Shown here: one piece after another, positions 1 to 64,000 of the stretch
How the letters are laid out: each line of letters begins with the position of its first letter
Numbering within the stretch: position 1 is the first letter of the stretch
Sequence record: PZ445440.1
From: a phage
Length of the DNA: 64,000 bases
Direction: 5' to 3' (one strand)
Made by a program: the position numbers and the translations under genes
The notes under the pieces: generated by a model
The model's input: only the letters and a program-made list of their open reading frames with translations
Database searches by the model: none
Told to the model about the DNA's origin: nothing

Positions 1-183
1 AATAAAACCATAAATCATAAAACGAGTTTCTTGTGGCAAAGATTGGAGTTTTTTAGCACTTGCGTCATCACAATGCAGGACCCATGCTTTACGAACACGA
101 TTATGGTTATGTGGGTTAGCGTCAGTACGGATAGAAGTAACTTTCAGATCAGCAGCAGTGAAACCTTTAGCAGTAGTAAACAT
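1..183 (-). CDS. hypothetical protein, partial (start codon in window, C-terminus beyond window edge)
   Basis: Minus-strand ORF starting at ATG 183 (MFTTAKGFTAADLKV...) and running off position 1; not in ORF track because no stop in window. Confidence 0.4.
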   Translation of the reverse strand, partial: MFTTAKGFTAADLKVTSIRTDANPHNHNRVRKAWVLHCDDASAKKLQSLPQETRFMIYGFI

Positions 184-195
184 ATTATTTCTCTC

Positions 196-384
196 TTATT
201 CGTAGAAGTCGGTAACTGTCCATGCGGAATTGCGATTAGACATTATTTTATTATACTCATCTTTAAAAGCAGATTTGAGCATTTGTTCAGTAACAATATG
301 TTCTTCACCTGAAAACGTATTGGTCAAAACATATTTTTTAATTTCAGGGACAACGAGAAGATGTTGGCCGGTTGAATACTCCAT
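196..384 (-). CDS. small hypothetical protein (62 aa)
   Basis: ORF track 196..396; first codon is alternative start; ATG at 384 preceded by GGAGAA. Confidence 0.5.
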   Translation of the reverse strand: MEYSTGQHLLVVPEIKKYVLTNTFSGEEHIVTEQMLKSAFKDEYNKIMSNRNSAWTVTDFYE

Positions 385-395
385 GTTGTTCTCCA

Positions 396-438
396 TTTAA
401 TTTGATGTGGTCATTATAACCACATCATGTTAAAGCGT
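396..438 (-). promoter_or_regulatory. early-promoter-like element with TATAAT inside inverted repeat ATGTGGT/ACCACAT
   Basis: Read directly in sequence upstream of ORF 196..384. Confidence 0.4.
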
Positions 439-2127
439 TTATGAAACAGTCATTACAGTAAATCGTCCAACTTTGCTCATCTGAAGATGTTGTCCATAAG
501 CTTGTGGGTCATGGTCTCTGTGACTAATTATAAACACGTTTGCATTGGTTAGAGAGTTAAGAATTGTTGAAATAGCTTTAATACCTTCAGAATCAGTCGC
601 GGAATCCATGACTTCGTCCATAATTAATGTATTGATTCTAACACCAGAAACCTTTTCAGCAATATCTCGCCATGTAAACAACAACGCGATATCGATACGT
701 GCTTTTTCACCTTGACTAAATGAAGCATAACTGAACTCTTCACGACCACGTGATTTTATAGATTCATTGAATTCTTCGTCAATAGAAAACACGTAATCGG
801 CTTCCATGATTTTAAGATAATGGTTAATCTGCTTATTGAACAAAGGCACGTATTTTTTAATGATAGCACCTTTAATACCAGAATCTTTTAACATATCTGT
901 GATAATACCACGGTGGTATTTTTCAAGAACGATGTCTGATTTTGTTTTAATGATTTTATCAAGTTCTTTTTGAAGCAAAGCTATCTCATCGGCATGGTCG
1001 ATAAATTCCGCCGAGGCTTGTTCTATTGCAGCTTTAACTTTCTTAGCTTTATCAATAGTGGCAATCATTGCTTGTTTCTTGGTACGAATATCAGATGCAA
1101 GGTCCTGTTTAGTCTTAACATTAGCTCTGTATTCGTCCACTAGGACACTCAGATTATCTCTGTGACATGTAAGTTGCTCGAATGAGTGATTACATTCGTG
1201 AAGCTTATCGGTAATCTTAGAGACAATAGGATCACCCTGGTGCAACTGTGATGCGCAAGTAGGACACGTACCGCCATCATGATACATCTTAATAACTTTG
1301 TTATATGAGTCGATTTTAGATTTAATCAAGAATGCTTCTTGTCCTATCTTGTTGAATGCCTCAGTAGGGTCTTCATCAAGAACGATATTAAGTAGTCGCT
1401 CATTAGCTTCTTCGATTTCTGCTTTTAATGAACGAGCTTCTTTGGCTAGGTCGTCATACATATTCTGTAGACGCGCTACATTATCGCCAGATAATTTCTT
1501 TTGACGTTCGATATTCTCGTTATAAATCTTAATTTGTTGGATAACACCATCTTTCTTGGCATCGAGAACTTGCCCTTGGGAATTAAGTTCTCGAACTTGA
1601 GACTTATTGATTTTATCCATTTCAGCGAGTGTGCCAACTTCTAAAAGGTCTTCGACAAGTTTTCTACGAGCAGGGGTGCTAAGAGCCATGAAAGGGGTAT
1701 ACCCTGCCGTCCCAAGCACAACGATTTGTTTAAAAGACGCGTATGACATTCCGATGCTACGTTCAAATTCTTCTTGGAAGTCACGACTGCTGGCAGATTC
1801 ATCGAGACGAACACCGTCAACGGAGATTTCGAAAATATTGGGCTTTTGGCCACGTCTAATGAAGTATTTTTTATCATCGAATTCCATCCAAAGCTCAACT
1901 AAGAGCTCTTTCTTGTTCGTGCTATTAATGATTTGTCCTTTCTTAACATCACGAAATGGTTTACCGAAAAGTCCGAAAGTAATGGCTTCTAACATCGTAG
2001 ATTTACCACCGCCATTTTTACCAGTGATTAATGTCTTTTGGACTTTATCTAATTGGATATCAATAGGATTCCCACCTACCGACATGATGTTTTGATAACG
2101 AACACGATTTAATTTAAATGATTTCAT
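439..2127 (-). CDS. 46: recombination endonuclease subunit gp46 (Rad50/SbcC-like ATPase)
   Basis: 562 aa; closely matches recalled T4 gp46 (MKxFKLNRV..., Walker A GKNGGGKST); ATG start. Confidence 0.95.
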   Translation of the reverse strand: MKSFKLNRVRYQNIMSVGGNPIDIQLDKVQKTLITGKNGGGKSTMLEAITFGLFGKPFRDVKKGQIINSTNKKELLVELWMEFDDKKYFIRRGQKPNIFEISVDGVRLDESASSRDFQEEFERSIGMSYASFKQIVVLGTAGYTPFMALSTPARRKLVEDLLEVGTLAEMDKINKSQVRELNSQGQVLDAKKDGVIQQIKIYNENIERQKKLSGDNVARLQNMYDDLAKEARSLKAEIEEANERLLNIVLDEDPTEAFNKIGQEAFLIKSKIDSYNKVIKMYHDGGTCPTCASQLHQGDPIVSKITDKLHECNHSFEQLTCHRDNLSVLVDEYRANVKTKQDLASDIRTKKQAMIATIDKAKKVKAAIEQASAEFIDHADEIALLQKELDKIIKTKSDIVLEKYHRGIITDMLKDSGIKGAIIKKYVPLFNKQINHYLKIMEADYVFSIDEEFNESIKSRGREEFSYASFSQGEKARIDIALLFTWRDIAEKVSGVRINTLIMDEVMDSATDSEGIKAISTILNSLTNANVFIISHRDHDPQAYGQHLQMSKVGRFTVMTVS

Positions 2128-2363
2128 ATGTATTCTCTTCGAATGAAGTCCTCTACATATTTTAACATGTCATCTCTATCAGCAAAATATTCATCTAGTT
2201 CTGCATACATAACAACACCTGGTGCGTACTCACAGGTAACATACATTGTTCCAAAGAAACGAGGAGTTGATTCCTCGTAATTCTCAGTCCATTCAACGAT
2301 ACCAATATAACCGTCACCAATACTAAATTCATGACGATGGATTTCATAATCAGTCTTCGTCAT
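2124..2363 (-). CDS. hypothetical protein (46.1-like position)
   Basis: ORF track 2124..2378; start moved to ATG at 2363 with GAGGA upstream; sits between 46 and 47 as in T4. Confidence 0.55.
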   Translation of the reverse strand: MTKTDYEIHRHEFSIGDGYIGIVEWTENYEESTPRFFGTMYVTCEYAPGVVMYAELDEYFADRDDMLKYVEDFIRREYI

Positions 2364-2607
2364 TATACGCATCCTCAATACACGCTTCAGCCATTTTAAG
2401 AATAGAGCCGGGAGTATCGTTGTCCATTATATTAAAGCTAAATTCAATAGCCCAGTCGGTGCAGACATGAACTGCTTTAACTTCATTGCCTTCAACGCGT
2501 AATGGCTCAATCCAATACTTGATAGTGTTCTCGAATCCATCATCATCTTTAACGTCTATTTCAACTTCAAGCCTGAGTCCAGCATTGTTAAATTCATCTA
2601 AAGTCAT
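2350..2607 (-). CDS. hypothetical protein (46.2-like position)
   Basis: 85 aa ORF, ATG start with GAGG upstream; stop abuts gene 47. Confidence 0.6.
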   Translation of the reverse strand: MTLDEFNNAGLRLEVEIDVKDDDGFENTIKYWIEPLRVEGNEVKAVHVCTDWAIEFSFNIMDNDTPGSILKMAEACIEDAYNDED

Positions 2608-3623
2608 TGTGTTGCCTCAATATAAAGTTCGTTGGAATATTTGACCAGCGCTTCTCTGTCTTCGTCTGAGATATCTGGAATCGCGTCAATATATTCTTTA
2701 ATGATATCTTGAAGTGATTTAATCTCGATTTCCTGGTCGTCATCAGATTCAACACTGTTATCAACTTTAGAAACCATACGAAGAGAGTGAACTACTTTTT
2801 CAAGTTCAGATTCAAACTTAGTCAACTCTGAATCAATTTCTGATACTATAACACGTACGGCTAGATTGGTATAATCAGAATAATTGATTTTGCCTTTAAA
2901 CGGATAAGTGATTCGTCGATGCCATGTTGTTTCATTAGGAATAAATTCCATACGTTCAACATCAGTGTCAAATACCCAGAATCCACGAGGATCATTCTCA
3001 TCGCCTGCAGTAAGGGTCCATGGTGTCCCAATATATTTGACGTTAGCAGCTTCAGAGATTGTGTGGAAGTGGCCAGACCAGACTTGTTTATAGGTCTTTA
3101 AGAAATCAGGTTCAAGCCCATGAGACTTCATTCCTTTATAGAAATAAAAACCATTCAGTTCCCAGTGCCCAACACAATACGCTGCAGAAGAAGTCTTGAT
3201 GTGCTCTAAGATTTCACCTGTATTTTCTTCACACATCCATGGAACGATATCAATCAGACATCCGTCAAAATCTACAGTAGTTGGATGCTCGTAAATAGTA
3301 AAGTTTTCAAATTGAGTTAACAATTCAGAAACAGTGTTAGGTGTTATGGTATTCTTAAACGCCATGTCATGATTTCCTATCGTGACATGAACGTGAATGC
3401 CTGCTTTAGAAATCATATCAACGATTTCACGATTGAATTCCATTGTACGATGTGTTATTGCTTTACGGACGTCAAACCAATCACCGTACTGAATCCAAGT
3501 TTTAATCCCGTGTTTCTTAGAGTATTCAATTGCTTGACGAATACCATCACGTTGAATATCTTGAACCCATGGGTCGTCTTGTTTGACTCCGATATGGAAG
3601 TCGCCTAAGTGCAAAATTTTCAT
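2604..3623 (-). CDS. 47: recombination endonuclease subunit gp47 (Mre11/SbcD-like phosphoesterase)
   Basis: 339 aa; MKILHLGDFH... and GNHD phosphoesterase motifs matching recalled T4 gp47. Confidence 0.95.
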   Translation of the reverse strand: MKILHLGDFHIGVKQDDPWVQDIQRDGIRQAIEYSKKHGIKTWIQYGDWFDVRKAITHRTMEFNREIVDMISKAGIHVHVTIGNHDMAFKNTITPNTVSELLTQFENFTIYEHPTTVDFDGCLIDIVPWMCEENTGEILEHIKTSSAAYCVGHWELNGFYFYKGMKSHGLEPDFLKTYKQVWSGHFHTISEAANVKYIGTPWTLTAGDENDPRGFWVFDTDVERMEFIPNETTWHRRITYPFKGKINYSDYTNLAVRVIVSEIDSELTKFESELEKVVHSLRMVSKVDNSVESDDDQEIEIKSLQDIIKEYIDAIPDISDEDREALVKYSNELYIEATQ

Positions 3624-3663
3624 ATTATTTCCTCATTAGTTAATTCATTCTATCATCCGTTTA

Positions 3664-3692
3664 TAAAGCAAAAAAGGAACTCCGAAGAGTTC
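3664..3692 (-). terminator. intrinsic terminator hairpin (GGAACTCTTCGGAGTTCC + T-run)
   Basis: Perfect stem with T-run on minus strand just downstream of small ORF 3692..3865. Confidence 0.45.
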
Positions 3693-3865
3693 CTATCCAC
3701 ATAGTACACCGTACAGAGGCTCATTTGAACTTTTAAATCGAATGGGCTTGTATGTAATAGTTCCTTCGGCTTTAGCTTTATCATAAGACTCTTTAAAACG
3801 TCTCATTCTTTCTGCTTTGCCTTTACGGATTTTATCGAAATTTTCAGAAGTCGGGATGTTCGTCA
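3692..3865 (-). CDS. small hypothetical protein (57 aa)
   Basis: ORF below track threshold; ATG with GAGAGGTG upstream; followed by terminator hairpin. Confidence 0.4.
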
Positions 3866-4086
3866 TGCATAAGCACCTCTCAGAAAATGCCTAAATCAAT
3901 TTCTCTCATCGTTTCCACCATTTCTTAACTTGAAATGAATCGACCCACACGAGTTGTTTTGGGTCTGCCTTTACAATAGGCGGACAAATTTCTGTAATAG
4001 AACCGTCGTGATATTCCTTTTCAGAAATTTTAACACAAAGAGGACCTCCCAATTTAAGGGTGAACCCTGCGTTCAGCTTCAGACGT

Positions 4087-4410
4087 TTAAACTTTATTTG
4101 AACTAGCGCCATTAATGATGTCCTCAATAGCCTGACGAGTAGTAACCCACTGGATTTTAATTAACTTGTCATTGTATGGTTGTCGTAGAATATCCCGAGA
4201 TTTCTTAATAGCATATTCGTAAGCTTCGAAGTTGTTTTGAATTGCTGCTTCTTGAGCATGAGCATAAAGACGGTTTAGTTCAAAACGATTCTTTTTAAGA
4301 ATCTTTTCGGATTTTTTACGTGCTTCAGCTTCATTTTTCTTTTGGATTTCTTGTAGCATTTTAGCTACTGCATCTTCTGCTTCTTTATTTTCAATAATCT
4401 CGGTAGTCAT
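4087..4410 (-). CDS. hypothetical protein (107 aa, helical)
   Basis: ORF track; codon usage consistent with neighbours. Confidence 0.6.
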   Translation of the reverse strand: MTTEIIENKEAEDAVAKMLQEIQKKNEAEARKKSEKILKKNRFELNRLYAHAQEAAIQNNFEAYEYAIKKSRDILRQPYNDKLIKIQWVTTRQAIEDIINGASSNKV

Positions 4411-4411
4411 A

Positions 4412-4627
4412 TTATCTCATTAAATTAAAATAAAAACGTCCATCCTCTTCAATACAGAACTCGTACTCAACTGGAGTTCCATTTATCGAAAATGACACGT
4501 CATGTGGGTTCAAAGGGTCGATGTCAAAATTAATTTTAAATTCTCGACCCAACAGTTTTACCAAATAAGGGATTGCTTCGTCAAAAGGTTCTTCTAAGTA
4601 GTTAGAGATGTCAATTGTCATCCTCAT
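4412..4627 (-). CDS. hypothetical protein
   Basis: ORF track 4412..4705 shortened to internal ATG so that it only slightly overlaps the 3-prime end of gene 55. Confidence 0.45.
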
Positions 4628-5168
4628 ATAAAAAATCCAAACTAGGCGAATCGCTAACAACTTCCTTCTTTTCAGCCCCAGGAGCTTTATAAGCGGATTC
4701 TTCATAATGCGTCATTTTATCGTAGATGTCTTGAATAAACGTTTCATCTACCAACGCTACCATATCATCGTCATGACTGTCGTAGACATTATGAACGAAG
4801 TAACTATATTTCTTTGCAACTTCCTTACGTTCTTTTTTGATACGTTGGACAAAAGCATTAAAACAAGCTCGAGTTATGTATGCATGTGGGTTATTGTACT
4901 TAGTTTCGTCGAAATTATGAAGTCCCTTAATAGAGGCTTCAATCCCATCTGCAATCATCTCCTGCTTCCAAGACTGGGTATATCCTGAAAAGTTGAAACG
5001 TTTGGACAGGCCTTCGGCGATAAGCATAATTGCTAAACCGATGGTATCATTCTGACGAATAATTTTGTTTGGGTCTTTATTATTTAAGAGCTCCTTTTTC
5101 CACTCGATTATAGCGGCGAGAAGCTCTTTATTATTCACATAGTTATTTTTAGGTTTTTGTTCAGTCAT
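4611..5168 (-). CDS. 55: late-transcription sigma factor gp55
   Basis: 185 aa; long stretches identical to recalled T4 gp55 ([46 protein letters not shown]). Confidence 0.95.
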
Positions 5169-5243
5169 AAGTACCTCTTAGCTCAATTCATAGGTCTATT
5201 ATATCATAATATTTAGAGACCTATCTTAAAGCACGAGATACTA

Positions 5244-5510
5244 TCAGAGCAAACAATAAGCCTGAAACACTTTTTCCATTAAACGTTTGAACTCATGGAT
5301 ATCGATATAAAGCTCAGTAAGACCGGCATTATAAAGAAAATCTAAAAAGTTCTCATGTGTTTCGTTATAGACGCCTTCGTTTAATTGAGATACATGAGTT
5401 TCCCAAAAACCAACACCTTTAACGAATGGAAAATACGTGACTTTCATGTATTCGTCAACATAAAATTCGCCCAGCTTTTCTTCAGTTATACTGATTCGAG
5501 TTAATTTCAT
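5244..5510 (-). CDS. hypothetical protein (88 aa)
   Basis: ORF track; ATG with AAAGGAA upstream; ATGA overlap with upstream gene. Confidence 0.6.
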   Translation of the reverse strand: MKLTRISITEEKLGEFYVDEYMKVTYFPFVKGVGFWETHVSQLNEGVYNETHENFLDFLYNAGLTELYIDIHEFKRLMEKVFQAYCLL

Positions 5511-5734
5511 TCTAGTTCCTTTGCTGCTTCAAGAGCAGCATCCAGCGAATCAAATTGGTCAACGAAATCAATATTCAACGCATCGTCAACCGTAGCATAT
5601 AACCACCATTGTTTGAATTCGTATTCTAGAATAAATCCAGGACCTTCAATCTGAGGAAGACCTAGGCTATTTGTACCAACTTCGTAACCAGCTAGACGCA
5701 GGTCATTAATCAAAGTTTCTGTTAATACGCTCAT
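5507..5734 (-). CDS. hypothetical acidic protein (75 aa)
   Basis: ORF track; ATG start; translationally coupled. Confidence 0.6.
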   Translation of the reverse strand: MSVLTETLINDLRLAGYEVGTNSLGLPQIEGPGFILEYEFKQWWLYATVDDALNIDFVDQFDSLDAALEAAKELE

Positions 5735-6063
5735 TTTACCGCCTTAACAATTTTCAGATCAACGAATTTTTTCTTACGTTGATTTTTCATACGACGGATA
5801 GTCTTTTCAGAGATTTCATGTTTCTGATAAGCTTTAGATTCAACACCAAATGCAGCAACGTCAAATTCAGAAAGAATATATTGTACTAGAATTTCGCGAA
5901 TAGAATTACGTCCAATTTTCTGGTCGTGTTTTTGCATGATTTCATAAAGACGGAATTCCCACGCGTCAAGAACTTGAGGAGTAACAATATTGCCGGATTC
6001 CAGAAGAGCAACAACTTTATCGAAAGCGAAAGAATTAACTACGTTTTTGATTTTAGTAGACAT
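5731..6063 (-). CDS. hypothetical protein (110 aa)
   Basis: ORF track 5731..6111; start moved to ATG 6063 preceded by GAGGAAAA. Confidence 0.6.
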   Translation of the reverse strand: MSTKIKNVVNSFAFDKVVALLESGNIVTPQVLDAWEFRLYEIMQKHDQKIGRNSIREILVQYILSEFDVAAFGVESKAYQKHEISEKTIRRMKNQRKKKFVDLKIVKAVK

Positions 6064-6084
6064 ATTATTTTCCTCGGTTATTTT

Positions 6085-6140
6085 ATTATCCAACGAGAGA
6101 ATTATATTCATCTCTCAAGAGTTTGTATACTATTTTTTAA
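6085..6140 (-). promoter_or_regulatory. sigma70-type early promoter with stem-loop (TATACA -35, TATAAT -10 flanked by GAGAGA/TCTCTC)
   Basis: Read in sequence; near-identical copy at 35895..35945. Confidence 0.5.
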
Positions 6141-6369
6141 GCATGAAAAGTAAGTAATTTGTATCACGTGGAGTAATATCAACACCCATATCAAAGATGC
6201 CTTTATAGATTGGGTATTTGTTTTCGGTTGTATCGAAGCTGAAACTATTTCCATCACAACTAACAGTAATAGCATCTGTTAAAATGTCATACTCAATCCT
6301 AACAATTGAATCCCCAATTTTAACGTCGAGGTGTTTTTTGAATTTGATAAAATCTAATTCTTGGGCCAT
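6130..6369 (-). CDS. hypothetical protein (79 aa)
   Basis: ORF track; ATG with TGAGGAAAA upstream. Confidence 0.6.
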   Translation of the reverse strand: MAQELDFIKFKKHLDVKIGDSIVRIEYDILTDAITVSCDGNSFSFDTTENKYPIYKGIFDMGVDITPRDTNYLLFMLKK

Positions 6370-6432
6370 GATATTTTCCTCATTTTAAGACGATAGGAAG
6401 ATAATAACATGTCTTCCTATCGTTGTACATTA

Positions 6433-6633
6433 TTAACCGAACTTTTTAGCGCCTTTCCAGCCTTCGTACATAACTGCACAAGTCAATAGCACAGCATGTT
6501 GGCATTCTTTGTATTTGTAAATCCAGAACCAGCGTAAGAAGTCTTCATCCTCAACACCGTTGAGTTTCATATTGGCAAAGAATTCGGCACGTTCTTCACG
6601 AAGCTTTTGCGATAACATAGTTTCAGGATTCAT
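6433..6633 (-). CDS. hypothetical protein (66 aa)
   Basis: ORF track; ATG start. Confidence 0.55.
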   Translation of the reverse strand: MNPETMLSQKLREERAEFFANMKLNGVEDEDFLRWFWIYKYKECQHAVLLTCAVMYEGWKGAKKFG

Positions 6634-6765
6634 TTAAATTTCCCAATTGCCATTTTCATCAATAAATTTAATCCAGTCAGTTACTGACCACTTAGTTGTA
6701 TCGCCTTTTGGAGTAGCATTTAAAGTGTAGAACCCTTGCTTAAAAAGCCAGCGTTTGATATTCAT
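6634..6765 (-). CDS. small hypothetical protein (43 aa)
   Basis: ORF track 6634..6858 has implausible N-terminus; internal ATG 6765 has GAGGAAA upstream and a GTTTACA-17-TATAAT promoter at about 6790..6835. Confidence 0.4.
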   Translation of the reverse strand: MNIKRWLFKQGFYTLNATPKGDTTKWSVTDWIKFIDENGNWEI

Positions 6766-6845
6766 AATTTCCTCAACTGTAACGATAACATTCGTTAGCT
6801 TTACGTTTGGCTTCAGTATGAGAAGTATTATAATCATAATCTTCT

Positions 6846-7067
6846 TTACTGTAAACATCTTTTTTTCAACTTACGAACTTCTTTGCGGAGTTGTCGATTC
6901 ATTTCATTCTTGACTTCAGAATCAACGCCTTTCATACGTTTCCATTTATCTGAGCGGAAAATGTTTTCAACCATGTCTTTGTGGCTAACACCGTCAGGAG
7001 CTTTACGCTTACCAAAATAGTCGTAATCGCGAACTTTCAAATCTTTACGACGATATGTTTTACCCAT
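6846..7067 (-). CDS. small basic hypothetical protein
   Basis: ORF track 6846..7094; start moved to ATG with GAGG upstream. Confidence 0.5.
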   Translation of the reverse strand: MGKTYRRKDLKVRDYDYFGKRKAPDGVSHKDMVENIFRSDKWKRMKGVDSEVKNEMNRQLRKEVRKLKKRCLQ

Positions 7068-7074
7068 AAGTACC

Positions 7075-7323
7075 TCAGAGGTTGATTGATACAATGCGTT
7101 TGATAAAATTCACTTCACTTACTGAAAGGTCTTTAAGACCGATTGATTCTAAACGCTGAGTAAGCGTCAACATCGGGATATAATCCCAATGAGTTTTATT
7201 TGCTTGATAAGTACGAACGCCGTTAGCAATTTCAACATGCAAATCGGAAATGGTAATGAATATCGGACGTTCGTCATTAACTTTAAGGGTTAGAACAACT
7301 TTCTTTGAATCTAAACTAATCAT
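7075..7323 (-). CDS. hypothetical protein (82 aa)
   Basis: ORF track; ATG with GAAGGAAA upstream. Confidence 0.6.
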   Translation of the reverse strand: MISLDSKKVVLTLKVNDERPIFITISDLHVEIANGVRTYQANKTHWDYIPMLTLTQRLESIGLKDLSVSEVNFIKRIVSINL

Positions 7324-7502
7324 GGCTTAATTTCCTTCGCAATTGAACAGAAGATACCACGGTCACAAAGCATTTCACCAATTTCTGGATATTTGATTGA
7401 ACGGTACCAAACATCCAGGCTTGAAACTCTGGTTATCTGTACTGCGTTACCGTTGACAGAATAGTACTGGTCAACCTTAATTTCTTTATCTTCAATTGTC
7501 AT
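7320..7502 (-). CDS. hypothetical protein (60 aa)
   Basis: ORF track; ATG with AGAGGAAAA upstream; promoter-like GTTTAC element upstream (about 7520..7560). Confidence 0.55.
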   Translation of the reverse strand: MTIEDKEIKVDQYYSVNGNAVQITRVSSLDVWYRSIKYPEIGEMLCDRGIFCSIAKEIKP

Positions 7503-7635
7503 TTTATTTTCCTCTATAGTAGATGGTTTAATCTTAACACATCTATTGAGGATGTAAACTGTTTTATGAAAATATTTTCAATTTGAGAGGGGCACAAGGA
7601 GATAGTGAAGTGAAGATTCCAATGGATTATATTAG

Positions 7636-7670
7636 AAACGAGATAAAGAAGACCAGGCGGCACCTGGTCA
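7636..7670 (-). terminator. intrinsic terminator (GACCAGG-tgccg-CCTGGTC + T-rich tract)
   Basis: Hairpin overlapping stop codon of the glutaredoxin-like gene. Confidence 0.5.
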
Positions 7671-7991
7671 ATCTTCTATGATATCAGAGTCATATCCTAA
7701 TGAAATCAAGGACTTTTTAAACTCTGCAATATTCTTTTGTTTCTTATCATTTAAAAATATGACAGGATAACGAATATTAAGTGAAGTGAATCCTGCACGT
7801 TTAGCAAGAGATACGATTAAAGGACGGTCATATTCAATCTTACCATTATTAGTGAGGACTTTATAAAATGTATAAGGAGCATTGAGCTCCTTTAAAAGTT
7901 TTGTAACAGTATAACATCCTGGACAACGTCCAACTTCTTCAGGGATGCCATAAACTTCAATTTTATTCTTTGGGTTCGAGTTTTGTTCCAC
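7668..7991 (-). CDS. nrdH: glutaredoxin-like protein (NrdH-like redoxin, CPGC active site)
   Basis: ORF track 7668..8165; N-terminal 58 codons look non-coding; CxxC motif GRCPGCY after a KIEVYG beta-strand; probable GTG start at 7991 with AAGGAA upstream (alternative ATG at 8039). Confidence 0.55.
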   Translation of the reverse strand: MEQNSNPKNKIEVYGIPEEVGRCPGCYTVTKLLKELNAPYTFYKVLTNNGKIEYDRPLIVSLAKRAGFTSLNIRYPVIFLNDKKQKNIAEFKKSLISLGYDSDIIED

Positions 7992-8274
7992 GAGAAATAA
8001 TTCCTTGATAAGCCCAGTACGGCGGGTTAACAGAATCATCACCAGAATTTTCTTCAGGGAAATAAACCTGAATAACGAATCCGGATTCGTCAAAGGTAAA
8101 ATACACTGTAGGCAGTTCACCAAGCAATTCGGAACGAGCGTTAATTTCTTCGAGGTCTTGCTCACGTCCAGCCCAAAAACTAGGATTTAAACTACATTCG
8201 TAAAAATAATAGTCATTACCGAACATATCAAAACCCTTCCAACTCTCTACCACGTACCGCTCAAAACTAATCAT
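7963..8274 (-). CDS. hypothetical protein (103 aa)
   Basis: ORF track; ATG start. Confidence 0.6.
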   Translation of the reverse strand: MISFERYVVESWKGFDMFGNDYYFYECSLNPSFWAGREQDLEEINARSELLGELPTVYFTFDESGFVIQVYFPEENSGDDSVNPPYWAYQGIISRGTKLEPKE

Positions 8275-8276
8275 AA

Positions 8277-8492
8277 TTAAGCCTTTTTATCAAGAACAGA
8301 ATTCAGTTTATTAGTAATTTTGTCCAAACGTTCATTGAATTCGCTGGAGGATAAACCCTTTTCTGGAGAAATTAAACTAATCACGAAAAATACACCAGTA
8401 AAAGGAATAAGAAAAATAGCTCCAACTGCCATAAACAAAAAGAACGTTACAGTTGTAAGAAAATCAGCTAAACCTTTACGAAATTTGTACAT
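8277..8492 (-). CDS. small membrane protein (71 aa, one hydrophobic helix)
   Basis: ORF track; hydrophobic stretch TVTFFLFMAVGAIFLIPFTGVFFVISLI. Confidence 0.6.
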   Translation of the reverse strand: MYKFRKGLADFLTTVTFFLFMAVGAIFLIPFTGVFFVISLISPEKGLSSSEFNERLDKITNKLNSVLDKKA

Positions 8493-8602
8493 ATTTACCC
8501 TTAATTAACTAAGCATTGATAATCATTAAACTATATTGCGAATAAAATTCTGGACCAAAACGAAAAATCATATCATTTATAGTATCCATAATGTAATTCA
8601 AT

Positions 8603-9073
8603 TTAATCATGTTTCCACACCCCATCGGTATTTGACCAAAGTCGCTGATTATCTGATCCTCGCCACAGCTTTTTAGTCGGAAGATTTTTCTCATACTTCC
8701 CATCAATAATAACATCAACATATTTAAGCATTTCTAGTTGTTTAATATCTTCAAACTTATATCCTGTCCACAACCAAATGCTTTTATTGGGATAAAGATT
8801 TTTTACTGTTTGAGCAATGCGATGAATAACATCTCGGTTATCAGGATAGAGAGGGTCACCTCCGGTTATAGTTAATCCTTCTATATAATCATTATTCAAA
8901 CATTCAATTAATTGTTCTAGTGTTTCACCGGTGAATGGAACACCATTTCTAGCATTCCATGTTGATTTATTATAACACCCTTCACATTTATGCAAACAAC
9001 CTGTAACGAAAAGAACGACCCTGCAACCAGGGCCATTCACAAAATCGCAAGGATAAAATCTATCATAATTCAT
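8603..9073 (-). CDS. nrdG: anaerobic ribonucleotide reductase activating protein NrdG (radical SAM)
   Basis: 156 aa; Cys cluster CLHKCEGCYN; ATGA overlap with nrdD stop; matches recalled T4 NrdG. Confidence 0.92.
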   Translation of the reverse strand: MNYDRFYPCDFVNGPGCRVVLFVTGCLHKCEGCYNKSTWNARNGVPFTGETLEQLIECLNNDYIEGLTITGGDPLYPDNRDVIHRIAQTVKNLYPNKSIWLWTGYKFEDIKQLEMLKYVDVIIDGKYEKNLPTKKLWRGSDNQRLWSNTDGVWKHD

Positions 9074-10887
9074 TGGTGTTTAACCCTATGCATGATTTCT
9101 TTATTTTTGCCTAGATTAAATCCGCGTTCGTTTGGATTTCCCAAATAACCGCATGTTCTTCTTATTGTGTTCATCTTTTTAGGATCAGTTTCTCCGCAAA
9201 CTGAACAAACAAATCCATTTTCAGTAGGAGTCATTTCATGAGTACTTCCGCATGTAAAACATTTATCTACTGGCATATTAACACCAAAATAATCTAAATG
9301 TTGTGCAGCATAATCCCAGACAGCCTCAAGTCCTTTTAAGTTATTTTTCATATCAGGAAGTTCAACATAAGAAATGTGACCACCTGTCGCAATGAAATGA
9401 TATGGCGCTTCACGAGAAATCTTTTCAAACGGAGTAATATTTTCTTCTACTGAAACATGGAAACTATTAGTGTACCAGCCTTTATCGGTAACATCTTTTA
9501 CGCTTCCATATTTTTCTGTATCGAGTTTACAAAAGCGATAACAAAGGTTTTCAGCAGGAGTAGAATATAAACTAAAAGCAAATCCGGTTCTTTCAGTCCA
9601 CTGTTTAAGATGAGCATTCATTTTAGTTAAAATTTCTTGTCCAATATCACGACCGACAAGAATATTCAATTCGTGAATACCGATGTATCCCAAAGACACT
9701 GAACTTCTACCATTTTTAAATAACTCAATTATGTCATCATCAGGTTTAAGACGAACCCCGAATGCACCTTCTTGGTAAAGAATAGGAGCAACAGTAGCTT
9801 TAACTCCTTTTAAGGAACTAATTCTACACATCAAGGCTTCAAAACACAGGTCCATTCGCTCGTCGAACAATTCAGTAAATTTCTGTTCATTGAACTGTGT
9901 TCCAATATAAGAATCTAATGCGATACGAGGAAGATTCAGTGTTACAACACCGAGATTATTACGTCCATCAAGAATTTCATTACCAGTCGAATCTTTCCAT
10001 ACGCTCAAGAAACTACGGCAGCCCATTGGAGAAACTGGAACTGAAGAACCGGTAATAGCTTTATTATTCTTAACCGAAATAATGTCAGGATACATTCTTT
10101 TGCTTGCACATTCTAACGCAAGTTGTTTAATATCATAGTTCGGATCATCTTTATAAAGATTAACACCTTCTTCAACAAACATAACAAGCTTAGGGAAAAT
10201 AGGAGTTATTCCATCACGACCAAGACCTTTAATGCGGTTTTTAAGAATTGCCTTCTGAATCATTCGTTCAGTCCAATCGGTTCCCGTACCAAATGTAATT
10301 GTTACAAAAGGAGTTTGTCCGTTTGAACTAAAGAGAGTATTTACTTCATATTCATAAGCTTGGAATGCGTCATAGACATCTTTTTCTGTTTTAGATTGAG
10401 CATAATTCAGAATGTCTGGTATTTGCCATTTTTCTGCATCTTCAACATGTTTAGCGTATGTGCGTTTAACATAAGGAGAAAGAACTTTATCGACATTCGC
10501 AAATGTAGTTCCGCCATACTGGTGTGAAGCAACTTGCGCGGTAATTTGTGCCATAATTGCAGTAGCAACGCCAATTGATTTAGGAGTTTCAATCTGTGCA
10601 TTACCAAGCTTAAATCCGTTCTCAAGCATTCCTTTTAAATCTACTAAACAGCAATTAGTAAATGGAAGAGCAGGAGAATAATCAATATCATGCATGTGAA
10701 TGATTCCGCTTTCATGCGCATTCATAATAAAAGACGGGACCATATTTTTGGCAATGTGCTTAGACACAATACCAGCCATAAGGTCCCGTTGAGTTGGAAA
10801 AACACGAGAATCTTTATTAGCATTCTCGTTCAAAAGATCTTTATTAGTTTTATGAATTAATCCTTCAATTTCTTTTTCAATTTTCAT
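9070..10887 (-). CDS. nrdD: anaerobic ribonucleoside-triphosphate reductase NrdD (intronless)
   Basis: 605 aa uninterrupted ORF; C-terminal zinc-ribbon cysteines CFTCGS...CSVCG and glycyl radical region TCGYLG. Confidence 0.95.
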   Translation of the reverse strand: MKIEKEIEGLIHKTNKDLLNENANKDSRVFPTQRDLMAGIVSKHIAKNMVPSFIMNAHESGIIHMHDIDYSPALPFTNCCLVDLKGMLENGFKLGNAQIETPKSIGVATAIMAQITAQVASHQYGGTTFANVDKVLSPYVKRTYAKHVEDAEKWQIPDILNYAQSKTEKDVYDAFQAYEYEVNTLFSSNGQTPFVTITFGTGTDWTERMIQKAILKNRIKGLGRDGITPIFPKLVMFVEEGVNLYKDDPNYDIKQLALECASKRMYPDIISVKNNKAITGSSVPVSPMGCRSFLSVWKDSTGNEILDGRNNLGVVTLNLPRIALDSYIGTQFNEQKFTELFDERMDLCFEALMCRISSLKGVKATVAPILYQEGAFGVRLKPDDDIIELFKNGRSSVSLGYIGIHELNILVGRDIGQEILTKMNAHLKQWTERTGFAFSLYSTPAENLCYRFCKLDTEKYGSVKDVTDKGWYTNSFHVSVEENITPFEKISREAPYHFIATGGHISYVELPDMKNNLKGLEAVWDYAAQHLDYFGVNMPVDKCFTCGSTHEMTPTENGFVCSVCGETDPKKMNTIRRTCGYLGNPNERGFNLGKNKEIMHRVKHQ

Positions 10888-11357
10888 TTTAAACTCTTTC
10901 TAAGCTGCTTTTTGAATGAAGCTATTAATTGTGTTTTAGTATCAGATTCATTATATTCAAATCCTCTTTGAAGCATCTCGACCATCATTTCCTCTTTACC
11001 TAGTCTTGAGAACTCTTTAGTTTTGTCTGGAACAAAATTAGGATGGATATTATTAGCAGAATAATCTTGTTTCAAATAAGCAAGAAGAGCTTCAAGCCAT
11101 TCGAGGTAGTCGACATCACGTCCTTTAAGACCAGAACGGTTGAACTTATGCTTCATTTGGCCTTCTGCTGCGTTGCACAGAGAACAGAGTAACCCACGAA
11201 CCTTACCAGCTTTTGGCCCGTTTAATTCATGGTCGTGGTCAAGATGGTTACCTTGAACATCAGGGTCTAATTCACGGTGGCAAATAGGACACTTACCGTT
11301 CTGTGCATCATAAAATTTTTGTTTTTCTTCTTTATATTTTGCGCCTGATAATAACAT
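10884..11357 (-). CDS. 49: endonuclease VII (Holliday junction resolvase) gp49
   Basis: 157 aa; near-identical over long stretches to recalled T4 gp49 (HLDHDHELNGPKAGKVRGLLCxLCNAAEGQMKHKFNRSGLKG). Confidence 0.95.
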   Translation of the reverse strand: MLLSGAKYKEEKQKFYDAQNGKCPICHRELDPDVQGNHLDHDHELNGPKAGKVRGLLCSLCNAAEGQMKHKFNRSGLKGRDVDYLEWLEALLAYLKQDYSANNIHPNFVPDKTKEFSRLGKEEMMVEMLQRGFEYNESDTKTQLIASFKKQLRKSLK

Positions 11358-11392
11358 GATAAACCCTTACCTTAAATAGATAAGGGTATTTA

Positions 11393-11818
11393 TTAACTTA
11401 AACGTCTTTCTAAATATTCAATGTATTCCGCTGCGGCTTGCATCAGATTACCTTCATAACCATCATTATTTTCTTGACCGGCTAATTTAGCTAATGCATA
11501 AGAAATTCGTTCACCTTCGAATTCGCCAAGTTTACTACCTAGCACATCCGCAATATCAGCCGAATCAATTTCTTCGAGTTCATCTATTGAATGAGATTCC
11601 CAGAAGCACCAAAGAGAAGTATCACGGTCATAGATGCAAAGTTTCTCACCTGTGTTCAACATCACTTCGTTAATGCCATGGTCGCCATAACCATCTTCGG
11701 TAGTAGTACCAATTACCTTGATGATTGTTCCTTTCTTTAATTCAGGAAACTTGACTTGTAGTTCTTCATCTTCTTTAACAATCTTGAACCATTTACCGCG
11801 AGTTTCAGAAATATTCAT
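11393..11818 (-). CDS. hypothetical protein (T4 pin position; identity unverified)
   Basis: ORF track 11393..11956; start moved to ATG 11818 (MNISETRGKW...). Confidence 0.55.
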   Translation of the reverse strand: MNISETRGKWFKIVKEDEELQVKFPELKKGTIIKVIGTTTEDGYGDHGINEVMLNTGEKLCIYDRDTSLWCFWESHSIDELEEIDSADIADVLGSKLGEFEGERISYALAKLAGQENNDGYEGNLMQAAAEYIEYLERRLS

Positions 11819-11819
11819 A

Positions 11820-11990
11820 TCAATATTCTCTATAAAAGTTACGATGAGAACGTTTAGCTTTGCGAAGCTGACGTTTAGTAGGACGAACTGTAAATGGTTG
11901 TCCAGAGAAAAAATTCGGATCGGTTTTAATAAGCAAATACCAATCATGTTTGCCATTTTTTAATAAACGGTACAATAATTTAACTTGCAT
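11820..11990 (-). CDS. small basic hypothetical protein (56 aa)
   Basis: ORF track 11820..12017 begins with TTG; first ATG at 11990. Confidence 0.4.
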   Translation of the reverse strand: MQVKLLYRLLKNGKHDWYLLIKTDPNFFSGQPFTVRPTKRQLRKAKRSHRNFYREY

Positions 11991-12118
11991 AATAATCTCT
12001 TCCCATTTCCATATCAATTAATTCATTTATTGAAGGTTCATCATAACATGGTTCTTCGTCGTTGTAAACTGTTTCGACGTCTGGCTCGACTGTCTCCCAT
12101 CGAGCAGAATACCACGGT

Positions 12119-12475
12119 TTAACCCCGGAGTTTATTGAGCTCTTCATAATCAATCCAGGATTCTAGCCCTGATGGCAGGTCACATTCAATGTTCCACAGA
12201 AGCTCTTCAATGGCTTGCAGGCGATTATATTCTTCAACGGTAATGGTAACCATTGGTGCAACCGGTTCTGCCTTTTTAACCATCATATCGTTCATCAGGA
12301 CGTAAAGGTCATCACGAACGACAGTGTCGTTCCATCCCCATGATTTGGCTTCGTAAGCTAATGATGAAGGGAGCACATTTAAAACTTCAATAATAGTTGG
12401 AGCATCAGGACCAAGTTCATTGGCACAAACTTCGTATACATCTTGGAAATCTTTAAGATTTAATGAATATGTCAT
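12119..12475 (-). CDS. hypothetical protein (118 aa)
   Basis: ORF track; ATG start. Confidence 0.6.
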   Translation of the reverse strand: MTYSLNLKDFQDVYEVCANELGPDAPTIIEVLNVLPSSLAYEAKSWGWNDTVVRDDLYVLMNDMMVKKAEPVAPMVTITVEEYNRLQAIEELLWNIECDLPSGLESWIDYEELNKLRG

Positions 12476-12493
12476 TTAAAATTTTCTCGCAGG

Positions 12494-12790
12494 TTATTGT
12501 TCTACCCATGAACAAGAGACTTCAAAATCAGGACCACCGTATTCCCAGTGATATTCACCAACAGGAATCCAGTCACCGTGCTCGTTTTCTTCATAGTCCT
12601 CAGGCTCAAGGCCAACGAATCGCCATTGGACACCGATGATTCGATTACCCATCATTACTCGAAATTCGCCCCATGGATTATCGATAGCATACTGAATATC
12701 GTTCTTGGCACGAGAGCACATTTCTTGATATAATAAAGCTTCTAATTCACCCTGGTCATAAGGGCCAGGGAAAGTTAAATCAATACTCAT
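12494..12790 (-). CDS. hypothetical acidic protein (98 aa)
   Basis: ORF track; ATG start. Confidence 0.6.
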   Translation of the reverse strand: MSIDLTFPGPYDQGELEALLYQEMCSRAKNDIQYAIDNPWGEFRVMMGNRIIGVQWRFVGLEPEDYEENEHGDWIPVGEYHWEYGGPDFEVSCSWVEQ

Positions 12791-13050
12791 TTAAAATATT
12801 CTCGTAGTTGGTCAAATCCACCAATGTGACTTCCATCAGGAGCAAACACTTGAGGCATAGTCAATCCGACTTGTGATTCACGTCCAAGCTTAACCAGAAG
12901 CTCAGCAATTTTCTCATCATCAAAAACACCTTTTTCTGGCATAACATTAATGAATTCGAACGGCTGTTTCTTAACAGTCAGCAATCGTTTCGCATTATCA
13001 CAATAAATGCATTTATGAATAGTAGAGTCATACCCGTACACTTTAAACAT
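12787..13050 (-). CDS. nrdC: thioredoxin/glutaredoxin NrdC
   Basis: MFKVYGYDSTIHKCIYCDNAKRLL... near-identical to recalled T4 NrdC; start at ATG 13050 with AAGGAAAA upstream (track start 13065 over-extended). Confidence 0.9.
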   Translation of the reverse strand: MFKVYGYDSTIHKCIYCDNAKRLLTVKKQPFEFINVMPEKGVFDDEKIAELLVKLGRESQVGLTMPQVFAPDGSHIGGFDQLREYFK

Positions 13051-13456
13051 TATTTTTCCTTTCATCGATTAAATATGCAATGCCAAATACAATACATGTA
13101 ATAAAACCTGTGATACAGATAGAAACCAACAACACCGTACCAAAGAACCAAATCAAGTTATCTTTAGTAGTTTGTTTGATATCCATCTCACGAATTTCTA
13201 TAGCTATCGTATCACCTTTATTCAGAAGCGTATAAAACGACGGTGATACACGCCTGTCAAAAACTCGTCCTTGTTCATCTTTATAAACTGCAATAAATTC
13301 TAATTTAGAATATTTTCCTGTAGATTGGCCTGAGATTAATTCCACTACCTCCACAGGAATTACTTTAGTTTCCATGTAAGTATTCTGGCTGTTCCAAATG
13401 AATGGAATGATGGCAAAAACTAAAGCTGCAATAAAACAACGAAGGCTATATCTCAT
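13043..13456 (-). CDS. membrane protein (two predicted TM helices)
   Basis: ORF track; N- and C-terminal hydrophobic segments. Confidence 0.65.
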   Translation of the reverse strand: MRYSLRCFIAALVFAIIPFIWNSQNTYMETKVIPVEVVELISGQSTGKYSKLEFIAVYKDEQGRVFDRRVSPSFYTLLNKGDTIAIEIREMDIKQTTKDNLIWFFGTVLLVSICITGFITCIVFGIAYLIDERKNNV

Positions 13457-13761
13457 TATAATGTTCTCTCAAATTTGTGGAAGCATTTACGGCATTTCAA
13501 TTTCAAGTTATCAGTGGTCCAGTTAACCAGTTGGACTTGGATAGTTCCACATTCCGGACATGGATGTTTTGCTGCCGATTTGGCAGCATTTTCACGTCGT
13601 TCAACCATTTTCATGATTTCGTTCCATGCCGGAGGAACGAACTCTTCTTCACTATGAATTTTATCTCGTTGAACAAATTCAATCTTTGAACTATCGTCAA
13701 TAAACTTAACCAAGCGGTGATTAGTGTTCATATCAATATCTTCTAAAAGACGTAGTTTCAT
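13456..13761 (-). CDS. zinc-ribbon protein (CPEC...CRKC)
   Basis: ORF track; two CxxC pairs; TAATG overlaps on both sides. Confidence 0.65.
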   Translation of the reverse strand: MKLRLLEDIDMNTNHRLVKFIDDSSKIEFVQRDKIHSEEEFVPPAWNEIMKMVERRENAAKSAAKHPCPECGTIQVQLVNWTTDNLKLKCRKCFHKFERTL

Positions 13762-14711
13762 TATAACACCTCAATGGCATTTCGTAAACCATCCGCTTTA
13801 GCATTCAGAGCTTTTAACGATTTAGTTTGTTCTGCAATCTGGGCTTCGACTTCTTTCAGACGAGATTTGAGATATTCGCGTTCTTCTCTTAAGTTATCAA
13901 CTTTTTCTGCTTTAGGCTCTTTAATAGACTTAGGTTTATATGTATTAGGGTTCTTCAACTTAATTTGAATGCGAGAACTGAATAACATCGAACCGTTATC
14001 TTCGGTTTCACTGTGCATTTCTACCACATCCATGATTCTTAACATCATGCGAAGTTTATAAGACAGCGAACGAACGGTTTTATTGTGCTTCTTAATTTCT
14101 TCAGCTTTCATGGTGCCGAGATTACGTGAGTAGTAATAAGGAACCTGGATATCAATTGATAATGATGCGTTACCATTACCAGTTGGTTTGAATACTGCAG
14201 TAACCCAATCTTTAACATGAACTTTATTTGTACGATCATCGCCGCCTGTGAATAATTTACAAGAATGTTTAAAAAGCATATTCACTTGGTTATTGAATTC
14301 ACAAGCAAATTTATCAGCAAATTTAGTTTCAGGAATGGTAGTTAACCATTCAGCCAAATGAGTCTTTTTAACATCATTAACAATAGTGAATTCAACCAAA
14401 TCGGTTTTAGTTGTCACAGATTTAATAAAGCTCGGCTTCATAAAGTTTTTAATGTTATCGCGAGCTACAGTAGAAGATAATAAACGAGAACGTTTGAACC
14501 ATTGAAGCAACGTCCCTAACGAATGAGAATACGCATTTTGAGTATCTTTACAGATATGATTTTCTTGGCCTATGTATGTACCAAAATCGCGAAGAATACC
14601 ACTTACTACATCTCGGTGTGGAACATCAAATCCTAGTGCACCAGAAGCACGTTGGGCATGAACGTTAGCGATAAGACCTGCAAAGTATTCAATGTAATGT
14701 GAACGTGTCAT
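13761..14711 (-). CDS. hypothetical protein with C-terminal coiled coil (316 aa)
   Basis: ORF track; ATG with GAGAGGAAAA upstream; own promoter element upstream. Confidence 0.7.
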   Translation of the reverse strand: MTRSHYIEYFAGLIANVHAQRASGALGFDVPHRDVVSGILRDFGTYIGQENHICKDTQNAYSHSLGTLLQWFKRSRLLSSTVARDNIKNFMKPSFIKSVTTKTDLVEFTIVNDVKKTHLAEWLTTIPETKFADKFACEFNNQVNMLFKHSCKLFTGGDDRTNKVHVKDWVTAVFKPTGNGNASLSIDIQVPYYYSRNLGTMKAEEIKKHNKTVRSLSYKLRMMLRIMDVVEMHSETEDNGSMLFSSRIQIKLKNPNTYKPKSIKEPKAEKVDNLREEREYLKSRLKEVEAQIAEQTKSLKALNAKADGLRNAIEVL

Positions 14712-14730
14712 AATATTTTCCTCTCGTTAA

Positions 14731-14773
14731 GATAGATTCATTATACTCCAACCATCCTTGGTTGTAAACTATT
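14731..14773 (-). promoter_or_regulatory. early promoter (GTTTACA, 17-18 bp spacer with CCAACCA/TGGTTGG inverted repeat, TATAAT)
   Basis: Read in sequence; repeated at 15751..15790 and in variant form at 36398..36440. Confidence 0.5.
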
Positions 14774-15733
14774 TTATGATTTTAATGCATTCATTGCGTT
14801 AAAAAGTTTAGAATACTGCAACTGGAGATTCGTTACAACACTTTGAGCATCACGAAGCTTAGCTTGTGCTTTGTCAAGTTCAACAGACAGTTGGTCTACA
14901 GTAGCCTTGATTTGGTTGTAATGATAATCTTCGGCTGGAAGAAGGTCATTAGAAACATTTAGTTTTACTGCAGACAGTTTGCACACATTTGGTAAACCTT
15001 TAAACATTGATTTACCTGAAGTAGAATAAGCACTTAGGACTTCAGCCTGTTCAATTGGGGTCCCAGTAAGCGATGCTTCGAACGTTGCATTTTCCTTTTT
15101 AAGATTTTGATAGTATTCAGAGTCTTTGTGCCACCATGGCGCAGGAACCTTTTTACCAATAGATACACGAGCCTGGATAGCGATATGGCCCTTATTCTTG
15201 ATAGGGTCGATAATATTAAGCTCACGAGAATAAATTGCTTTAATCTCATGGATATTATCGCCTAACACTTCTAGCGCTTGGTGGAATACACGAGCAACGT
15301 TATCATTCTTAGGTTTATACGTAAGAGTGAACTCGTTCTCACTGATAACCATGATTTCTAACTTATCGTAAGTGTACTTAAGATGCTTCATGTTAACCGC
15401 TTGAGGACGAATACGAGAAGCAATGGCCATCAGATTGTTAAGGTTATTCCGGAACTGCTTAGCGAAATATTGTCCTTCACCACCAATACAAAAATTACGA
15501 AGTTTCTGTTTGGCTAATAAACGGCTGAACTCACCATTTTTAATGAACTCTTTAACGGGTGTGTTAGTAACGCATTCAAATTGAGTAAACTTACGAGAAT
15601 TAATCCCATAATACGAACAGATTTCCTCAATCTCTTCAGGAGTCTTTACAGGCATACGGATAGGATTAGGTCCTGGAGTATATGCGTTCGAGGTAAATTC
15701 TTTGATAAGTTCTTTACGTGTAATAAAAGCCAT
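14774..15733 (-). CDS. hypothetical protein with C-terminal coiled coil (319 aa)
   Basis: ORF track; ATG with TGAGGAA upstream. Confidence 0.7.
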   Translation of the reverse strand: MAFITRKELIKEFTSNAYTPGPNPIRMPVKTPEEIEEICSYYGINSRKFTQFECVTNTPVKEFIKNGEFSRLLAKQKLRNFCIGGEGQYFAKQFRNNLNNLMAIASRIRPQAVNMKHLKYTYDKLEIMVISENEFTLTYKPKNDNVARVFHQALEVLGDNIHEIKAIYSRELNIIDPIKNKGHIAIQARVSIGKKVPAPWWHKDSEYYQNLKKENATFEASLTGTPIEQAEVLSAYSTSGKSMFKGLPNVCKLSAVKLNVSNDLLPAEDYHYNQIKATVDQLSVELDKAQAKLRDAQSVVTNLQLQYSKLFNAMNALKS

Positions 15734-15750
15734 TTTATATTCCTCATGTT

Positions 15751-15790
15751 GAAAAATTTATTATACTCCAACCATCCTTGGTTGTACATC
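15751..15790 (-). promoter_or_regulatory. early-promoter-like repeat (copy of 14731..14773 element)
   Basis: Shared 26-nt core ttatactccaaccatccttggttgta. Confidence 0.45.
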
Positions 15791-16625
15791 ATTCCTTAAG
15801 AAGTTTTACTACCTGAATAAGATTAGCTCGTTCTGTTTTATTTTTACCGTTTAAGCCTGCTAATCGTGAGATTTCATCGTCAGTCTGTTGAATAGTTACA
15901 TTAAGTTCGTTAATCAAAGCTTCAAAGTATTTGATTTGCTCAGCATGTTTTGATTCAAATTTCTGAACCGGAATAACGTCTTGGTTTAGTTCATCAATAA
16001 GGTCTTTAAGAGCATCTTCTTGGTTGATATCATATTCAACTTCTTTTATTTCTTCAACGAGCTCGTCTTTATATCTAACGTCTTTTAGTCCTGGTGCTGG
16101 TCCTGAAATCTCTTCTTTAAGAGTACAAACATATCCAATACGGTATCCAATGCCGGCTCGCTTGATATCAACTTCGTCGATAAATCCACAATGTTTAAGC
16201 CCGGAGCCGATTAGGTCAAAATATCCTTGACGTCGTCCTTCAAACGTTACATGAACTACTAAGACAGTTTTACCTGCAACCTTTTGAAGCTCACATTTAT
16301 AAAAGTCAGTTGAACCTGAATAACGTGGATGAGTTTTAAAGTTCATCTGACGATCTAGGCCCATTTGTAAACGCGCTGTTACGGCCAGAAAACGTGTTTG
16401 GTTCTCGTTAAGATGAGCAACAATCCATTTCAAAGGCATTTTACATTGGTCACGACAGAACAAATCAACATATCCAAGATTACGAAGGATATTGTTAGAG
16501 TTAATCATCGACAGAACGTTAAGTTTATTCAGCGCGCTGAAGATTCCATCAGCCATTGATTTTCCGTAACCTTTACACGCTTTAATAAGTGCTCGCGGCA
16601 GATTAGTATAGATTTCAGACGGCAT
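15789..16625 (-). CDS. hypothetical protein with C-terminal coiled coil (278 aa; start uncertain, alternative ATG 16556)
   Basis: ORF track; N-terminal 97 nt overlaps ORF 16529..16786 in another frame. Confidence 0.65.
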   Translation of the reverse strand: MPSEIYTNLPRALIKACKGYGKSMADGIFSALNKLNVLSMINSNNILRNLGYVDLFCRDQCKMPLKWIVAHLNENQTRFLAVTARLQMGLDRQMNFKTHPRYSGSTDFYKCELQKVAGKTVLVVHVTFEGRRQGYFDLIGSGLKHCGFIDEVDIKRAGIGYRIGYVCTLKEEISGPAPGLKDVRYKDELVEEIKEVEYDINQEDALKDLIDELNQDVIPVQKFESKHAEQIKYFEALINELNVTIQQTDDEISRLAGLNGKNKTERANLIQVVKLLKE

Positions 16626-16786
16626 ATGAAAATCAAATTTACTCTAACCAGTAATTGATGAACTTGGATAGCAATTTGTTCATAATTAAGTGCTCTGCGA
16701 TCATTATGGTCTTTAAACCACACTTTAATCTGTGAAGCACATAAACCGTTAATTTCATGTTTTACCGCATCAGATGTAATGCTCAT
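16529..16786 (-). CDS. hypothetical protein (85 aa)
   Basis: ORF track; ATG with strong GAGGAAA upstream; overlaps next gene. Confidence 0.45.
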   Translation of the reverse strand: MSITSDAVKHEINGLCASQIKVWFKDHNDRRALNYEQIAIQVHQLLVRVNLIFICRLKSILICREHLLKRVKVTENQWLMESSAR

Positions 16787-16848
16787 AACTATTTCCTCAG
16801 ATTGAATTGGAACTCAAAACCATTATAACCCGTCCTTGGGTAAAGCGT

Positions 16849-17376
16849 TTATGCGTGAACCGTCTTTAAACGTTCTTCAAATTTCCGAAGAGTACTAATA
16901 CGTTCTGCTTTCTGTTTTGTATAGTTTGCAATACGTTCTGAAGTGAGAGCGTATCGTTCGTTTACTGTTTCTTTCATGAAGTCAGTGATTTCACGAGAAG
17001 CTTTAATTTCATCAAACTTATCGAGTACTGCCTGATCTTCAGCAATTAAATTTTCGTACATCTCGATATCTTTCTTGATGAAGTCGATATCTTCCTGGGT
17101 TACTTTGGATAAACGAGATGCTTTATCCTTTTTGTATTGCTCGTTAGTTTCACGAGACCAGAATAATGTACGGTTTTTGTTGGTGTTTTTGTAGACTTCC
17201 ACAATTCCAACTGAATCGATGATAACAATCCAATTCCAGCGAGATTTGAAAATCTGACCTCCGTCCACGGTAATCTCGTTACCATAAGCAACATCATTAA
17301 AGAACTTGCTTTGTGCTTCAGATTTAAATTTACCGTCGTTATAATTTACCAGGTTGAAAATATCTTTAGCGTTCAT
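16849..17376 (-). CDS. hypothetical protein with C-terminal helical tail (175 aa)
   Basis: ORF track; ATG with GGAGGTAAAAC upstream. Confidence 0.7.
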   Translation of the reverse strand: MNAKDIFNLVNYNDGKFKSEAQSKFFNDVAYGNEITVDGGQIFKSRWNWIVIIDSVGIVEVYKNTNKNRTLFWSRETNEQYKKDKASRLSKVTQEDIDFIKKDIEMYENLIAEDQAVLDKFDEIKASREITDFMKETVNERYALTSERIANYTKQKAERISTLRKFEERLKTVHA

Positions 17377-17391
17377 GTTTTACCTCCAGTA

Positions 17392-17435
17392 GTTGATAGG
17401 TCTATAATAACATAACCATAGACCTTGTAAACAAC
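17392..17435 (-). promoter_or_regulatory. early promoter with stem-loop (GTTTACA ... TATTAT inside AGGTCTAT/ATAGACCT inverted repeat)
   Basis: Read in sequence. Confidence 0.5.
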
Positions 17436-17722
17436 TAAAAGAAACTTTTTTCGGTATTTTTTCCACTGAACCAAACCGACTTCGGGATTTTTTGTAATTT
17501 TTCAGATTTAAGTTTCTCTTCCTGTTCTTTCTTATATACACCCTTGTCGTACTGGAGCATCTCTATGGCATTCTTTTGCAAACGATCTAAGGTAATTAAG
17601 GCTTTAGTTTTTCCTTTCAAGGAAGAGTCCTGGCGAACCTCCTCACTATATTGCATCGTAGAACTAACCATACGATGAGCATACAGTTCGACTGCGGCTT
17701 TAATTTTTTGCATAAAATCCAT
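17435..17722 (-). CDS. hypothetical protein (95 aa)
   Basis: ORF track; ATG with AAAGAGGA upstream. Confidence 0.6.
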   Translation of the reverse strand: MDFMQKIKAAVELYAHRMVSSTMQYSEEVRQDSSLKGKTKALITLDRLQKNAIEMLQYDKGVYKKEQEEKLKSEKLQKIPKSVWFSGKNTEKSFF

Positions 17723-17860
17723 AACATATCCTCTTTGATTTGTACATCATTATTTTTAAATATTTCTATGCCCTCAGTAGGTTCCTGGTGTCCTTCTTTG
17801 AGGTAAGCCATATGATTATTCATCTTTATGGCTTTTGTTACCTCAGAACTTCCTATAAGC

Positions 17861-18841
17861 TTATTTCAGTAAAGTTACTTCAGAGATTTCCTCCCAACCA
17901 TCTTTATCAGTTGAAATAAAATCTGCTACATAAAGAGCCGTACGTAATGATACATTGCGAAGACGAGATACGTTAGCCTTCATCCAAGATAATGCTTTAT
18001 ACGTTTCTGCATCAGTCAGACCACGTTTCTGCATCATGTCAGTAGATAATATTACATCTTCAACTCGAACCATAATCTCTTCATTAGAGTGTACTCCAAG
18101 GTCAAGATACACTGAACGAGATACTAAAGCTTGAAGGTGTGGAGCAAGTTTAGAACCGCGTTCTAACTCTTTATCGATATCAACGTTTGTAATGAAAACG
18201 ATAGTACCTTCAAACTCAAATTCTTTATCGATACCCTTATCATCAAGATAAGATGATGCAGTGCTCCAACAAACTTTGCGTTTATCACCGGTATCTAATG
18301 CGGCTTTAAGAAGGTTCAAGATGTCCATATCTGAGAATACGTCAACGTCGTCGATTAAGAGAACGCTGTCTGCATCACGGTTGAGCCAAAGTTGTTCGTA
18401 AAGGCCAATACCAGAGATTTTACCATTAATACTTTTGTATTTGATGAAACCATTATCATTAGCATTATTAAGTGCTTTATCCAGAGAATACGTCTTACCA
18501 ATACCTGCTGCACCTGAAATAATGAGTGAACGAATTTTGCCATCGATAATGCCATTCGTCATCATGTTCATTACTTTAAAGCGTTTGTTGATACGAGTTT
18601 TCATATCTTCAGTGCTTTCAATAACTGCAACTGGTGACGTCTCAACTCCTTCCATTACGATGTCTGATTTGAAGACCCATACTCCACGTTCAGAGCCATC
18701 AATCATAACGAAAATTTTACCATCACCTAAGTGGGAACATTCAGGATTAAGCTTTGCCGGGAACCATGTCTTTGTGGCAACATAAGAACCAGAGATTTCG
18801 TTATTACGATAGATACCTTTTTTGATTTGAACGTTGAACAT
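17861..18841 (-). CDS. AAA+/P-loop ATPase (Walker A GAAGIGKT, Walker B LLIDDVD)
   Basis: ORF track 17861..18853; start moved to ATG 18841 with GGAGAA upstream; motifs read from translation. Confidence 0.8.
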   Translation of the reverse strand: MFNVQIKKGIYRNNEISGSYVATKTWFPAKLNPECSHLGDGKIFVMIDGSERGVWVFKSDIVMEGVETSPVAVIESTEDMKTRINKRFKVMNMMTNGIIDGKIRSLIISGAAGIGKTYSLDKALNNANDNGFIKYKSINGKISGIGLYEQLWLNRDADSVLLIDDVDVFSDMDILNLLKAALDTGDKRKVCWSTASSYLDDKGIDKEFEFEGTIVFITNVDIDKELERGSKLAPHLQALVSRSVYLDLGVHSNEEIMVRVEDVILSTDMMQKRGLTDAETYKALSWMKANVSRLRNVSLRTALYVADFISTDKDGWEEISEVTLLK

Positions 18842-18869
18842 TTTATTCTCCAAATTTACTCATTTCGTT

Positions 18870-18912
18870 TCGATAGGTCTATAATAACATATCCTAAAAG
18901 CATGTACACTAC
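18870..18912 (-). promoter_or_regulatory. early-promoter-like element upstream of the ATPase gene
   Basis: gataggtctataataacat...gtacac motif of the same repeat family. Confidence 0.45.
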
Positions 18913-18937
18913 TTTTTAAAAATATTTTGACCCCCTA

Positions 18938-18955
18938 AAGGGCCCGAAGGCCCTT
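18938..18955. repeat. palindromic hairpin AAGGGCC-cgaa-GGCCCTT (no adjacent T-run)
   Basis: Perfect 7-bp stem; the same GGGCC/GGCCC hairpin recurs after wac at about 60916..60933. Confidence 0.4.
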
Positions 18956-18956
18956 A

Positions 18957-19946
18957 TCATTTATAGTACGAATTGTGGTTTTCTAAGTAGACTTGTTCAA
19001 GGAAGTCATCCCAGAAACTCATATCTACTTTTTGTTGCATACCATTCTTAGCAGCTTGTTCTGCTGCATGTTCAACTTGGTCAACGATATCTTCTAGGAA
19101 TTCCTGTATGGTTTTAAACGTATGTTTACCAAGCTTAACATCGAGAATAAATGGAGCATCCTGAAGCGGGTAAACCAGGTCGCCGGTTTTGTAAATTTCT
19201 AGGAGCTGAAGTCCACCACGGCATGCATGACTCAATGCTTTCCAATCAATACCTTCATTGGCTTCTGCCTTACGAGCACGTTCACCGTAGTTCTCTTCAA
19301 GTTTAACCAGGATGGCATTGAACTCTTTATTGGTTAACGTGTCTTGGAATTTACGGTCCAACAGACTATAGAATGTTTGCTTACCTGTTTTCTCATTTTC
19401 GGTTTCAACCCACGAAGCAAATTCACCTACAGGCAGAACATTCTTCATATGTGATAAACGAATTACTGCACCATTATCAAAGTATCGTCCCCATTCATTA
19501 GAACGTTTAAGGGCTTGACGAAGAACAGCCAGTCGAGAACCCTTGACACCGTATTTAGAAGCTTGCTTACGGACATACCCTAAATAAGATTTCATGTTAG
19601 TGGTATAGAAACGAGACCTGTTATCTTGAATATACTTCCATACATCAGGCAAATCAGATTTAACTACTAGACTTTGTGGAGTGTGAAGCATATCTAATGC
19701 GACGGTTTCACCATCAGCAGCTAGTTTAAAGAAATATTTGAGACTATACAACTCATGGTCCACGTCGTCTTTTGTGTTCTTAGAAGATGTGTTATTCGTG
19801 TTCTTGCTCATGTGTTCTTTAACGTTACCGGTCAAGATATCACGAGCATGAGGGACATAAATTTCTTTAAAATCGACGTCAGATTCAGGAGTAGACGTTC
19901 CATAAAGGTGGCTACCAAAGTAAGCCTTAACAATCGTTTTCATCAT
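18957..19946 (-). CDS. nucleotidyltransferase-fold protein (Pol-beta superfamily motif G-S-x4-G-T-x4-S-D-V-D)
   Basis: 329 aa; N-terminal YFGSHLYGTSTPESDVDF; large helical C-terminal domain; ATG with AAGGC upstream. Confidence 0.75.
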   Translation of the reverse strand: MMKTIVKAYFGSHLYGTSTPESDVDFKEIYVPHARDILTGNVKEHMSKNTNNTSSKNTKDDVDHELYSLKYFFKLAADGETVALDMLHTPQSLVVKSDLPDVWKYIQDNRSRFYTTNMKSYLGYVRKQASKYGVKGSRLAVLRQALKRSNEWGRYFDNGAVIRLSHMKNVLPVGEFASWVETENEKTGKQTFYSLLDRKFQDTLTNKEFNAILVKLEENYGERARKAEANEGIDWKALSHACRGGLQLLEIYKTGDLVYPLQDAPFILDVKLGKHTFKTIQEFLEDIVDQVEHAAEQAAKNGMQQKVDMSFWDDFLEQVYLENHNSYYK

Positions 19947-20416
19947 TTAGCCTTATATTCAAGAGTAGGACAGACTTTTTCTTTACGAGCTTTAAGGTAT
20001 CCACCTATTAATGATTTCTTACGTTCAATAGGCTCAAGTCCATTTTTAATTCGTTCTTGGTTTTGCGCAATGAGCTCAATTTCTTTATAATATTTTCTGT
20101 CGTTATATTTGTCTAACAGCCAAGACGGACCAATTACTAACCCGGTAGCAATAAAAGCCATGACTGCTACAATTAAAATGCCTACACCAATTGAGGCTGG
20201 AACTAATGTCCATAGACTGCTAAAAACAAAGAATTTAGTTAAAATTTCCTGGCCAATGATTGTGACTGCTGCTAAAATCGCAAATCCAATAATTGAAGCA
20301 GCCAATACCGGGATTAACGTTTTCCAAAAATAAGCACACAACGTTTTCGGACGATTCCATGTACTATTGAACGCGGCATAAATTTTAAAGTGCCAAGAGT
20401 TTTCATTGATAATCAT
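19943..20416 (-). CDS. membrane protein (two long hydrophobic helices, basic C-terminus)
   Basis: ORF track; ATGA overlap with the nucleotidyltransferase gene. Confidence 0.7.
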   Translation of the reverse strand: MIINENSWHFKIYAAFNSTWNRPKTLCAYFWKTLIPVLAASIIGFAILAAVTIIGQEILTKFFVFSSLWTLVPASIGVGILIVAVMAFIATGLVIGPSWLLDKYNDRKYYKEIELIAQNQERIKNGLEPIERKKSLIGGYLKARKEKVCPTLEYKAK

Positions 20417-20425
20417 AATAATTCC

Positions 20426-20956
20426 TTATTTCAAAGTTGGGATAATGGAATCGAGATAAGCTTTAAGAGCTACAGCTTCGTCTTTGGTAAATGTAGTAAC
20501 ATGTGAACGTAAATCATCATTTTGGCGAATAGTTACTACATCACCATCTTCATAAGAATTCATGACAGCCAAAGTCGTGGTATAGTTTGGAGCTATTGGA
20601 TTAATAATGTAAGCACCACGACTGATACCCCATTTAAGTTTAGCCTTTTCAGGTGGTTCGGATTCCAAGAATTCTTTCACCTTAGCAACGAATGTTTTCC
20701 AGTTATCGATAGAAAGGCATTTGTCTTCAGTTTCGATATTAGCACCGTTATAAAGCCCATGATAAAAACGAGCCTGAAGGTCTCCACCAATATTAATTGC
20801 CGATGCATGACCAGGCGGATTGAGTTTCAAAATCTCGTCTAGTTCCATAGGACAAATAGTAATACCATCATCTTCCTGAGTCAGAACGTATACATTACCA
20901 CGTTTTTCGATAGTCAAATCACCGAACAGTTCGGTTGTTTCAATTACAGTTTTCAT
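20426..20956 (-). CDS. hypothetical protein (176 aa)
   Basis: ORF track 20426..20968 begins with TTG; ATG at 20956 with GGTGA upstream. Confidence 0.7.
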   Translation of the reverse strand: MKTVIETTELFGDLTIEKRGNVYVLTQEDDGITICPMELDEILKLNPPGHASAINIGGDLQARFYHGLYNGANIETEDKCLSIDNWKTFVAKVKEFLESEPPEKAKLKWGISRGAYIINPIAPNYTTTLAVMNSYEDGDVVTIRQNDDLRSHVTTFTKDEAVALKAYLDSIIPTLK

Positions 20957-20957
20957 A

Positions 20958-21137
20958 TTATTCACCAATTAAAGTTTCAACAAAATTCACCAAATCATTC
21001 TGACGAGCATCAACTTGTTTTTCATAAAAGTCTCCACAGTCATTTACTGCATGATAAGCTACATCATTTAAATCTGAATCAGCTTCACGTAAGTCATGGA
21101 TAAGGTCCATCAATTTATTAGCTTGTTCACGGGTCAT
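20958..21137 (-). CDS. small acidic hypothetical protein (59 aa)
   Basis: Below track threshold; stop overlaps the SD of the next gene, start overlaps stop of 36-aa ORF (ATGA). Confidence 0.4.
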   Translation of the reverse strand: MTREQANKLMDLIHDLREADSDLNDVAYHAVNDCGDFYEKQVDARQNDLVNFVETLIGE

Positions 21138-21244
21138 TTTACCATACTCGTTTCAATAAGATTCACTATGCCGTTTACCATGTTATAAGTAAACATCGGA
21201 TAATTGTATTGTATCACAACGTATACGATAAGCAAAAGTTTCAT
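21134..21244 (-). CDS. small hydrophobic peptide (36 aa)
   Basis: ATG preceded by ATGGAGAACAAA leader directly downstream of promoter element. Confidence 0.3.
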   Translation of the reverse strand: MKLLLIVYVVIQYNYPMFTYNMVNGIVNLIETSMVK

Positions 21245-21261
21245 TTTGTTCTCCATTTGTT

Positions 21262-21303
21262 TTGGTAGGACTACTATAACATAGTCCTACCAAGATGTAA
21301 ACT
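21262..21303 (-). promoter_or_regulatory. early promoter with stem-loop (GTTTAC ... TTATAG inside TAGGACTA/TAGTCCTA inverted repeat)
   Basis: Read in sequence; same family at 31790, 33085, 40767. Confidence 0.5.
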
Positions 21304-21508
21304 ACCGATTGTGTTTTAAATGTTGATAAAGTTCTTCAACTTGTTTAGGGTCCAAAACAATTAGGTCATTTTCTTGGCGAAGATAAATCCATCCCTTATC
21401 CCCAGGACCATTTTTACAAAACATCACCACCATATCATCATCTTCAGCGCTTTCAGGTAAAAGTTCAAGTACGCCGTCTTCAGATTTTTCAGTATAATCG
21501 TAAAGCAT
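21302..21508 (-). CDS. hypothetical acidic protein (68 aa)
   Basis: ORF track 21302..21535; ATG 21508 with GAGGA upstream. Confidence 0.55.
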   Translation of the reverse strand: MLYDYTEKSEDGVLELLPESAEDDDMVVMFCKNGPGDKGWIYLRQENDLIVLDPKQVEELYQHLKHNR

Positions 21509-21515
21509 AATATCC

Positions 21516-21695
21516 TCACATAATCTCGTTAACATACATTTGCAATTCGGTGTGGGCGTCAGCCATCTTTTTCATAGCTCTGTTAATGTCGATGTCTCCA
21601 TCTTCGCAACCATGAGCATTTTCCCAATCAGATACCGCATTAGCGTACTCTTCAATCAAAAACATTAACTTAGAAATTTTTTCTTTACGTGACAT
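21516..21695 (-). CDS. hypothetical protein (59 aa)
   Basis: ORF track 21516..21764; start moved to ATG 21695 (MSRKEKISKL) with GAGGAG upstream. Confidence 0.55.
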   Translation of the reverse strand: MSRKEKISKLMFLIEEYANAVSDWENAHGCEDGDIDINRAMKKMADAHTELQMYVNEIM

Positions 21696-21699
21696 AACG

Positions 21700-21755
21700 T
21701 TCTCCTCTAGTAAGTAAGGTTTACTATAACACAACCTGAGGAGAAGTAAACTGAT
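21700..21755 (-). promoter_or_regulatory. early promoter (GTTTAC-17-TATAGT) embedded in inverted repeat that includes the SD
   Basis: Read in sequence. Confidence 0.5.
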
Positions 21756-21760
21756 AGATG

Positions 21761-21790
21761 CCAAAAAGCCCCGACCTTTCGGAAGGGGCT
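21761..21790 (-). terminator. intrinsic terminator (AGCCCC...GGGGCT + TTTTT) after rI
   Basis: Stem-loop followed by T-run on minus strand. Confidence 0.55.
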
Positions 21791-21796
21791 AGTAAA

Positions 21797-22099
21797 TTAG
21801 ATAGATGTAGGCTCTAATTTTATTTTCATGAACTCGGCAAATTGTCTGGCAGTTTTTATGCCTTGTTCATGACATTCAAATGCATCATCACAGGGGCTAT
21901 TTTTGTAATGCTTTGCCATATACTTATAGAATTTTTCAGAATTCTCGACATTTTGAATTTCAAACAAAGTATATACGTTTTTAATCCCTGATTCCATAAA
22001 GTTATCAAAGTATGGGTCAACATATGCAGTGCCAACAATAGGAGTCGTTGCTGCAAAAAACCCCAGCATCGCCACAATGACTATCGCTCTTAAGGCCAT
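21797..22099 (-). CDS. rI: lysis inhibition regulator rI (periplasmic antiholin)
   Basis: 100 aa; N-terminal signal-anchor; VDPxFDxFMESGI and SPCxxxFEC motifs match recalled T4 rI. Confidence 0.85.
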   Translation of the reverse strand: MALRAIVIVAMLGFFAATTPIVGTAYVDPYFDNFMESGIKNVYTLFEIQNVENSEKFYKYMAKHYKNSPCDDAFECHEQGIKTARQFAEFMKIKLEPTSI

Positions 22100-22111
22100 A
22101 TAGGCCTCCTG

Positions 22112-22324
22112 TTAATTTTGGCCAGTATTTATTTTTCGCCTTTGGACGGCATTAACATCTGCGAGGTATTTTTCCAGCTTGCGCTTGCGTGTATAATCAG
22201 CTTTAGAACCAGTTTGACGGATATCCTCGTTTAAATGAGAAATAGAATGTCCTAATTCTCTTCGGATTTCATCCAATTGGGTTACAGTAAGATTACGAAG
22301 TTGTCTTTCGTTTAATTGCTGCAT
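22112..22324 (-). CDS. hypothetical protein (rI.1 position)
   Basis: ORF track; 70 aa; between rI and tk as in T4. Confidence 0.6.
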
Positions 22325-22351
22325 ATATACCTCTTGGTTAGATATTAGTAT

Positions 22352-22933
22352 TTATAACAACCCTGTCAAATCGTTCCAATGCTTCCGGCATAATGACACA
22401 TATCTATCGGTATCACCAATTTCAATTTGACTGCCATCTGTAATTGGAAGTCCGTCTTCCGTGACTCTAGCTACCATTGTGGCCTTTTTACCACAATGAC
22501 AGACACCTTTAAGTTCAACAAGCTTATCGGCAATAGCCATTAATGCTTGAGAACCTTCAAATAGATTACCTTTAAAATCTGTTCGTAGTCCGTATGCCAT
22601 TACCGGCACATTGTATACGTCAACAATACGACTAAGTTGATACACCTTTTCAGTAGTTAAGAACTGAGCTTCGTCAACAAATACACAGTGAATATCCTTT
22701 TGTGCTGCAGCCCATTTATAGAATTCAAAGATATCCATGTCTTTTGTAATTATATTGGCGTCCTGACGAATACCAATACGAGAGACTATTTCACCTTTTG
22801 AATCACGAGTATCAATAGCCGGTTTAAGAACTAATACACCCATGCCACGTTCTTTATAGTTATGTGCGGCAGTAAGTAATGAAGCAGACTTACCAGCGTT
22901 CATAGCGGCATATGTAAAAATTAAACTAGCCAT
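22352..22933 (-). CDS. tk: thymidine kinase
   Basis: 193 aa; P-loop AMNAGKS and C-terminal zinc cysteines CHCG...CRKH. Confidence 0.95.
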   Translation of the reverse strand: MASLIFTYAAMNAGKSASLLTAAHNYKERGMGVLVLKPAIDTRDSKGEIVSRIGIRQDANIITKDMDIFEFYKWAAAQKDIHCVFVDEAQFLTTEKVYQLSRIVDVYNVPVMAYGLRTDFKGNLFEGSQALMAIADKLVELKGVCHCGKKATMVARVTEDGLPITDGSQIEIGDTDRYVSLCRKHWNDLTGLL

Positions 22934-22942
22934 AAGAGTCCC

Positions 22943-23125
22943 TTATAGTGAATTCACGTAGTCAATGAGTTCTTGTTCTTTCCTGTCAAATGATTCCAAC
23001 AATGCTTGATATTCTTCATCTGTTAAAGGAGCATATTCATCATACGCATTGGTGGCCGCTTGCTCATCCAATAGGTCGTGGATAAGTTCGAACAGTTTAG
23101 TTTTCTCTTCTTTAGTCAATTTCAT
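22943..23125 (-). CDS. small acidic hypothetical protein (60 aa)
   Basis: ORF track; ATG start. Confidence 0.6.
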   Translation of the reverse strand: MKLTKEEKTKLFELIHDLLDEQAATNAYDEYAPLTDEEYQALLESFDRKEQELIDYVNSL

Positions 23126-23586
23126 TTAGGTTCCCAATCAACAATCACAATTTCTAGTTTAGTGGAATACGTATCTAAAATCTCTTCGATGACATCCCAG
23201 TTTCCACCACCAATACCTGCACCAATTCTTGGCATATAAATTACAGGCTTTGTTATCTTATTCTTTCCGAATTCATTTAATTCTATTATACAATTCATTA
23301 AAGCATAGTACTCAAAATTAGGTCCAGGCTCAAACTGTGTATAAAGATTAAAGCAATAAGCTTTATGGGTCTTAAAATATTTTTCATAAACCGAATAAGT
23401 CCCGAGTTTAGACTCGTCTCCGAATTCGGTTTGAAGTTTATCGGCTTCCAGAATTTTTGGATAAGCCTTTGCTAATTGTCCTGCTACACCGGCACCCATT
23501 GTATGAAAACAATTACACCCATGAGCAATATTATTACCTTTAGAAAACAGGGCGACAATATCGCCCTTGATATAGTTTTTAATCAC
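23122..23586 (-). CDS. macro-domain protein (ADP-ribose binding/processing fold)
   Basis: ORF track 23122..23616 begins with TTG; probable GTG start 23586 with AGAGGA upstream; GDIV...AHGCNCFHTMGAGVAGQ and IGAGIGGG glycine-rich motifs. Confidence 0.7.
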   Translation of the reverse strand: MIKNYIKGDIVALFSKGNNIAHGCNCFHTMGAGVAGQLAKAYPKILEADKLQTEFGDESKLGTYSVYEKYFKTHKAYCFNLYTQFEPGPNFEYYALMNCIIELNEFGKNKITKPVIYMPRIGAGIGGGNWDVIEEILDTYSTKLEIVIVDWEPK

Positions 23587-23926
23587 TTGCTGCAAGTCCT
23601 CTAGTATAAGAGTCAACTAGACGGTCCACCATAGAATTGCATGCTGCCTTATCTTTAGGTTCCGCCACCGAGCATTCTAATATTTGCCATTTTTTATGAT
23701 ATCGTTTAATTAAGGTAGACGCCTTGAACCTACTAGACGCCCCATCTTTTTCTCCGTCTTTATATGCGTATAACAATTTTTGTGAAAAATCTACTTTACA
23801 CTCTTGACTTTTACCACAATAATCAGACGCCGTTCTGTTTGTATACTCCGTTACATCAGTATATGTAGTATTAGCAAGAGCGTTAAATGAAACCAAGCCA
23901 ACTATTAAAGCCAACATTTTGGTCAT
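23579..23926 (-). CDS. secreted/periplasmic protein with N-terminal signal peptide (115 aa)
   Basis: MTKMLALIVGLVSFNALA signal-like N-terminus; four cysteines; ATGA overlap with next gene. Confidence 0.65.
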   Translation of the reverse strand: MTKMLALIVGLVSFNALANTTYTDVTEYTNRTASDYCGKSQECKVDFSQKLLYAYKDGEKDGASSRFKASTLIKRYHKKWQILECSVAEPKDKAACNSMVDRLVDSYTRGLAASD

Positions 23927-24465
23927 TCTTTTATTTCCAGTAGTTTATTTGATTTAAGGTAATTAGCCTTTTCTAGGACTTCAGAAGCATATTTACTTCC
24001 AGCACTTGTCTTCCATCCAGCATTATATGAGGATATAGCTTTTCTTATATCCCCGTTATGTATATTTAACCAATAAGAAAATTCGATATAAGCCCATCTG
24101 GCTGAATTAGACCGCTTAGATAGCATTTTCTTAATTTGGGCATCAGTCATATTATAACCAAGCTGGTTAATTCTTGCCCTCATTGTTGGTAGATAATTTT
24201 GGAACATTCCATACGCATGGTGACCTTTCTTATCTTTAAGATTAATACCGGCAGATGATTCCTGCCATAGTATTGCGGCCATTATGTATCCAAGTCCTTT
24301 CTTATGCATATTTTCATGCGTTTTAAATTTTCCGTCCTTAGAAAACTGTTCCCCAAACTGATAAGCATAATTCAAGTTATCGAGTTGGACATTACTAAAA
24401 GTATGCTCGGAGCTATGTGCTGATAATGAAAGAGCAAATAGACCAGCGAGTAGTGCTTTTCTCAT
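23923..24465 (-). CDS. periplasmic lytic transglycosylase-like protein (SLT domain, signal peptide)
   Basis: Signal peptide MRKALLAGLFALSLSA; catalytic-region motif ILWQESSAG...AYGMFQ. Confidence 0.7.
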   Translation of the reverse strand: MRKALLAGLFALSLSAHSSEHTFSNVQLDNLNYAYQFGEQFSKDGKFKTHENMHKKGLGYIMAAILWQESSAGINLKDKKGHHAYGMFQNYLPTMRARINQLGYNMTDAQIKKMLSKRSNSARWAYIEFSYWLNIHNGDIRKAISSYNAGWKTSAGSKYASEVLEKANYLKSNKLLEIKE

Positions 24466-24473
24466 GTTTACCT

Positions 24474-24932
24474 CTAGATTTTAATCACTGCTTTAGAAGC
24501 TTTTCCTGGTAGTCGTTTACTGTTAATAATAGCCATTCTGCATTGAAGAGTCTTCATTTTGAATGCTGGATTTTCGCGACAAACTGTAAGTCCTAACCAA
24601 AGATTTCCATCGGTTATTTCTAAACGGCCTGGACGGTATTCGACGCCTTCGACAAAATCTTCATCAACGTCCGGACGAGCCGGCATTGATAAAAATTCTG
24701 CAACTTCTTTAACATGATTTTTTACTTTATGAAATAATTCAAAAACGTAATTCTCATCTATTTCTCTCTGGATGGCACGATCTAAGAGATGCTGAGAATA
24801 CTTGATATGAAAGCCTGGTAGTCCAAGAGACTTTGCAGCATCTTTTATACCGGCATTTATTTTGCGGAACTCCGTTTCAAAGATTCGACGGAGTTTATTA
24901 CGGCGGATAAAAACTTCCGAATTGATAGTCAT
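24474..24932 (-). CDS. regB: endoribonuclease RegB
   Basis: ORF track 24474..24956; ATG 24932 (MTINSEVFIRRNKLRR...) near-identical to recalled T4 RegB. Confidence 0.9.
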   Translation of the reverse strand: MTINSEVFIRRNKLRRIFETEFRKINAGIKDAAKSLGLPGFHIKYSQHLLDRAIQREIDENYVFELFHKVKNHVKEVAEFLSMPARPDVDEDFVEGVEYRPGRLEITDGNLWLGLTVCRENPAFKMKTLQCRMAIINSKRLPGKASKAVIKI

Positions 24933-24939
24933 TTTGATT

Positions 24940-24992
24940 TCTCCTCTAGTTGACAAGTCTATAGTAACACAACTAGAGGAGAAGTAAACTAC
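24940..24992 (-). promoter_or_regulatory. early promoter for regB (GTTTAC-17-TACTAT) inside 12-bp inverted repeat that includes the regB SD
   Basis: CTCCTCTAGTTG ... CAACTAGAGGAG arms read in sequence. Confidence 0.5.
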
Positions 24993-24993
24993 T

Positions 24994-25209
24994 TTATTGA
25001 TAAAACGGAGTTAAAGCCCAAGATTCTTTAGATACCATATTGGCGAAATGCCTCATCTCTTCGATTTGGCGACGACGCTGGTCAGCATAGTCTTCTTCGC
25101 CTTCTTCCTTACAATCTTCAAGGTCTTCTTCAAGATACTTTAAGTATTCACTACAAATTTTGTTGACCTTTTCTTGGAAGTCCAATAACCCAGTAATAGT
25201 AGAAGCCAT
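24994..25209 (-). CDS. small acidic hypothetical protein (71 aa)
   Basis: ORF track. Confidence 0.6.
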   Translation of the reverse strand: MASTITGLLDFQEKVNKICSEYLKYLEEDLEDCKEEGEEDYADQRRRQIEEMRHFANMVSKESWALTPFYQ

Positions 25210-25475
25210 TAGTATTTTTCCTCAGGACGAAATACTGCACGACATGCCCACATGCTGGCTTCTTTTAGATGTTGCTTAGCATACTTAAGAGCCTGCACTG
25301 CATCCATATCTTCTTTGGTTTGTTGCTCTGTTTCGTTTTCTTTCAAGATATATGCTTCTTCAATCAGAGCATCAAACAACAATCCAAGACGGACTTCGGC
25401 ATCTTTAATAGCGTTCACTTTACTGATTTTATCATCGGTATGCGGCTTGTAGCCTTTGATGTCTTCAATCGACAT
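25209..25475 (-). CDS. hypothetical protein (88 aa)
   Basis: ORF track 25209..25643; start moved to ATG 25475 with GAGGAAA upstream to avoid long overlap. Confidence 0.55.
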   Translation of the reverse strand: MSIEDIKGYKPHTDDKISKVNAIKDAEVRLGLLFDALIEEAYILKENETEQQTKEDMDAVQALKYAKQHLKEASMWACRAVFRPEEKY

Positions 25476-25689
25476 AAGGAATTTCCTCATCGGTGGCAAG
25501 GTCGTATTCGACCAATTGGATAGGCTCATTAATACCATATCCACGTACAGTGATATCAGTTGTCGGATAGTTTCCAGTAATATCACCCATTCTAAATGAT
25601 TCAATGAATGATTGCTCGCCTGAGCAACTAAACCAGGCGGCAAAACATTTTAAAACATCTTCAGACCCTTCTATAATCAATTTAGCCAT
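25465..25689 (-). CDS. hypothetical protein (74 aa)
   Basis: ORF track; ATG start. Confidence 0.6.
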   Translation of the reverse strand: MAKLIIEGSEDVLKCFAAWFSCSGEQSFIESFRMGDITGNYPTTDITVRGYGINEPIQLVEYDLATDEEIPYVD

Positions 25690-26051
25690 TATAGACTCTC
25701 AGTAAAGGTACGAGCGATAACGTCGCGCTGCTGTTCCGGAGTCAGAGAGTTAAAGCGAACTGCATAACCTGATACACGGATGGTCAGCTGCGGATATTTT
25801 TCTGGATGCTTAACTGCATCTTCCAGAGTTTCGCGACGCAGAACGTTAACGTTCAGGTGTTGACCACCTTCAATTTTAACTTTAGGTTGATGTTCAATTT
25901 CAATTTCACGGGCATTCAAACCGTAGAAAATTTCCGGGTCTACAATAGCGTCTTCTTTAAAAGTCTTAGAGACGATAATCCTGGCTTGAGTACCGTCTTC
26001 AAAATAAATAGTGCCTTTATGTGCACCTTCAAGAATTTGATATGCTTTCAT
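25689..26051 (-). CDS. grcA: autonomous glycyl radical cofactor (GrcA/YfiD-like)
   Basis: 120 aa; C-terminal 65 residues [63 protein letters not shown] identical to my recollection of E. coli GrcA, including RVSGY glycyl radical motif. Confidence 0.85.
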
Positions 26052-26057
26052 ATAACC

Positions 26058-26366
26058 TCAATTAGAAAATAAATTTATCCAAGTTTTTTCTTTAATCAAA
26101 AATGGGTCGGAATTAAACGCCATTAAACTTTGAGTGATTAATCCCTTAAATGGCCCATCAATAAATTCCATTTTGAAATGCGGAATACTAGTCATCAACC
26201 GTGCATTAGGAGCAGTACAAAGAACCTGCTGCCCTGCGAACGGACCTTTAGTCAAACGGTATCGTTTAGGTTTAAAATGGTAAATCTCGTAATTTTCTAC
26301 AAGGGCCCTTTTATTGCATACTGGGCTGTTATAACAATATTCAAAAACTTCAATAGTGGTCATCAT
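26058..26366 (-). CDS. hypothetical protein (102 aa)
   Basis: ORF track. Confidence 0.6.
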   Translation of the reverse strand: MMTTIEVFEYCYNSPVCNKRALVENYEIYHFKPKRYRLTKGPFAGQQVLCTAPNARLMTSIPHFKMEFIDGPFKGLITQSLMAFNSDPFLIKEKTWINLFSN

Positions 26367-26905
26367 TGCATTCCAATCACAAAAAATTGAGGACGAACCG
26401 TTTCACCTGTGTCCGCGTTATGGCTTCGACAACAGTGTTGTATTGTTTTGATATGGATGTCGTAAATCTTATCCATATCAGGAGCTTTAATAGGTTCATC
26501 AATTATATACAAGATACGAGAAAGCGATAATCCACGGAATTTATGACCTTCATTACCGATAAAGCTACGTAACGAATCGTGCCACAGACGGAATCGGATA
26601 TCTTCGTCACTAAAACGAATAAAATCATTTTTGATAGAATCGGCTGAAATTCTCGCATACGCCGAGGTATTAGACAGGACAATTACTGTACCACCGTCAT
26701 AAAGCCAATTAGCCGCAAAATTAATTACTGCGGTAGATTTGCCTGATTGACGTCCACCGTCTATACGAAGCGTACAGTACTGCTTGAGCAAGTCTTCAAT
26801 CGGTGGGACATAACCGTTCTTACAAATTTCTTCTACTCTAGCATCAGAATGGTGTGTAAAAGCATTCATCAGGGATAGATAAGGCCCAGTTAAAAATGTT
26901 CTCAT
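26363..26905 (-). CDS. P-loop NTPase-like protein (GGRQSGKST)
   Basis: ORF track 26363..26941; start moved to ATG 26905; Walker A-like motif. Confidence 0.6.
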   Translation of the reverse strand: MRTFLTGPYLSLMNAFTHHSDARVEEICKNGYVPPIEDLLKQYCTLRIDGGRQSGKSTAVINFAANWLYDGGTVIVLSNTSAYARISADSIKNDFIRFSDEDIRFRLWHDSLRSFIGNEGHKFRGLSLSRILYIIDEPIKAPDMDKIYDIHIKTIQHCCRSHNADTGETVRPQFFVIGMQ

Positions 26906-27057
26906 ATTATTTCTCTTAAGGTTTGGGCCATTCCGTGGCACATGAATTGTCCATTTCTGTATTTACCCATTACCGCACTTGGGCTCGACCTTATTACAGG
27001 TTGGCGGGAATCCCTCATAGAATCATGAGGTCCAGGTTGTTCCCATTTTATTTGAAG

Positions 27058-27083
27058 GTAAATAGGCCTAAGTATAGGCCTAT
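27058..27083 (-). terminator. stem-loop ATAGGCCTA-n5-AGGCCTAT after ipIII
   Basis: Inverted repeat immediately 3-prime of the ipIII stop. Confidence 0.4.
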
Positions 27084-27662
27084 TTAATTACCACGGGCTG
27101 CATTAGCAACGGCGTAAGCGTACTGAACATTAGCGTCTTTAAACGTACCTTTAGAGGTATCTATTTCCGCCTTAAAGCCACCTTTAGCCATAACATCGGC
27201 AAATTCTTTACGGAAAGCCATTGCATCAAGACCTTTCCATGATGATTTATGCTTGGCAAATTCAAGACCGGCGTAGTTGACAGCCTTAGCTAATTTATTA
27301 TCAATAACCCATTTACCTGCTTTAGGCACAAACTTCGGGCCTTTTTGTTTAGAGAACAGTTTTAAATTCCAGCGACGAAGGTCACTGTCGGCTTTAACAA
27401 AAGCTGCGTCTAAGTTACTAGCAACAACATCTTCAATATGAGCAAATTTAAGTCCGTCAACTTCAATATTTAGATCGTTACGCCAGCGTAGTCCTTCCCA
27501 AGCGAAGGCTTTAAAATCAGAAGCTTTTGTGGCTAGATATCGTTCAAGTGGAGCAGTTTTAGGGTCAAAGCCGTTTCCGCCACGATAATTCCACTCGTCC
27601 TTATTAATGCCTTGAGCTTTTCCTGCAAAGGCCTCGGCGATAAATTCTTTATATGTTTTCAT
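27084..27662 (-). CDS. ipIII: internal head protein IPIII (capsid-targeting N-terminus MKTYKEFIAEA)
   Basis: 192 aa; near-identical over most of its length to recalled T4 IPIII. Confidence 0.9.
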   Translation of the reverse strand: MKTYKEFIAEAFAGKAQGINKDEWNYRGGNGFDPKTAPLERYLATKASDFKAFAWEGLRWRNDLNIEVDGLKFAHIEDVVASNLDAAFVKADSDLRRWNLKLFSKQKGPKFVPKAGKWVIDNKLAKAVNYAGLEFAKHKSSWKGLDAMAFRKEFADVMAKGGFKAEIDTSKGTFKDANVQYAYAVANAARGN

Positions 27663-27687
27663 TTTGTTCCTATTGATTTAATTTATG

Positions 27688-28002
27688 TTATTCTTTAGGG
27701 AAGTTTTTAGAGTATGCATCATAAAGTTTATTACCAATACGGCGGAAGACTTTAGCTGCAAAACGGTTTTCAGGGTTTTTAATCATGATTTGCATCATGT
27801 AAGTTCCTGCATCCGAAAGAGCTTCTTCGTAGTACCCATTAATTTCTTTAAGAGTCCTACGTTTACCGCCAGGACCATCAACAGTAATTTTCCATTTACC
27901 AGTAGAAGTGCGGCTCGGTGGTTCAACTTGTTCAATCCAAATATAACCACCTTCAACGCGTTGGTTGGCGGATTCTGCAATAAATTCTTTATACGTTTTC
28001 AT
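27688..28002 (-). CDS. ipII: internal head protein IPII-like (CTS MKTYKEFIAE)
   Basis: 104 aa; CTS N-terminus; position as in T4. Confidence 0.8.
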   Translation of the reverse strand: MKTYKEFIAESANQRVEGGYIWIEQVEPPSRTSTGKWKITVDGPGGKRRTLKEINGYYEEALSDAGTYMMQIMIKNPENRFAAKVFRRIGNKLYDAYSKNFPKE

Positions 28003-28065
28003 TTTTGTTTCCTTGTTTGTTTTGATAGAGTAATTATACCATATTAATACTTAAGCGTAAACAAT

Positions 28066-28326
28066 TTAAGCTTGACCGCCAGAAATAATTCCGAAGTTGT
28101 TAAAATCATGTCCAATATCGTCAACATCTACTTTAGGACTTGCTACAACATAAGCAATTTCACTACGTTTTGCATAGGTGTTGATTTCTTTACCATCGCC
28201 ACCTAAAAAAGAATACCCATTACGTTTTAATGAGCCAAAGTCTTCGGCATCACCAACGAAAGCTTTAACTTTAAATTTAGGACCTTTGGCAACTGCTTCA
28301 GCGATAAATTCTTGATACATTTTCAT
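28066..28326 (-). CDS. internal-protein-like small protein (CTS MKMYQEFIAEA)
   Basis: ORF track 28066..28392; start at ATG 28326 restores CTS consensus. Confidence 0.65.
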   Translation of the reverse strand: MKMYQEFIAEAVAKGPKFKVKAFVGDAEDFGSLKRNGYSFLGGDGKEINTYAKRSEIAYVVASPKVDVDDIGHDFNNFGIISGGQA

Positions 28327-28333
28327 TTTTCCC

Positions 28334-28747
28334 TTAGTAAATTGATTTACCATAGTATTTGTACCAAGTCGGACGTTGAGCAATTTTTTCATCTAAGCGT
28401 GCTTGACTTATCGCGATGGATGCTTCGGACGGGACGTAATTATTACGAAATTCTACAGGGATGTCGGAAATATCCTGGACTGTCGTGTCCTTGATTTTGA
28501 AACCACGTTTCAAACATTCAGCGATTAGCTCGATTTGACGTAAACGTAAAAATTCGAGTTTGTCGTAAAAGAATGTTACGTGACCTGTGCCTAAGATAAA
28601 TGTTGGAGAGATTTTAAAATCCTTTACACGTTTACCGTTTTGAACATGTTTACGGACTGCACCAAATATGCGTGGTAATTCACGATACTCAGCCATAAGA
28701 TGTTGGTCGGTCAGTTCAGAAACAAGTGTTAAATTGATACGGGTCAT
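28334..28747 (-). CDS. denV: endonuclease V (pyrimidine dimer DNA glycosylase) DenV
   Basis: ORF track 28334..28759; ATG 28747; [12 protein letters not shown]...AEYRELPR near-identical to recalled T4 DenV. Confidence 0.92.
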
Positions 28748-28805
28748 AATTTCCTCCAAGTAGTTGATGAATGTATAGTATCAAAACCCTTGGAGGAAGT
28801 AAACA

Positions 28806-29087
28806 CTATTTTTCTGAAGCGCCTGAAATATATTTTTCAAGACGTTGTTTCATCAACGAGCCGTTCTTAGCGATTTCTTCCGGTTTATCGCACATACGCA
28901 ACAATGCTTCAAGCTTAGCGATATCGCTGGTACGTTCAAATTTGCGAGTATCTATCTTACTAGCAAGTTCAGAAATACGTGCTAGTAGACTTTCGGCTTC
29001 AACCAAAGCTGCACCTAGCTTAGTTGCAAATGTGTCAGTAGCTTCGTTAAGAATAGATTCTGATAAAAATTCACTATATGTTTTCAT
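28806..29087 (-). CDS. internal-protein-like small protein ([13 protein letters not shown])
   Basis: ORF track 28806..29102; ATG 29087. Confidence 0.65.
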
Positions 29088-29572
29088 ATATACGCTTTCC
29101 AAGTTCCTGTTTTAAATGTTGAGATTACGCGTTTCGCGCGATTAGGTGTCTGACGATACCATTTAGATTGGGCTAGATTTACTGCCGCTTCATCCCAACG
29201 TTTCTGTTGAAGCATACGAAGAGAATTAGTAAAACCAGCGACGCCTGCTACACCCATTTGGAAGACCATATTGACCAATGCACATCGACGAACCGCATCT
29301 AAAGAATCATATACCGGTTTAAGTTTAGCATTACCCAAGATTCCGCGAACGGCTTTATCAACGTCTTCATTAAATAGCTTTTCAGCCTCATCAAGGGTAA
29401 TTGTACCGTTGCATTTACGTCCGATCATTCTGTCAAGTTCAGCTTTAGCTACGGCTAAAGACGGGTTCTTTGTTACTAAATGGCCTATGCCAATCGTCCA
29501 AAAGCCTTCGGTGTCTTTGTATAAAGTCAGTCTAAGACCTTCGTCATTACGAAGCATTTCAAATATATTCAT
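29084..29572 (-). CDS. e: lysozyme (endolysin) e
   Basis: ORF track 29084..29584; ATG 29572; [15 protein letters not shown]...TxGIGHL matches T4 lysozyme. Confidence 0.95.
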
Positions 29573-29606
29573 AATACCTCCCACGTTTATAGGAGGTATT
29601 TATTAC

Positions 29607-30065
29607 TTATAGGAGGGTAGTGAGCACCTTATATAATGATTTACCCATTACATATTCCCATTGAGAAGGTTTAATTAAAGCGAATGCATCAAATTCAGGA
29701 ATCTGTCGTCCGTCCGGGAATGTATGATAGGAATTACAAACACTGTTTCTGAATTGCTCGTGCTCTACAGGAATGGTATATTGGAACAGATGAATATTCT
29801 TATTGTCTGAGTAATGATGTTCGCCTAGGTCTTTCAGGAAGGCAGGGTCATATTGTGTAAACCCAGTTTCTTCTTCGCATTCACGAATAGCGGCTTCAAT
29901 AGGAGATTCGCCGGGTTCGACACGACCTTTAGGAATATCCCACCGATGAGCTAATGCACCTTTAGGACGAGAACCAGTTACACGCCCCATGAATAATTCT
30001 TTATCTTCGGTAAGGAAAATAATACCGGCTGATAGTTCTTTCACTTTATTTTTCTTACTCATCAT
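29607..30065 (-). CDS. nudE: NUDIX hydrolase NudE (e.1)
   Basis: 152 aa; Nudix box GRVEPGESPIEAAIRECEEETG. Confidence 0.85.
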   Translation of the reverse strand: MMSKKNKVKELSAGIIFLTEDKELFMGRVTGSRPKGALAHRWDIPKGRVEPGESPIEAAIRECEEETGFTQYDPAFLKDLGEHHYSDNKNIHLFQYTIPVEHEQFRNSVCNSYHTFPDGRQIPEFDAFALIKPSQWEYVMGKSLYKVLTTLL

Positions 30066-30291
30066 CTCGGTCCCATGATTTGGCCATTAATTCGGACATA
30101 AATTCTTCAATGCGCGTTTCTTTAGATGGACTTTCACTATTAGAGACCGCAAGTTTGTAATCTGCAATAGGACAAAACATATCAAGGTCCATATTAAGAT
30201 CGTCTTTGATTTTTTCTTCTGACACATCTTTATCGTATGTGTACAGATAACTATCACATGATTCTGATTTAATGTAAATTGCTATACTCAT
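30055..30291 (-). CDS. small acidic hypothetical protein
   Basis: ORF track 30055..30306; second ATG has AGGAA upstream. Confidence 0.5.
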   Translation of the reverse strand: MSIAIYIKSESCDSYLYTYDKDVSEEKIKDDLNMDLDMFCPIADYKLAVSNSESPSKETRIEEFMSELMAKSWDRDDE

Positions 30292-30779
30292 CTCAAATTC
30301 CTGCATTCGGTAATAAAACGTTCAACTTCATTATTCTTGGCCTTTATCTTGTCTTTACGTTCCTGTAAACTACTTTTAACAAGATTAATAATGATGCCTA
30401 CAGTACCTCCACCAATGATGCCACCAACAACACTTATGATACTAGATGCTAATAAGATAGCAATAATATCAACAAAACCGAAAGAACTCACCTTAGTACT
30501 AAAAAACCACACTGACGGTACAAATATAATCCATCCTGTTATCCATTGGCACTTATTGAAAAACTTTTCAAGCTCAGCTTGAGTTGTTCGTATTACTTCA
30601 TCGATAGGTTGATATCCATTAATGTATCTGTTCACGATAATACCTGCTGGCTGGTTGATTTTAAATTCTTGGCAAATATGTTTCACTAAGTAGGACGGAC
30701 ATCCTGTCCAATCTACTGAATAATACGAAATACCTTCGTTGCCATCGTCTATATTAGACCAATATGTTTTGTTAATCAT
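30288..30779 (-). CDS. membrane protein (C-terminal TM helices; tail ...FITECR)
   Basis: ORF track; hydrophobic C-terminal half. Confidence 0.65.
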   Translation of the reverse strand: MINKTYWSNIDDGNEGISYYSVDWTGCPSYLVKHICQEFKINQPAGIIVNRYINGYQPIDEVIRTTQAELEKFFNKCQWITGWIIFVPSVWFFSTKVSSFGFVDIIAILLASSIISVVGGIIGGGTVGIIINLVKSSLQERKDKIKAKNNEVERFITECRNLR

Positions 30780-31465
30780 TACCAGCCTTCCATAGGGAAT
30801 TCCAGATAAACTTGGGCATTGACACGAATTTCATTGGTAATCTTTTTAACTCGGTCTGTATTACGAGATACACGTCCGAACCAACGCCATCCGTTACTAA
30901 TTGCACGAGAACCAGTGTGCCATGTTTGCCAATCAAACTGAAGAAGAGTACGGTCTGGAGCTTCCCATTTCTCTAGTTCACCTTTTTCGATTTTTTCGAG
31001 GACTTCTTTGTGCCACTGGCGATAGATAAGTTCGCCATCAGGAATCTGACTGAACTCTGCAGTTCCTGTTGCAAAATGAGTAGGACACACATCAGAGTTA
31101 ACAAGACCAAGAATATGTTCAGAATGGTAACGAGGGTTGTCATAGTCAGGTTGTCCTGCAGTAATAAAGTGTTGACCAACTGGAATATCCGGGCGTGGTA
31201 CATCGTCATGGTGATAACCTGGGATAGCAGGGTACCAACCAGGCATCAGCATGTGGACTCGTGAATCAAATACAACCTGGTCGGTGTTCCAATCATCCGG
31301 CAAGTTCATGATGAAGCTGCGAGTAATAGGACCGCCGTTATTATAAGCAAATTCTAAACTACAGTTAAAGAACATCGGTTCGTTCTTGATTTTATCATTA
31401 GAAATGCTACCGGCAAAACCACCTACTGCACGAGCTTGGCTATTAAACACTTTAGAACTATTCAT
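30779..31465 (-). CDS. hypothetical protein (228 aa, His-rich)
   Basis: ORF track; ATG with GAGGAAAA upstream embedded in the preceding gene's last codons. Confidence 0.7.
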   Translation of the reverse strand: MNSSKVFNSQARAVGGFAGSISNDKIKNEPMFFNCSLEFAYNNGGPITRSFIMNLPDDWNTDQVVFDSRVHMLMPGWYPAIPGYHHDDVPRPDIPVGQHFITAGQPDYDNPRYHSEHILGLVNSDVCPTHFATGTAEFSQIPDGELIYRQWHKEVLEKIEKGELEKWEAPDRTLLQFDWQTWHTGSRAISNGWRWFGRVSRNTDRVKKITNEIRVNAQVYLEFPMEGW

Positions 31466-31466
31466 A

Positions 31467-31772
31467 TTATTTTCCTCGACATTCTTTAATGAAATTTTCT
31501 AGATTGGTAGATTCAATAGCTTTTTTACGAGCTTCTGCGTGTTCTTCTTCGGACAATTTACGTTTATAATTGACCCAGACATTATGGTCTAAACCGGTCG
31601 TGGCATATAATATCAAAGCTCCGACGAATAATAAAAACGGTGATAAAAATATACAACCAGGAACACCATCCATACTGTAAGCCTTTTGTAATACTGCAAC
31701 AGAAAGAGCTGCGTAAAAAAGCGATGCAAATATTGTAAAAAGACCGATTCGGTTGGTTTCGCCTAATTTCAT
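31467..31772 (-). CDS. membrane protein (2 TM; tail ...NFIKECRGK)
   Basis: ORF track; ATG with GAGGAGAA upstream. Confidence 0.65.
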   Translation of the reverse strand: MKLGETNRIGLFTIFASLFYAALSVAVLQKAYSMDGVPGCIFLSPFLLFVGALILYATTGLDHNVWVNYKRKLSEEEHAEARKKAIESTNLENFIKECRGK

Positions 31773-31789
31773 AATATTCTCCTCATGTT

Positions 31790-31832
31790 TTAATAGGACT
31801 ACTATAACATAGCCCTATAATTGTGTAAACAG
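31790..31832 (-). promoter_or_regulatory. early promoter with stem-loop (GTTTACA ... TTATAG in TAGGACTA/TAGCCCTA repeat)
   Basis: Read in sequence. Confidence 0.5.
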
Positions 31833-31842
31833 TTTTGTGAAG

Positions 31843-32799
31843 TTATTTGAAAGGTTTTACCATATGGAAATTTTGTTTGAAACGTTTGACGTAATCGTCG
31901 TGTCCTAAGCTTTGGTACATACTTACTACTTTGCTGTAGTTTTCCCAGGCATACTCACGGAACCAACCAGAGGTGATGCTTGTACAGACCTTTTCCAATG
32001 CCATCATGAAACTGGCTTCAGGGTTAATTTTAAAGTCATTAGGAATTTGAGAACGTTCTAATGCTAGTACACATGATTCTTCGTATACACCGGCCAGTTT
32101 AATCATTTCTGGTAACGATTCGAACTTCTCGCGTGAGGTCATGACTTCAGAACCGTCTTTCATGTAAAACGTATAAGCCGGACGGTCTGTTAGTGCAATG
32201 GCTTCATGAATAGTATCATGGTCATATGTATAGATGTCATCTTTAAAGAACGCACTTTTAGAAGTGTCAAGAACCGGGTGAGCATAGTTCAAAGTTTCTT
32301 TCTGGCGTTTCAGCATAATTTCAGTAAGTTCATCGTTCAGTGTAACACCTTTACCACGAAGATACTGAATATGGTTCATAGTCTTTAAAAAGAATGGATT
32401 ATTTTTCTTGAAACGGTGAGACATCTTAATTGCAAGACATATCTCAGGAGTTGCCCAGTAAAACCCGGTCAAACGGTCTTTAGTCAAATTTTTCTTGGCG
32501 TATTTTAAAAGGTCATAAGAAGACGTGAAATCTTCAGGAGTGAGTTCACCGACTAGTTCACGGACATTAGTGATTGCCGGAACAATATACGCTTCAAAAT
32601 GAGTTTCGCGTCCATTATGGAAGCATTTGAAAACTTGGACATCAGGGTTATCTTGGTGGACATATACACCCATCATTTGATTTTTGAATGCATTCCAAGA
32701 ACATTGGTCCGCAATAAAGTCCCAATCACTATTTTTGATAGCGCTAGAATCAATAAGACCGTGATAGTGAAGTGCACGAGAACCAATAACTAACAACAT
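31843..32799 (-). CDS. hypothetical protein with nucleotidyltransferase-like N-terminal motif (318 aa)
   Basis: IGSRALHYHGLIDSSAIKNSDWDF resembles the GS...D.D signature; ATG with GAGGAAAA upstream. Confidence 0.7.
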   Translation of the reverse strand: MLLVIGSRALHYHGLIDSSAIKNSDWDFIADQCSWNAFKNQMMGVYVHQDNPDVQVFKCFHNGRETHFEAYIVPAITNVRELVGELTPEDFTSSYDLLKYAKKNLTKDRLTGFYWATPEICLAIKMSHRFKKNNPFFLKTMNHIQYLRGKGVTLNDELTEIMLKRQKETLNYAHPVLDTSKSAFFKDDIYTYDHDTIHEAIALTDRPAYTFYMKDGSEVMTSREKFESLPEMIKLAGVYEESCVLALERSQIPNDFKINPEASFMMALEKVCTSITSGWFREYAWENYSKVVSMYQSLGHDDYVKRFKQNFHMVKPFK

Positions 32800-32827
32800 A
32801 ATATTTTCCTCGGATTAATTCATTAAC

Positions 32828-33067
32828 TTAAATTTCACGACATGCGATATCATATTCATCCCAGAGGTCATCATGTGAAGCCTCTACCAATGGAACGATT
32901 GTACCATTTATGTCTTCATTATAAGGGCAAATTGTACAGTGCGCATCTTCGAATCGGATGCCTTTGTGTTCAGATTTTTTATAACGCATATCGAATATCT
33001 TTGCAAACTTTTCACGAGTAATGGTTTTACCAACCACTTTGGTTCCGATACTTTCGTAATAAATCAT
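32828..33067 (-). CDS. hypothetical protein (79 aa, Cys/His-containing)
   Basis: ORF track 32828..33079; second ATG in ATGGAGAACAAAATG leader. Confidence 0.6.
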   Translation of the reverse strand: MIYYESIGTKVVGKTITREKFAKIFDMRYKKSEHKGIRFEDAHCTICPYNEDINGTIVPLVEASHDDLWDEYDIACREI

Positions 33068-33129
33068 TTTGTTCTCCATTTGTTTTGATAGGACTACTAT
33101 AACATAGCCCTATCTTGTTGTAAACTGTT

Positions 33130-33327
33130 TTAGCAAGAATAACTAGATGATACCCAGCCTTGAACAGTGATACTATTGTGGGATAATGAGATCGCGTCCT
33201 GGAGATTCAGACCTGCGTTATCTTCAATCCATAATGTAACTTCTTCGCGTTCTTCTGTTGCAATTTGGAACAGGTTTTCTAGAGCAGCTACTGCGGTACG
33301 TACAGCACAATCTAATTCACGAGACAT
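33130..33327 (-). CDS. small acidic protein, paralog family member (C-terminus GWVSSSYSC)
   Basis: ORF track; AAGGAAA upstream. Confidence 0.6.
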   Translation of the reverse strand: MSRELDCAVRTAVAALENLFQIATEEREEVTLWIEDNAGLNLQDAISLSHNSITVQGWVSSSYSC

Positions 33328-33336
33328 ATGGTTTCC

Positions 33337-33609
33337 TTAGCAAGTGTGAGAAGATGCAACCCAACCGCCATCTTCAAGGCTCAGGTTGTAGTCGTATTGG
33401 TAAACGTCAGCCCATTCAGCATAGCCGTTTTTTGTACAACGTTCAAGATCGGCTTTAAGATGTCCGGGTGAATGATAGGTTCCACCCATACCATAAGCTG
33501 GATACAAGTCGAATGTTGTGTTTTGTTTATCAGCAATTTCTTTGGCAGCCTCAATAGCTGCATAGATTTTTGCTACAGCTTCGGCCAGTTCGGTTTGTTC
33601 TTTAGACAT
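33337..33609 (-). CDS. small acidic protein, paralog family member (C-terminus GGWVASSHTC)
   Basis: ORF track; AAGGAA upstream. Confidence 0.6.
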   Translation of the reverse strand: MSKEQTELAEAVAKIYAAIEAAKEIADKQNTTFDLYPAYGMGGTYHSPGHLKADLERCTKNGYAEWADVYQYDYNLSLEDGGWVASSHTC

Positions 33610-33618
33610 AATGATTCC

Positions 33619-33924
33619 TTAGCACAACGCAGAAGACGAAACCCAAGCACCTTCAGTAATAACGTAACCATTACCTTCACGCTTAACATCACCACCATTA
33701 TTTTCAATTTCATCTTTCATCCACTGGGATACGATTTCACCCTTAGGATAATAAGTACGTCCGCTACCATAATCACCTACAGAAAATGATACGGCATATT
33801 GGTCTGCGATCTTTGTTGCTTCTTCTTCGATACGTTCAGCTTGATTCAGAAGTTTATAAATTGCATCTGAAGCGGATTTGGCATCATTAAACTCTGGTAC
33901 TTTAATTTCAATAATCTTACTCAT
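33619..33924 (-). CDS. small acidic protein, paralog family member (C-terminus GAWVSSSALC)
   Basis: ORF track; ATGA overlap with upstream gene. Confidence 0.6.
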   Translation of the reverse strand: MSKIIEIKVPEFNDAKSASDAIYKLLNQAERIEEEATKIADQYAVSFSVGDYGSGRTYYPKGEIVSQWMKDEIENNGGDVKREGNGYVITEGAWVSSSALC

Positions 33925-34280
33925 TTTCTACATTCCTTAATAAAGTTTTCGATTGTTTCATTTTCACGTTTAGCTAGAAGTTCATTATAACTAATCATTT
34001 GAGAAGCGTAAACCTTTTTATTTTTCTTGTTATGGTTTATAAAATCGTAGTAAAAATAGACTACAGTACAAAATGATGCGATGGATGCAAAGGCTTGGGT
34101 ATACCGTAAGTCCTGCCATTGGTCTGTGAATCCACCGGTATTCCCTATAAATCCTAACACAACTCCGTCAATAAGAAATCCAACTAATCCAAAGGCAAAT
34201 CCCATGCCAATACTCATAATAAAAATTAAAATATTCTCACCAAGAGAAGGCCATACGGTTAAGAGTTGAGGCTTTTGCAT
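33921..34280 (-). CDS. membrane protein (tail ...ENFIKECRK)
   Basis: ORF track; hydrophobic helices. Confidence 0.65.
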   Translation of the reverse strand: MQKPQLLTVWPSLGENILIFIMSIGMGFAFGLVGFLIDGVVLGFIGNTGGFTDQWQDLRYTQAFASIASFCTVVYFYYDFINHNKKNKKVYASQMISYNELLAKRENETIENFIKECRK

Positions 34281-34654
34281 CTTATTTCCTTAACGAATTC
34301 CATAGCTTCTTCATATTCATACTTTTTAACAGCTTCATCATACTGAGCTTGGGCTTTTGCGCACTGAACTTTCCACTCGCGAACTCGAGCTCTGTGATGA
34401 CGGCCTTGGTGCCAATATCCTGCCCAATTAATAGGCATTAATAAAAACGGTACAATAAGTGGTGCGACGAACATTAATGAAAACGCTGCATCAGACGATA
34501 TAACTTTATTGGAATCTAAAATAGCTCCTATAATCATAAAGATTAAAAATGCTAAAGCTAAAATAGGGCCAAATAGTACTTCGTTTGGGATTAATTTACG
34601 TTTGTATTCGTATGCCCAGGGCTTAATTGGCATGTACAGGGTTGGCTTTGACAT
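34259..34654 (-). CDS. membrane protein (start uncertain)
   Basis: ORF track 34259..34684 begins with TTG; internal ATGs at 34654 or 34633. Confidence 0.5.
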   Translation of the reverse strand: MSKPTLYMPIKPWAYEYKRKLIPNEVLFGPILALAFLIFMIIGAILDSNKVISSDAAFSLMFVAPLIVPFLLMPINWAGYWHQGRHHRARVREWKVQCAKAQAQYDEAVKKYEYEEAMEFVKEIRCKSLNS

Positions 34655-35225
34655 ATTCTCTACATTCCATAATAAATTGCTCAAGGATTAAATTGTTAGT
34701 GAAATTAGGACTAACAACCATAGTTTCATAAAGCGCATCAATAGCACTTAAAGCATCAACTCTTTTAAGCAAAGGCTTGCCTTCATACATAGTTTCAGAA
34801 TCGACGATTAACGTAAAGTAATATTTTTTATTATCGACTAGAACTTCTGTGTCGATATAAAACATATTAGACCTCAGAAGCTTATCTCTAAAACCATAAT
34901 AATCTTCTGAACGTTCGCTGATATATTCCCATTCAGTGTTTAAACAACAAACAGACCACGTAGGAGCAACGAAATCAGTGAATCTAATATCATGGTCTGC
35001 AACTAGTTTAGCAATAGCTCCGATATCATGAATCATAATACCTGGGGCTAATAAAGATTTTCTGCTATGGCTAGCCGTTTTCTCAGTGGTCTCATAAGAA
35101 GCCGACCAGTACCATTTACGTCCGGTTGCAACATATCGTAATGAATCAACTAAAGACGTAGGTGGATTTACCTTATCTCGGAACTCTTCGAACATTGAGT
35201 CAATATCATTATTTTGGTTTCGCAT
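34623..35225 (-). CDS. hypothetical protein (200 aa; tail ...QFIMECREYV)
   Basis: ORF track 34623..35246; ATG 35225 with AGGAG upstream. Confidence 0.65.
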   Translation of the reverse strand: MRNQNNDIDSMFEEFRDKVNPPTSLVDSLRYVATGRKWYWSASYETTEKTASHSRKSLLAPGIMIHDIGAIAKLVADHDIRFTDFVAPTWSVCCLNTEWEYISERSEDYYGFRDKLLRSNMFYIDTEVLVDNKKYYFTLIVDSETMYEGKPLLKRVDALSAIDALYETMVVSPNFTNNLILEQFIMECREYVKANPVHAN

Positions 35226-35242
35226 GTTAACTCCTTTATCAT

Positions 35243-35270
35243 CCAAAAGGAGGACCGGAGTCCTCCGTAT
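35243..35270 (-). terminator. intrinsic terminator (GGAGGAC-tccg-GTCCTCC + TTTT)
   Basis: Perfect 7-bp stem plus T-run on minus strand. Confidence 0.55.
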
Positions 35271-35274
35271 TATT

Positions 35275-35868
35275 TTATTTCAAAGAGTTAATATATTCTT
35301 GTACATCAGCAGAAGTGGTTTCGACACCGGCTGGAGTGCCATTGAACGTTTCAACACGAGTCAGAGTGTCTTCGATATCAACCTTAGTCAGTGCAGCGAT
35401 TTCAATTACATCATCGGCCGTAGAGATACCAAGGGCATTGGCTGCTCGAGTTTCACGAATGTATTCGAGTTTGATTGCCAGGTTCTGACGAGCATCATCA
35501 AGTTCAACCACCTTACGAGCAATTTCAATTCGCATAGCGGCATACCCGTCAGCTTTTGTATTAAGTTGTTCTGCAGTTCGACGATACAGAAGACCAAGCT
35601 TAGCATGCATGGTAACATCTTGTCCTTCAGCCAAGAGCTTACGAATTTCACGTTCCTTAGAAGCGGCTTGCTTATTCTTTTCAATAACAAGTTCGCGAAT
35701 ACGTTTTTCTTCATTAATAGATTTAACAGAAGCCGTTTTTAGTTCTTTGATTTGGGTAATCAACTTATCTGCAGCTGCGTTATACTGTTCTTCGACAGTC
35801 AGATTTTTAGCCATAGCAGTACCCAGTTTAGTGCGGATGAATTCAACAAGTTTCTTCAGTGTGTTCAT
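35275..35868 (-). CDS. coiled-coil protein (about 197 aa)
   Basis: ORF track 35275..35883; ATG 35868; heptad-rich throughout. Confidence 0.7.
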
Positions 35869-35894
35869 ATTATTACCTTTCAATTGGTGGTTTA

Positions 35895-35945
35895 TTATCC
35901 AATGAGAGCATTATACTCTGCTCTCAAGAGTTTGTAAATTATTTT
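35895..35945 (-). promoter_or_regulatory. sigma70-type early promoter with stem-loop (TTTACA-17-TATAAT flanked by GAGAGC/GCTCTC)
   Basis: Near copy of element at 6085..6140. Confidence 0.5.
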
Positions 35946-36166
35946 TTAATCAAATTGACATAAAACTTGGCGTCTTCCGGGTGCATGCCTTCACAGTATT
36001 CTTCAACCATGAACTTCTTAACAGCTTCATAAGGACCACTCAGATTAAGCTCAGTTGTCCAGAACTTGGAATCTTGGACTGAATCGATACGAACTTCAGG
36101 GTGACGGTTGCGAATAACTTCTTCGGTATATTCATAATCAACGACATCAATACTAACTTTAGCCAT
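35939..36166 (-). CDS. hypothetical protein (75 aa)
   Basis: ORF track; ATG with AGAGGAAAA upstream. Confidence 0.6.
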   Translation of the reverse strand: MAKVSIDVVDYEYTEEVIRNRHPEVRIDSVQDSKFWTTELNLSGPYEAVKKFMVEEYCEGMHPEDAKFYVNLIKK

Positions 36167-36212
36167 TTTGTTTTCCTCTTGATTTGATGTGATTACTATA
36201 ACATAAACTTAC

Positions 36213-36377
36213 TTAGATGTAAATTATTTCAACGTCACCTTTAGCGGCTTTATAACCTTCAGCCCAAGATACAACAGAGTTTTTATCTGAGGATTCAAAT
36301 TCAGGCATTGGACTTTCACCAATATTCACACAGTATGTTTCTTCATTTTCATCGAACCAAATAATTAAAGTAGTCAT
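36213..36377 (-). CDS. small hypothetical protein (54 aa)
   Basis: Below track threshold; ATG with GAGGAG upstream and promoter element at 36398..36440. Confidence 0.45.
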   Translation of the reverse strand: MTTLIIWFDENEETYCVNIGESPMPEFESSDKNSVVSWAEGYKAAKGDVEIIYI

Positions 36378-36445
36378 TTTGTTTACTCCTCTGTAGTTAA
36401 TAAGTCTATAGTATCACCATCCTTGGTGCTTGTACATCATTATTT

Positions 36446-36751
36446 TTAATTTTTCCAACTTAACAACTTGTAGTGTCCTTCATTCATACGTGGTTTATCC
36501 CAAGAAATACTAATATATGATTCACCACCAATAGAAGTCGCCGGGTTTTTCTCTACCGTAAGACCTTCACTTTCCAGCCATTCAATAGTATTTGCGCATA
36601 AATCAGAAGAACACCTCATCGGGAACCGGCAAGATTTTTCACCTTTATCTGCAGTGTTATACATCTTTTCTAAAATGCGCTTTTGCACATTTTTAAAAAT
36701 AGTTTCAGCAGATTCTTCAGATTTTTTATTCAGTTCAGTATAAAGATTCAT
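36446..36751 (-). CDS. hypothetical protein (101 aa)
   Basis: ORF track. Confidence 0.6.
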   Translation of the reverse strand: MNLYTELNKKSEESAETIFKNVQKRILEKMYNTADKGEKSCRFPMRCSSDLCANTIEWLESEGLTVEKNPATSIGGESYISISWDKPRMNEGHYKLLSWKN

Positions 36752-36808
36752 AATATTCTTCTCATTAATAGGGCTCGTAATATCTCAATCATAAGCCCAT
36801 GTACGCGT

Positions 36809-37072
36809 TTATTTCATATTATCGAAATATTCTTCAGCGATTTCGTCATTATCATGGTAAACTTTAGAAGACAGTTTAACATAACCTTCTGCCGTGAACA
36901 TATTAATCACAACCTTTATAGTATACCACTGTCCGTCTTCATTACCCATTACTGCGTAAGTTTCAAACATCGGATGCTCAGGTCCAATAACTTTAATATC
37001 ATTCACCGTACGACTGAAATCTTCTGGAACGCATTTCATAAAGAAGTTGAACAGTTCACCGTAATTATCCAT
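36809..37072 (-). CDS. hypothetical protein (87 aa)
   Basis: ORF track 36809..37084 begins with TTG; ATG 37072 with GGAGAA upstream. Confidence 0.6.
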   Translation of the reverse strand: MDNYGELFNFFMKCVPEDFSRTVNDIKVIGPEHPMFETYAVMGNEDGQWYTIKVVINMFTAEGYVKLSSKVYHDNDEIAEEYFDNMK

Positions 37073-37211
37073 TTCATTCTCCAAGTTTTTTCTGTATCGG
37101 TAGTTGATAGTTGTATAGTACCACGGAAGAACAGGGATGTAAACAGTTTTGTGAAAAAAAAATTTTAAAAAAGTTTTGTGGAATTCTAGGGCAGGGAGAG
37201 GAAAGGCCTAG

Positions 37212-37250
37212 ATACCAAAAAGCCCTATCTAAATGATAGGGCTTAAAAAA
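37212..37250 (-). terminator. bidirectional-looking intrinsic terminator (AAGCCCTATC-n5-GATAGGGCTT with flanking A/T runs)
   Basis: Read in sequence. Confidence 0.5.
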
Positions 37251-37814
37251 TTATTTACCTAGTTTAGTTATTATAGCTTCGGCAGCAGCTTTTAGCTTAG
37301 ATGCAGTGTTAATACGATTTTTAATTTCAGTATACGCATCGCCAAGAACATCAAGGCTATCAGAATAAACACTTACACTATTGCGTTCGCTATTTGAAAT
37401 AGAACCTTTAGTTTTACGATCAAAATCAGTGTACACGTCTTGAAGATCACGGGCTGCCTTCTTTGCATCATCCAATGCATCAAGAGCTTTATTCAAAGCA
37501 TTGACATATTTTTTAGTGTCAAACATATTCTTAGAAATTTTAACAGGTGCACGTTCAGGAGTAGCTAAGGCGGATTTAGGAACCTGCGCGCCAGATGCCA
37601 GTTTCTTAGAAATTTTGAAAAACGCTTTATTGAAACTATTTTCTTGACTCATCGTAAAAGAACTAGTATCGATGTTATACATTTCAATAGCTTTGGCTTT
37701 CCACTTAAGAAAATCGCTACGGTCTTTTGGGTCTAAGTGGAAGAATACTTTAGTAAGATCTGCTTCAGATGGTAATTTTGCTGCTTCGGTTAAAAATTCG
37801 GCGTAGGTTTTCAT
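37251..37814 (-). CDS. internal-protein-like protein (CTS MKTYAEFLTEA), 187 aa
   Basis: ORF track; CTS-like N-terminus. Confidence 0.7.
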   Translation of the reverse strand: MKTYAEFLTEAAKLPSEADLTKVFFHLDPKDRSDFLKWKAKAIEMYNIDTSSFTMSQENSFNKAFFKISKKLASGAQVPKSALATPERAPVKISKNMFDTKKYVNALNKALDALDDAKKAARDLQDVYTDFDRKTKGSISNSERNSVSVYSDSLDVLGDAYTEIKNRINTASKLKAAAEAIITKLGK

Positions 37815-37936
37815 TTAAAATCCTTGAAATAATTTATCGGTTGGTTATTAATTATTTATCACATTGTTATATGTAACAGCATTCTCTGAGCGATTCAAAC
37901 TAAAAAGCCCCAACAGAAAGGTTTGGGCTAAGAATG

Positions 37937-38401
37937 TTATTTGATTTGTTTAGCAGACCAAATGCGGTCTTTAATAAGTTTTTGGATATCTTCAACATAC
38001 TCAAGGCTATGAGCGTGAGGATTATCTTTGAAACTATGTGCTCGTGCCAGTTTCTGGCCTTCTGTTTTGATTACTAAAAGCTCTTTAAGAATTGCTTCAT
38101 ACTTAGAAATAATTCCTTTGGCGATATTTTTTTCTTGAGCTGTTTTATGGTCCGCTTTTGGCACAGGTGCTTTACCTGTAGCTTTCTGGAACAATTCACC
38201 TGATGCAGCTAGGCTTTTAAAAACTCGGCTAACAGTATTAGCATTAGTAAAACCTTCGGCTTTAAAATCTCTAATAAAACGGAAACGTTCTTCATCGGAG
38301 GCGTCTTTGTAAGAATATTTACCTGCTTGAATTGCTGCAATCGCAGCGGCTTTTACATCTGAACTAGATTGTTCAGTCAAAAATTCAGCGTATGATTTCA
38401 T
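37937..38401 (-). CDS. internal-protein-like protein (CTS MKSYAEFLTE), 154 aa
   Basis: ORF track; CTS-like N-terminus. Confidence 0.7.
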   Translation of the reverse strand: MKSYAEFLTEQSSSDVKAAAIAAIQAGKYSYKDASDEERFRFIRDFKAEGFTNANTVSRVFKSLAASGELFQKATGKAPVPKADHKTAQEKNIAKGIISKYEAILKELLVIKTEGQKLARAHSFKDNPHAHSLEYVEDIQKLIKDRIWSAKQIK

Positions 38402-38447
38402 GTTGCTTTTCCTAAGTTAATTAACTTATCTATTTATTATGCCAAAA

Positions 38448-38471
38448 AGCCCCAACCGTAAGGAAGGGGCT
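38448..38471 (-). terminator. terminator-like hairpin (AGCCCC-n12-GGGGCT + T-run)
   Basis: Read in sequence. Confidence 0.45.
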
Positions 38472-38782
38472 AAGCCTTGCGGCAACCTTGTCGGGGTTCC
38501 ACCTGCTAAGGCAAGTGTTTGTACGAAACGCCGGGATTTGAACCCGGTTATCAAGCAGTTGACGCTACTCAATATTTTTAAAAGGCCATATCTCGACCAT
38601 ATCCGAACGTTCCGTCAAAAACGCTACTCGGCTTACGGCAAAGATATTTCCTCGAATCGATAATTCTGTGCGCCGTTTCTGCTGTGATGTAAGGGGATAT
38701 TAACAAATCATAAAGATTTATTAAGACCAGTCCTTACTCAGGGAACATCAGTCCGACGACTTGCCGGTAGCGACCCGGCTTC

Positions 38783-39127
38783 TTATTTTGACATATCATC
38801 AATTTGTTCTCTACGTCTACGCCATAGATTAATTACTTCATCAACACATTCGGCGTTTGATATATGACGGCAATAATATAATGATTCGCGTTTCTGGAAC
38901 CGATGTTGCAATGGGATTTCGTTTAAAAGGTCTTTACGGTCAAAGTATTCAAAACTAGTTAACCCGGAACGGTTTTTAATGAACTTCCAATGTCCAAATT
39001 CATTTTGAACATAGATGTAATCGGCATGCTGATACAGCGAATTAATCAATCGATGAGAAATAACTGTATCATATTCGTTAAAATAAAACGTTAAATCATG
39101 AACTACTAGATAAATATTGCCTTTCAT
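38783..39127 (-). CDS. hypothetical protein (114 aa)
   Basis: ORF track 38783..39175 would overlap the tRNA; ATG 39127 with GAGGAAA upstream. Confidence 0.55.
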   Translation of the reverse strand: MKGNIYLVVHDLTFYFNEYDTVISHRLINSLYQHADYIYVQNEFGHWKFIKNRSGLTSFEYFDRKDLLNEIPLQHRFQKRESLYYCRHISNAECVDEVINLWRRRREQIDDMSK

Positions 39128-39145
39128 ATTTTCCTCACTTAAAGT

Positions 39146-39222
<77 letters not shown>

Positions 39223-39228
39223 AATATA

Positions 39229-39302
39229 TGACCCAGACCAGATTCGAACTGGTAACCTTTCCCTTATGAGGGGACTGCTGCTAACCATTGAGCTACAGGG
39301 CC
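39229..39302 (-). tRNA. tRNA with anticodon CAU (Met or lysidine-type Ile), no encoded CCA
   Basis: Manual fold: GGCCCTGTAGCTCAATGG 5-prime, anticodon loop CTCATAA, T arm ACCAG-TTCGAAT-CTGGT; one acceptor mismatch; coordinates +/-2. Confidence 0.6.
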
Positions 39303-39381
39303 TAAATAACTTTCTATTATGAAAGGCACTTTAGAGCACCTTTGGTAATAGAGGGTATGAATTAATAATAACACATAATTC

Positions 39382-39897
39382 TTAAAGCAAATCAATCATT
39401 TTAACAGTTGGCAAAACGATTTCTTCTTCAATATAAGCAAATTCAACACATTCAACTACACGCAAGAAATCATAATCATAATATTCAGAAGCATGGCCAA
39501 GAATACCAACGAGACCTTCTGATACTAAATATCCATTCTCACGGAACAGGTCGAATACACGCGATTCGTCTTCTTCAGATTTATTACCAAGGTCGACTTC
39601 AATATCAAAGACCTTTTTAATGAATTCTGGATAAAGCTGGTCTGAGAACAGTCCTTCAACCAAGTATTCATAAATTAAAAGCGAGCAATCACTGAATGGT
39701 GTATTACCACAGTAACGTTCAGCTTTAGTGCTAGAATGACTGCTCTTAAATTTCTTCAAGAGATATTTAAACTGTTGGAGCTCATGCTCTTCCACTTCAA
39801 ACAATGTTTTGGTTTTATAGTTGTCACCATCATTTTCATAGGTAGTGACATCAATTACGTAGCCCTTAGGAATTGTACTGCCTAAACAAATATTCAT
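39382..39897 (-). CDS. hypothetical protein (171 aa)
   Basis: ORF track. Confidence 0.65.
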   Translation of the reverse strand: MNICLGSTIPKGYVIDVTTYENDGDNYKTKTLFEVEEHELQQFKYLLKKFKSSHSSTKAERYCGNTPFSDCSLLIYEYLVEGLFSDQLYPEFIKKVFDIEVDLGNKSEEDESRVFDLFRENGYLVSEGLVGILGHASEYYDYDFLRVVECVEFAYIEEEIVLPTVKMIDLL

Positions 39898-39901
39898 TTA
39901 C

Positions 39902-40192
39902 TCACCGTACCATATTAATGTAATTATATTCAATGCAACGTAATTTCAAAGGATTCTTGAAAATATCATATTCAAGAGGGCCTTTTTCTGTTTCAATAAA
40001 GAAATCAAAGTTAACTGTGTTAAATTTATCGTCTTCACAGAGTAATTTAACTTGCGAAGATGAACGGTCGATGTAAACCTTTTCAACTTCAAAATTAGTT
40101 AGAATACCGTAGTCATTAACTAGTGCTTTAGCTGCACGTTGATCGCTTTCATATCCATTCTCGACAGATTTTACTTTAGCATAAAGAATCAT
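39902..40192 (-). CDS. hypothetical protein (96 aa)
   Basis: ORF track. Confidence 0.6.
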   Translation of the reverse strand: MILYAKVKSVENGYESDQRAAKALVNDYGILTNFEVEKVYIDRSSSQVKLLCEDDKFNTVNFDFFIETEKGPLEYDIFKNPLKLRCIEYNYINMVR

Positions 40193-40551
40193 GAGTGTTC
40201 CACCACTTCAAAGGTATGAGCATCAACAATATGATACCAGTCAAAATTTTCTTCCGCGTTTTTATAAATTTCGCGAAGAGCTTCAACAGTTTTTCCTGTA
40301 GCAACAAGATCATCAATACCACCAAGAGGATAACAGTCATAACCAGCAAACAGAAGGAAATTAATAGTTTCTGTAGGGGCCGGATGCAGTGTACCATTGT
40401 CATCGACTACTTCAAAGAACATATAACCAGGCGATTTAGATTTAATCCAAGCCCATGCTTGAGCTGCTGAATCAAATGGTCTGCGTATCAAACGACAATC
40501 AGGGTCTTTAGAAGGATTTGCTTCAAAATCCGCGTATACGTGATATTTCAT
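40189..40551 (-). CDS. hypothetical protein (120 aa)
   Basis: ORF track 40189..40569; ATG 40551 with AAAGGTGAG upstream. Confidence 0.6.
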   Translation of the reverse strand: MKYHVYADFEANPSKDPDCRLIRRPFDSAAQAWAWIKSKSPGYMFFEVVDDNGTLHPAPTETINFLLFAGYDCYPLGGIDDLVATGKTVEALREIYKNAEENFDWYHIVDAHTFEVVEHS

Positions 40552-40552
40552 T

Positions 40553-40738
40553 TTACTCACCTTTTGCAATTTTATCCATAACGATAGCGATTAAGCCGAT
40601 TAGAAATGCTACTACCAATGAGATAGAGTTTTCAGTTGTTGTCAGTAGTCCGCAAATGAATCCTACAAACATCGAAAAACTAAAAGCCATTGAAGCAATT
40701 ACTACAGCAACATTACGAATCAGTTCAGCGCGTTTCAT
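40553..40738 (-). CDS. small membrane protein (61 aa)
   Basis: ORF track 40553..40759; second ATG in ATGGAGAAATAAAATG leader. Confidence 0.55.
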   Translation of the reverse strand: MKRAELIRNVAVVIASMAFSFSMFVGFICGLLTTTENSISLVVAFLIGLIAIVMDKIAKGE

Positions 40739-40766
40739 TTTATTTCTCCATTTACTCATTTTGTTC

Positions 40767-40810
40767 TGATAGGACTACTATAACATAGTCCTATCAGCAT
40801 GTAAACTACT
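40767..40810 (-). promoter_or_regulatory. early promoter with stem-loop (GTTTAC ... TTATAG in GATAGGACTA/TAGTCCTATC repeat)
   Basis: Read in sequence. Confidence 0.5.
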
Positions 40811-41097
40811 TACAGAAGAGTTTTTGCAATAATTTTAAGCTGAGCTACAGAAATATGCTTAGCTTTAAACAGTGCAGTCTCTTCAGCGGGAGAGATAACA
40901 ATAGTAGCGCCATCTTTCTTAGCGGACCACCCGTCTCCTAAGTAAACAGTACCTTTTACTTCTTCGCCGTCAACCAGACTAATCATTGGTTTACCCTCAC
41001 GTCCTTTATTTGCTTTAATAACTTCGGAAGTAAGGGTTGCTTCGGTCAGAGTAGAAACGTTAGCAACAGGTGATATAAATTCTTTATAGGTTTTCAT
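40810..41097 (-). CDS. ipI: internal head protein IPI-like (CTS MKTYKEFISP)
   Basis: 95 aa; CTS N-terminus; position next to 57B as in T4. Confidence 0.7.
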   Translation of the reverse strand: MKTYKEFISPVANVSTLTEATLTSEVIKANKGREGKPMISLVDGEEVKGTVYLGDGWSAKKDGATIVISPAEETALFKAKHISVAQLKIIAKTLL

Positions 41098-41174
41098 TTT
41101 ATTTCCTTGAGGTTGTTTATTTGATAGGATGATAGTATCACACCATCATCCTTATGTAAACTGTTTTGTGAAAA

Positions 41175-41860
<686 letters not shown>

Positions 41861-41864
41861 TTTA

Positions 41865-42599
41865 TTACCTTAAGATTTTTTCAATTTTAGAATAAAGCTC
41901 TTCTAAAGAGCCGTCGTTTGTAATAACTAAATCGCCTTCTTCAATAGGCAACCCAGCTTCTGTAATATGTTTATCAGTGGATTCCGTACCAGAGCGAACC
42001 ACATGAATAACTGTAGCACCCATCGCTCTAGCGGTTTCCATTTCATGGACTTGGCGTGTATCGGTCACAACGTAGTAATCGAAATCACTTCCAATATAAT
42101 CCATATAGTTTAATGCAAAAAGCTTAACCCAATACATACGGTCAAATAAATTAACGACAACATCCGTACCGAGGGCTTGCATAAGACGGCGGATTGACCA
42201 CGTGTCGTTGTTATTATTTATAGCTTCACGCAGGGCTTCGTACGGTTTAATATCTAGATATGAGTATCCACCTTCTAACGATGATAATACTTTAACATTA
42301 TTAATTGGTAAATATTGACTTTGTAAATAAATTAGCGCTTCTTCCATTAATTCAATAACATCCAACTTATTGAGATTTAATGGTGTTTCACGGTCGTATC
42401 CAATGCCTTCAAAGTATTCGTATTTCAACTCAGTGAATACATCCGGGTTTTCGGCATGTTTACGCTCCCAAGCTATTGCTAGAGCGTCTTTAATTGGATA
42501 TGCTAATTGGTATTTTACGGATTTAAAGTTTGAATTAATGTAATCAGCAGTAGTGTCTTTACCACTACGTTTGATGCCGCTTAAAAAGATTAGCTCCAT
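41865..42599 (-). CDS. 1: deoxynucleoside monophosphate kinase gp1
   Basis: 244 aa; IFLSGxKRSGKDTTAD P-loop and long matches to recalled T4 gp1. Confidence 0.95.
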   Translation of the reverse strand: MELIFLSGIKRSGKDTTADYINSNFKSVKYQLAYPIKDALAIAWERKHAENPDVFTELKYEYFEGIGYDRETPLNLNKLDVIELMEEALIYLQSQYLPINNVKVLSSLEGGYSYLDIKPYEALREAINNNNDTWSIRRLMQALGTDVVVNLFDRMYWVKLFALNYMDYIGSDFDYYVVTDTRQVHEMETARAMGATVIHVVRSGTESTDKHITEAGLPIEEGDLVITNDGSLEELYSKIEKILR

Positions 42600-42653
42600 A
42601 GGTTTTTCCTCATATAATTTATGAACGATTATAACATATGGAGCTAGAAGCGA

Positions 42654-43238
42654 TTAGCGCAAGGAAGGGTGTCTAGAAATGGATTTAGATTCGGCAGCCT
42701 GACGTGGTTGTTGAGATACAATGACTTCGCCATCCTTTTCTATCGTCATATACGCGTAGTGAATAGTTGCTACGCAAGTAACGGCAGGGTCAGAGTCTTC
42801 AGTGTAACTAAATTCAATTTCGCTCAAATCGGAAATCCATGGTTTATAGAAATTTGCTGTCAAAACTACTTCTGTCTTATTGTTGTTTAAAATGTGCAAA
42901 GTAACAAACTCAGGACCATCGGCATGGGCTGTATTATGACCAGTTATATAGTTATTAGTGCTGAGCATCCATTTATACATGTTCATCCAGGACGTCATGT
43001 CTTCATCAACTATAAATCGTACAACAAAAGGGTCATATTCAAATGTGGTGCCTGCACGCATTGCACGCCCTAGCCCCATTGTGCCAGTCACAGTTTCAAC
43101 AACAGGAATTCTCACACCTGGCAATGGAGCCGTTTGGGCATTGAGCACAAAACCTGAAGTTCGTGTACTATCCGGGATATCCACAACAAAGTTTGTTATA
43201 TTTGTTTGGTTAAAAATCTGTCTCGTTGGACGAGTCAT
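42654..43238 (-). CDS. 3: tail completion / sheath terminator protein gp3
   Basis: ORF track 42654..43244 begins with GTG; ATG 43238 with GAGGTG upstream; position between 1 and 2. Confidence 0.8.
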   Translation of the reverse strand: MTRPTRQIFNQTNITNFVVDIPDSTRTSGFVLNAQTAPLPGVRIPVVETVTGTMGLGRAMRAGTTFEYDPFVVRFIVDEDMTSWMNMYKWMLSTNNYITGHNTAHADGPEFVTLHILNNNKTEVVLTANFYKPWISDLSEIEFSYTEDSDPAVTCVATIHYAYMTIEKDGEVIVSQQPRQAAESKSISRHPSLR

Positions 43239-43340
43239 AAGCACCTCAAAAACGCTTTAATAAAAATGCAGTATAATGGTTTTAGGTCTCTTCCATTAAT
43301 CTGGTTCAACAGAATATCAGAAGAACGGAAGAGAATAGAA

Positions 43341-44162
43341 TTAAGATTTCCAAACAGTATTCGCAGAGAAACGTTTTCCTTTTGACATAAACTGCTGAGT
43401 AGGTAACATGATTATGTTAGCCCAGTCTTTAGGAGCTATTTCTGTTATTGTTCCTCTAATGTGGCCTGGCAGGTATGCTTTAATCATTTTGTCAGCACCT
43501 TGAAATCCTTTCACCTTGCTCCAGTCTATCTTCAACTTTGTGTTATTAGTAATAGTAGTTGTGCTAGCATATTGCTTCAGCAATTCTTCAAGAAACTGTT
43601 GACGTGCTTTAGGCGGGATATAGTGCAAGTTTAACCCATACATCAAATTATGTTTACCTAATCCTAAATAAATAATCAAAGGATATCGGTCCCAATATGG
43701 CAGAGTATCTTTATGTTTAGCATCATACATGTAAGTATAAATTTTGCCTGGCGTAGGCTTGACTACTTTATGACCTTTTACACTTTTCTTAATTGTTTCA
43801 ACAAACCACTTAGATGATTTGTTGTTTACTGCTGCGCCTTCATTTCTAATCTTTTCTCGTATTGAACTGCGAAACGAGTTTATCATCAGAAGTTGACGTT
43901 CTTGCTTATTGAGTTTATTTTTAGGTTTAGATTCAAGCGTTTCAATTTTCTGTGCAGTCTTAATAGATGATGCATATCTAGACATTGCAGATGTAAACGA
44001 CGAGTATTTTATTCCTTTTGATTCTGCAAATGCTTTTGCAGTGATTCCTTTCTCTTTAGCTTTCTTGTATTCTAATCCTATCTCAATCCATTTTCTTTCA
44101 TTCATAGACTGAGCAATCTTAGGGGCTTGTACGCCTTCAGATATAATTTGGAATATGCTCAT
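43341..44162 (-). CDS. 2: DNA end protector protein gp2
   Basis: 273 aa; size and position match T4 gp2. Confidence 0.85.
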
Positions 44163-44809
44163 TCAACTTTCCTCATTTTACAATTATCACCATGCCAACG
44201 TTTATAAGGCGCAGGTTTACATTCTATACCGCAGTATTGGCATATCTTATTAGGAGTATTTAAGTATCCTAATCTCATGTTTTCCTTTTCTTCAGGAGTT
44301 CTATTTCGTCCCGTAAGAGTATTTTTTATTTTGTCTCTAATCTCTTTAGGCATTATCCTGCCTCGGCCTGCTTTACCTATTTTAGCTTTATGCTCTTCGG
44401 ATAATTTCTTACCCTTCTTAGCTAAACTCATTTTCTTTTTAGATTCTTCGGAAATAGGACCTAATTTTCTACCTCTGGATGAATCGCCTATTCTTTTTCG
44501 CACATCGATAGAACGGCCTCGTCCTCCCTTTCCTCCTAGGTCTATATTATATGTATCTTCTCTATCCACAAAAGATTGATCAACTAATTCTGCTTCCTTT
44601 TGGAAAGCCATTTCTTCATTTAGTAATTCGTCACCGGTATCATACACATATAATACTTCTTTTACAAAATTATCTAATCCGTATTTAGCATGGGCTTTTA
44701 AGATAATTTTACCTGTTCCTTTATAAGAATCATCCGGGTTATTAGTTTTATGAACACCTATATAAATTTTATTATTTACGATGTTAGTTATTTTATATAC
44801 AGTATACAT
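44159..44809 (-). CDS. freestanding GIY-YIG homing endonuclease (Seg-like, NUMOD3 repeats, C-terminal zinc finger)
   Basis: N-terminal [22 protein letters not shown] motif; repeated GRKLxxEx/[17 protein letters not shown]3-like motifs; CQYCG...HGDNC. Confidence 0.85.
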
Positions 44810-44810
44810 A

Positions 44811-45260
44811 TCATCCCTTATATCCTAAACGACGTAAACCGTCTTCTGTGAGAATTCTGAATTTAATATTTCTTTTAGCCGCTAATGCTGACGCAGCTTT
44901 CCATTTGTCGCAGTTCACAGACCACACGTAGATCTCGTTCATATAACGTTTCTTTGCTGCAGTCGTAAGATTTGCAGGCTTAATAGGTGGTTGAGTTTCT
45001 TTCTTTGGTTTTATTTCTACAAAGAACTCTTGACCTGATGCATCTTTCATCCATATATCCATAAAGTATCTACGTTTTTTACCTTCTGCGTTACAGAAAT
45101 ATGGAATTACTGCTGTTTCGCTGCCCCATGCAATAATTTCTGGATTTTTATCTAACCATTCGAAAAAGAATTTTTCCCAGTTTGAACGATACGTTATTTT
45201 GGTATGGTCTCCACGGTATTTTTTTAAATTTTTTGGGACCCATTTACCAGAGTAGGCCAT
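44811..45260 (-). CDS. 4: head completion protein gp4
   Basis: ORF track 44811..45404; ATG 45260 (MAYSGKWVPKNLKKYRGD). Confidence 0.85.
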   Translation of the reverse strand: MAYSGKWVPKNLKKYRGDHTKITYRSNWEKFFFEWLDKNPEIIAWGSETAVIPYFCNAEGKKRRYFMDIWMKDASGQEFFVEIKPKKETQPPIKPANLTTAAKKRYMNEIYVWSVNCDKWKAASALAAKRNIKFRILTEDGLRRLGYKG

Positions 45261-45271
45261 GTTGTCCTCCT

Positions 45272-45279
45272 TATAAATA
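45272..45279 (+). promoter_or_regulatory. T4-type late promoter TATAAATA (for gene 53)
   Basis: Exact octamer about 43 nt upstream of gene 53 start. Confidence 0.6.
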
Positions 45280-45286
45280 GTATTAT

Positions 45287-45294
45287 TATTTATA
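45287..45294 (-). promoter_or_regulatory. T4-type late promoter TATAAATA on minus strand (for gene 4)
   Basis: Exact octamer (plus-strand TATTTATA) about 27 nt upstream of gene 4 start. Confidence 0.55.
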
Positions 45295-45321
45295 CCAATT
45301 TCATATTGGAAGGAGACTATC

Positions 45322-45897
45322 TTGTTATTTACATTCTTCGACCCAATAGGATATAGTGCTAAAACCATTAATAAGAATGCACCTACTATTCCTATGACAG
45401 ACATATTTCGTAACTATAAAGAGTACTTTAAGCGTGTTGCTGCCAATTATAGATTACGTTCTTATTATATTAAAGGCTCTCCGCGTCCTGAAGAACTAGC
45501 AAACATAATTTATGGCAACCCTCAATTATACTGGGTCCTTTTGATGTGCAACGATAACTACGACCCGTATTATGGTTGGATTACATCTCAGGAAGCAGCG
45601 TATCAAGCTTCTATTCAGAAATATGCAAATGCAGGTGGAGACCAAATTCTTTATCATATTAACGAAAAACGCGAGAAATTTTATAACTTAGTTTCATATC
45701 CAGATGAGCCATTAGTATGGTATGATAAAGGCGATAAAGCTCGTAAGTATCCACAATATAAAGGACCTTTAGCTGCAGTAGATACTTATGAAGCGGCAGT
45801 ATTAGATAATGAAAAACTTCGTAAAATAAAAATTGTTGCAAAAGAAGATATAAACTCGTTTATCACAGATTTGATTCGTGAGATGGAGATTGCATAA
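45322..45897 (+). CDS. 53: baseplate wedge protein gp53 (TTG start)
   Basis: 191 aa near-identical to recalled T4 gp53; first codon TTG with GGAGA upstream, no in-frame ATG nearby. Confidence 0.9.
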   Translation: MLFTFFDPIGYSAKTINKNAPTIPMTDIFRNYKEYFKRVAANYRLRSYYIKGSPRPEELANIIYGNPQLYWVLLMCNDNYDPYYGWITSQEAAYQASIQKYANAGGDQILYHINEKREKFYNLVSYPDEPLVWYDKGDKARKYPQYKGPLAAVDTYEAAVLDNEKLRKIKIVAKEDINSFITDLIREMEIA

Positions 45898-47630
45898 TGG
45901 AAATGATTAGCAGTAGCCTTAATTGGTTCGTGGGTGTTGTCGAGGACAGAATGGACCCATTAAAACAAGGGCGAGTTCGAGTGCGAGTAGTTGGTCTTCA
46001 TCCGGCACAGAGAGCACAAGGTGATGTACAAGGTATTCCTACAGAAAAACTTCCATGGATGACTGTTATTCAACCTATTACGTCTGCATCAATGTCAGGT
46101 ATTGGTGGTTCTGTTACAGGTCCTGTTGAAGGAACTCGAGTATATGGTCATTTCTTAGACAAATGGAAAACAAACGGGATTGTACTTGGTACATACGGCG
46201 GAATCGTACGTGAAAAGCCTAATAGACTTGAAGGTTTTTCAGACCCGACAGGCCAGTACCCGCGACGTTTAGGTAATGATACGAACGTATTAAACCAAGG
46301 TGGTGAAGCTGGTTATTATTCAAACTCTAATGTAATTCAAGATAACAACTTGGATTATGGTATAAACCCAGATGATACAGATTTAGCAAATATTCCAGAA
46401 GATGATGACCCTAATTTTACAATAACAGAAATGTTACGTCGTGACGAAGGTCTTCGTGATAAAGTGTATTGGGACCATCTCGGGTATCCTACAGTAGGTA
46501 TTGGACACCTTATCGTAATGGAAAAGACCCGAGATATGTCTCGAATTAATAAATTGTTATCCGATCAAGTAGGGCGTGAAGTAACAGGAAATCCGGGAAC
46601 TATTACATTAGAAGAAGCAACAGCGTTATTTGAGAAGGACCTTGCTAAGATGCAGAAAGACATTCGTTCTAATTCTAAAGTAGGTCCTGTTTATGCTAAA
46701 ATGAACAGATCTCGCCAAATGGCATTAGAAAACATGTGCTTCCAAATGGGCGTTGGTGGTGTAGCAAAATTCAATACTATGCTTAAAGCAATGGCCACAG
46801 GTGATTGGAAAACCGCATACAAATCTGGACGCGATTCGTTATGGTTCCAGCAGACTAAAGGGCGTGCTTCACGTGTAACAACAATTATTTTAACCGGTAA
46901 CATGGAATCATACGGTGTTCCTGTTAAAACACCACCTTCACCAGGAGTTGGTGCTGATTTAGTTACTAGAAATACCGATCCAGAAGACCCGGCTGGTCCT
47001 CCTGTTCCATTAGATTCACGCATCCTTTTTAAAGAACCGGAATCAAGTTATCGTGGTGAGTACCCATATGTTCATGCTATGGAAACAGAAAGTGGTCATA
47101 TCCAAGAATTTGACGATACTCCAGGTAATGAACGTTATCGCTTAGTTCATCCAACAGGGTCATATGAGGAAGTTTCTCCATCTGGGCGTCGTACTCGTAA
47201 AACTGTAGAAGACCTTTTTGACATCACTAATGGTGATGGGAACTTCTTGATTTCCGGTGATAAGCTTGTTAACGTTGGTGCTAATGAAATATATTATAAC
47301 ATGGCGGACCGCCTCCATCAAATAGACGGCAATGACACAATCTTTATTCGTGGCAACCAAGTTAAAACTGTTGAAGGTGATGGAACTCTTTACGTTAAGG
47401 GCAATATCAAAATAGTCGTTGACGGGAATGCAGATATTCTTGTTAAAGGTGATGCTAAGACTCAAGTTGAAGGGAATCATGACTACACTGTCAATGGTAA
47501 TGTTAAATGGACTGTCAATGGTAATGTTGATATGACTGTTGCTGGCAATTGGTCGGAGACAATGACTACAATGAGCTCAATAGCTTCAGGACAATACACT
47601 GTTGACGGATCTCGTATTGATATTGGGTAA
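45897..47630 (+). CDS. 5: baseplate hub / tail-associated lysozyme gp5
   Basis: 577 aa; lysozyme domain and C-terminal beta-helix VxGxxxx repeats. Confidence 0.95.
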   Translation: MEMISSSLNWFVGVVEDRMDPLKQGRVRVRVVGLHPAQRAQGDVQGIPTEKLPWMTVIQPITSASMSGIGGSVTGPVEGTRVYGHFLDKWKTNGIVLGTYGGIVREKPNRLEGFSDPTGQYPRRLGNDTNVLNQGGEAGYYSNSNVIQDNNLDYGINPDDTDLANIPEDDDPNFTITEMLRRDEGLRDKVYWDHLGYPTVGIGHLIVMEKTRDMSRINKLLSDQVGREVTGNPGTITLEEATALFEKDLAKMQKDIRSNSKVGPVYAKMNRSRQMALENMCFQMGVGGVAKFNTMLKAMATGDWKTAYKSGRDSLWFQQTKGRASRVTTIILTGNMESYGVPVKTPPSPGVGADLVTRNTDPEDPAGPPVPLDSRILFKEPESSYRGEYPYVHAMETESGHIQEFDDTPGNERYRLVHPTGSYEEVSPSGRRTRKTVEDLFDITNGDGNFLISGDKLVNVGANEIYYNMADRLHQIDGNDTIFIRGNQVKTVEGDGTLYVKGNIKIVVDGNADILVKGDAKTQVEGNHDYTVNGNVKWTVNGNVDMTVAGNWSETMTTMSSIASGQYTVDGSRIDIG

Positions 47631-47633
47631 TAT

Positions 47634-48149
47634 ATGGCACAAATACTTCCTTTAAATACCGACTTAGGAGAAGACATGGAAGGGGCGTCTATTGACGTCC
47701 TTTTTACTCCACAGTTAGAAACAACCGAAACTTTAGTGTCAATAAATATAACAGATTATGAGCCGACACAAGGCATTACGGTAGATGGTAATCGTTTATA
47801 TGGAACATATGAAAGTGTGTTTAGCTTTTCTTCGGATGCATTGAAATACCGATTAAATGATGATTTTGAAACCGCATCTTCATGGGATGATTTACCAAAA
47901 GATGAGTCCACACAGTTATATTTGTGGAGAGCTCCTCAGAATCTTCGTAAAGTGTTTAGTTATACGGTTGAAATGATTTATAACTACCAAGAAGAAAGTT
48001 CATCAGGCGGTTCTAGAAGTGACTCTGGTACAGAACCTCCGCCAGCTCCGATACAAAAAACTCTTACTAAGGTTTATACAAAAACTATAGTAGGAAATTG
48101 GAGCAAATGGGCTCAACAATTACGAAACTATGTTTATGCGAGGCCGTGA
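47634..48149 (+). CDS. 5.1: baseplate-associated protein gp5.1
   Basis: 171 aa ORF immediately after gene 5. Confidence 0.7.
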
Positions 48150-48151
48150 AA

Positions 48152-48445
48152 ATGTCTGGCTTAAGTTACGACAAGTGCGTTACAGCAGGTCATGAAGCAT
48201 GGCCTCCTACTGTAATAAATGCTTCCCAATCTAAAGTGTTCACCGGCGGTATTCCTGTTCTTGTGGCAGGAGACCAAATAACACCTCATACAGAAATTAA
48301 AAAACCATACGAGACTCATGGAGGTGTTACTGAACCTCGTACATCTAAAGTATACGTCACCGGTAAAAAGGCCGTTCAAATGGCTGACCCAATTTCATGC
48401 GGGGATACTGTTTCTCAGGCCTCGTCAAAAGTCTTTATAAAATAG
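48152..48445 (+). CDS. 5.4: PAAR-repeat spike tip protein gp5.4
   Basis: ORF track 48098..48445; ATG 48152 (MSGLSYDKC...); PAAR-like size and cysteines. Confidence 0.8.
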
Positions 48446-48453
48446 GAATTAAA

Positions 48454-50424
48454 ATGGCAAACACTCCTGTAAATTATCAGTTAGTCAGAACAGCGAATGC
48501 TATTCCCGAGATTTTTATCGGGGGCACATTTGCCGAAATCAAACAAAACATTATCGAATGGCTCAATGGGCAGAATGAATTTCTTGATTATGATTTTGAA
48601 GGTTCACGCTTAAATGTATTGTGCGACCTTTTAGCATATAACACTCTTTACATCCAACAGTTCAGTAATAGTGCGGTGTATGAAAGCTTTATGCGTACTG
48701 CTAACTTGCGCAGTTCCGTTGTACAAGCGGCTCAGGATAATGGATATCTGCCTGCATCTAAATCGGCAGCACAAACAGAAATTATGCTCACATGTACGGA
48801 TGCATTAAATAGAAACTATATCACTATTCCACGTGGTACTCGTTTCCTGGCGTATGCTAAAGGTACTTCTGTAAATCCATATAACTTTGTTTCCACCGAA
48901 GACGTCATTGTAGTTAAAGACAAAAATAATCAATATTTCCCACGTCTTAGGTTAGCTCAGGGACGTATTGTTCGCACTGAATTAACATTTGATAAATTAA
49001 AACCTATCATTATTCGTGATAAGAACATCGACCGTAATTTGGTTAAATTGTATGTTGACGGAGCAGAATGGATTAACTGGACTCGCAAATCGATGGTTCA
49101 TGCTGGTTCTACTTCAACCATTTATTATATGCGAGAAACTGTTGACGGGAACACTGAATTTTATTTTGGTGAAGGTGAAATCTCTATTAGCACATCAGAA
49201 GGTGCTTTAACATCCAACTACATTGGTGGCCTTAAACCTGTCCAGGGTTCTAAAATCGTAATTGAATACATTTCTACTAATGGTGCTGAAGCAAATGGTG
49301 CAGTAGGATTCTCTTATGCTGATACATTAGCTAATATCACAGTTATTGGAATTAATGAAAACCCAAGTAATAACCCTGACTTCGTTGGTGCGGATGGTGG
49401 TGGCGACCCTGAAGATATTGAACGTATCCGTGAATTAGGTACAATTAAACGCGAAACTCAACAACGATGTGTGACTGCGACTGATTACGACACATTCGTC
49501 TCTGAACGATTTGGTTCTATTATTCAAGCGGTTCAGACATTTACAGATTCATCTAAGCCTGGATACGCATTTATTGCTGCTAAACCTAAGTCTGGGTTAT
49601 ATTTGACTTCCGTCCAACGAGATGATATTAAAAATTATCTTAATGAGTATAACTTAGGGACGATAACTCCTGTTGTTATTTCTCCTGATTATTTGTTTAT
49701 TAAAATGAATATTCGCGTTACGTATGCATTGAACAAATTACAGGAATCTGAACAATGGTTAGAAGGCCAAATTATTAATAAAATCGACCGGTATTATATT
49801 GAAGACGTGGAAATTTTTAACTCGTCATTCGCAAAATCTAAAATGCTAACGTATGTCGATGACGCAGATATTTCTATCATTGGTTCGTCTGCGACTATTC
49901 AAATGGTTCGCGAGGTACAGAACTTCTACAAAACACCTGAAACAGGTATTAAATACAATAACCAGATTAAAGATAGAACATTAGAATCTAACGTGTTTTC
50001 ATTTGATAGTTTACGCGTTGACCCTGAAACGGAAGCTACTATTAAATACGACGTTCGCATTGTAGGTTCAGATAGAAATGACCGCGGCATTGGACAAGTT
50101 ATTATTGGTCCGTTTGCAGATGGCGACGTTATAGAAAACGCTTATATTCAACCATATACTGGTGACGATTTTAATAAACTTCATGTTACGGACGGAAGAA
50201 ACAAATATTACTCTATAGGTGAAGTAAATTATCCGGCTGATTCAATTTATTGGAATATAGCTAAAATTGATTTAACTTCTGATAGGTTTGAAGTTCAAAC
50301 TATTGAACTCTATTCAGACCCAGCTGATGATGTTATCTTTACTAAAGACGGGTCATTAATTGTATTTGAAAATGACTTACGTCCACAATATTTAACCATA
50401 GATTTGGAGCCTATTTCACAATGA
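48454..50424 (+). CDS. 6: baseplate wedge protein gp6
   Basis: ORF track 48397..50424; ATG 48454 (MANTPVNYQL). Confidence 0.92.
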   Translation: MANTPVNYQLVRTANAIPEIFIGGTFAEIKQNIIEWLNGQNEFLDYDFEGSRLNVLCDLLAYNTLYIQQFSNSAVYESFMRTANLRSSVVQAAQDNGYLPASKSAAQTEIMLTCTDALNRNYITIPRGTRFLAYAKGTSVNPYNFVSTEDVIVVKDKNNQYFPRLRLAQGRIVRTELTFDKLKPIIIRDKNIDRNLVKLYVDGAEWINWTRKSMVHAGSTSTIYYMRETVDGNTEFYFGEGEISISTSEGALTSNYIGGLKPVQGSKIVIEYISTNGAEANGAVGFSYADTLANITVIGINENPSNNPDFVGADGGGDPEDIERIRELGTIKRETQQRCVTATDYDTFVSERFGSIIQAVQTFTDSSKPGYAFIAAKPKSGLYLTSVQRDDIKNYLNEYNLGTITPVVISPDYLFIKMNIRVTYALNKLQESEQWLEGQIINKIDRYYIEDVEIFNSSFAKSKMLTYVDDADISIIGSSATIQMVREVQNFYKTPETGIKYNNQIKDRTLESNVFSFDSLRVDPETEATIKYDVRIVGSDRNDRGIGQVIIGPFADGDVIENAYIQPYTGDDFNKLHVTDGRNKYYSIGEVNYPADSIYWNIAKIDLTSDRFEVQTIELYSDPADDVIFTKDGSLIVFENDLRPQYLTIDLEPISQ

Positions 50425-53400
50425 CAGTAAAAGCGCCAGCAGTCACGAGTCTCAGATTATCTAAATTGTCCGCAAACCAAGTTCAAATTCGCTGGGATGA
50501 GGTTGGCGCTAATTTCTACTATTTTGTGGAAATAGCTGAGACCAAAACAGCTAATGGGGAAGCAATTCCCCGTAATAGCTATAGATGGACTAATTTAGGA
50601 TATACCGCTGATAACAATTTCTTTGAGTCTGGTTTAAATTCATTAACAACATATATGATGCGTGTGGCTACAGCAGCGGAGGGATTTGAGCAGTCTGATT
50701 GGAGATATACCGAAGAGTTTGAAACATTTGAAATAAACGCTTATACATTCCAACATATGATTGAAATGCAATTAGCTAACGAGTTTATTTCTGAAAAATT
50801 TACAAAAAATAATACCAACTACGTTGATTTTAATAATGACACGATCATGGCAGCACTGATGAGCGAGTCGTTCCAATTTAGTCCTGCATACACCGATGTG
50901 TCATCGATTAGAAATTTTATAATTGGCGAAAATCAGTATCATGAAATCCAGGGGCATATCCAGGACGTATGTAAAGATATAAATCGAGTATATCTAATGG
51001 AATCTGAAGGAATTCTTTACCTTTTTGAAAGATTCCAACCTATTGTAAAAGTGTCTAATGATAAAGGCCAAACATGGAAAGCGGTTAAATTGCTTAATGA
51101 CCGTGTAGGATATCCACTTTCACGAACCGTATATTACCAATCAGAATATACGACGTATTTGCTCGGCTATGATAAGATTTTTTACGGGCGTAAATCATCC
51201 GATATTCGTTGGTCTGCTAATGATGTTCGTTTCAGTTCACAAGATGTAACATTTGCTAAAATCGGGGACCATTTAAATTTAGGTTTTGATGTAGAGATTT
51301 TCGGTACATACGCGTCATTACCAGGAAACGTATCACGTATTGCAGAAGCTATTACTTGTAATGATGACTATGTTTATATTGCGGCCAGAGATAAAGTTCG
51401 CTTCGTTAAAACCAGTAACGCTCCTATTGATTCAAATCCATTATCTCCGACCTATTCCGAACGGTTGTTTGAACCTGAGACGTTTACAATAACAGGCAAC
51501 CCTAAAGCAGTTTGTTATAAAATGGATTCTGTTGGTGGAAGAATATTCGCTCTTATTATTGGTGAAGTCGAAAACGTTAATGACGACCCAAGAACAAAGC
51601 CTATTTTGGATTCCGTTGATAAAGGTGTATACGTTTTAGACCATGACGCTGGAACATTTAAAAGGATATTTGGTAACACAGAAGAAGAACGCCATCGTAT
51701 AGAACCGGCTTTCACCAATATGTCTACTGATGGTGTTGAGCTTTATATCTCTTCTAGTAATTTTAAATTTTTAGAATCTGATATTGTTGACGACCCAGAA
51801 ACGCAATCTAAGTATGGACTTTTAGGAGCAGTTAAGTATGAATATCCTAGAGAATGGCTCGCAGATAAACATTACCATATGATGATTTTCGCATCAAACG
51901 AAGAAAGTAATTGGGAAACTTTTTCACCAACTCCTATGCAGTATTATGCAGAACCTTTCTTTAGTTATTCTAGAAAATCAGGCACACGTTCTTGGATTAA
52001 TAACTCTGATAGAGCGGTAGTGATTTATTCTGATTTGCTTTACACAAAGGTAGTGGAAGGCCACCCTAGCACTTCACCTGATCGTAAAGTTCATGAATAC
52101 TGGAATGATGGTGATTGTAAGATTGTTATGCCGAATATAGAATTCACCGGATTTAAAAAATACGCATCTGGTATGTTGTTTTATAAATCATCAGGTGAAA
52201 TAATTTCATATTACGATTTTAGTTATCGTGTTAGAGATAACGTTTCTATAATTTGGAAGCCCACTAACGTATTCTTGACCGCCTCATTACAAAACCAAGA
52301 AAAAGAAACTTCTTGGGTTCCTGTTGAAGAGACAGGTCTAGCTGACCCGGATTTACGCCCATTACTCACTACAATGATGCCAGAGTCTTATCTGTTGGAT
52401 AATACAAACTTTGAAGCATTTTGTGAAGCGTATATTCAATATCTTTCTGATGGATACGGGACTCATTATAATAACTTATTGAATTTGATTAAAAATAAAT
52501 ACCCACGAGAAGAACACGCATGGGAATATCTTTGGTCCGAAATTTATAAACGGAACATTTATTTGAATGCTGAGAAACGTGATTTAGTTTCTAGGTTCTT
52601 TGAGTCCAGAAGTTATGATTTTTATTCTACTAAAGGAACTGAAGCGTCGTATAAGTTTTTGTTTAAAGTTCTTTATAACGAAGACGTTGAAGTGGAAATT
52701 GAGTCATCTGCTGGAACAGAGTACGATATCATAATTCAATCTGATTCTATAAGTGAAGATTTGGTTGGGCAAACTATATACACCGCTACAGGTAGATGTA
52801 ATGTTACATATTTAGAAAGAAGCTATTCTAAAGGTAAATTACAATGGACTGTGACTATTCATAACCTTTTAGGTAGGCTTTTAGTCGGTCAAGAAGTAAA
52901 AGCCGAAAGACTAGCAGATTTTGAAGGTGAAATAGTTCGCGGTATTAAAGGTAAAGAACTTGCCCAAAACACTATCGATTATTTTAATCGTGGTAGAGCT
53001 TATTACGTCATGAAAATAAAGTCAAATCTTCCGTCCTCTCGTTGGAAATCTGACGTACTACGTTTTGTACATCCGGTAGGATTTGGATTTATTGCAATAA
53101 CCTTATTAACAATGTTTATTAATACAGGATTAACGCTTAAACATGTTGAAACTATTATTAATAAATATAAAAATTATAAGTGGGATTCCGGACTGCCTAC
53201 GGAATATGCAGACCGCGTCGCTCGTTTAGACCCTCAAGGTAATGTAGAATTCAATCCTGTTACAGGTGAAGTAATTTATGATGCTGGTCCTTATGCTGGT
53301 ATCGAATACCCTTTACCTGCAAATTATAACGAAGAAAATGATAACTCTATTTTCCAAGGACAATTACCGTCTGAACGACGCAAGCCAATGAGCCCATTAT

Positions 53401-53519
53401 TTGATGCATCAGGTACAACGTTCTCTAGATTTAGAGAGCTTGTTAATGAAAGATTGTTAGATAACGTGGGAAATCCTAGAGACCCGATTAATCCACCACA
53501 GGTTAAATTAGATGAATGA
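50421..53519 (+). CDS. 7: baseplate wedge protein gp7
   Basis: 1032 aa, same length as T4 gp7; ATGA overlap with gene 6. Confidence 0.95.
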   Translation: MTVKAPAVTSLRLSKLSANQVQIRWDEVGANFYYFVEIAETKTANGEAIPRNSYRWTNLGYTADNNFFESGLNSLTTYMMRVATAAEGFEQSDWRYTEEFETFEINAYTFQHMIEMQLANEFISEKFTKNNTNYVDFNNDTIMAALMSESFQFSPAYTDVSSIRNFIIGENQYHEIQGHIQDVCKDINRVYLMESEGILYLFERFQPIVKVSNDKGQTWKAVKLLNDRVGYPLSRTVYYQSEYTTYLLGYDKIFYGRKSSDIRWSANDVRFSSQDVTFAKIGDHLNLGFDVEIFGTYASLPGNVSRIAEAITCNDDYVYIAARDKVRFVKTSNAPIDSNPLSPTYSERLFEPETFTITGNPKAVCYKMDSVGGRIFALIIGEVENVNDDPRTKPILDSVDKGVYVLDHDAGTFKRIFGNTEEERHRIEPAFTNMSTDGVELYISSSNFKFLESDIVDDPETQSKYGLLGAVKYEYPREWLADKHYHMMIFASNEESNWETFSPTPMQYYAEPFFSYSRKSGTRSWINNSDRAVVIYSDLLYTKVVEGHPSTSPDRKVHEYWNDGDCKIVMPNIEFTGFKKYASGMLFYKSSGEIISYYDFSYRVRDNVSIIWKPTNVFLTASLQNQEKETSWVPVEETGLADPDLRPLLTTMMPESYLLDNTNFEAFCEAYIQYLSDGYGTHYNNLLNLIKNKYPREEHAWEYLWSEIYKRNIYLNAEKRDLVSRFFESRSYDFYSTKGTEASYKFLFKVLYNEDVEVEIESSAGTEYDIIIQSDSISEDLVGQTIYTATGRCNVTYLERSYSKGKLQWTVTIHNLLGRLLVGQEVKAERLADFEGEIVRGIKGKELAQNTIDYFNRGRAYYVMKIKSNLPSSRWKSDVLRFVHPVGFGFIAITLLTMFINTGLTLKHVETIINKYKNYKWDSGLPTEYADRVARLDPQGNVEFNPVTGEVIYDAGPYAGIEYPLPANYNEENDNSIFQGQLPSERRKPMSPLFDASGTTFSRFRELVNERLLDNVGNPRDPINPPQVKLDE

Positions 53520-54516
53520 TTCAAGTGTTGTCTATCGTTCGATAGTTACTTCAAAATTTAGAACTGAAAAAATGTTGAATTTCTACAATTCAATAGGTGA
53601 TGGTGATAATAAAAACACCATCTTTATAACGTTTGGTCGGTCTGAACCATGGGCTGCTAATGAAAATGAGGTGGGCTTCGCCCCGCCGTATCCAACAGAC
53701 TCGGTTTTAGGCGTAACAGATATGTGGACTAACATGATGGGTTTAGTTAAAGTTATCCCATCTATGTTAGACTCGGTTATTCCTAGACGTGACTGGGGAG
53801 ATATTCGTTATCCGGACCCTTATACATTCAAAATAAATGATATAGTCGTATGTAATACAGCCCCTTATAATGCTACTGAAGTCGGGGCTGGATGGTTAGT
53901 ATATCGTTGCGTAGATGTTCCTGATGTTGGGATGTGTTCTATTGAGTCTCTCGACAACAAAGAAGAATGTCTTAAATTAGGTGGTAAATGGACTCCATCT
54001 GTTAGGTCTTTAACCCCTCCTGAAGGCCGTGGAGATGCTGAAGGGATTATCGAAGTTGGTGATGGATATATATGGGAGTATCTTTATGAGATTCCACCTG
54101 ATGTGTCTATAAACCGATGTACTAATGAATATATAGTCGTTCCATGGCCGGAAGAAGTTAAAGAAGACCCTGCTCGTTGGGGATATGAAAACAATCTAAC
54201 CTGGCAACAAGATGATTTTGGCCTTGTGTATAGAGTTAAAGCAAACATAATTCGTTTTAAAGCCTATTTAGACTCAGTTTATTTCCCTAATGCAGCACTG
54301 CCTGGTAATAAAGGATTTAGACAAATTTCTATTATCACAAACCCGTTGGAAGCTAAACTCCGTCCTAATGACCCTAATATAAAAGCTGAAAAGGATTATT
54401 ATGACCCTAGAGATTTACAGCGTCATTCTGGTGAAATGATTTATATGGAAAACCGTCCACCTATTATTATGGCAATGGACCAAACCGAAGAGATCAATAT
54501 TTTGTTTATGTTCTAA
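53512..54516 (+). CDS. 8: baseplate wedge protein gp8
   Basis: 334 aa, same length as T4 gp8. Confidence 0.95.
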   Translation: MNDSSVVYRSIVTSKFRTEKMLNFYNSIGDGDNKNTIFITFGRSEPWAANENEVGFAPPYPTDSVLGVTDMWTNMMGLVKVIPSMLDSVIPRRDWGDIRYPDPYTFKINDIVVCNTAPYNATEVGAGWLVYRCVDVPDVGMCSIESLDNKEECLKLGGKWTPSVRSLTPPEGRGDAEGIIEVGDGYIWEYLYEIPPDVSINRCTNEYIVVPWPEEVKEDPARWGYENNLTWQQDDFGLVYRVKANIIRFKAYLDSVYFPNAALPGNKGFRQISIITNPLEAKLRPNDPNIKAEKDYYDPRDLQRHSGEMIYMENRPPIIMAMDQTEEINILFMF

Positions 54517-54520
54517 TTTA

Positions 54521-54545
54521 GGGAGACTTCGGTCTCCCTTTCGTG
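54521..54545 (+). terminator. terminator-like hairpin GGGAGAC-ttcg-GTCTCCC after gene 8
   Basis: Perfect 7-bp stem followed by TTTCG. Confidence 0.5.
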
Positions 54546-54553
54546 TATAAATA
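54546..54553 (+). promoter_or_regulatory. T4-type late promoter TATAAATA (for gene 9)
   Basis: Exact octamer about 26 nt upstream of gene 9 ATG. Confidence 0.6.
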
Positions 54554-54578
54554 GTATAAACTATTAAGGATTAGCCAC

Positions 54579-55442
54579 ATGTATATTCAAACTCCAAAAC
54601 AATTGATTGACGTTGGCGAAATTGGTAACGCTTCTACAGGCGATATCCTTTTTGACGGCGGTGTTAAAATAAACAATGATATAAATGCTATTTACAATGC
54701 GTTTGGTGACCAACGAAAAATGGCAACTGCTAATGGGACAGGACCAAATGGACAAATAATCCATGCCACTGGATACTACCAAAAAGGAGGCCCTACTGAT
54801 TATTTCACCCCTGTTCCAGTAGGAAGTAGACACGACATAGATGCTTCTACCGGTGGTGTTATTGTTACTGTTGCTAGAGGTGAACTCGGCGATTCCGTGG
54901 AATTTATAAATTCAAACGGGTCAATTTCTGTAAACAACCCATTAAGTATCCAAGCATTAGATTCTATTAAAGGTGTTGCAGGTAATTTAGTTATAACTAC
55001 ACCTTATACTAAAGTTACTCTTCGTTGTATTTCTTCTGGTGCAGGCGGTTCAATATGGGATTATTCTACAGAAAGTATGTTTAGTCATACCGAAATTCCT
55101 GTAGACGGGACATGGAATATTATTTCAGACTATGTCAATATTCCTCTATTTTATAAAACTGAATATAATGCTGCTAAACTTTTGGTTACATGCCAATCTG
55201 CCAACGGCAGAAAAATTAAATCATGCGAAATAAATATTCTAATAGATACAATTAATTCAAGAGTTATTTCAACCGAATACGCAGTGATGCGCGTTGGTAA
55301 TGATAACGAAGAAGATGAAATTGCGAATATTAGTTTTTCGATAATTAACAATTTTGCCACTATGACAGTTTCTTCACATATAAATGGTCTTCGAGTGGCA
55401 GCTAAAGTTATTTCAACTCAGAAAATTAGGGTCGCTCAATAA
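54579..55442 (+). CDS. 9: baseplate wedge / long tail fiber socket protein gp9
   Basis: 287 aa; IDxGEIGNASTGDILFDGG matches T4 gp9. Confidence 0.95.
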   Translation: MYIQTPKQLIDVGEIGNASTGDILFDGGVKINNDINAIYNAFGDQRKMATANGTGPNGQIIHATGYYQKGGPTDYFTPVPVGSRHDIDASTGGVIVTVARGELGDSVEFINSNGSISVNNPLSIQALDSIKGVAGNLVITTPYTKVTLRCISSGAGGSIWDYSTESMFSHTEIPVDGTWNIISDYVNIPLFYKTEYNAAKLLVTCQSANGRKIKSCEINILIDTINSRVISTEYAVMRVGNDNEEDEIANISFSIINNFATMTVSSHINGLRVAAKVISTQKIRVAQ

Positions 55443-57256
55443 TGAAACAAAATATTAAAATTGGGAACGTCGTTGATGACGGACAAGGCGATTACCTTCG
55501 TCGTGGTGGTGCAAAAATTAATGAAAACTTTGATGAGTTGTATTATGAATTAGGCGATGGTGAAGTTCCATATTCCGCCGGTGCCTGGAAAACATACCAT
55601 TCTTCAGATGGACTTAATTTAGCTGCTGAATGGGGTAAATCATACGCAATTGATACTTCAACAGGGCGTGTTTCTATAAATTTACCTAAAGGAACAGTGG
55701 AAGATTATAATAAAGTAATTAGAGCCCGTGATGTATTCGCCACATGGAATATTAACCCTGTAACATTAATTGCTGCCAGCGGTGATACTATTAAAGGTTC
55801 TTCTAGCCCAGTAGAAATCAATGTGCAGTTTTCAGACTTAGAATTAGTTTACTGTTCTCCTGGGCGCTGGGAATACGTTAAAAATAAACAAATAGACAAA
55901 ATTACTAGTTCTGATATTAGTAGTGTAGCTCGTAAAGAATTTTTAGTCGAAGTTCAAGGTCAAACTGATTTTCTTGATGTATTTGGGCCTGTTTCTTATA
56001 ATGTGAATAATATCCGTGTAAAACATCGTGGTAACGAATTATACTACGGTGACGTGTTCAGTGACAATAGTGACTTTGGTTCTCCAGGAGCTAATCCTGG
56101 TGAAATCGTTGCATTAGATGGTAAAAACATCCGTTTAAGACAACCATGTAATATCGGCGACACCGTACAAATTGAAACCTTTTTAGATGGGATTACACAA
56201 TTACGTAGTTCTTATTCTCGCCGCCAAATACGTATTTTAGATTCGAAATTAACAACCCGTCCTTCCTTAGAAGGAAGTGTATATGTCGCGGATTTGTCAA
56301 CTTTGAAATCTATTCCTTTTTCGGCATTTGGAGTTAATCCTTCAGAACCGGTCAATACCAATTCTTTAGAAGTTCGTTTTAACGGTATTCTTCAAGAATT
56401 AGCTGGTACTGTTGGTTTACCTATGTTCAGATGTGAAGGTGCTGATGCAGAAACTTCTACCGAGTGTTCAGCTTTAGGTGGGACTTGGGTTACATCTAAC
56501 ACCGATTATTCTATTGAATATGATGATAACGATGCAACTATTGCACGTGCTTTAGTCTTTGACCGTAAGTTTGAAGACCAAGACATTATTGATATTACAT
56601 GGTTTAATAACGATTTAGGCACTTTATTAAGTATCGATGACATTTTAGATACAACTGATGAAAGGTACGTCGCACAAGGTGCAGCCGTAAATGTGACCGG
56701 CGATGTGGCTTTGACCGATTTCAATAATATCGGATGGCCTAATGTAGAATCTGTTCCTGCATATAGCAGGGAATTCTCGTCTATTGCAAATATTTTTAAC
56801 ACCATTTACCCTGTCGGTACTATTTACGAAAATGCAGTGAACCCTAATAACCCAGCCACGTATTTAGGATTTGGCTCTTGGAAATTATGGGGACAAGGAA
56901 AAGTATTAGTTGGATGGAACGACGATATTAGCGATCCTAATTTTGCATTAAATAATAACGACCTTGATTCTAGCGGGAATCCTACACATACCGCCGGTGG
57001 AACAGTCGGAACAACGTCTAACACACTAACTAATTCTGATTTACCTCCTACTCAAACTGACGAGAAAGTTCTTATTTCCGATGAGAACGGTACAATTATT
57101 ATTGGTGGTTGTCAATACGACCCTGATGCAGAAGGTCCTATATACACCAAATACCGTGAAGGCCACGCCACAACGAATAGTACACACATACCGCCTCAAG
57201 CCGTAAATAATATTCAACCGTCAATTACCGTATATCGTTGGGTAAGGATTGCATAA
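55442..57256 (+). CDS. 10: baseplate wedge protein gp10
   Basis: 604 aa; TAATG overlap with gene 9. Confidence 0.95.
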
Positions 57257-57915
57257 TGACCATACTTAATACTAAAGCGGGAGTAATATCCCGCGAAGCA
57301 GATTTTTTAGGATTTAGAAAAAATCCTACTCAAATTGATATTTTAAACAACCAAGGCGTAGGTTCTGTAACCATTTCTCAATTGGCAAAAGGATTCTACG
57401 ATGATAACGTAGAATCTGCAATAAACGATGTTCATAATATTGCTAGAGCAGATGTAGGAACAGTTACAATTAACACCTCAGGTGTATCTCCTGAAGGAAC
57501 TTCACAGGTAGATTATTGGTCCTTTAGTGGAAGTGTAACTGACCCTAGTTTGCCCGATGGAAGCCCTGTTATTGTAAAAGTTTACGGGCTTCCTGTTAAT
57601 GCTACTGTAGGTATGACAGCCGACGAATTTGTTGTACAATTACGTACTACTCTCCGGAATGCGATTTCCGACCAATTGGCTATTGCAGAGTATAAAGATG
57701 ACCCTAATGTTGGGACTAAATTACAAATAACATATTTAGATAACCAAAGACACGTACTCCCAACGTATTCCTCTTATGGTATCACGGTTTCTCAAGAAAT
57801 AGTGTCTCAGGCTAAGTCCGGGTATGGCACTTGGAATTTACTAGGTGCGCAAACCATTACTCTTGACAACCATACTTCACCTACAACCTTTTATTATTTT
57901 GTGAGAACCGCATGA
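57256..57915 (+). CDS. 11: baseplate wedge protein gp11 (short tail fiber attachment)
   Basis: ORF track 57238..57915; ATG 57256 overlapping gene 10 stop; strong match to recalled T4 gp11. Confidence 0.9.
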
Positions 57916-59462
57916 GTAACAATACATATCAACACGTTTCGAACGAATCGGTATATGTTGAATTTGACCCTACCGGGTCAAATTTTGATAGTTCAATAAC
58001 CAATGTCCAGGCAGCCTTAGCCTCAATTAGCGCATATGGTGTTAAAGGTGTTCCGGATGCAAGCGAAGCAGAAAAAGGTGTAATTCAATTAGCGACAGAG
58101 CAAGAAGTTCTTGATGGATTTAATAGTACTAAAGCCGTTACACCCGCCACATTAAATGCAAGACTTCAGTATCCTAACGCGTCAGAAACACAGTACGGCG
58201 TAACTAAATATGCAACACAAGAGGAGGCCATTGCTGGCACTTTAGACACTGTTTCTATTACTCCGCTTAAATTAAACCAAACTATTGATAACACGTTCTC
58301 TACTCGTTATTCAACAGAAACAACTAACGGTGTTATTAAAATTGCAACTCAAACCGCTGCACTTGCCGGGTCTGATGACACCACAGCAATGACTCCGCTT
58401 AAAACGCAGCAATTAGCAATAAAATTAATTTCTCAAATAGCTCCTAATAACGACCCGGCTTCAGAATCTATTACCGGTGTTGTGCGTTTAGCTACGGTGG
58501 CTCAAACACGTCAAGGAACTCTTCGTGAAGGATATGCAATTTCCCCATATACCTTTATGAATTCTGTTGCAACACAAGAATATAAAGGTATTATACGTCT
58601 AGGAACACAAGCGGAAATTAATAGTAATTTGGGAGATGTTGCTGTAACAGGTGAAACGCTAAATGGTAGAGGAGCTACCGGTTCTATGCGTGGAGTCGTA
58701 AAATTAACGACGCAGGCCGGTGTTGCACCCGAAGGCGATAGCTCTGGAGCATTAGCATGGAACGCAGATGTAATTAATACACGCGGTGGGCAAACTATTA
58801 ATGGTTCTTTAAATTTAGATCACCTCACAGCAAATGGAATTTGGTCGCGGGGCGGAATGTGGAAAAACGGTGACCAGCCAGTTGCAACAGAGAGATATGC
58901 ATCTGAACGTGTTCCTGTTGGAACAATTCAAATGTTCGCAGGTGATAGTGCTCCTCCAGGTTGGGTTTTATGTCATGGTGGGACCATTTCTGGAGACCAA
59001 TTTCCGGACTATCGAAATGTGGTTGGAACGAGATTTGGCGGTGATTGGAATAATCCTGGAATTCCAGACATGCGCGGTCTTTTTGTTAGAGGAGCTGGCA
59101 CAGGCAGCCATATTTTAAATAATCGCGGTCAAGATGGCTATGGAAAGGATAGATTAGGTGTAGGATGTGACGGCATGCATGTTGGCGGTGTCCAAGCACA
59201 GCAAATGTCATATCATAAACACGCTGGTGGATGGGGCGAATATCAACGTCATGAGGCACCATTCGGAGCATCCGTATATCAAGGTTATTTAGGTACTAGA
59301 AAATACTCTGATTGGGATAATGCGTCATATTTCACAAATGACGGCTTCGAATTAGGTGGTCACCGTGACGCAACAGGCACTCTTAACCGTGAAGGACTTA
59401 TCGGATATGAGACTCGTCCATGGAATATATCTTTAAATTATATTATTAAAGTCCATTACTAA
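57912..59462 (+). CDS. 12: short tail fiber protein gp12
   Basis: 516 aa; repeated receptor-fiber motifs; ATGA overlap with gene 11. Confidence 0.92.
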
Positions 59463-59471
59463 GGGTAAAAA

Positions 59472-60914
59472 ATGATCGAATTAAAAAGTCTACCATACGT
59501 CGATGGCCCTCCTGATGAGGGTCAAAAACGTTTAAACTGGATTAAAAATTCAGAAGAAATAACTGGCGCTGATACGTTATACGGTTCTGAAGGAGTAATG
59601 AACCGTCCAATAACAGAAGTTCAACGAAATGTGGAAACAATTAACGATAACGTTAAGACTATCGCAGAATCTTTAGATACCGCTAATGCCGATATTGTCA
59701 CAATTAAAAGTATCTTGGATGTTTCTGGTGACGTAGATGCTTTAGCACAAATTGGACATAACACTGATGATATTGAAGTATTAAAACACACCGTAAATTC
59801 ACACGGTGCTGATATTTTAAACACTGAAGAAAAACTAGATGATACTATTGCTAATATCGGAGTAGTTAATCCAGAAACAGATTCGGTGTATCGTACGGTG
59901 CGTAACGACCTTCTTTGGATTAAAACCGAATTAGGGCAATATACTGGACAAGATATTAATGGCGTCCCGACCGAAGGTAATGAAAGCACCGGGATGAAAC
60001 GACGTATTATTACTAACAGCTCAGTGTTGGTTGACCAAGGCGTTCGTTTAACCGAGTTGGAAAATAAATTTGCCGATTCTGATGTTGGGGCTCTGACAAC
60101 TGAAGTTGAAAACCTCCGCCAAGAAATGGGTCCTAGACCATCGTTAACAGTACCGGTTTACACTCGTTTATCTGGTATTGATTCATCCATTTCTATCCAA
60201 ACCAGAGATATTGCGGCATTAAAAGATTTTGTTGGATATCCTAATTCAACCGCTATTAAAACTCAAGTCGAGACCAATCGTCTTTCTATATCAACAATAA
60301 ATTCAGACATTAACTCGCCTGGTGGTATTAAACCACGTTTGACAACGTTAGAAACTACTATAGGCTCTCCAGATTTACCGACTACTCTTCAGGGTAAGAT
60401 CAAATTAAATACCGATTCCATTTCGGGTATTAACACAGTTTTAGGTGTTGATTCTTCTAGTGGTTTACGTTTTAACGTAGCATGGCTTAATCAGGTGGTT
60501 GGCGTTGATTCAAATGGTGGACAACCTGAACCGGCTGGTTCGCTTTTATATAGGACTCGTATTCTTGAAACTGGTGTTACTGACCTAGGCAATAACATTC
60601 AAAACGTTCAAACCGAATTAGGAACTAATTCGTCCGGTATTAAAGGACAAGTGACTAGTTTAAATAAACTTATAAGCGGCACTAACCCAAACGGTCAAAC
60701 CATAGAAGAACGTGGTATATTGCCAACAGTTAAAAACCATGACACAACAATTATGGCTTTAACTACGCGTGTTACCACTTTAGAAACAGACCTTGCTGCA
60801 GCAGAAGCAGAAATTCAGGCCCTTAAAGAGGCTGGATATATCGAAGATGCTCCTTCAGACGGTAAATTCTATGTTCGCAAAGATGGTGCATGGGTTGAAC
60901 TTCCTACAGCTTAA
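59472..60914 (+). CDS. wac: fibritin (whisker antigen control) wac
   Basis: 480 aa coiled coil with C-terminal foldon GYIEDAPSDGKFYVRKDGAWVELPTA. Confidence 0.92.
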   Translation: MIELKSLPYVDGPPDEGQKRLNWIKNSEEITGADTLYGSEGVMNRPITEVQRNVETINDNVKTIAESLDTANADIVTIKSILDVSGDVDALAQIGHNTDDIEVLKHTVNSHGADILNTEEKLDDTIANIGVVNPETDSVYRTVRNDLLWIKTELGQYTGQDINGVPTEGNESTGMKRRIITNSSVLVDQGVRLTELENKFADSDVGALTTEVENLRQEMGPRPSLTVPVYTRLSGIDSSISIQTRDIAALKDFVGYPNSTAIKTQVETNRLSISTINSDINSPGGIKPRLTTLETTIGSPDLPTTLQGKIKLNTDSISGINTVLGVDSSSGLRFNVAWLNQVVGVDSNGGQPEPAGSLLYRTRILETGVTDLGNNIQNVQTELGTNSSGIKGQVTSLNKLISGTNPNGQTIEERGILPTVKNHDTTIMALTTRVTTLETDLAAAEAEIQALKEAGYIEDAPSDGKFYVRKDGAWVELPTA

Positions 60915-60946
60915 TGAAAAGGGCCTTCGGGCCCTAAAGGATTTAT

Positions 60947-61873
60947 ATGTCAGGTTATAATGCACAAAACCCTAAAGAATTAAAGGACGTAATATTACGT
61001 CGTTTAGGCGCTCCTATTGTAAATGTTGAATTAACTACAGACCAAATTTATGATTGTATTTCACGAGCGTTAGAACTTTATGGCGAATACCATTTTGATG
61101 GGTTGAATAAAGGTTTCCATGTATTTTTTGTTGATGATGAAGAAAAATACCGTCACGGCGTATTTGATATGCGTGGTTCTAACGTATTTGCTGTAACAAG
61201 AATTATAAGAACAAATGTTGGCTCTATTACTTCAATGGATGGTAATGCAACTTATCCATGGTTCACTGATTTCCTTTTAGGAATGGCAGGTGTTTCTGGT
61301 GGCATGGGTAGTAATTGTGGTAAATTCTATGGACCGAACGCTTTTGGCGCTGATCTAGGGTATTATTCTCAATTAGTATCTTATATGGGTATGCTTCAAG
61401 ATATGATTGCTCCTCTTCCAGATTTTTGGTTTAACTCTGCAAACGAGCAATTAAAAGTAATGGGTAACTTTAGACAGAAAGATGTCATTATCGTTGAATC
61501 GTATGTTCGCTCTTATATCGAGACTCATAAGATGGTAGGAAATACAGTAGGGTACGGACAGGTCGGTCCTCGTGATTCATGGTCTATTTCTGAACGTTAT
61601 GATAATCCAGACCATAATTTGGTCGGACGTCGAGTTGGTGAAGATCCTGCAACTAAACAAGGCGCATATAACAACCGCTGGGTTAAAGATTATGCAACTG
61701 CATTAGCTAAAGAGCTTAATGGACAAATTCTTGCTAAACATCAAGGTATGATGTTACCGGGTGGCGTCACTGTTGATGGTGTTCGATTAATTGAAGAAGC
61801 TCGTTTAGAGAAAGAAGCTTTACGAGAAGAGTTATATTTACTAGACCCTCCTGCAGGTATTTTGGTAGGTTAA
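60947..61873 (+). CDS. 13: neck protein gp13
   Basis: 308 aa; position and size as T4 gp13. Confidence 0.9.
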
Positions 61874-61874
61874 T

Positions 61875-62639
61875 ATGGCAACTTATGATAAAAATCTTTT
61901 CGCCAAACTAGAAAATCGTGGTGGGTATTCTCAGACAAATGAGACCGAAATCCTCAATCCATTTGTCAATTTTAATAACTATGAGAATAGTCAGACATTA
62001 GCCGATGTTCTAGTGGCAGAAAGCATACAGATGCGCGGTATTGAATGTTTTTATGTTCCACGTGAATATGTTGCCGTGGACCTTATCTTTGGTGAGGACC
62101 TTAAAAATAAATTTACTAAAGCATGGAAATTTGCTGCATATCTGAACTCTTTTGAAGGTTATGAAGGAGCGAAATCGTTCTTCAGCAACTTCGGAATGCA
62201 AGTTCAAGACGAAGTTACATTATCTATTAACCCAGGTCTTTTCAAACACCAGGTCAACAATCAGGAGCCTAAGGAAGGTGATTTAATATACTTCCCAATG
62301 GACAACAGTTTGTTTGAGATTAACTGGGTTGAACCATATGACCCATTCTATCAAGTAGGTAAAAATGCGATTCGTAAAATTACTGCAGGCAAGTTTATTT
62401 ACTCTGGCGAAGAAATCAATCCGGTGCTTCAGAAAAATGAAGGTATCAATATACCTGAATTTAGTGACTTGGAACTTAACCCTGTTAGAAATCTTGACGG
62501 TATCCATGACATTAATATCGATGAATATTCTGAAGTTGAGCAAATCAATTCAGAGGCAAGTGAATACGTTGAACCGTACGTAGTAGTTAACAACCGTGGT
62601 AGACAAAATTCACCATTTGACGATGGGTTTATGAATTAA
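61875..62639 (+). CDS. 14: neck protein gp14
   Basis: 254 aa; position and size as T4 gp14. Confidence 0.9.
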
Positions 62640-62691
62640 TAAATAGATAAGATAAAGCAAACACCGGTCGAAAGGCCGGTTAGGAGAAATG

Positions 62692-63513
62692 ATGTTTGGC
62701 TATTTTTACAACTCGTCGTTCAGGCGATATATCACAATGATGGGCGATTTGTTTTCAAATATCCAAGTTAACCGTCAATTGTCTACAGGCAATAAATTAA
62801 TTAGAGTTCCTATTACGTATGCATCTAAAGAGCACTTTATGATGAAACTTAATAAATGGACCTCTATAAACTCACAAGAAGATGTGGCTAAAGTCGAAAC
62901 TATTCTACCACGTATAAATCTCCAAATGGTAGATTTCGTTTATAACCCAACGTTTAAAACGAATATATTGAATAACTCTCTTTTGAGTAAATCGACTAAG
63001 GATATTGTAGACCAATACAACCCATCACCAATTAAAATGATTTTTGAACTGAGCATCTTTACTCGTTATGAAGATGATATGTTCCAAATCGTTGAGCAAA
63101 TTATTCCATATTTTCAGCCGCATTTTAATACGACTATGATTGAGCAATATGGGCAGGATATTCCATTTGAAAGGGATATTAAAGTCGTATGGATGGCAGC
63201 AGCAATGGATGAACAAATAGACGGTGATAATTTATCTCGTCGACGTTTAGAGTGGTCATTAACATTTGAAGTAAATGGATGGATGTATCCTCCGGTAGGC
63301 GCAGCAGAAGGCCTTATTAAAACGACTTATCTTGATTTTCATGCTAATGAACGAGACCTTCAAACAGCCGCCAGTGTTTTTGAATCAGTTGATACAGAAA
63401 TTAAACCGAGAGACGTTGAAGCACAAGATTGGAATGGTGAAGTTGAACAAACTTATACTCATGATATTCCAATCCCGACTCCACCAACCCCTCCTGGTCC
63501 TAGAAAACAATAA
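62692..63513 (+). CDS. 15: tail sheath stabilizer and completion protein gp15
   Basis: ORF track 62689..63513; second ATG gives MFGYFYNSSFRRY as in T4 gp15. Confidence 0.9.
   Translation: MFGYFYNSSFRRYITMMGDLFSNIQVNRQLSTGNKLIRVPITYASKEHFMMKLNKWTSINSQEDVAKVETILPRINLQMVDFVYNPTFKTNILNNSLLSKSTKDIVDQYNPSPIKMIFELSIFTRYEDDMFQIVEQIIPYFQPHFNTTMIEQYGQDIPFERDIKVVWMAAAMDEQIDGDNLSRRRLEWSLTFEVNGWMYPPVGAAEGLIKTTYLDFHANERDLQTAASVFESVDTEIKPRDVEAQDWNGEVEQTYTHDIPIPTPPTPPGPRKQ

Positions 63514-64000
<487 letters not shown>

Follow-up and report, generated by a model that had tools for sequence, protein, structure and literature searches.

Early-promoter elements in this phage DNA can carry the −10 hexamer inside an inverted repeat, which raises the question of how general the arrangement is and at what level, DNA or RNA, such repeats might act. 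The window (the whole stretch analysed, 64,000 nucleotides) comes from Escherichia phage ChristianSchoenbein (Bas46, Mosigvirus), an RB69-like coliphage, with 100% identity across the 6 kb compared.

Early promoters and helices around the −10 hexamer

About 25 compact promoter cassettes lie between the early genes of Bas46, and hairpins enclose roughly two-thirds of them. The motif GTTTAC-N16-19-TAnnnT has 20 matches against 4.25 ± 2.2 expected from shuffles (0/100 shuffles reach 20), and 17 of these lie on the minus strand, which also holds all genes of window positions 1-45000; the minus-strand family claimed in a preliminary description is thus confirmed. RB69 orthologues of essentially all Bas46 early promoters had already been predicted as early promoters in 2006, and the family is a real, evolutionarily maintained feature. 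Start sites were placed from −10 spacing, with T4 mapping used for two middle promoters only. Further motif matches are intragenic (12040-12069, 13760-13789 and 33984-34013, in addition to the coding-sequence match listed below).

A helix bracketing the −10 with a score of at least 7 was found at 42% of 240 promoters versus 5% of shuffles, and with a score of at least 10 at 12.5% versus 0.1%, the set consisting of unique promoters from Bas46, RB69, T4 and IMG/VR relatives whose mutual relatedness inflates shuffle-based significance. Within the window, such a helix reached p ≤ 0.04 against segment shuffles at 11 of 28 motif-defined sites. The enrichment of inverted repeats on which the preliminary description had staked its case is therefore present, with −10-bracketing helices far above chance. 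Its three example arm pairs were found exactly where it placed them (GATAGGACTA/TAGTCCTATC at 40766-40797, AGGTCTAT/ATAGACCT at 17398-17425 and GAGAGA/TCTCTC at 6095-6116). Its claim of a repeat around the −10 at 21 sites holds for 13 (396, 6085, 7520, 17392, 21262, 21700, 24940, 28760, 31790, 33085, 35895, 40767 and 41122) and fails at the other eight: 14731, 15751 and 36398 carry a small hairpin confined to the spacer (CCAAGGATGG) that leaves the −10 unbracketed; 18870, 36180, 37100 and 6790 are without a significant helix, the last lying within coding sequence; and at 17725 there is only half an element, its "−10" overlapping the start codon. Site 396 does carry the repeat, though around a MotA-box (middle-type) promoter rather than a GTTTAC early promoter. 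Elements at 6390-6430, 5190-5232, 16822-16846, 28033-28062, 36771-36806 and 39359-39381 were absent from that list. Eight window promoters presumably work without a bracketing helix, which makes the hairpin dispensable for promoter function.

The hairpins fall into two classes, which the preliminary single-structure family had mixed: short hairpins that follow the upstream stop codon (class I), and long-range stems formed between the promoter spacer and the Shine-Dalgarno (SD) sequence (class II). Eleven class I elements were found in the window, among them:

6095..6130, minus strand: early promoter, GTATAC −35, hairpin GAGAGA/TCTCTC; 87% identical to paralogue 35891-35952 (family D10)
6390..6430, minus strand: early promoter, ATGTAC −35, 12 bp ACGATAGGAAGA/TCTTCCTATCGT (p=0.003; dG −18.6, z −2.8)
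17398..17432, minus strand: early promoter, AGGTCTAT/ATAGACCT (p=0.037)
21244..21302, minus strand: early promoter, 12 bp TTGGTAGGACTA/TAGTCCTACCAA (p=0.003; dG −23, z −4.3)
31793..31830, minus strand: early promoter, ATAGGGCTA/TAGTCCTAT with one G·U pair (helix analysis)
33067..33125, minus strand: early promoter, GATAGGGCTA/TAGTCCTATC with one G·U pair (p=0.003)
35903..35939, minus strand: early promoter, ATTTAC, TGAGAGCA/TGCTCTCA (z −3.2; p=0.027; family D10)
40766..40806, minus strand: early promoter, 12 bp CTGATAGGACTA/TAGTCCTATCAG (p=0.003; dG −22.2, z −4.3)
41126..41161, minus strand: ipI early promoter, AGGATGAT/ATCATCCT (z −3.7; p=0.017)

The geometry of class I is compact. The hairpin follows directly on the upstream stop codon, beginning some 10-15 nt past it; this codon precedes the −35 by a median of 2 nt. 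The 3' arm spans about −7 to +3, ending at a median of 10.5 nt past the −10.

Class II comprises regB, denV and the genes at 7502 and 21695, together with gene 55 by way of an outer helix:

5190..5232, minus strand: middle-type promoter, orthologous to T4 P55, in front of gene 55; −10 inside the stem ATAGGTCT/AGACCTAT, SD paired in an outer helix
7510..7559, minus strand: early promoter; two-part stem TCCTC..ATAGATG / CATCTA..GAGGA over the SD (dG −12.0, z −2.1)
21700..21751, minus strand: early promoter; TTCTCCTC/GAGGAGAA, spacer paired to the SD (z −0.97; p=0.063)
24939..24989, minus strand: regB early promoter; 14-bp stem TTCTCCTCTAGTTG/CAACTAGAGGAGAA sequesters the SD (folding, compensatory changes)
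28751..28804, minus strand: denV early promoter; 10-bp stem TTCCTCCAAG/CTTGGAGGAA over the SD (p=0.01)

As had been described, the regB SD lies within the 3' arm CAACTAGAGGAGAA (24939-24952). The element at 21700..21751 is the weakest class II case, with near-identical orthologues only and thus without covariation evidence. Class II loops measure 17-30 nt, which is incompatible with cruciforms.

The remaining elements are middle promoters, promoters with a spacer-confined, weak or absent hairpin, a remnant and an intragenic match:

404..436, minus strand: MotA-box (GCTTTA) middle-type promoter; hairpin GATGTGGT/ACCACATC whose loop is TATAAT (dG −16.2, z −5.15)
6827..6856, minus strand: GTTTAC-N18-TATAAT inside coding sequence, kept in T4-like phages, without a consistent hairpin
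14740..14769, minus strand: early promoter; spacer-only hairpin AACCA-AGGA-TGGTT, no bracketing helix
15760..15789, minus strand: early promoter, ATGTAC; spacer identical to that of 14740-14769 (family D8, 86%)
16822..16846, minus strand: MotA-box promoter, T4 PnrdC.7 orthologue; spacer hairpin ACCC-AAGGAC-GGGT
17723..17762, minus strand: remnant half-cassette (AAAATAATGATGTACAA...)
18841..18909, minus strand: early promoter, GTGTAC, without an intact hairpin; includes a RegB/S1 site
28033..28062, minus strand: early promoter with consensus hexamers, no hairpin (p=0.86)
36195..36224, minus strand: early promoter, ATTTAC, no hairpin (p=0.99)
36408..36437, minus strand: early promoter, ATGTAC; spacer-only hairpin CACC-AAGGAT-GGTG, no bracketing helix
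36771..36806, minus strand: weak early promoter, GCGTAC, e.7 orthologue; weak bracketing stem GGGCT/AGCCC
37115..37144, minus strand: early promoter with a full upstream A/T-rich element, no significant hairpin; a separate canonical terminator lies upstream
39359..39381, minus strand: candidate promoter upstream of two tRNA genes; GAATTA/TAATTC around TGTTATTAT (sequence inspection only)

The gene at 14774-15733 is flanked by the copies at 14740-14769 and 15760-15789. The remnant at 17723..17762 is not credible as a promoter because its "−10" overlaps the start codon; a 17-mer from it recurs in the intergenic region 36378-36445, and its own intergenic region is replaced in RB69.

Compensatory variation and read-through RNA

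Complementary yet different arms were observed at orthologous regB, denV, 55.6, nrdC.8, 55.2/e.6, nrdC.10, trna.4, ipI, P45.2 and P55. The regB stem is kept with compensatory changes in five lineages, T4 included. The denV stem has the arms TCTCCTGTAG/CTACAGGAGA in T4 and a 14-bp version in the relative L029, and T4 ipI has TGATGAGGTA/TACCTCATCA, which differ from those of Bas46. Orthologues of 6095..6130 carry GAGCA/TGCTC, GAGGAC/GTCCTC or GGGACCA/TGGTCCC, and those of 7510..7559 carry TCTCCTCACGTGTT/AACACATGAGGAGA. One pair of the gene 55 element is seen as G-C, G·U, A-U and A·C across relatives. T4 e.7 has ATAGGCTnAT/ATGAGCCTAT in place of GGGCT/AGCCC, and T4 P45.2, the orthologue of 404..436, has TAGAG/CTCTA around TATAAT. 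T4 nrdC.8, the orthologue of 17398..17432, differs in kind, with an SD-occluding stem where Bas46 has a class I hairpin.

Among 150 unselected promoters with 18-nt spacers, covariation in the dominant register was 0.252, compared with 0.189 in shuffles (0/500 as high) and 0.087-0.147 when the partners were slid. Internal G·T pairs outnumbered A·C by 28 to 11, against 42:63 in shuffles; with orthologues collapsed by manual grouping the bias is modest, about 19:9, and A·C mismatches are present in RB69 and L037, among others. For the local leaders of all promoters the median z was some +0.5 to +0.6, whereas read-through RNA reached −2.8 for class I and −3.8 for class II. At regB the predicted folding energy was −23.2 kcal/mol for read-through RNA versus −0.1 for the locally initiated leader, and at denV −19.1 versus −0.3. 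The mapped T4 starts of P45.2 and P55 are at or just past the 3' arm, 2 nt past it at P45.2. Arms that vary while remaining complementary, together with the excess of G·U over A·C, point to an RNA structure that would form exclusively in read-through transcripts.

The leader ATGGAGAA(C/A)AAAATG, previously noted as shared by several first genes, does recur: it has two exact occurrences (21242-21256 and 33065-33079) and, with 1-2 mismatches, three more at 382-396 and 18839-18853 (cassette leaders) and at 23743-23757, giving 5 matches versus 0.68 expected. The overlap between the upstream in-frame ATG and the SD is incidental. GGAGRAYARAA has been published as the RegB/S1 cleavage site (PMC1702504); GGAGAACAAAA provides such a site at 21244-21254 and 33067-33077, and GGAGAATAAAA is an exact one at 18841-18851. 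Judged by this match, the shared leader is better explained as a RegB/S1 cleavage site. RegB requires a single-stranded stretch of 11 nucleotides, and secondary structure inhibits it (PMC1702504).

A proposed mechanism and its alternatives

We consider it reasonably probable that these are compact cassettes whose hairpins form only on read-through, class II blocking the SD and class I protecting or attenuating the upstream cistron. The proposal builds on the motif, helix enrichment, compensatory variation, strand bias, geometry, terminator exclusivity and one crossover, and from these it predicts effects on translation, RNA ends and stability. Each cassette would run from a host-sigma70 early promoter (a MotA-dependent middle promoter at a few) through an unstructured A-rich leader with the SD to the start codon, and in about two-thirds of the cassettes the promoter DNA would also encode an RNA hairpin, with the 5' arm in the −35/−10 spacer and the 3' arm downstream of the −10. 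A transcript from the cassette's own promoter would lack the 5' arm and could not fold; since only RNA from the upstream gene would form the hairpin, the hairpin would mark read-through transcripts. In class II the SD would be the 3' arm, so that read-through RNA would be neither translated nor accessible to RegB, and the gene would be expressed only while its own promoter fires. The class I structure would give the upstream cistron its 3' hairpin, possibly as an attenuator and more likely by blocking 3' exonucleases once RegB or RNase E has cleaved the single-stranded leader immediately beyond it. In intergenic spaces of only 50-60 nt it would stand in for a separate terminator. As dispersed repeats of 50-90 nt, the cassettes may also be recombination substrates.

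That class I stem-loops are instead true terminators or attenuators, as put forward for promoter-early-stem-loop (PeSL) elements, insulating the gene with no part for RNA stability, seems to us rather unlikely. A phi1/RB49 PeSL stem-loop placed before lacZ lowered expression to the same extent as the rrnB T1 terminator (PMC2839356), although that assay mixes termination with RNA decay or translation effects, and the Bas46 stems are A/T-richer than the GGGG...CCCC stems tested from RB49. Class I hairpins and canonical terminators are mutually exclusive: a canonical terminator lies within 110 nt upstream of 0/64 class I promoters versus 28/139 without a hairpin (p=1.3e-5), or 0/29 versus 15/61 by orthologue group (p=0.002), an exclusivity that could simply reflect intergenic length. 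Upstream of gene 55.2, moreover, a terminator hairpin in T4-like phages and the promoter hairpin in Bas46 occupy the same position next to a common downstream flank, TTGGATAATAAAAT. Against termination, the hairpins all lack the U-tract that marks intrinsic terminators, class I tails being A-rich with at least 4 T in 8 nt at only 3/64, and a terminator scan flagged no class I hairpin but did flag the GC-rich terminators with T-runs that lie separately nearby. It follows that the "terminator" half of the PeSL concept may not carry over to Bas46.

A role in DNA, with cruciforms or single-stranded hairpins tuning the promoter or being cut (gp49, gp46/47) as recombination hot spots, is improbable. 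Repeats that are perfect over 10-14 bp and have loops of 6-8 nt are extrudable in principle, cassettes occur at some indel junctions, the RB69 crossover falls within the −10/3'-arm segment, and the PeSL authors speculated on a DNA-binding protein and saw mini-circles (PMC2839356). Yet freely varying arms exclude a sequence-specific protein site, duplex or cruciform function would treat G·T and A·C alike, the long class II loops and SD-fixed 3' arm are sensible only for RNA, and most breakpoints lie away from cassettes. We find it hardly credible that the hairpins are functionless, whether as products of cassette duplication and quasi-palindrome templated correction (known in T4) or as chance matches of pyrimidine-rich spacers to purine-rich SD sequences. 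Several window copies are indeed recent paralogues (76-90% identical over 48-63 nt), some promoters lack a helix and some stems have mismatches; but orthologous helices are kept across genera with entirely different arms, including inner stem beyond the SD, one register accounts for 31/64 class I helices, covariation exceeds the slid controls, terminator exclusivity is strict, and structure falls below the shuffled level in local leaders but rises far above it in read-through RNA.

Relation to known elements

A PeSL is a T4-type early promoter, stem-loop and SD/ATG between small genes of hyperplastic regions, and of the two layouts that are commonest in phi1/RB49, one has the stem-loop "overlapping the −10 box" (PMC2839356). 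The Bas46 cassettes belong to this published kind of element; the earlier PeSL assignment is sound in that respect, except at the eight of 21 sites without a −10-bracketing repeat. Modular shuffling, also proposed earlier, fits one indel relative to RB69, a clean cassette-to-cassette crossover, while cassettes do not coincide with most of the breaks in synteny between Bas46 and its relatives. In RB69 two cassettes flank ORF102c, and the element at 18842-18956 is a chimera of these two; the cassette-flanked gene 6130-6369 is missing from one T4-like relative. The SD occlusion of class II resembles the control of T4 genes e, soc and 49 rather than a terminator, and the same logic has been documented for T4 e, soc, 49 and I-TevI (PMC3014915).

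Early promoters and inverted repeats in the window

Window positions 20000-26000 match Escherichia phage ChristianSchoenbein (Bas46, MZ501056.1; Straboviridae, Mosigvirus) at 100% identity, and RB69 is about 96% identical to the same segment. The record annotation places every gene of 1-45000 on the minus strand, and this part is the early or 'hyperplastic' block with rpbA, genes 46/47, 55, nrdD/G, tk, regB, denV, e, the tRNAs, ipI and genes 1, 3 and 2. The pattern GTTTAC-N16-19-TAnnnT occurs 20 times, 17 of them on the minus strand, compared with 4.25 +/- 2.2 in dinucleotide shuffles (0/100 reach 20), which bears out the early-promoter family claimed in the preliminary description. Degenerate -35 versions (GTATAC, ATGTAC, ATTTAC, GCGTAC) and several MotA-box (GCTTTA-N12-TAnnnT) middle-type promoters were also seen when all intergenic sequences were inspected. 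We call the unit of early or middle promoter, leader, Shine-Dalgarno sequence (SD) and start codon a cassette; a direct-repeat search independently found the cassettes as families of 43-89 nt (D1-D3, D5, D6, D8, D10). Long intergenic regions contain TTTTCACAAAAC(A/T) (7559, 31830, 37144, 41161; repeat family D7), and in short ones the upstream part of the element is the end of the preceding gene.

To evaluate the inverted repeats we took, at each site, the best ungapped helix that joins a 5' arm within the -35/-10 spacer to a 3' arm beyond the -10 (bracketing helix), using shuffled spacer and downstream segments as the control. The helix reached p<=0.04 at 11 of 28 motif-defined window sites. 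In the window catalogue, 15 of 22 intergenic early promoters and two middle promoters carry a bracketing helix, three more early promoters and one middle promoter have a hairpin confined to the spacer, and four early promoters have no hairpin. An inverted repeat around the -10 had been described at 21 sites and is present at 13, among them 396, a MotA-type promoter; the remaining eight comprise three with small CCAAGGAYGG-based spacer hairpins, four with none, and 17725, a remnant in which the start codon and the '-10' overlap. The three arm pairs given as examples were exact, as was the placement of the regB SD within an arm, and five or six elements had been missed, among them a 12-bp stem at 6390-6430. 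RNA folding, proposed there as a check, gave -16 to -23 kcal/mol for the seven elements tested (z -2.7 to -5.2). A search of Rfam returned two tRNAs as its sole matches, and the promoter hairpins belong to no curated RNA family.

Other structured elements in the window
14752-14761, 15772-15781, 16830-16839 and 36417-36426, minus strand: spacer mini-hairpin with the loop AAGGA(U/C)
17723-17860: 138-nt intergenic region with a long imperfect hairpin (GAGGTAAC..AAGCCATA / TATGGCTT..ACCTC) and a 17-mer, AAAATAATGATGTACAA, identical to one in 36378-36445; the whole region is replaced in RB69
11358-11392: hairpin after a stop codon, ACCCTTA...TAAGGGT, with a weak T-run and no promoter; conserved upstream of T4 gene 49, where an SD-sequestering structure is documented
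26906-26935: hairpin after a stop codon, ATAGGCCTA...TAGGCCTAT, with a weak T-run and no promoter
38522-38782, minus strand: 381-nt 'empty' intergenic region with unannotated homologues of the T4 stable RNAs, rnaC at 38522-38660 (97% identity) and rnaD at 38668-38782 (86%); Rfam has no family for either

The mini-hairpin is also found at the T4 nrdC.3, nrdC.4 and nrdC.7 promoters (T4 sequence L019), and its stems covary (AACC/GGTT, CACC/GGTG and ACCC/GGGT, with CCAC/GTGG in T4). It occurs four times against 0.11 expected, and its conserved loop contains GGA, a hint that a factor such as S1 or RegB binds there.

Two structural classes and evidence for selected pairing

The comparison set comprised 240 unique promoters, all predicted to be early, drawn from Bas46, RB69 (L002), T4 (L019) and the regB and gene 55 neighbourhoods of IMG/VR relatives. 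A bracketing helix scoring at least 7 is present in 42% of them and in 5% of shuffles, and one scoring at least 10 in 12.5% and 0.1%, respectively. Across genera about 40% of predicted early promoters carry a hairpin, including T4 regB, denV, ipI, ipII, ipIII, mobD.2 and trna.4, and the layout that brackets the -10 is also found at classical T4 promoters. The helices fall into two classes. In class I (64/240), in which the hairpin directly follows the upstream stop codon, the 5' arm spans about -14 to -4 relative to the start of the -10 and the 3' arm +1 to +10 after the -10, with one dominant register whose dyad axis lies between -12 and -11. In class II (37/240) the arms lie at -17 to -7 (5') and at +12 to +23 (3'), the second of them overlapping the SD. 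Window members of class II are regB (14 bp), denV (10 bp), 7510-7559 and 21700-21751, and gene 55 has an additional outer helix that pairs the SD.

At orthologous promoters of different genera the helix occupies the same place with differing arm sequences. The regB arms are TAGTTG/CAACTA, TGACTG/CAGTTA, TTTATG/CATAAA or TGTAAG/CTTACA within a constant anti-SD/SD core; those of denV are TTCCTCCAAG/CTTGGAGGAA in Bas46 and TCTCCTGTAG/CTACAGGAGA in T4, with a 14-bp form in relative L029; and those of 55.2/e.6 are GAGAGA/TCTCTC, GAGCA/TGCTC, GAGGAC/GTCCTC or GGGACCA/TGGTCCC. Arms that change yet remain complementary are likewise seen at ipI, trna.4, nrdC.10 and 55.6 and at the middle promoters P45.2 and P55, where one P55 pair is G-C, G.U, A-U or A.C depending on the phage. 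Covariation was quantified on 150 promoters with an 18-nt spacer, unselected for structure. In the dominant register it was 0.252, compared with 0.189 in shuffles (0/500 reach the observed value), a generous comparison given that the sequences are mutually related, and with 0.087-0.147 for slid partners, a control that retains this relatedness; double-change cells in the register numbered 262 versus 189. RNAalifold on a MAFFT alignment of the regB leaders recovered the 7-bp anti-SD/SD core alone, because loop indels misaligned the inner stem, and per-sequence helices were used instead.

The mismatches bear on whether the pairing acts in RNA or DNA. Inside the helices G.T outnumbers A.C 28 to 11, while helices in shuffled sequences contain 42 and 63, and the ratio is roughly 19 to 9 once orthologues are collapsed by hand. 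Since duplex DNA or a cruciform would treat both mismatch types alike, this excess points to the sense-strand RNA. A DNA-level role also fits poorly with class II, where loops measure 17-30 nt and the 3' arm is tied to the SD, and a sequence-specific protein operator was ruled out because the arm sequences vary too freely.

Read-through and local transcripts

RNA begun at a cassette's own promoter (local leader) should lack the whole 5' arm, because transcription begins about 7 nt past the -10, as judged from the position of the -10 itself. By this geometry the internal promoter starts downstream of the 5' strand and local transcripts are open, the mapped cases being T4 P45.2, which starts 2 nt past the 3' arm, and P55, which starts within its last 2 nt (PMC2988021 Table 1; checked against our T4 sequence). 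RNA arriving from the upstream gene (read-through RNA) is to be expected from closely spaced genes that all point the same way, and T4 delayed-early RNA arises by extension of early transcripts (PMC2988021); the literature searched contained no genome-wide map of T4 or RB69 transcription starts or 3' ends. The local leader folds at -0.1 kcal/mol for regB and -0.3 kcal/mol for denV, weaker in both cases than almost all shuffles, versus -23.2 and -19.1 kcal/mol for the respective read-through RNAs. Over all promoters the median z is about +0.5 to +0.6 for local leaders, and -2.8 (class I) and -3.8 (class II) for read-through.

Pairing of the SD and/or AUG in the long transcript is predicted for regB, denV, 7559, 21751 and, through its outer helix, gene 55. 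A stem of about -20 kcal/mol over the SD would block initiation on read-through RNA, and expression of regB, denV and the others would be confined to the period in which their own promoter is active. The class II stem should also shield GGAG from RegB, since RegB needs 11 single-stranded nt and is inhibited by structure (PMC1702504). The RegB/S1 cleavage consensus is the 11-nt GGAGRAYARAA (Durand et al. 2006, PMC1702504), and the leader GGAGAACAAAA / GGAGAATAAAA matches it exactly at three cassettes, against 0.34 matches expected, with all exact matches located in cassette leaders. The shared leader fits this site and overlaps the SD as in T4 early mRNAs; unlike it, other cassettes are off by one or two positions, and the Bas46 sites are predicted ones. 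The leaders are predicted to be unstructured, which would leave the site single-stranded over early-gene SDs. The shared leader had been described with an upstream in-frame ATG as part of the SD; the leader holds, and the ATG of ATGGAG is incidental. The record annotation starts the gene at 33079 with this ATG, which places the SD/RegB site inside the ORF (33065-33079), and translation probably begins at the ATG 12 nt further on. At 382-396 there is likewise a tandem ATGGAG...ATGGAG.

Class I hairpins share with Rho-independent terminators a position directly after the stop codon (median distance from upstream stop codon to -35, 2 nt), and real terminators can take the same position in relatives: in front of gene 55.2, GGGCTTCGGCCC-TTTTTGGATAATAAAAT is found in T4-like phages, and the promoter hairpin followed by GTTGGATAATAAAAT in Bas46. 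They differ in that their stems are not GC-rich and are not directly followed by a U-tract; the 8 nt behind the stem hold 3.8 A and 1.75 T on average, with at least 4 T in 3/64. A terminator scan of window 14001-34000 flagged no promoter hairpin and did flag separate GC-rich terminators nearby, and identity with canonical terminators was ruled out for want of a U-tract. Canonical terminators occur separately in this region, among them those at 18929-18955, 21758-21791, 37897-37930 and 38439-38472. The last three are related repeats (AAAAAGCCCC...GGGGCT, plus strand) with 65-88% identity, and a promoter or leader follows each of them. A canonical terminator lies within 110 nt upstream of 0/64 class I promoters versus 28/139 hairpin-less promoters (p=1.3e-5) and of 8/37 class II promoters; by orthologue group the class I comparison is 0/29 versus 15/61 (p=0.002). 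This exclusivity may follow in part from how long the intergenic regions are.

The simplest reading is that the class I element is the 3' hairpin of the upstream cistron, fitted into the spacer and discriminator, the sole sequence-free segments of a 50-60 nt intergenic region. Such a hairpin might attenuate transcription, as has been shown for one G/C-rich PeSL (promoter-early stem-loop) stem of RB49 (PMC2839356), or it might stop 3' exonucleases following cleavage of the adjacent leader. We lean towards the exonuclease barrier over attenuation, given the A-rich tail and the RegB sites.

From these observations we infer all of the functions proposed here for the cassettes. It is possible, although we hold it with more doubt than confidence, that promoter-embedded hairpins are a general T-even-type device by which the mRNA 'records' whether it began locally or by read-through. 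In one subclass, only local transcripts of regB, denV, gene 55 and others would be translated and sensitive to RegB. The other, lacking a U-tract, would stand in for a terminator and, together with RegB or RNase E cleavage of the leader, would determine where the RNA of the upstream cistron ends and how stable it is. If so, the T4-type temporal programme would have a new layer, in which the transcript start site sets translation, RegB cutting or stabilisation, with the information carried by the spacer of the promoter itself and taking up no extra genome space. This would explain how early intergenic regions of only 50-60 nt do without separate terminators, and why cassettes are conserved as 50-90 nt repeats usable by recombination for accessory-gene swaps. 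In practical terms, likely mis-called start codons are flagged and testable designs are offered for engineering BASEL and T-even phages.

Cassette exchange and comparison with known systems

Nine synteny breaks separate the window from RB69 in 45 kb. One is a clean cassette crossover: RB69 has a cassette on either side of ORF102c, and in Bas46 the two are joined into one chimera at 18842-18956, with the exchange point within ATGTTATTATAGACCTATC, comprising the -10 and the 3' arm; phiE142 has the RB69 arrangement. A cassette-flanked gene (6130-6369) is missing from one T4-like relative. Most breakpoints lie elsewhere. Apart from the exchanges through internal-protein leaders described next, the remaining breaks carry no cassette and include a homing-endonuclease insertion and internal-protein gene swaps. 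Cassette recombination is therefore real and accounts for only part of the plasticity.

An indel in the ipI region was rejected as a promoter-cassette crossover, because the shared segment, 41075-41129, is the SD and N-terminal coding leader of internal-protein genes; the event is an exchange of the older, Repoila type of IP cassette. The event at 27666-27973 is also an exchange through this conserved leader.

Further rearrangements seen against relatives
27625-27696, 27965-28036 and 28289-28360: direct repeats of the SD and N-terminal leader of internal-protein-like genes; phiE142 is without the gene between the first two copies (27666-27973), a cassette deletion through the repeats
33984-34013: intragenic GTTTAC promoter that starts exactly at the boundary of a 250-bp indel against phiE142 (L021; 34014-34263); it may be a cassette left within a fused or extended gene
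44159-44809: putative homing-endonuclease gene between genes 2 and 4, absent from RB69

The promoter family as such is already known, since Nolan et al. 2006 (PMC1524935, Additional file 3) predicted RB69 orthologues of essentially every window element in their list of early promoters from Pe:42515 to Pe:77187, with agreeing offsets for regB, denV and the others checked. The two sets share the GTTTAC -35, the 17-18 nt spacer, the TAnnnT -10 and a C-rich stretch at -3 to -1. That study treats the promoters alone, and dyad symmetry and RNA structure go unmentioned.

In T4 e, soc, 49 and I-TevI (PMC3014915) the SD lies in a helix whose 5' strand is upstream of an internal promoter, so that long transcripts are silent and internal ones translated. 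Class II would work in a like manner, its SD being sequestered by a 5' strand absent from internal-promoter transcripts, yet it does not belong to the same class, because its internal promoters are GTTTAC early or MotA-type rather than the late (TATAAATA) promoters that in T4 silence early read-through. Here, moreover, the -35/-10 spacer of the internal promoter itself supplies the 5' strand. Our literature search for SD sequestration at early promoters in T4 gave the known late-promoter cases only, and in sources other than Piesiniene et al. 2004 (regB in 35 phages) and Miller et al. 2003 (T4 genome review) we found no description of an SD stem at regB or denV.

The preliminary description had equated the elements with PeSL cassettes (Arbiol et al. 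2010, PMC2839356; Comeau et al. 2014, PMC4122927). PeSLs comprise a sigma70-type early promoter, an A/T-rich upstream region, a stem-loop, and an SD and ATG at the 3' end, located between small genes of hyperplastic regions and dispersed as repeats at indel junctions of close relatives. The window elements agree as predicted sigma70-like early promoters (-35/-10 hexamers, ~17-nt spacing). They carry a promoter-associated stem-loop (in the spacer, overlapping the -35/-10, upstream, or just downstream of the -10) and end in the downstream gene's SD and start codon in intergenic regions among small or unknown-function genes, and they occur at indel or replacement junctions in the crossover and the absent gene. 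Those bracketing the -10 correspond to the phi1/RB49 subclass, whose stem-loops overlap the -10 or lie inside the spacer and in which G-T pairs were also noted. The SD-occluding subclass resembles T4 e/soc/49 apart from their late promoters. Differences lie in arms that are variable rather than of the GGGG...CCCC type, in the lack of a U-tract and in an SD-pairing subclass that the text consulted in these papers does not discuss. The stem-loops described for T4/PST directly precede the promoter; in the window the -10 is bracketed, as it is in T4 itself by this analysis. The few MotA-type middle promoters bearing the same hairpins are comparable to the 'PmSL' of nt-1. In the text consulted, PeSLs are reported for RB49/phi1, T4/PST and KVP40/nt-1 and not for RB69-type phages (RB69 gave no match in a text search of the 2010 paper and was not seen in the 2014 text). 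The elements fit the PeSL description and extend the concept to an RB69-type phage. Nothing here is categorically new, and the result sharpens a concept already in print without founding another; what it adds is the division into two classes, the evidence of compensatory change across genera, the excess of G.U and the mutual exclusion with terminators.

Follow-up and report, generated by a model that had tools for sequence, protein, structure and literature searches.

The nrdC.x genes of T4 have long been classed as 'hypothetical' early genes, one of which was recently found to defeat a sirtuin defence: expression of T4 nrdC.5 restores infection and plating on a host carrying the sirtuin Dsr1 (Srikant, Guegler & Laub 2022, PMC9391042). 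T4 phages with deletions across this region still grow on laboratory hosts and lose specific hosts only (PMC9391042). A search of the literature found no published phenotype for nrdC.3, nrdC.4 or nrdC.6, and no report of a physical NrdC.5-Dsr1 interaction or of NAD+ protection, even for T4 NrdC.5. The region corresponds to the published hyperplastic region containing promoter-early stem-loop (PeSL) cassettes (PMC4122927).

Two further systems offer partial parallels. DSAD1 and other protein inhibitors of NADase defence are, as far as the available descriptions go, phage proteins that neutralise a SIR2-type abortive-infection effector; the analogy is one of function only. DSAD1 is found in Bacillus phages and targets DSR2, and no sequence or fold relationship to it or to other NADase-defence inhibitors was detected for the family described here. 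The T4 internal proteins IPI-III form a variable accessory set with one short conserved terminal module, are shuffled in a hyperplastic locus and have anti-defence roles (PMC4122927). They are the conceptual analogue of the original prediction, which proposed that unrelated N-terminal domains carry a common C-terminal tail. However, the capsid-targeting module of IPI-III is a cleaved N-terminal stretch of about 10 residues, and their bodies are genuinely unrelated, whereas in the NrdC.3/4/5/6 family the bodies appear homologous and the common part is a C-terminal helix of 40-55 residues.

The window (i.e. the whole 64-kb stretch of DNA analysed) belongs to Escherichia phage ChristianSchoenbein (Bas46, Mosigvirus). 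Within it, four ORFs at 13761..14711, 14774..15733, 15789..16625 and 16849..17376, all on the minus strand, had been singled out as a run of modular proteins, none of which had been matched to a characterised T4 protein. All four exist, although the third is incomplete, being the 3' part of a frameshifted gene, and all four match T4 genes. They are positional orthologs of T4 nrdC.3, nrdC.5, nrdC.6 and nrdC.8, respectively, and T4 nrdC.5 is characterised, as it overcomes Dsr1.

13761..14711, minus strand: nrdC.3 ortholog, 316 aa, member of the NrdC.3/4/5/6 superfamily (blastp, PHROG, Pfam on homologs)
14774..15733, minus strand: nrdC.5 ortholog, 319 aa, Pfam DUF7235 (Pfam, blastp, position)
15789..16786, minus strand: nrdC.6 ortholog, interrupted here by a frameshift (Shf125875 and P0053 have the uninterrupted 331-aa gene)
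16644..16645, minus strand: 2-nt insertion disrupting the nrdC.6 frame (alignment to L003)
16849..17376, minus strand: nrdC.8 ortholog, 175 aa, not a superfamily member (blastp, phrog_2274, hhalign)

Synteny with the T4 nrdC.x genes is conserved, with superfamily members keeping their position between nrdC.10/nrdC.8 and nrdC.2/nrdC, and nucleotide-metabolism and host-takeover genes (pin, nrdC, nrdD) neighbour the array. The run of four is made up of three diverged tandem copies of one family and one unrelated gene, nrdC.8. The 'thioredoxin' labels widespread on nrdC.3-6-type genes are artefacts of annotation that ought to be dropped.

The nrdC.3-like protein is 55% identical to T4 NrdC.3 (E=1.7e-117) and falls in phrog_1435 (E=1e-104), which also contains T4 NrdC.4; PF26897 was found on its homologs. 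The nrdC.5-like protein matches DUF7235 almost as strongly as T4 NrdC.5 itself (E=4.2e-123 and E=5e-126, respectively), and its gene lies, as in T4, between nrdC.6 and nrdC.3/4. Blastp aligned the two proteins at 25% identity over 312 aa (E=2e-10). On sequence and position, with DUF7235, length class, tail and early expression class in common, this ORF is best described as a divergent ortholog of the T4 anti-Dsr1 gene. The anti-Dsr1 effect is known from the T4 copy alone, and since the window protein is only 21-25% identical to it, that activity may be lost here.

The nrdC.6-like protein matches phrog_2257 (E=2e-100) and is 32% identical to its T4 counterpart. Its true start is at 16786, and the full ortholog has 331 codons, the third ORF representing the 3' 278. 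An 85-aa ORF (16529..16786, minus strand) holds 46 native N-terminal residues, and the 278-aa ORF (15789..16625, minus strand) holds the rest, tail included; the latter covers positions 55-303 of the phrog_2257 profile, compared with 1-303 for the intact protein. None of the other 151 matching phage records has the insertion (unique among 152), two-piece matches agree with it, and the ATG at 16625 has neither a Shine-Dalgarno sequence (SD) nor a promoter. The nrdC.6 copy in this isolate is probably inactive.

All four proteins end in heptad-type helical C-termini, as had been proposed, with a long proline-free helix and a hydrophobic periodicity of 3.5 residues in every family; for the nrdC.3- and nrdC.5-like proteins the helices were also modelled by AF2. 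The tails of the three related proteins are:

13767..13889, minus strand: coiled-coil-type tail of the nrdC.3-like protein, residues 275-315, ending ...GLRNAIEVL (AF2 helix, periodicity)
14780..14938, minus strand: coiled-coil-type tail of the nrdC.5-like protein, residues 266-318, ending ...KLFNAMNALKS (AF2 helix, heptad score, periodicity)
15792..15947, minus strand: tail of the nrdC.6-like protein, last ~52 residues, ending ...NLIQVVKLLKE (family-level periodicity, conservation)

The two modelled terminal helices have pLDDT values of 70-83 (nrdC.3-like) and 67-87 (nrdC.5-like). Hydrophobic conservation in the tail columns of every family peaked at a period of 3.5 (P<=0.002), with P=0.0008 for nrdC.3, P=0.001 for nrdC.5 and P=0.002 for nrdC.6. 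The single-sequence heptad score, a crude measure, was significant for the nrdC.5-like tail only (P=0.002) and weak for the other three. Within each of the nrdC.3, nrdC.5 and nrdC.6 orthologous groups the tail is better conserved than the body, with body and tail identities of 0.53 and 0.63 for nrdC.3, of 0.21 and 0.39 for nrdC.5 and of 0.26 and 0.60 for nrdC.6; between lineages, nrdC.6 tails are 58-60% identical and bodies 23-26%. The similarity among tails holds at the profile level for nrdC.3, nrdC.5 and nrdC.6 and fails for nrdC.8. Single-sequence comparisons are marginal (pairwise Smith-Waterman z<=2.9 among window paralogs), and this result, together with the similar-looking C-terminus of the unrelated neighbour nrdC.8, would be expected if the tails were generic amphipathic helices sharing coiled-coil composition but no common function, in a coincidental run of four. 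We regard that explanation as quite improbable: the tail outranks the body in conservation within each group, a 46-column alignment joins the tail profiles of nrdC.3 and nrdC.5 (P=1.3e-4), and all lineages, single-copy genera included, can be aligned from end to end in both the heptad register and the closing motif L-x-x-A-h-x-h-L. A conserved tail of this kind is compatible with a module for oligomerisation or for a shared partner, and its periodicity would suggest the former.

The nrdC.8-like protein is 83% identical to T4 NrdC.8, was assigned to phrog_2274, and consists of a small N-terminal domain and an amphipathic helical C-terminal half of ~84 residues (16852-17103), the last 84 columns having a hydrophobic conservation period of 3.5 (P<0.0002). 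It has no profile similarity to the NrdC.3/4/5/6 superfamily (hhalign probability 0.3%), nor does its tail resemble the family tail profile. In every iterative HMM run it stayed at E=0.016-0.1, never reaching the inclusion threshold, and when used as the seed it did not recruit the superfamily. Its conservation is the reverse of the family pattern, with ortholog identities of 0.86 for the body and 0.76 for the tail; this reversal and the hhalign result rule it out as a fourth family member. It is an unrelated, well-conserved neighbour whose long helical C-terminal half is coincidental.

The original prediction saw in the run unrelated N-terminal domains with a shared C-terminal module for oligomerisation or targeting; as a model, this would be a mobile coiled-coil module joined to each of them. 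Several observations agree with such an arrangement: the tail is the most conserved segment, single-sequence comparisons of the bodies of window paralogs were not significant, Pfam and PHROGs list nrdC.3/4, nrdC.5 and nrdC.6 as separate families, and nrdC.8 too has a heptad-periodic C-terminus. However, once bridging single-copy homologs from other Straboviridae genera were added to the profiles, hhalign linked the families over body and tail with probabilities of 98.0% (E=1.6e-13), 92.3% and 91.6%, with co-linear alignments and clean drift controls. In a separate comparison, hhalign linked nrdC.3 and nrdC.4 at 97.6% (E=4e-12). The alignments run from about residue 70 to the C-terminus and share the motifs F-x-x-N...L...G and L-x-x-AL-x-x-M-D-x-V. 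Iterative HMM searches from three independent seeds reached the same 45 proteins among 925 ORFs and no decoy, and the converged superfamily HMM takes in all three window proteins. With tails removed, the search still converged from nrdC.3/4 and nrdC.5 seeds, whereas the nrdC.6 body alone did not expand. Body-only hhalign probabilities were 91%, 66% and 52%, nrdC.6 being the weakest link; its membership appears to depend on the bridge sequences, the modest body-only values being 52-66%. Two AF2 monomer models, of low overall confidence (mean pLDDT 53.9, i.e. 54, for nrdC.3-like and 42 for nrdC.5-like), gave no fold assignment, and their order of secondary-structure elements is identical.

By these profile comparisons nrdC.3, nrdC.4, nrdC.5 and nrdC.6 form a single superfamily (PF26897, PF23882/DUF7235 and PF26899) particular to the T4-like phages, Straboviridae. 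Since bodies and tails alike appear homologous, the genes are diverged tandem paralogs and not domain shuffles. A mobile tail is thus largely refuted for nrdC.3, nrdC.5 and nrdC.6, and, with the nrdC.8 tail unlike that of the family by profile, we consider it very improbable for the run as a whole. What survives of the proposal is a family with a conserved coiled-coil-type tail as its best-conserved part. The T4 genes nrdC.3, nrdC.4 and nrdC.6 (PF26897, PF26899, phrog_1435, phrog_2257), direct orthologs or paralogs of 13761..14711 and 15789..16786, are treated in databases as three unrelated families, and are merged here with DUF7235; this would join three Pfam DUF families in one clan.

Coliphage T-evens have 3-4 copies, five other genera have a single one, and nrdC.4 is absent from Mosigviruses. 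Identity between lineages is 21-55% for the family vs 83% for nrdC.8 and 78% for nrdC.10, frameshifts and splits recur among family genes, and only 11 representatives occur among 1.84 billion proteins. We count the low identity, the frameshifts, the rarity and the hyperplastic location in favour of a fast-turnover, accessory character. The gene, single-copy elsewhere, has expanded in the coliphage T-evens, where the bodies diverge fast while the tail is kept, each copy with its own early promoter cassette. The predicted protein (~280-350 aa) would start with a variable helical N-terminal region, followed by a core (long helix, three strands, helix, two strands), a proline-containing linker and the 40-55-residue heptad-periodic helix ending in L-x-x-A-h-x-h-L.

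The sole studied member, T4 NrdC.5, disarms a sirtuin immune protein, and therefore the array is probably an anti-defence set; for the window copies this function would be extended from T4 by analogy. The reading that we favour, and hold to be reasonably probable, is that the nrdC.3-, nrdC.5- and nrdC.6-like genes are tandem superfamily paralogs encoding early non-enzymatic anti-defence binders with an oligomerising tail, nrdC.8 being unrelated. On this view, binding of a host immune protein, or shielding of whatever triggers it, would fall to the variable body, and dimers or higher-order oligomers would form through the conserved tail. In the superfamily alignment no polar or catalytic residue is invariant, and the proteins presumably act by binding and not by catalysis. 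Alternatively, the genes may have no general defence role and encode early host-takeover or regulatory adaptors (e.g. of host transcription, replication or proteolysis), the anti-Dsr1 effect of NrdC.5 being a special or indirect case. The early promoter preceding each gene, the host-takeover and nucleotide-metabolism neighbours, the single conserved copy in five other genera, suggestive of a basal function, and a phenotype known for one member only all agree with this. Yet genes for core takeover functions do not typically diverge this fast, expand in particular lineages or become inactivated so often, and the T4 deletions cost specific hosts only (PMC9391042); we therefore consider this alternative rather unlikely. 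As an anti-defence set, the superfamily would widen the one known anti-Dsr1 gene to a whole family of counter-defence candidates, which would help account for host-range differences between therapeutic T-even phages.

The claim that three of the genes have their own promoter, two with an identical 26-nt core, stands for the nrdC.3-, nrdC.5- and nrdC.8-like genes, except that the core is 27 nt long.

14740..14768, minus strand: early-type promoter of the nrdC.3-like gene, TTTACA-N17-TATAAT, with the 27-nt core and hairpin CAACC-AAGGAT-GGTTG (14749-14764)
15760..15788, minus strand: early-type promoter of the nrdC.5-like gene, TGTACA-N17-TATAAT; second, identical copy of the 27-nt core, and hairpin (15769-15784)
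16822..16844, minus strand: short-spacer copy of the cassette 5' of the true nrdC.6 start, TTTACC-N11-TATAAT, with hairpin ACCC-AAGGAC-GGGT (16828-16841)
17404..17431, minus strand: early-type promoter of the nrdC.8-like gene, TTTACA-N16-TATTAT

The core, TACAACCAAGGATGGTTGGAGTATAAT, occurs exactly twice in the window (14740-14766 and 15760-15786), with no copies expected by chance. The published PeSL consensus is TTTACW-N17-TAYWAT, a T4/PST early promoter (PMC4122927). Like the PeSL cassettes (Arbiol 2010, PMC2839356; Comeau 2014, PMC4122927), the window elements combine a repeated intergenic sigma70-like early promoter, a stem-loop, an SD and a start codon with variable accessory ORFs alongside, in the same hyperplastic region. 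In the published cassettes, however, the stem-loop immediately precedes the promoter and serves as a terminator, an arrangement not matched in the window, where the hairpin sits between -35 and -10.

The family early promoters share a covarying hairpin with loop AAGGAY within this spacer. It is weak, with a stem of 4-7 bp, dG of -5 to -8 kcal/mol and no T-run. The nrdC.8-like promoter has ATGTTATTATAGACCTATC in common with the nrdC.10-like promoter (18881-18908).

The window was found to be 100% identical to Escherichia phage ChristianSchoenbein (Bas46, MZ501056.1; Straboviridae, Tevenvirinae, Mosigvirus), in which the four ORFs, all on the minus strand, are annotated as hypothetical proteins and nothing more. 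Naming by blastp against the ORFs of T4 (NC_000866) gave the following assignments:

13761..14711, minus strand, nrdC.3 ortholog (55% identity, E=1.7e-117)
14774..15733, minus strand, nrdC.5 ortholog (25% over 312 aa, E=2e-10)
15789..16625, minus strand, nrdC.6 ortholog, referred to as ORF3 (32%, E=1e-17)
16849..17376, minus strand, nrdC.8 ortholog (83% identity)

The family libraries were in agreement with these assignments: Pfam DUF7235 was matched by the window nrdC.5-like protein (E=4e-123) and by T4 NrdC.5 (E=5e-126), while phrog_1435 held nrdC.3 and T4 nrdC.4, phrog_2257 nrdC.6, and phrog_2274 nrdC.8. Identical names appear in a close Mosigvirus annotated from RB69 (order nrdC.10-.9-.8-.6-.5-.3-.2-.7-nrdC), and positions and names correspond to those of the T4 nrdC.x genes, with nrdC.4 absent from Mosigviruses. 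The original prediction had matched none of the four to a characterized T4 protein; they are named T4 orthologs, one with a known counter-defense role. Many GenBank records label nrdC.3-nrdC.10 orthologs “thioredoxin”, and a 2026 paper handled T4 nrdC.8 as a nucleotide reductase (PMC13275509). A Pfam scan of these nrdC.x proteins gave no match to a thioredoxin or reductase family, and the thioredoxin labels have apparently spread by propagation of the locus name. An nrdC.7-like predicted membrane protein (13043-13456, minus strand; 41% identity to T4 NrdC.7) is encoded between nrdC.2 and nrdC, the place of nrdC.1 in T4, where nrdC.7 itself lies between nrdC.8 and nrdC.6; the gene has been relocated inside the hyperplastic region and adjoins a short-spacer promoter cassette.

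All four ORFs, described originally as modular proteins, are present, but ORF3 is a fragment. The nrdC.6 ortholog is a single 331-codon gene in Shf125875 and in protein cluster P0053, whereas the window span (15789..16786, 998 nt) carries a 2-nt insertion at 16644-16645. The insertion leaves an 85-aa ORF (46 native residues) with a real SD and promoter, and the 278-aa ORF3, which has neither; ORF3 was accordingly rejected as a whole gene with its own promoter. Matches to nrdC.6 by tblastn fell in two pieces, consistent with the split. Since the gene is shorter and in frame in all 151 other matching phage records (insertion in 1 of 152), the window copy represents either a private frameshift that inactivated the gene recently, or an error of sequencing or assembly in MZ501056. 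The T4 reference nrdC.6 is likewise one A short relative to close relatives (position 5618 of the T4 locus, L002; ∼52117 of the record); because of this missing A the annotated protein ends ...LIFLFNNMMMKFSDYLD, with the conserved coiled-coil tail ...DDEIFRLSGLSSKAKSEREKLIKIVDLLKS intact in another frame. In another T4 record the nrdC.6 match runs unbroken, in one piece, through the tail. Two related loci, L005 and L010, hold further broken copies:

L005 10948-11980, split nrdC.4 (193-aa and 158-aa ORFs)
L010 8001-8426, truncated nrdC.8 (141 aa)
L010 9530-10336, truncated nrdC.5 (268 aa)

Inactivating changes are thus recurrent (window nrdC.6, L005 nrdC.4, L010 nrdC.8, T4 reference nrdC.6), and the split and shortened copies in L005 and L010 fit a picture in which these accessory genes are often lost.

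The N-terminal parts of the nrdC.3-, nrdC.5- and nrdC.6-like proteins, originally thought unrelated, are homologous, and the three genes are diverged paralogs. Clear homology was seen between nrdC.3 and nrdC.4 (hhalign 97.6%, E=4e-12, 208 body columns, the body being the part before the C-terminal tail), while shallow profiles gave mere hints for nrdC.5 and nrdC.6 (hhalign; HMM versus decoys) until bridges, i.e. single-copy homologs from other Straboviridae genera, were included. Diversity was added from eight loci from viral contigs, reached via nrdC.8, and eight from annotated phages of other genera, reached via the conserved nrdC.10. Iterated hmmbuild/hmmsearch over 925 ORFs (both strands; window and loci; inclusion E<=0.01, length >=200 aa) from separate nrdC.3+4, nrdC.5 and nrdC.6 seeds converged in every case on an identical set of 45 proteins, comprising every nrdC.3,.4,.5 and.6 copy and five single-copy genes, with no decoys and without nrdC.8. 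After each protein had been trimmed by its last 55 residues, convergence was still reached from the nrdC.3+4 and nrdC.5 seeds, on 44 of the 45; the tail-less nrdC.6 seed alone stalled, its best next match being the Karamvirus bridge. The same iterative procedure seeded with nrdC.8, nrdC.10 and another ORF showed no drift. Profile-profile comparisons, each group augmented with bridges, were co-linear in all three alignments:

Profile-profile comparison of bridge-augmented groups
nrdC.3/4 versus nrdC.5: full length 98.0%, E=1.6e-13, 225 columns; body only 91%
nrdC.3/4 versus nrdC.6: full length 92.3%, E=5.4e-7; body only 66%
nrdC.5 versus nrdC.6: full length 91.6%, E=8.3e-7; body only 52%

Conserved features of the superfamily alignment are hydrophobic and structural: two helix motifs, F-x-x-N...L...G and L-x-x-AL-x-x-M-D-x-V, together with a proline linker and the tail. 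Invariant polar residues such as an enzyme would be expected to show are absent from it. The order of elements was the same in two low-confidence AF2 models (helices, three strands, helix, two strands, linker, tail helix), one of the nrdC.3-like protein from its own MSA (pLDDT 53.9) and one of the nrdC.5-like protein from the merged superfamily MSA (pLDDT 41.9, the tail alone usable). PDB sequence searches found no related solved structure; NCBIfam and PADLOC gave sub-threshold coiled-coil noise and nothing else.

The heptad-rich helical tails were borne out, most clearly at the level of families. By a crude single-sequence score, each of the four proteins had its best heptad stretch in the tail, though only the nrdC.5-like tail exceeded shuffles. 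Periodicity was then scored at family level from the hydrophobic fraction per tail column, and a period of 3.5 residues was strongest throughout: for each of the families nrdC.3,.4,.5 and.6 (P=0.0002-0.002), for the pooled superfamily tail (P<0.0002) and over the final 84 columns of nrdC.8 (P<0.0002). Terminal helices were modeled confidently by AF2 at residues 275-315 of the nrdC.3-like protein (pLDDT 70-83) and 266-318 of the nrdC.5-like protein (pLDDT 67-87). Between lineages, orthologs were more conserved in the tail than in the body (nrdC.6, 0.60 versus 0.26; nrdC.5, 0.39 versus 0.21; nrdC.4, 0.53 versus 0.40; nrdC.3, 0.63 versus 0.53), whereas nrdC.8 showed the opposite pattern (0.76 versus 0.86). 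Smith-Waterman alignment of tails and bodies between window paralog pairs yielded nothing significant against shuffles. The proposed similarity of the tails holds at profile level for the nrdC.3-,.5- and.6-like proteins; nrdC.8 is an outsider, rejected as a member on a 0.3% probability against the superfamily profile and its position outside the iterative searches. Overall, the original observation was largely right and its interpretation half right, in that a tail-bearing family exists, but as diverged paralogs.

Copy number was three in Mosigvirus, four in Tequatrovirus (gene order C8-C7-C6-C5-C4-C3), three in the Dhaka-like lineage (L010-L012; C8-C6-C5-C4) and one in five other genera. In the latter (Winklervirus, Gelderlandvirus, Jiaodavirus, Karamvirus and Acinetobacter Lazarusvirus) a gene of 323-352 aa occupies the equivalent place, each with a helical tail and weak matches to several family profiles. 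The Aeromonas and Cronobacter phage loci that were sampled, in which synteny has broken down, showed no copy. An exhaustive HMMER search with a profile of three families, run over 1.84 billion representatives, missed the single-copy bridges and returned just 11 matches, made up of T-even proteins, fragments and a pair of long proteins (1399 and 511 aa) that aligned in several short stretches only. Word-indexed searches, including one with a mixed alignment, recovered close T-even relatives only.

Dsr1 is a defense protein with a SIR2 domain. Plating on MG1655 carrying dsr1 was restored by expression of T4 nrdC.5, and disrupting host dsr1 restored infection (Srikant, Guegler and Laub 2022, PMC9391042); the Dsr1 sensor, which Avs7 shares, is reported to recognize the phage major capsid protein (2026 Nature paper, PMC13581612). 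A literature search on nrdC.3,.4,.5,.6 and.8 turned up neither a mechanism of NrdC.5 action nor any phenotype of the other paralogs. By extension from this one member, and on circumstantial evidence, the superfamily proteins are probably early, non-enzymatic binders; the variable body of each would keep pace with host immune proteins, and the conserved tail would serve to oligomerize it. We favor this reading because one member has a known counter-defense function, the bodies diverge rapidly while the tail is constrained, tandem expansion is lineage-specific and loss frequent, and the genes sit in a hyperplastic region. The outcome usefully consolidates these genes and makes predictions that can be tested, but is not a new kind of system.

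As originally noted, three of the ORFs have their own promoter element, of consensus T4-early type:

14768-14740, minus strand, promoter of the nrdC.3-like gene
15788-15760, minus strand, promoter of the nrdC.5-like gene
17431-17404, minus strand, promoter of the nrdC.8-like gene

Ahead of the true nrdC.6 start lies a copy with a short spacer (TTTACC-N11-TATAAT). The identical core ascribed to two promoters was confirmed as 27 bases common to those of the nrdC.3- and nrdC.5-like genes, with exactly two copies in the window at <=3 mismatches (expected none). Another block, of 19 nt (ATGTTATTATAGACCTATC), is common to the nrdC.8-like (17404-17431) and nrdC.10-like (18881-18908, minus strand) promoters, where it covers the -10 box and downstream bases; it marks a second type of repeated promoter within the region.

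Across lineages, the hexamer AAGGAY is kept in the spacer of promoters before nrdC.3,.4,.5,.6 and.7, flanked by inverted repeats whose sequence varies while complementarity is preserved (CAACC/GGTTG, CATCC/GGATG, AGCC/GGCT, CCAC/GTGG, TATACC/GGTATA, ACCC/GGGT, CACC/GGTG). A 4-7 bp stem was present in nine of ten distinct AAGGAY sequences (unbiased collection, promoter-context sites), changes had occurred on both sides in four of five pairs, and 89% of alignment cells paired, versus 63% in shuffles (0/500 reached it) and 22-49% in slid registers. The window holds four such hairpins against 0.37 expected, all within early-promoter spacers:

14749-14764, minus strand, AAGGAY spacer hairpin
15769-15784, minus strand, AAGGAY spacer hairpin
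16828-16841, minus strand, AAGGAY spacer hairpin
36415-36428, minus strand, AAGGAY spacer hairpin

AAGGAY occurs in 4 of 13 early-type promoters with a downstream start, and the hairpins are modest (dG -5 to -8 kcal/mol); they might act as a site at the DNA level or, in read-through transcripts, as an RNA element. The promoter cassettes are of the promoter-early stem-loop (PeSL) type known from this very region of T4/PST, with the same promoter consensus, hyperplastic setting and variable flanking ORFs; however, the published stem-loops are terminators upstream of the promoter, while those in the window lie between -35 and -10, and neither PeSL report describes an embedded, covarying spacer hairpin (PMC4122927, PMC2839356). 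AAGGAY hairpins were also seen in intergenic regions of the related loci (L002-L012), and GGAG often follows the hairpin. Downstream of the fourth hairpin promoter by ∼0.5 kb, after ORFs of 54 and 75 aa, lies a 202-aa ORF (35275-35883, minus strand) with many charged residues, possibly helical by eye.

Follow-up and report, generated by a model that had tools for sequence, protein, structure and literature searches.

A tk.4/adfM ortholog of phage Bas46: a predicted ALC1/TARG1-like macro domain with a glutamine in the position of the catalytic lysine

The locus between vs and tk

The window, by which we mean the whole stretch of 64,000 nucleotides of phage DNA analysed here (record PZ445440.1), carries on its minus strand a gene for a protein of 154 amino acids, located between vs and tk (Table 1). 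A comparison over 2.2 kb gives 100% identity between the window and Escherichia phage ChristianSchoenbein (BASEL phage Bas46, Mosigvirus, MZ501056.1), in which the gene is bas46_0206, annotated as "hypothetical protein" with coordinates identical to 23586..23122. In the direction of transcription the minus-strand genes follow each other in the order regB, vs.1, vs, tk.4, a 60-aa DUF7438 gene and tk. This order puts the macro gene upstream of tk, and the first-pass annotation, which had called it downstream of tk, describes the plus-strand coordinates but not the transcription.

Table 1. Coordinates in the window of the genes and features discussed in the text
Feature	Coordinates	Strand	Remarks and basis
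vs (valyl-tRNA synthetase modifier)	23579..23926	minus	PHROG 1256, E=1.8e-35, and annotation; upstream gene in a tightly packed string
adfM/tk.4 ortholog (bas46_0206)	23122..23586	minus	154-aa single-domain macro protein, GTG start; ORF and annotation
60-aa gene, DUF7438	ATG at 23125-23123	minus	adjoins the 3' end of the macro gene
tk (thymidine kinase)	22352..22933	minus	annotation; two genes beyond the macro gene in the direction of transcription
Shine-Dalgarno GAGGA	23597..23601	minus	10 nt upstream of the GTG; conserved in Bas46, T4, mobillu and PP01
GTG start codon	23584..23586	minus	8-nt overlap with the end of vs (GTGATTAA); sequence
8-bp hairpin, codons 7-13 of the macro ORF	23549..23567	minus	candidate
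H22-G23-C24-N25 (HGCN motif)	23512..23523	minus	H22/N25 correspond to SCO6735 His24/Asn27, N25 to PhiKZ gp104 N23
Y82-T83-Q84	23335..23343	minus	Q84 at the position of DarG K80, TARG1 K84 and SCO6735 Gln85
P119-G128 (PRIGAGIGGG)	23203..23232	minus	diphosphate-binding glycine loop; G122/G124 correspond to SCO6735 G126/G128
ATGA overlap	23122..23125	minus	stop TGA (23124-23122) of the macro gene, ATG (23125-23123) of the next gene; sequence

Taken mechanically, the open reading frame is longer (23616..23122, minus strand) and would start with a TTG and encode 164 amino acids. We rejected this start. The ATG of T4 tk.4 lies at the codon homologous to the GTG of Bas46 and is directly preceded by an in-frame TAG, and a conserved Shine-Dalgarno sequence stands before the GTG, so that the TTG start at 23616 is unlikely; it is also at variance with the homologs of bas46_0206, which all begin with "MI". 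We thus retained the GTG start overlapping the upstream stop that had been noticed at first reading, the stop TAA of vs being at 23581-23579. From the overlap between this stop and the GTG, the macro gene is probably coupled to vs in translation. When we scanned positions 22200-25400, we obtained 7 promoter matches against 11.2 expected from shuffled sequences and 3 terminator matches against 1.8, which we counted as not above the shuffled expectation; hence no promoter of its own can be claimed for the macro gene. According to RNAfold, a U-rich stretch located 3' of the candidate hairpin in codons 7-13 is predicted to pair with the Shine-Dalgarno region.

The slot occupied by the gene, directly after vs and before tk, is the same in Bas46, mobillu, T4 and PP01, where the gene is named tk.4; in a Klebsiella T4-like phage, one extra gene stands between vs and the macro gene. 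T4 Tk.4 is 83.7% identical to the Bas46 protein over 153 of 154 amino acids, and has in common with it the start position and all the invariant residues described below. The two loci differ by the start codon (ATG in T4, GTG in Bas46), by the length of the overlap with vs (4 nt in T4, 8 nt in Bas46) and by tk.2 and tk.3, which are neighbours in T4 and are absent from Bas46; the two proteins differ by 25 substitutions, one of them in the glycine loop (G127 in Bas46, K in T4). Judging from identity and gene order, bas46_0206 is the ortholog of T4 tk.4/adfM. The gene is real and under strong purifying selection, with a dN/dS of 0.074 against T4 tk.4 at synonymous sites which are nearly saturated (pS=0.61).

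Macro fold and active site

The first-pass annotation had seen in this frame a macro domain, on account of the motifs GDIV, AHGCNCFHTMGAGVAGQ and IGAGIGGG, which are all found in the translation of bas46_0206, and had named profile searches as the check, with failure to place the protein in the macro fold as the adverse outcome. We ran these searches and the protein was placed in the macro fold: the Pfam family Macro (PF01661) is matched with 27.4 bits for a gathering score of 22 (E=3.4e-6), from position 2 to position 117 of the 118 of the profile. Sequence comparison with the PDB and structure prediction agree with this result. With phmmer, the PDB matches are BT1257 (1.6e-10), Poa1p (1.6e-8), SCO6735 (8e-5), and DarG and TARG1 (about 1e-3), while a profile of the family gives BT1257 (4e-17), TARG1 (2e-16), SCO6735 (3e-14), Poa1p (1e-12) and DarG (8e-12 and 9e-11). 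The AlphaFold2 model, computed with 49 homologs, has a mean pLDDT of 91.6 and a pTM of 0.88, and displays the alternating strand/helix pattern of macro domains in a three-layer alpha/beta/alpha arrangement. Compared with the PDB by Foldseek, this model matches best TARG1, Poa1p, BT1257, the DarG macro domains and SCO6735 (prob 1.00, E from 3e-10 to 4e-7, TM-scores of about 0.7-0.8), and 149 PDB chains are reached at E<=0.001. The top 50 are all natural macro domains or designed hydrolases (the OSH55 series, which also appears in the PDB sequence search), and the viral MacroD-type domains of coronaviruses and alphaviruses have far lower scores. From the Foldseek, phmmer and profile matches taken together, we placed the protein, as modelled and aligned, among the macro domains of the ALC1/TARG1-like class.

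This is a very large family. By tblastn, 2,791 phage records match, from phages of Escherichia, Klebsiella, Salmonella, Pseudomonas, Vibrio, Acinetobacter and other hosts, and an exhaustive HMMER search retrieved 5,240 cluster representatives (50% identity) at E<=1e-3, of which 1,532 at E<=1e-10. In their GenBank records, many homologs are labelled "macro domain protein", "Poa1p-like" or "phosphatase". Some relatives are fused to NUDIX or adjoin genes for NAMPT, PRPP-synthetase or NMNAT; among the longer relatives checked with Pfam, Macro stands alone apart from one NUDIX fusion. The size of the family and the frequent proximity of NAD-salvage genes suggest uses beyond DarT2. We looked for DarT beside three bacterial or metagenomic relatives (P0105, P0247 and P0230) and found none on the three contigs; in these three contexts, the only ones covered, small ORFs, an SLT gene and NAD-salvage genes give the contigs a phage-like appearance.

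For the study of conservation we aligned 253 homologs, including 150 representatives with pairwise identities below 50%. Both ADP-ribose-binding loops, HGCNC..MGAGVA and PRIGAGIGGG, are present in the Bas46 protein and near-invariant in this alignment. The invariant or nearly invariant residues are H22, G23, N25, C26, G33, D49, N80, Y82, T83, Q84, P119, G122 and G124: Q84, Y82 and D49 are each kept in all 253 sequences, N25 in 252, H22 in 246, and P119, G122 and G124 in at least 251. As far as the alignment reaches, D49 is an invariant residue specific to the family.

The residue of interest is Q84. We aligned the family by hhalign with a DarG-type profile, whose members are Mtb DarG, Taq DarG, Thermosipho DarG and PhiKZ gp104 (prob 98.5%, E=1.7e-15, 143 columns), and T83-Q84 came to lie opposite the T-K of FPTK; in the alignment of the family profile to TARG1, the same two residues fall on the T-K84 of LITK. 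As aligned, Q84 thus replaces the catalytic lysine (K80 in DarG, K84 in TARG1). This glutamine in the lysine column, read from the alignments, is the finding which the present analysis adds to the known macro-domain call.

A glutamine has been described at this position in SCO6735 of Streptomyces coelicolor (PDB 5E3B), where Gln85 is stated to be the equivalent of the lysines of TARG1 and DarG, where the mutants Q85A and Q85E are dead, and where Asn27, itself required for activity, locks Gln85 while Gly128 is also needed (PMC9411070). This enzyme hydrolyses thymidine-linked ADP-ribose on DNA, by a mechanism proposed to be water-mediated, and protects against DarT (PMC9411070). When the C-terminal 100 residues of the Bas46 protein are used in phmmer, only the glycine loop is aligned, PRIGAGIGGGNW against PRIGCGLAGGTW of 5e3b, and PRIGAGIGGG then corresponds directly to PRIGCGLAGG; since the numbering of the 5e3b chain is offset by 20, G122 and G124 are equivalent to G126 and G128 of SCO6735. 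The N-terminal half of SCO6735 gives no direct alignment, and the equivalence between Q84 and Gln85 is hence established by transitivity, via TARG1 and DarG. The equivalences of H22 and N25 in Table 1 come likewise from the alignments to TARG1 and DarG, N25 being aligned with the TARG1 serine which has been equated with Asn27 of SCO6735 (PMC9411070). By this comparison, the chemistry of the Bas46 protein is most likely of the SCO6735 type rather than of the DarG/TARG1 type.

Proposed role and alternatives

A role against DarTG2 is known for the T4 ortholog. In a T4 transposon library grown on a DarTG2 host, tk.4 was the single significant hit, and a clean tk.4 knockout sensitised T4 to DarTG2; this genetic evidence comes from a November 2025 preprint (bioRxiv 10.1101/2025.11.20.689424), whose authors renamed the gene adfM (anti-DarT factor Macrodomain), remarked on its structural resemblance to DarG of M. 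tuberculosis, and proposed, rather than demonstrated, an enzymatic removal of ADP-ribose from DNA by T4 AdfM. Another anti-DarTG2 factor was in fact expected, as T4 remains resistant to DarTG2 when both adfA and adfN are missing (PMC11825919). The idea put forward at first reading, that the gene could reverse a host defence acting by ADP-ribosylation such as DarTG, has thus been reported genetically for the ortholog (10.1101/2025.11.20.689424), and both the macro domain and its DarTG role are already known through T4 and through existing annotations. The phages Bas35-Bas47, Bas46 among them, are resistant to DarTG1 (PMC11825919); our literature search found no publication in which Bas46 was challenged by DarTG2. 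Macro domains were present in 41% of myoviruses in a 2022 survey (PMC9503650). We also searched the text of the CmdTAC paper for a link to a phage macro domain, and the word occurs in the reference list only.

We consider it likely that Tk.4/AdfM of Bas46 is a stand-alone ALC1/TARG1-like macro ADP-ribosyl hydrolase of the glutamine type, serving as an orphan antitoxin against DarTG2. We infer from the T4 ortholog and from SCO6735 that the Bas46 protein would confer resistance to DarTG2 as in T4, that it would act enzymatically on dT-ADPr, and that its Gln84 would be the counterpart of Gln85. The sequence of events would be the following. AdfM would be expressed from within the tightly packed string regB-vs.1-vs-tk.4-tk. 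The host toxin DarT2 would add ADP-ribose to thymidines of single-stranded phage DNA and so block replication; the macro domain would bind the ADP-ribose placed there and hydrolyse the N-glycosidic bond between ribose and thymine, by which the DNA would be restored. In this reaction Q84, held by N25, would position the distal ribose, and water would be the reactant, not a catalytic lysine.

Another reading, which we regard as unlikely, is that the main substrates of the protein are small derivatives of ADP-ribose, such as ADP-ribose-1''-phosphate or O-acetyl-ADP-ribose, in RNA repair or in NAD+ recycling. Poa1p is among the best matches both in sequence and in structure; the "phosphatase" label is carried by PHROG 335, which the Bas46 protein matches with E=2.5e-66, as well as by many GenBank records; the NUDIX fusion and the NAMPT, PRPP-synthetase or NMNAT neighbours of relatives point in the same direction, and it has been suggested that soluble ADPr derivatives may be the preferred substrates of many macro domains in phages (Iyer et al., PMC9503650). 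However, no NAD-salvage genes neighbour the macro gene at the Bas46 and T4 loci, Poa1p has a serine and not a glutamine at the position of Q84, which means that its active site differs, and the phenotype of T4 tk.4 is specific to DarTG2 (10.1101/2025.11.20.689424). The processing of small derivatives and the reversal of DarT2 are not mutually exclusive.

Still less likely, in our estimation, is a mainly non-catalytic neutralisation of DarT2, in which the protein would bind the toxin or the ADP-ribosylated product ("interaction-inhibition"). Dead mutants of SCO6735 (Q85A), DarG (K80A) and TARG1 (K84A) do inhibit DarT in vitro, that of SCO6735 most strongly (PMC9411070), and the phage factors AdfA and AdfB act by binding DarT (PMC11825919). 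However, the 253 homologs, diverse as they are and drawn from phages of many hosts, keep the whole active-site pattern unchanged, which is more readily reconciled with a conserved chemistry on small molecules than with the binding of one fast-evolving toxin; moreover, the protein is devoid of the DarT-binding C-terminal domain of DarG.

Alt, ModA and ModB, the three ADP-ribosyltransferases (ARTs) of T-even phages, modify arginine, and this linkage is normally removed by enzymes of the ARH/DraG type, whereas the targets of ALC1-like macro domains are esters of acidic residues, and thymidine; it is hence very improbable that the gene reverses or tunes what the phage itself does to host proteins by ADP-ribosylation or RNAylation. 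This tuning of the phage's own marks had been offered as a possibility at first reading and obtained no support: macro and ART genes do co-occur in myoviruses (PMC9503650), but the annotation of Bas46 has no ART gene adjoining bas46_0206, and in the T4 transposon screen the loss of tk.4 is tolerated on plain K-12 and has an effect only with DarTG2 (10.1101/2025.11.20.689424).

If the hydrolase reading is right, T-even-like phages would carry a dedicated eraser of DNA ADP-ribosylation, and AdfM would join AdfA and AdfN, the latter a NADAR enzyme that acts on guanine, in a layered answer to DarTG defences. An intact tk.4/adfM would then predict resistance to DarTG2, which matters for phage therapy and for the prediction of host ranges, a point already published for T4. 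Of interest beyond this are the lysine-free active site of the glutamine type and the collision of names with the AdfM of PhiKZ. As the invariant glutamine takes the place of the catalytic lysine of DarG and TARG1, just as in SCO6735, a glutamine-type chemistry, if confirmed, would make this family a second case, and a very abundant one, in which ADP-ribose is taken off thymidine independently of a lysine.

Comparison with known systems

The macro domain of DarG (PDB 5M31, 5M3I, 7OMU) has the same fold, belongs to the same class and presumably has the same substrate. Membership of the DarG family is nevertheless ruled out, by score, by the catalytic lysine, by domain architecture and by gene context. 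The NCBIfam equivalog NF048014 gives 31 bits for a cutoff of 250 bits, and the DarG model of PADLOC gives 32 bits for the Bas46 protein against 133 bits for gp104 of PhiKZ; DarG has Lys80 where the Bas46 protein has Gln84; the DarT-binding C-terminal domain of DarG is absent, the 154-aa protein matching profile positions 4-148 of 338 only; and no darT adjoins bas46_0206, the neighbours of which are vs and the 60-aa gene.

Human TARG1/OARD1 (PDB 4J5R) is the best Foldseek match (E=2.9e-10), and it is colinear with the family profile over the whole domain. TARG1 also removes dT-ADPr; its catalytic dyad Lys84/Asp125 is, however, replaced by Q84/G126 in the Bas46 protein. The best PDB sequence matches are BT1257 of Bacteroides thetaiotaomicron (PDB 2FG1/2AFC), which shares with the Bas46 protein the motifs N-x-x-x-Q and PRIGCGLAGGKW, and yeast Poa1p (PDB 6LFQ). 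The latter, an Appr1p phosphatase (Foldseek E=6e-10), has the HxCNC motif in common with the Bas46 protein, but displays FTS where the phage family has the invariant YTQ.

The only phage "AdfM" for which de-ADP-ribosylation has been obtained in vitro is gp104 of PhiKZ. This protein, which counters DarTG2 and received its name independently, removes from DNA the ADP-ribose put there by DarT2; its mutant N23A has a reduced activity, and it is imported into the phage nucleus (PMC13309987). The paper mentions neither T4, nor Tk.4, nor SCO6735 (PMC13309987). Like the Bas46 protein, gp104 is a single macro domain of phage origin with the conserved asparagine (N23, corresponding to N25). The two belong nonetheless to different subfamilies: gp104 is a close relative of DarG (E=9e-25 to Mtb DarG) in which the lysine of FPTK is present, and BLASTP aligns only 23 of its residues with the Bas46 protein. 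As gp104 is of the DarG-like lysine type, unlike Tk.4, the biochemical proof obtained for this "AdfM" cannot automatically be transferred to the Tk.4 type.

It seems to us quite possible, if somewhat short of probable, that AdfM of the Tk.4 type is a mechanistically distinct macro hydrolase of the glutamine type, of the SCO6735/BT1257 kind, which would have been recruited independently of the DarG-derived, lysine-type AdfM of PhiKZ, and which may be a broader eraser of ADP-ribose. This last point is suggested by the invariant D49, by the distribution of the family over 2,791 phage records and about 5,200 clusters, and by the NAD-salvage or NUDIX genes near some of its members. If there were indeed two recruitments, phages would have solved the problem of DarT2 twice, with two macro chemistries under the one name AdfM; if the eraser is the broader one, the reversal of DarT2 would be only one use of the Tk.4-type family.

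For the Tk.4 type, SCO6735 is a more relevant precedent than gp104. The similarity between SCO6735 and the Bas46 protein is distant (phmmer E=8e-5, 23% identity in Foldseek), and the lysines K34 and K89, which position the DNA in SCO6735, are apparently not conserved, their places being taken by about A32 and G88 in Bas46 when one counts, without direct alignment, the spacing from N25 and Q84. Both proteins are nevertheless ALC1-like, with a glutamine at the position of the lysine, an asparagine and a histidine upstream of it, and the loop PRIGxGxxGGxW. SCO6735 is a stand-alone antidote to DarT, as the Bas46 protein would be; the former is cellular, and the latter is carried by a phage.

A predicted hairpin at the start of the macro ORF

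Codons 7-13 of the macro ORF (bas46_0206, the ortholog of T4 tk.4) hold an 8-bp hairpin, AGGGCGAU-AUU-GUCGCCCU, and in the fold predicted by RNAfold the sequence GUUUUCUA, which lies 3' of this hairpin, pairs with the Shine-Dalgarno region UAGAGGAC (minimum free energy -19.3 kcal/mol, z=-2.3). The hairpin is present at identical codons in T4 and PP01. It is also found in the distant Vequintavirus Bas52, where a compensatory change replaces a C-G pair by an A-U pair. Only five sequences were compared, and in one of them, a Klebsiella T4-like phage, the hairpin was not found. The matches returned by a terminator scan of positions 22200-25400 of the window were not above chance. The hairpin could act as a translational gate, making the macro gene dependent on the ribosomes which complete vs, the gene upstream.

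Positions of the features discussed (window coordinates unless another source is named)
Feature	Position	Strand	Remark
60-aa gene, DUF7438	22943-23125		PHROG 653; single gene between macro gene and tk in Bas46
Codon D49 of macro gene	23440-23442		invariant residue
Hairpin and Shine-Dalgarno region	23549-23603	minus	RNAfold
vs.1 homolog, 180 aa	23923-24465	minus	PHROG 600, 'unknown function'
Macro relatives with NUDIX fusion or NAD-salvage neighbours	2468-3211 of L010 (another stretch) and neighbours; phage matches H56 and H66

Neighboring genes

Where Bas46 has one small gene in the interval between the macro gene and tk, both T4 and mobillu, a close relative of Bas46, have three (tk.1-tk.3). 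An indel of about 415 bp separates Bas46 from the three-gene arrangement, and this is why BLAST matches to most Mosigviruses come in two pieces.

As for the vs.1 homolog, its match to the SLT lytic-transglycosylase profile stays below threshold (18.8 bits against 21.3), and its N-terminus, MRKALLAGLFALSLSAHS, read by eye, is apparently hydrophobic and signal-like. The label 'endoribonuclease' which it bears in certain records is wrong.

Relatives of the macro protein and known macro domains

Certain relatives of the family are fused to a NUDIX domain or adjoin genes of NAD salvage (NAPRTase/NAMPT, NMNAT-like, PRPP synthetase), which hints at a tie, in other phages, to NAD+/ADP-ribose recycling.

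The name AdfM was given independently, in 2025-2026, to two macro subfamilies, the T4 Tk.4 type and the PhiKZ gp104 type; in the portions consulted of the T4 preprint (10.1101/2025.11.20.689424) and of the PhiKZ paper (PMC13309987), neither cites or mentions the other. The two subfamilies look unrelated. At the catalytic lysine position of DarG, the T4 Tk.4 type has Gln, whereas the PhiKZ gp104 type, which is DarG-like, has Lys. Asp49 is conserved in all family members of our homolog alignment (253/253), while DarG, PhiKZ gp104 and BT1257 each have Tyr at this position; Asp49 is a family-specific residue and a candidate for mutagenesis.
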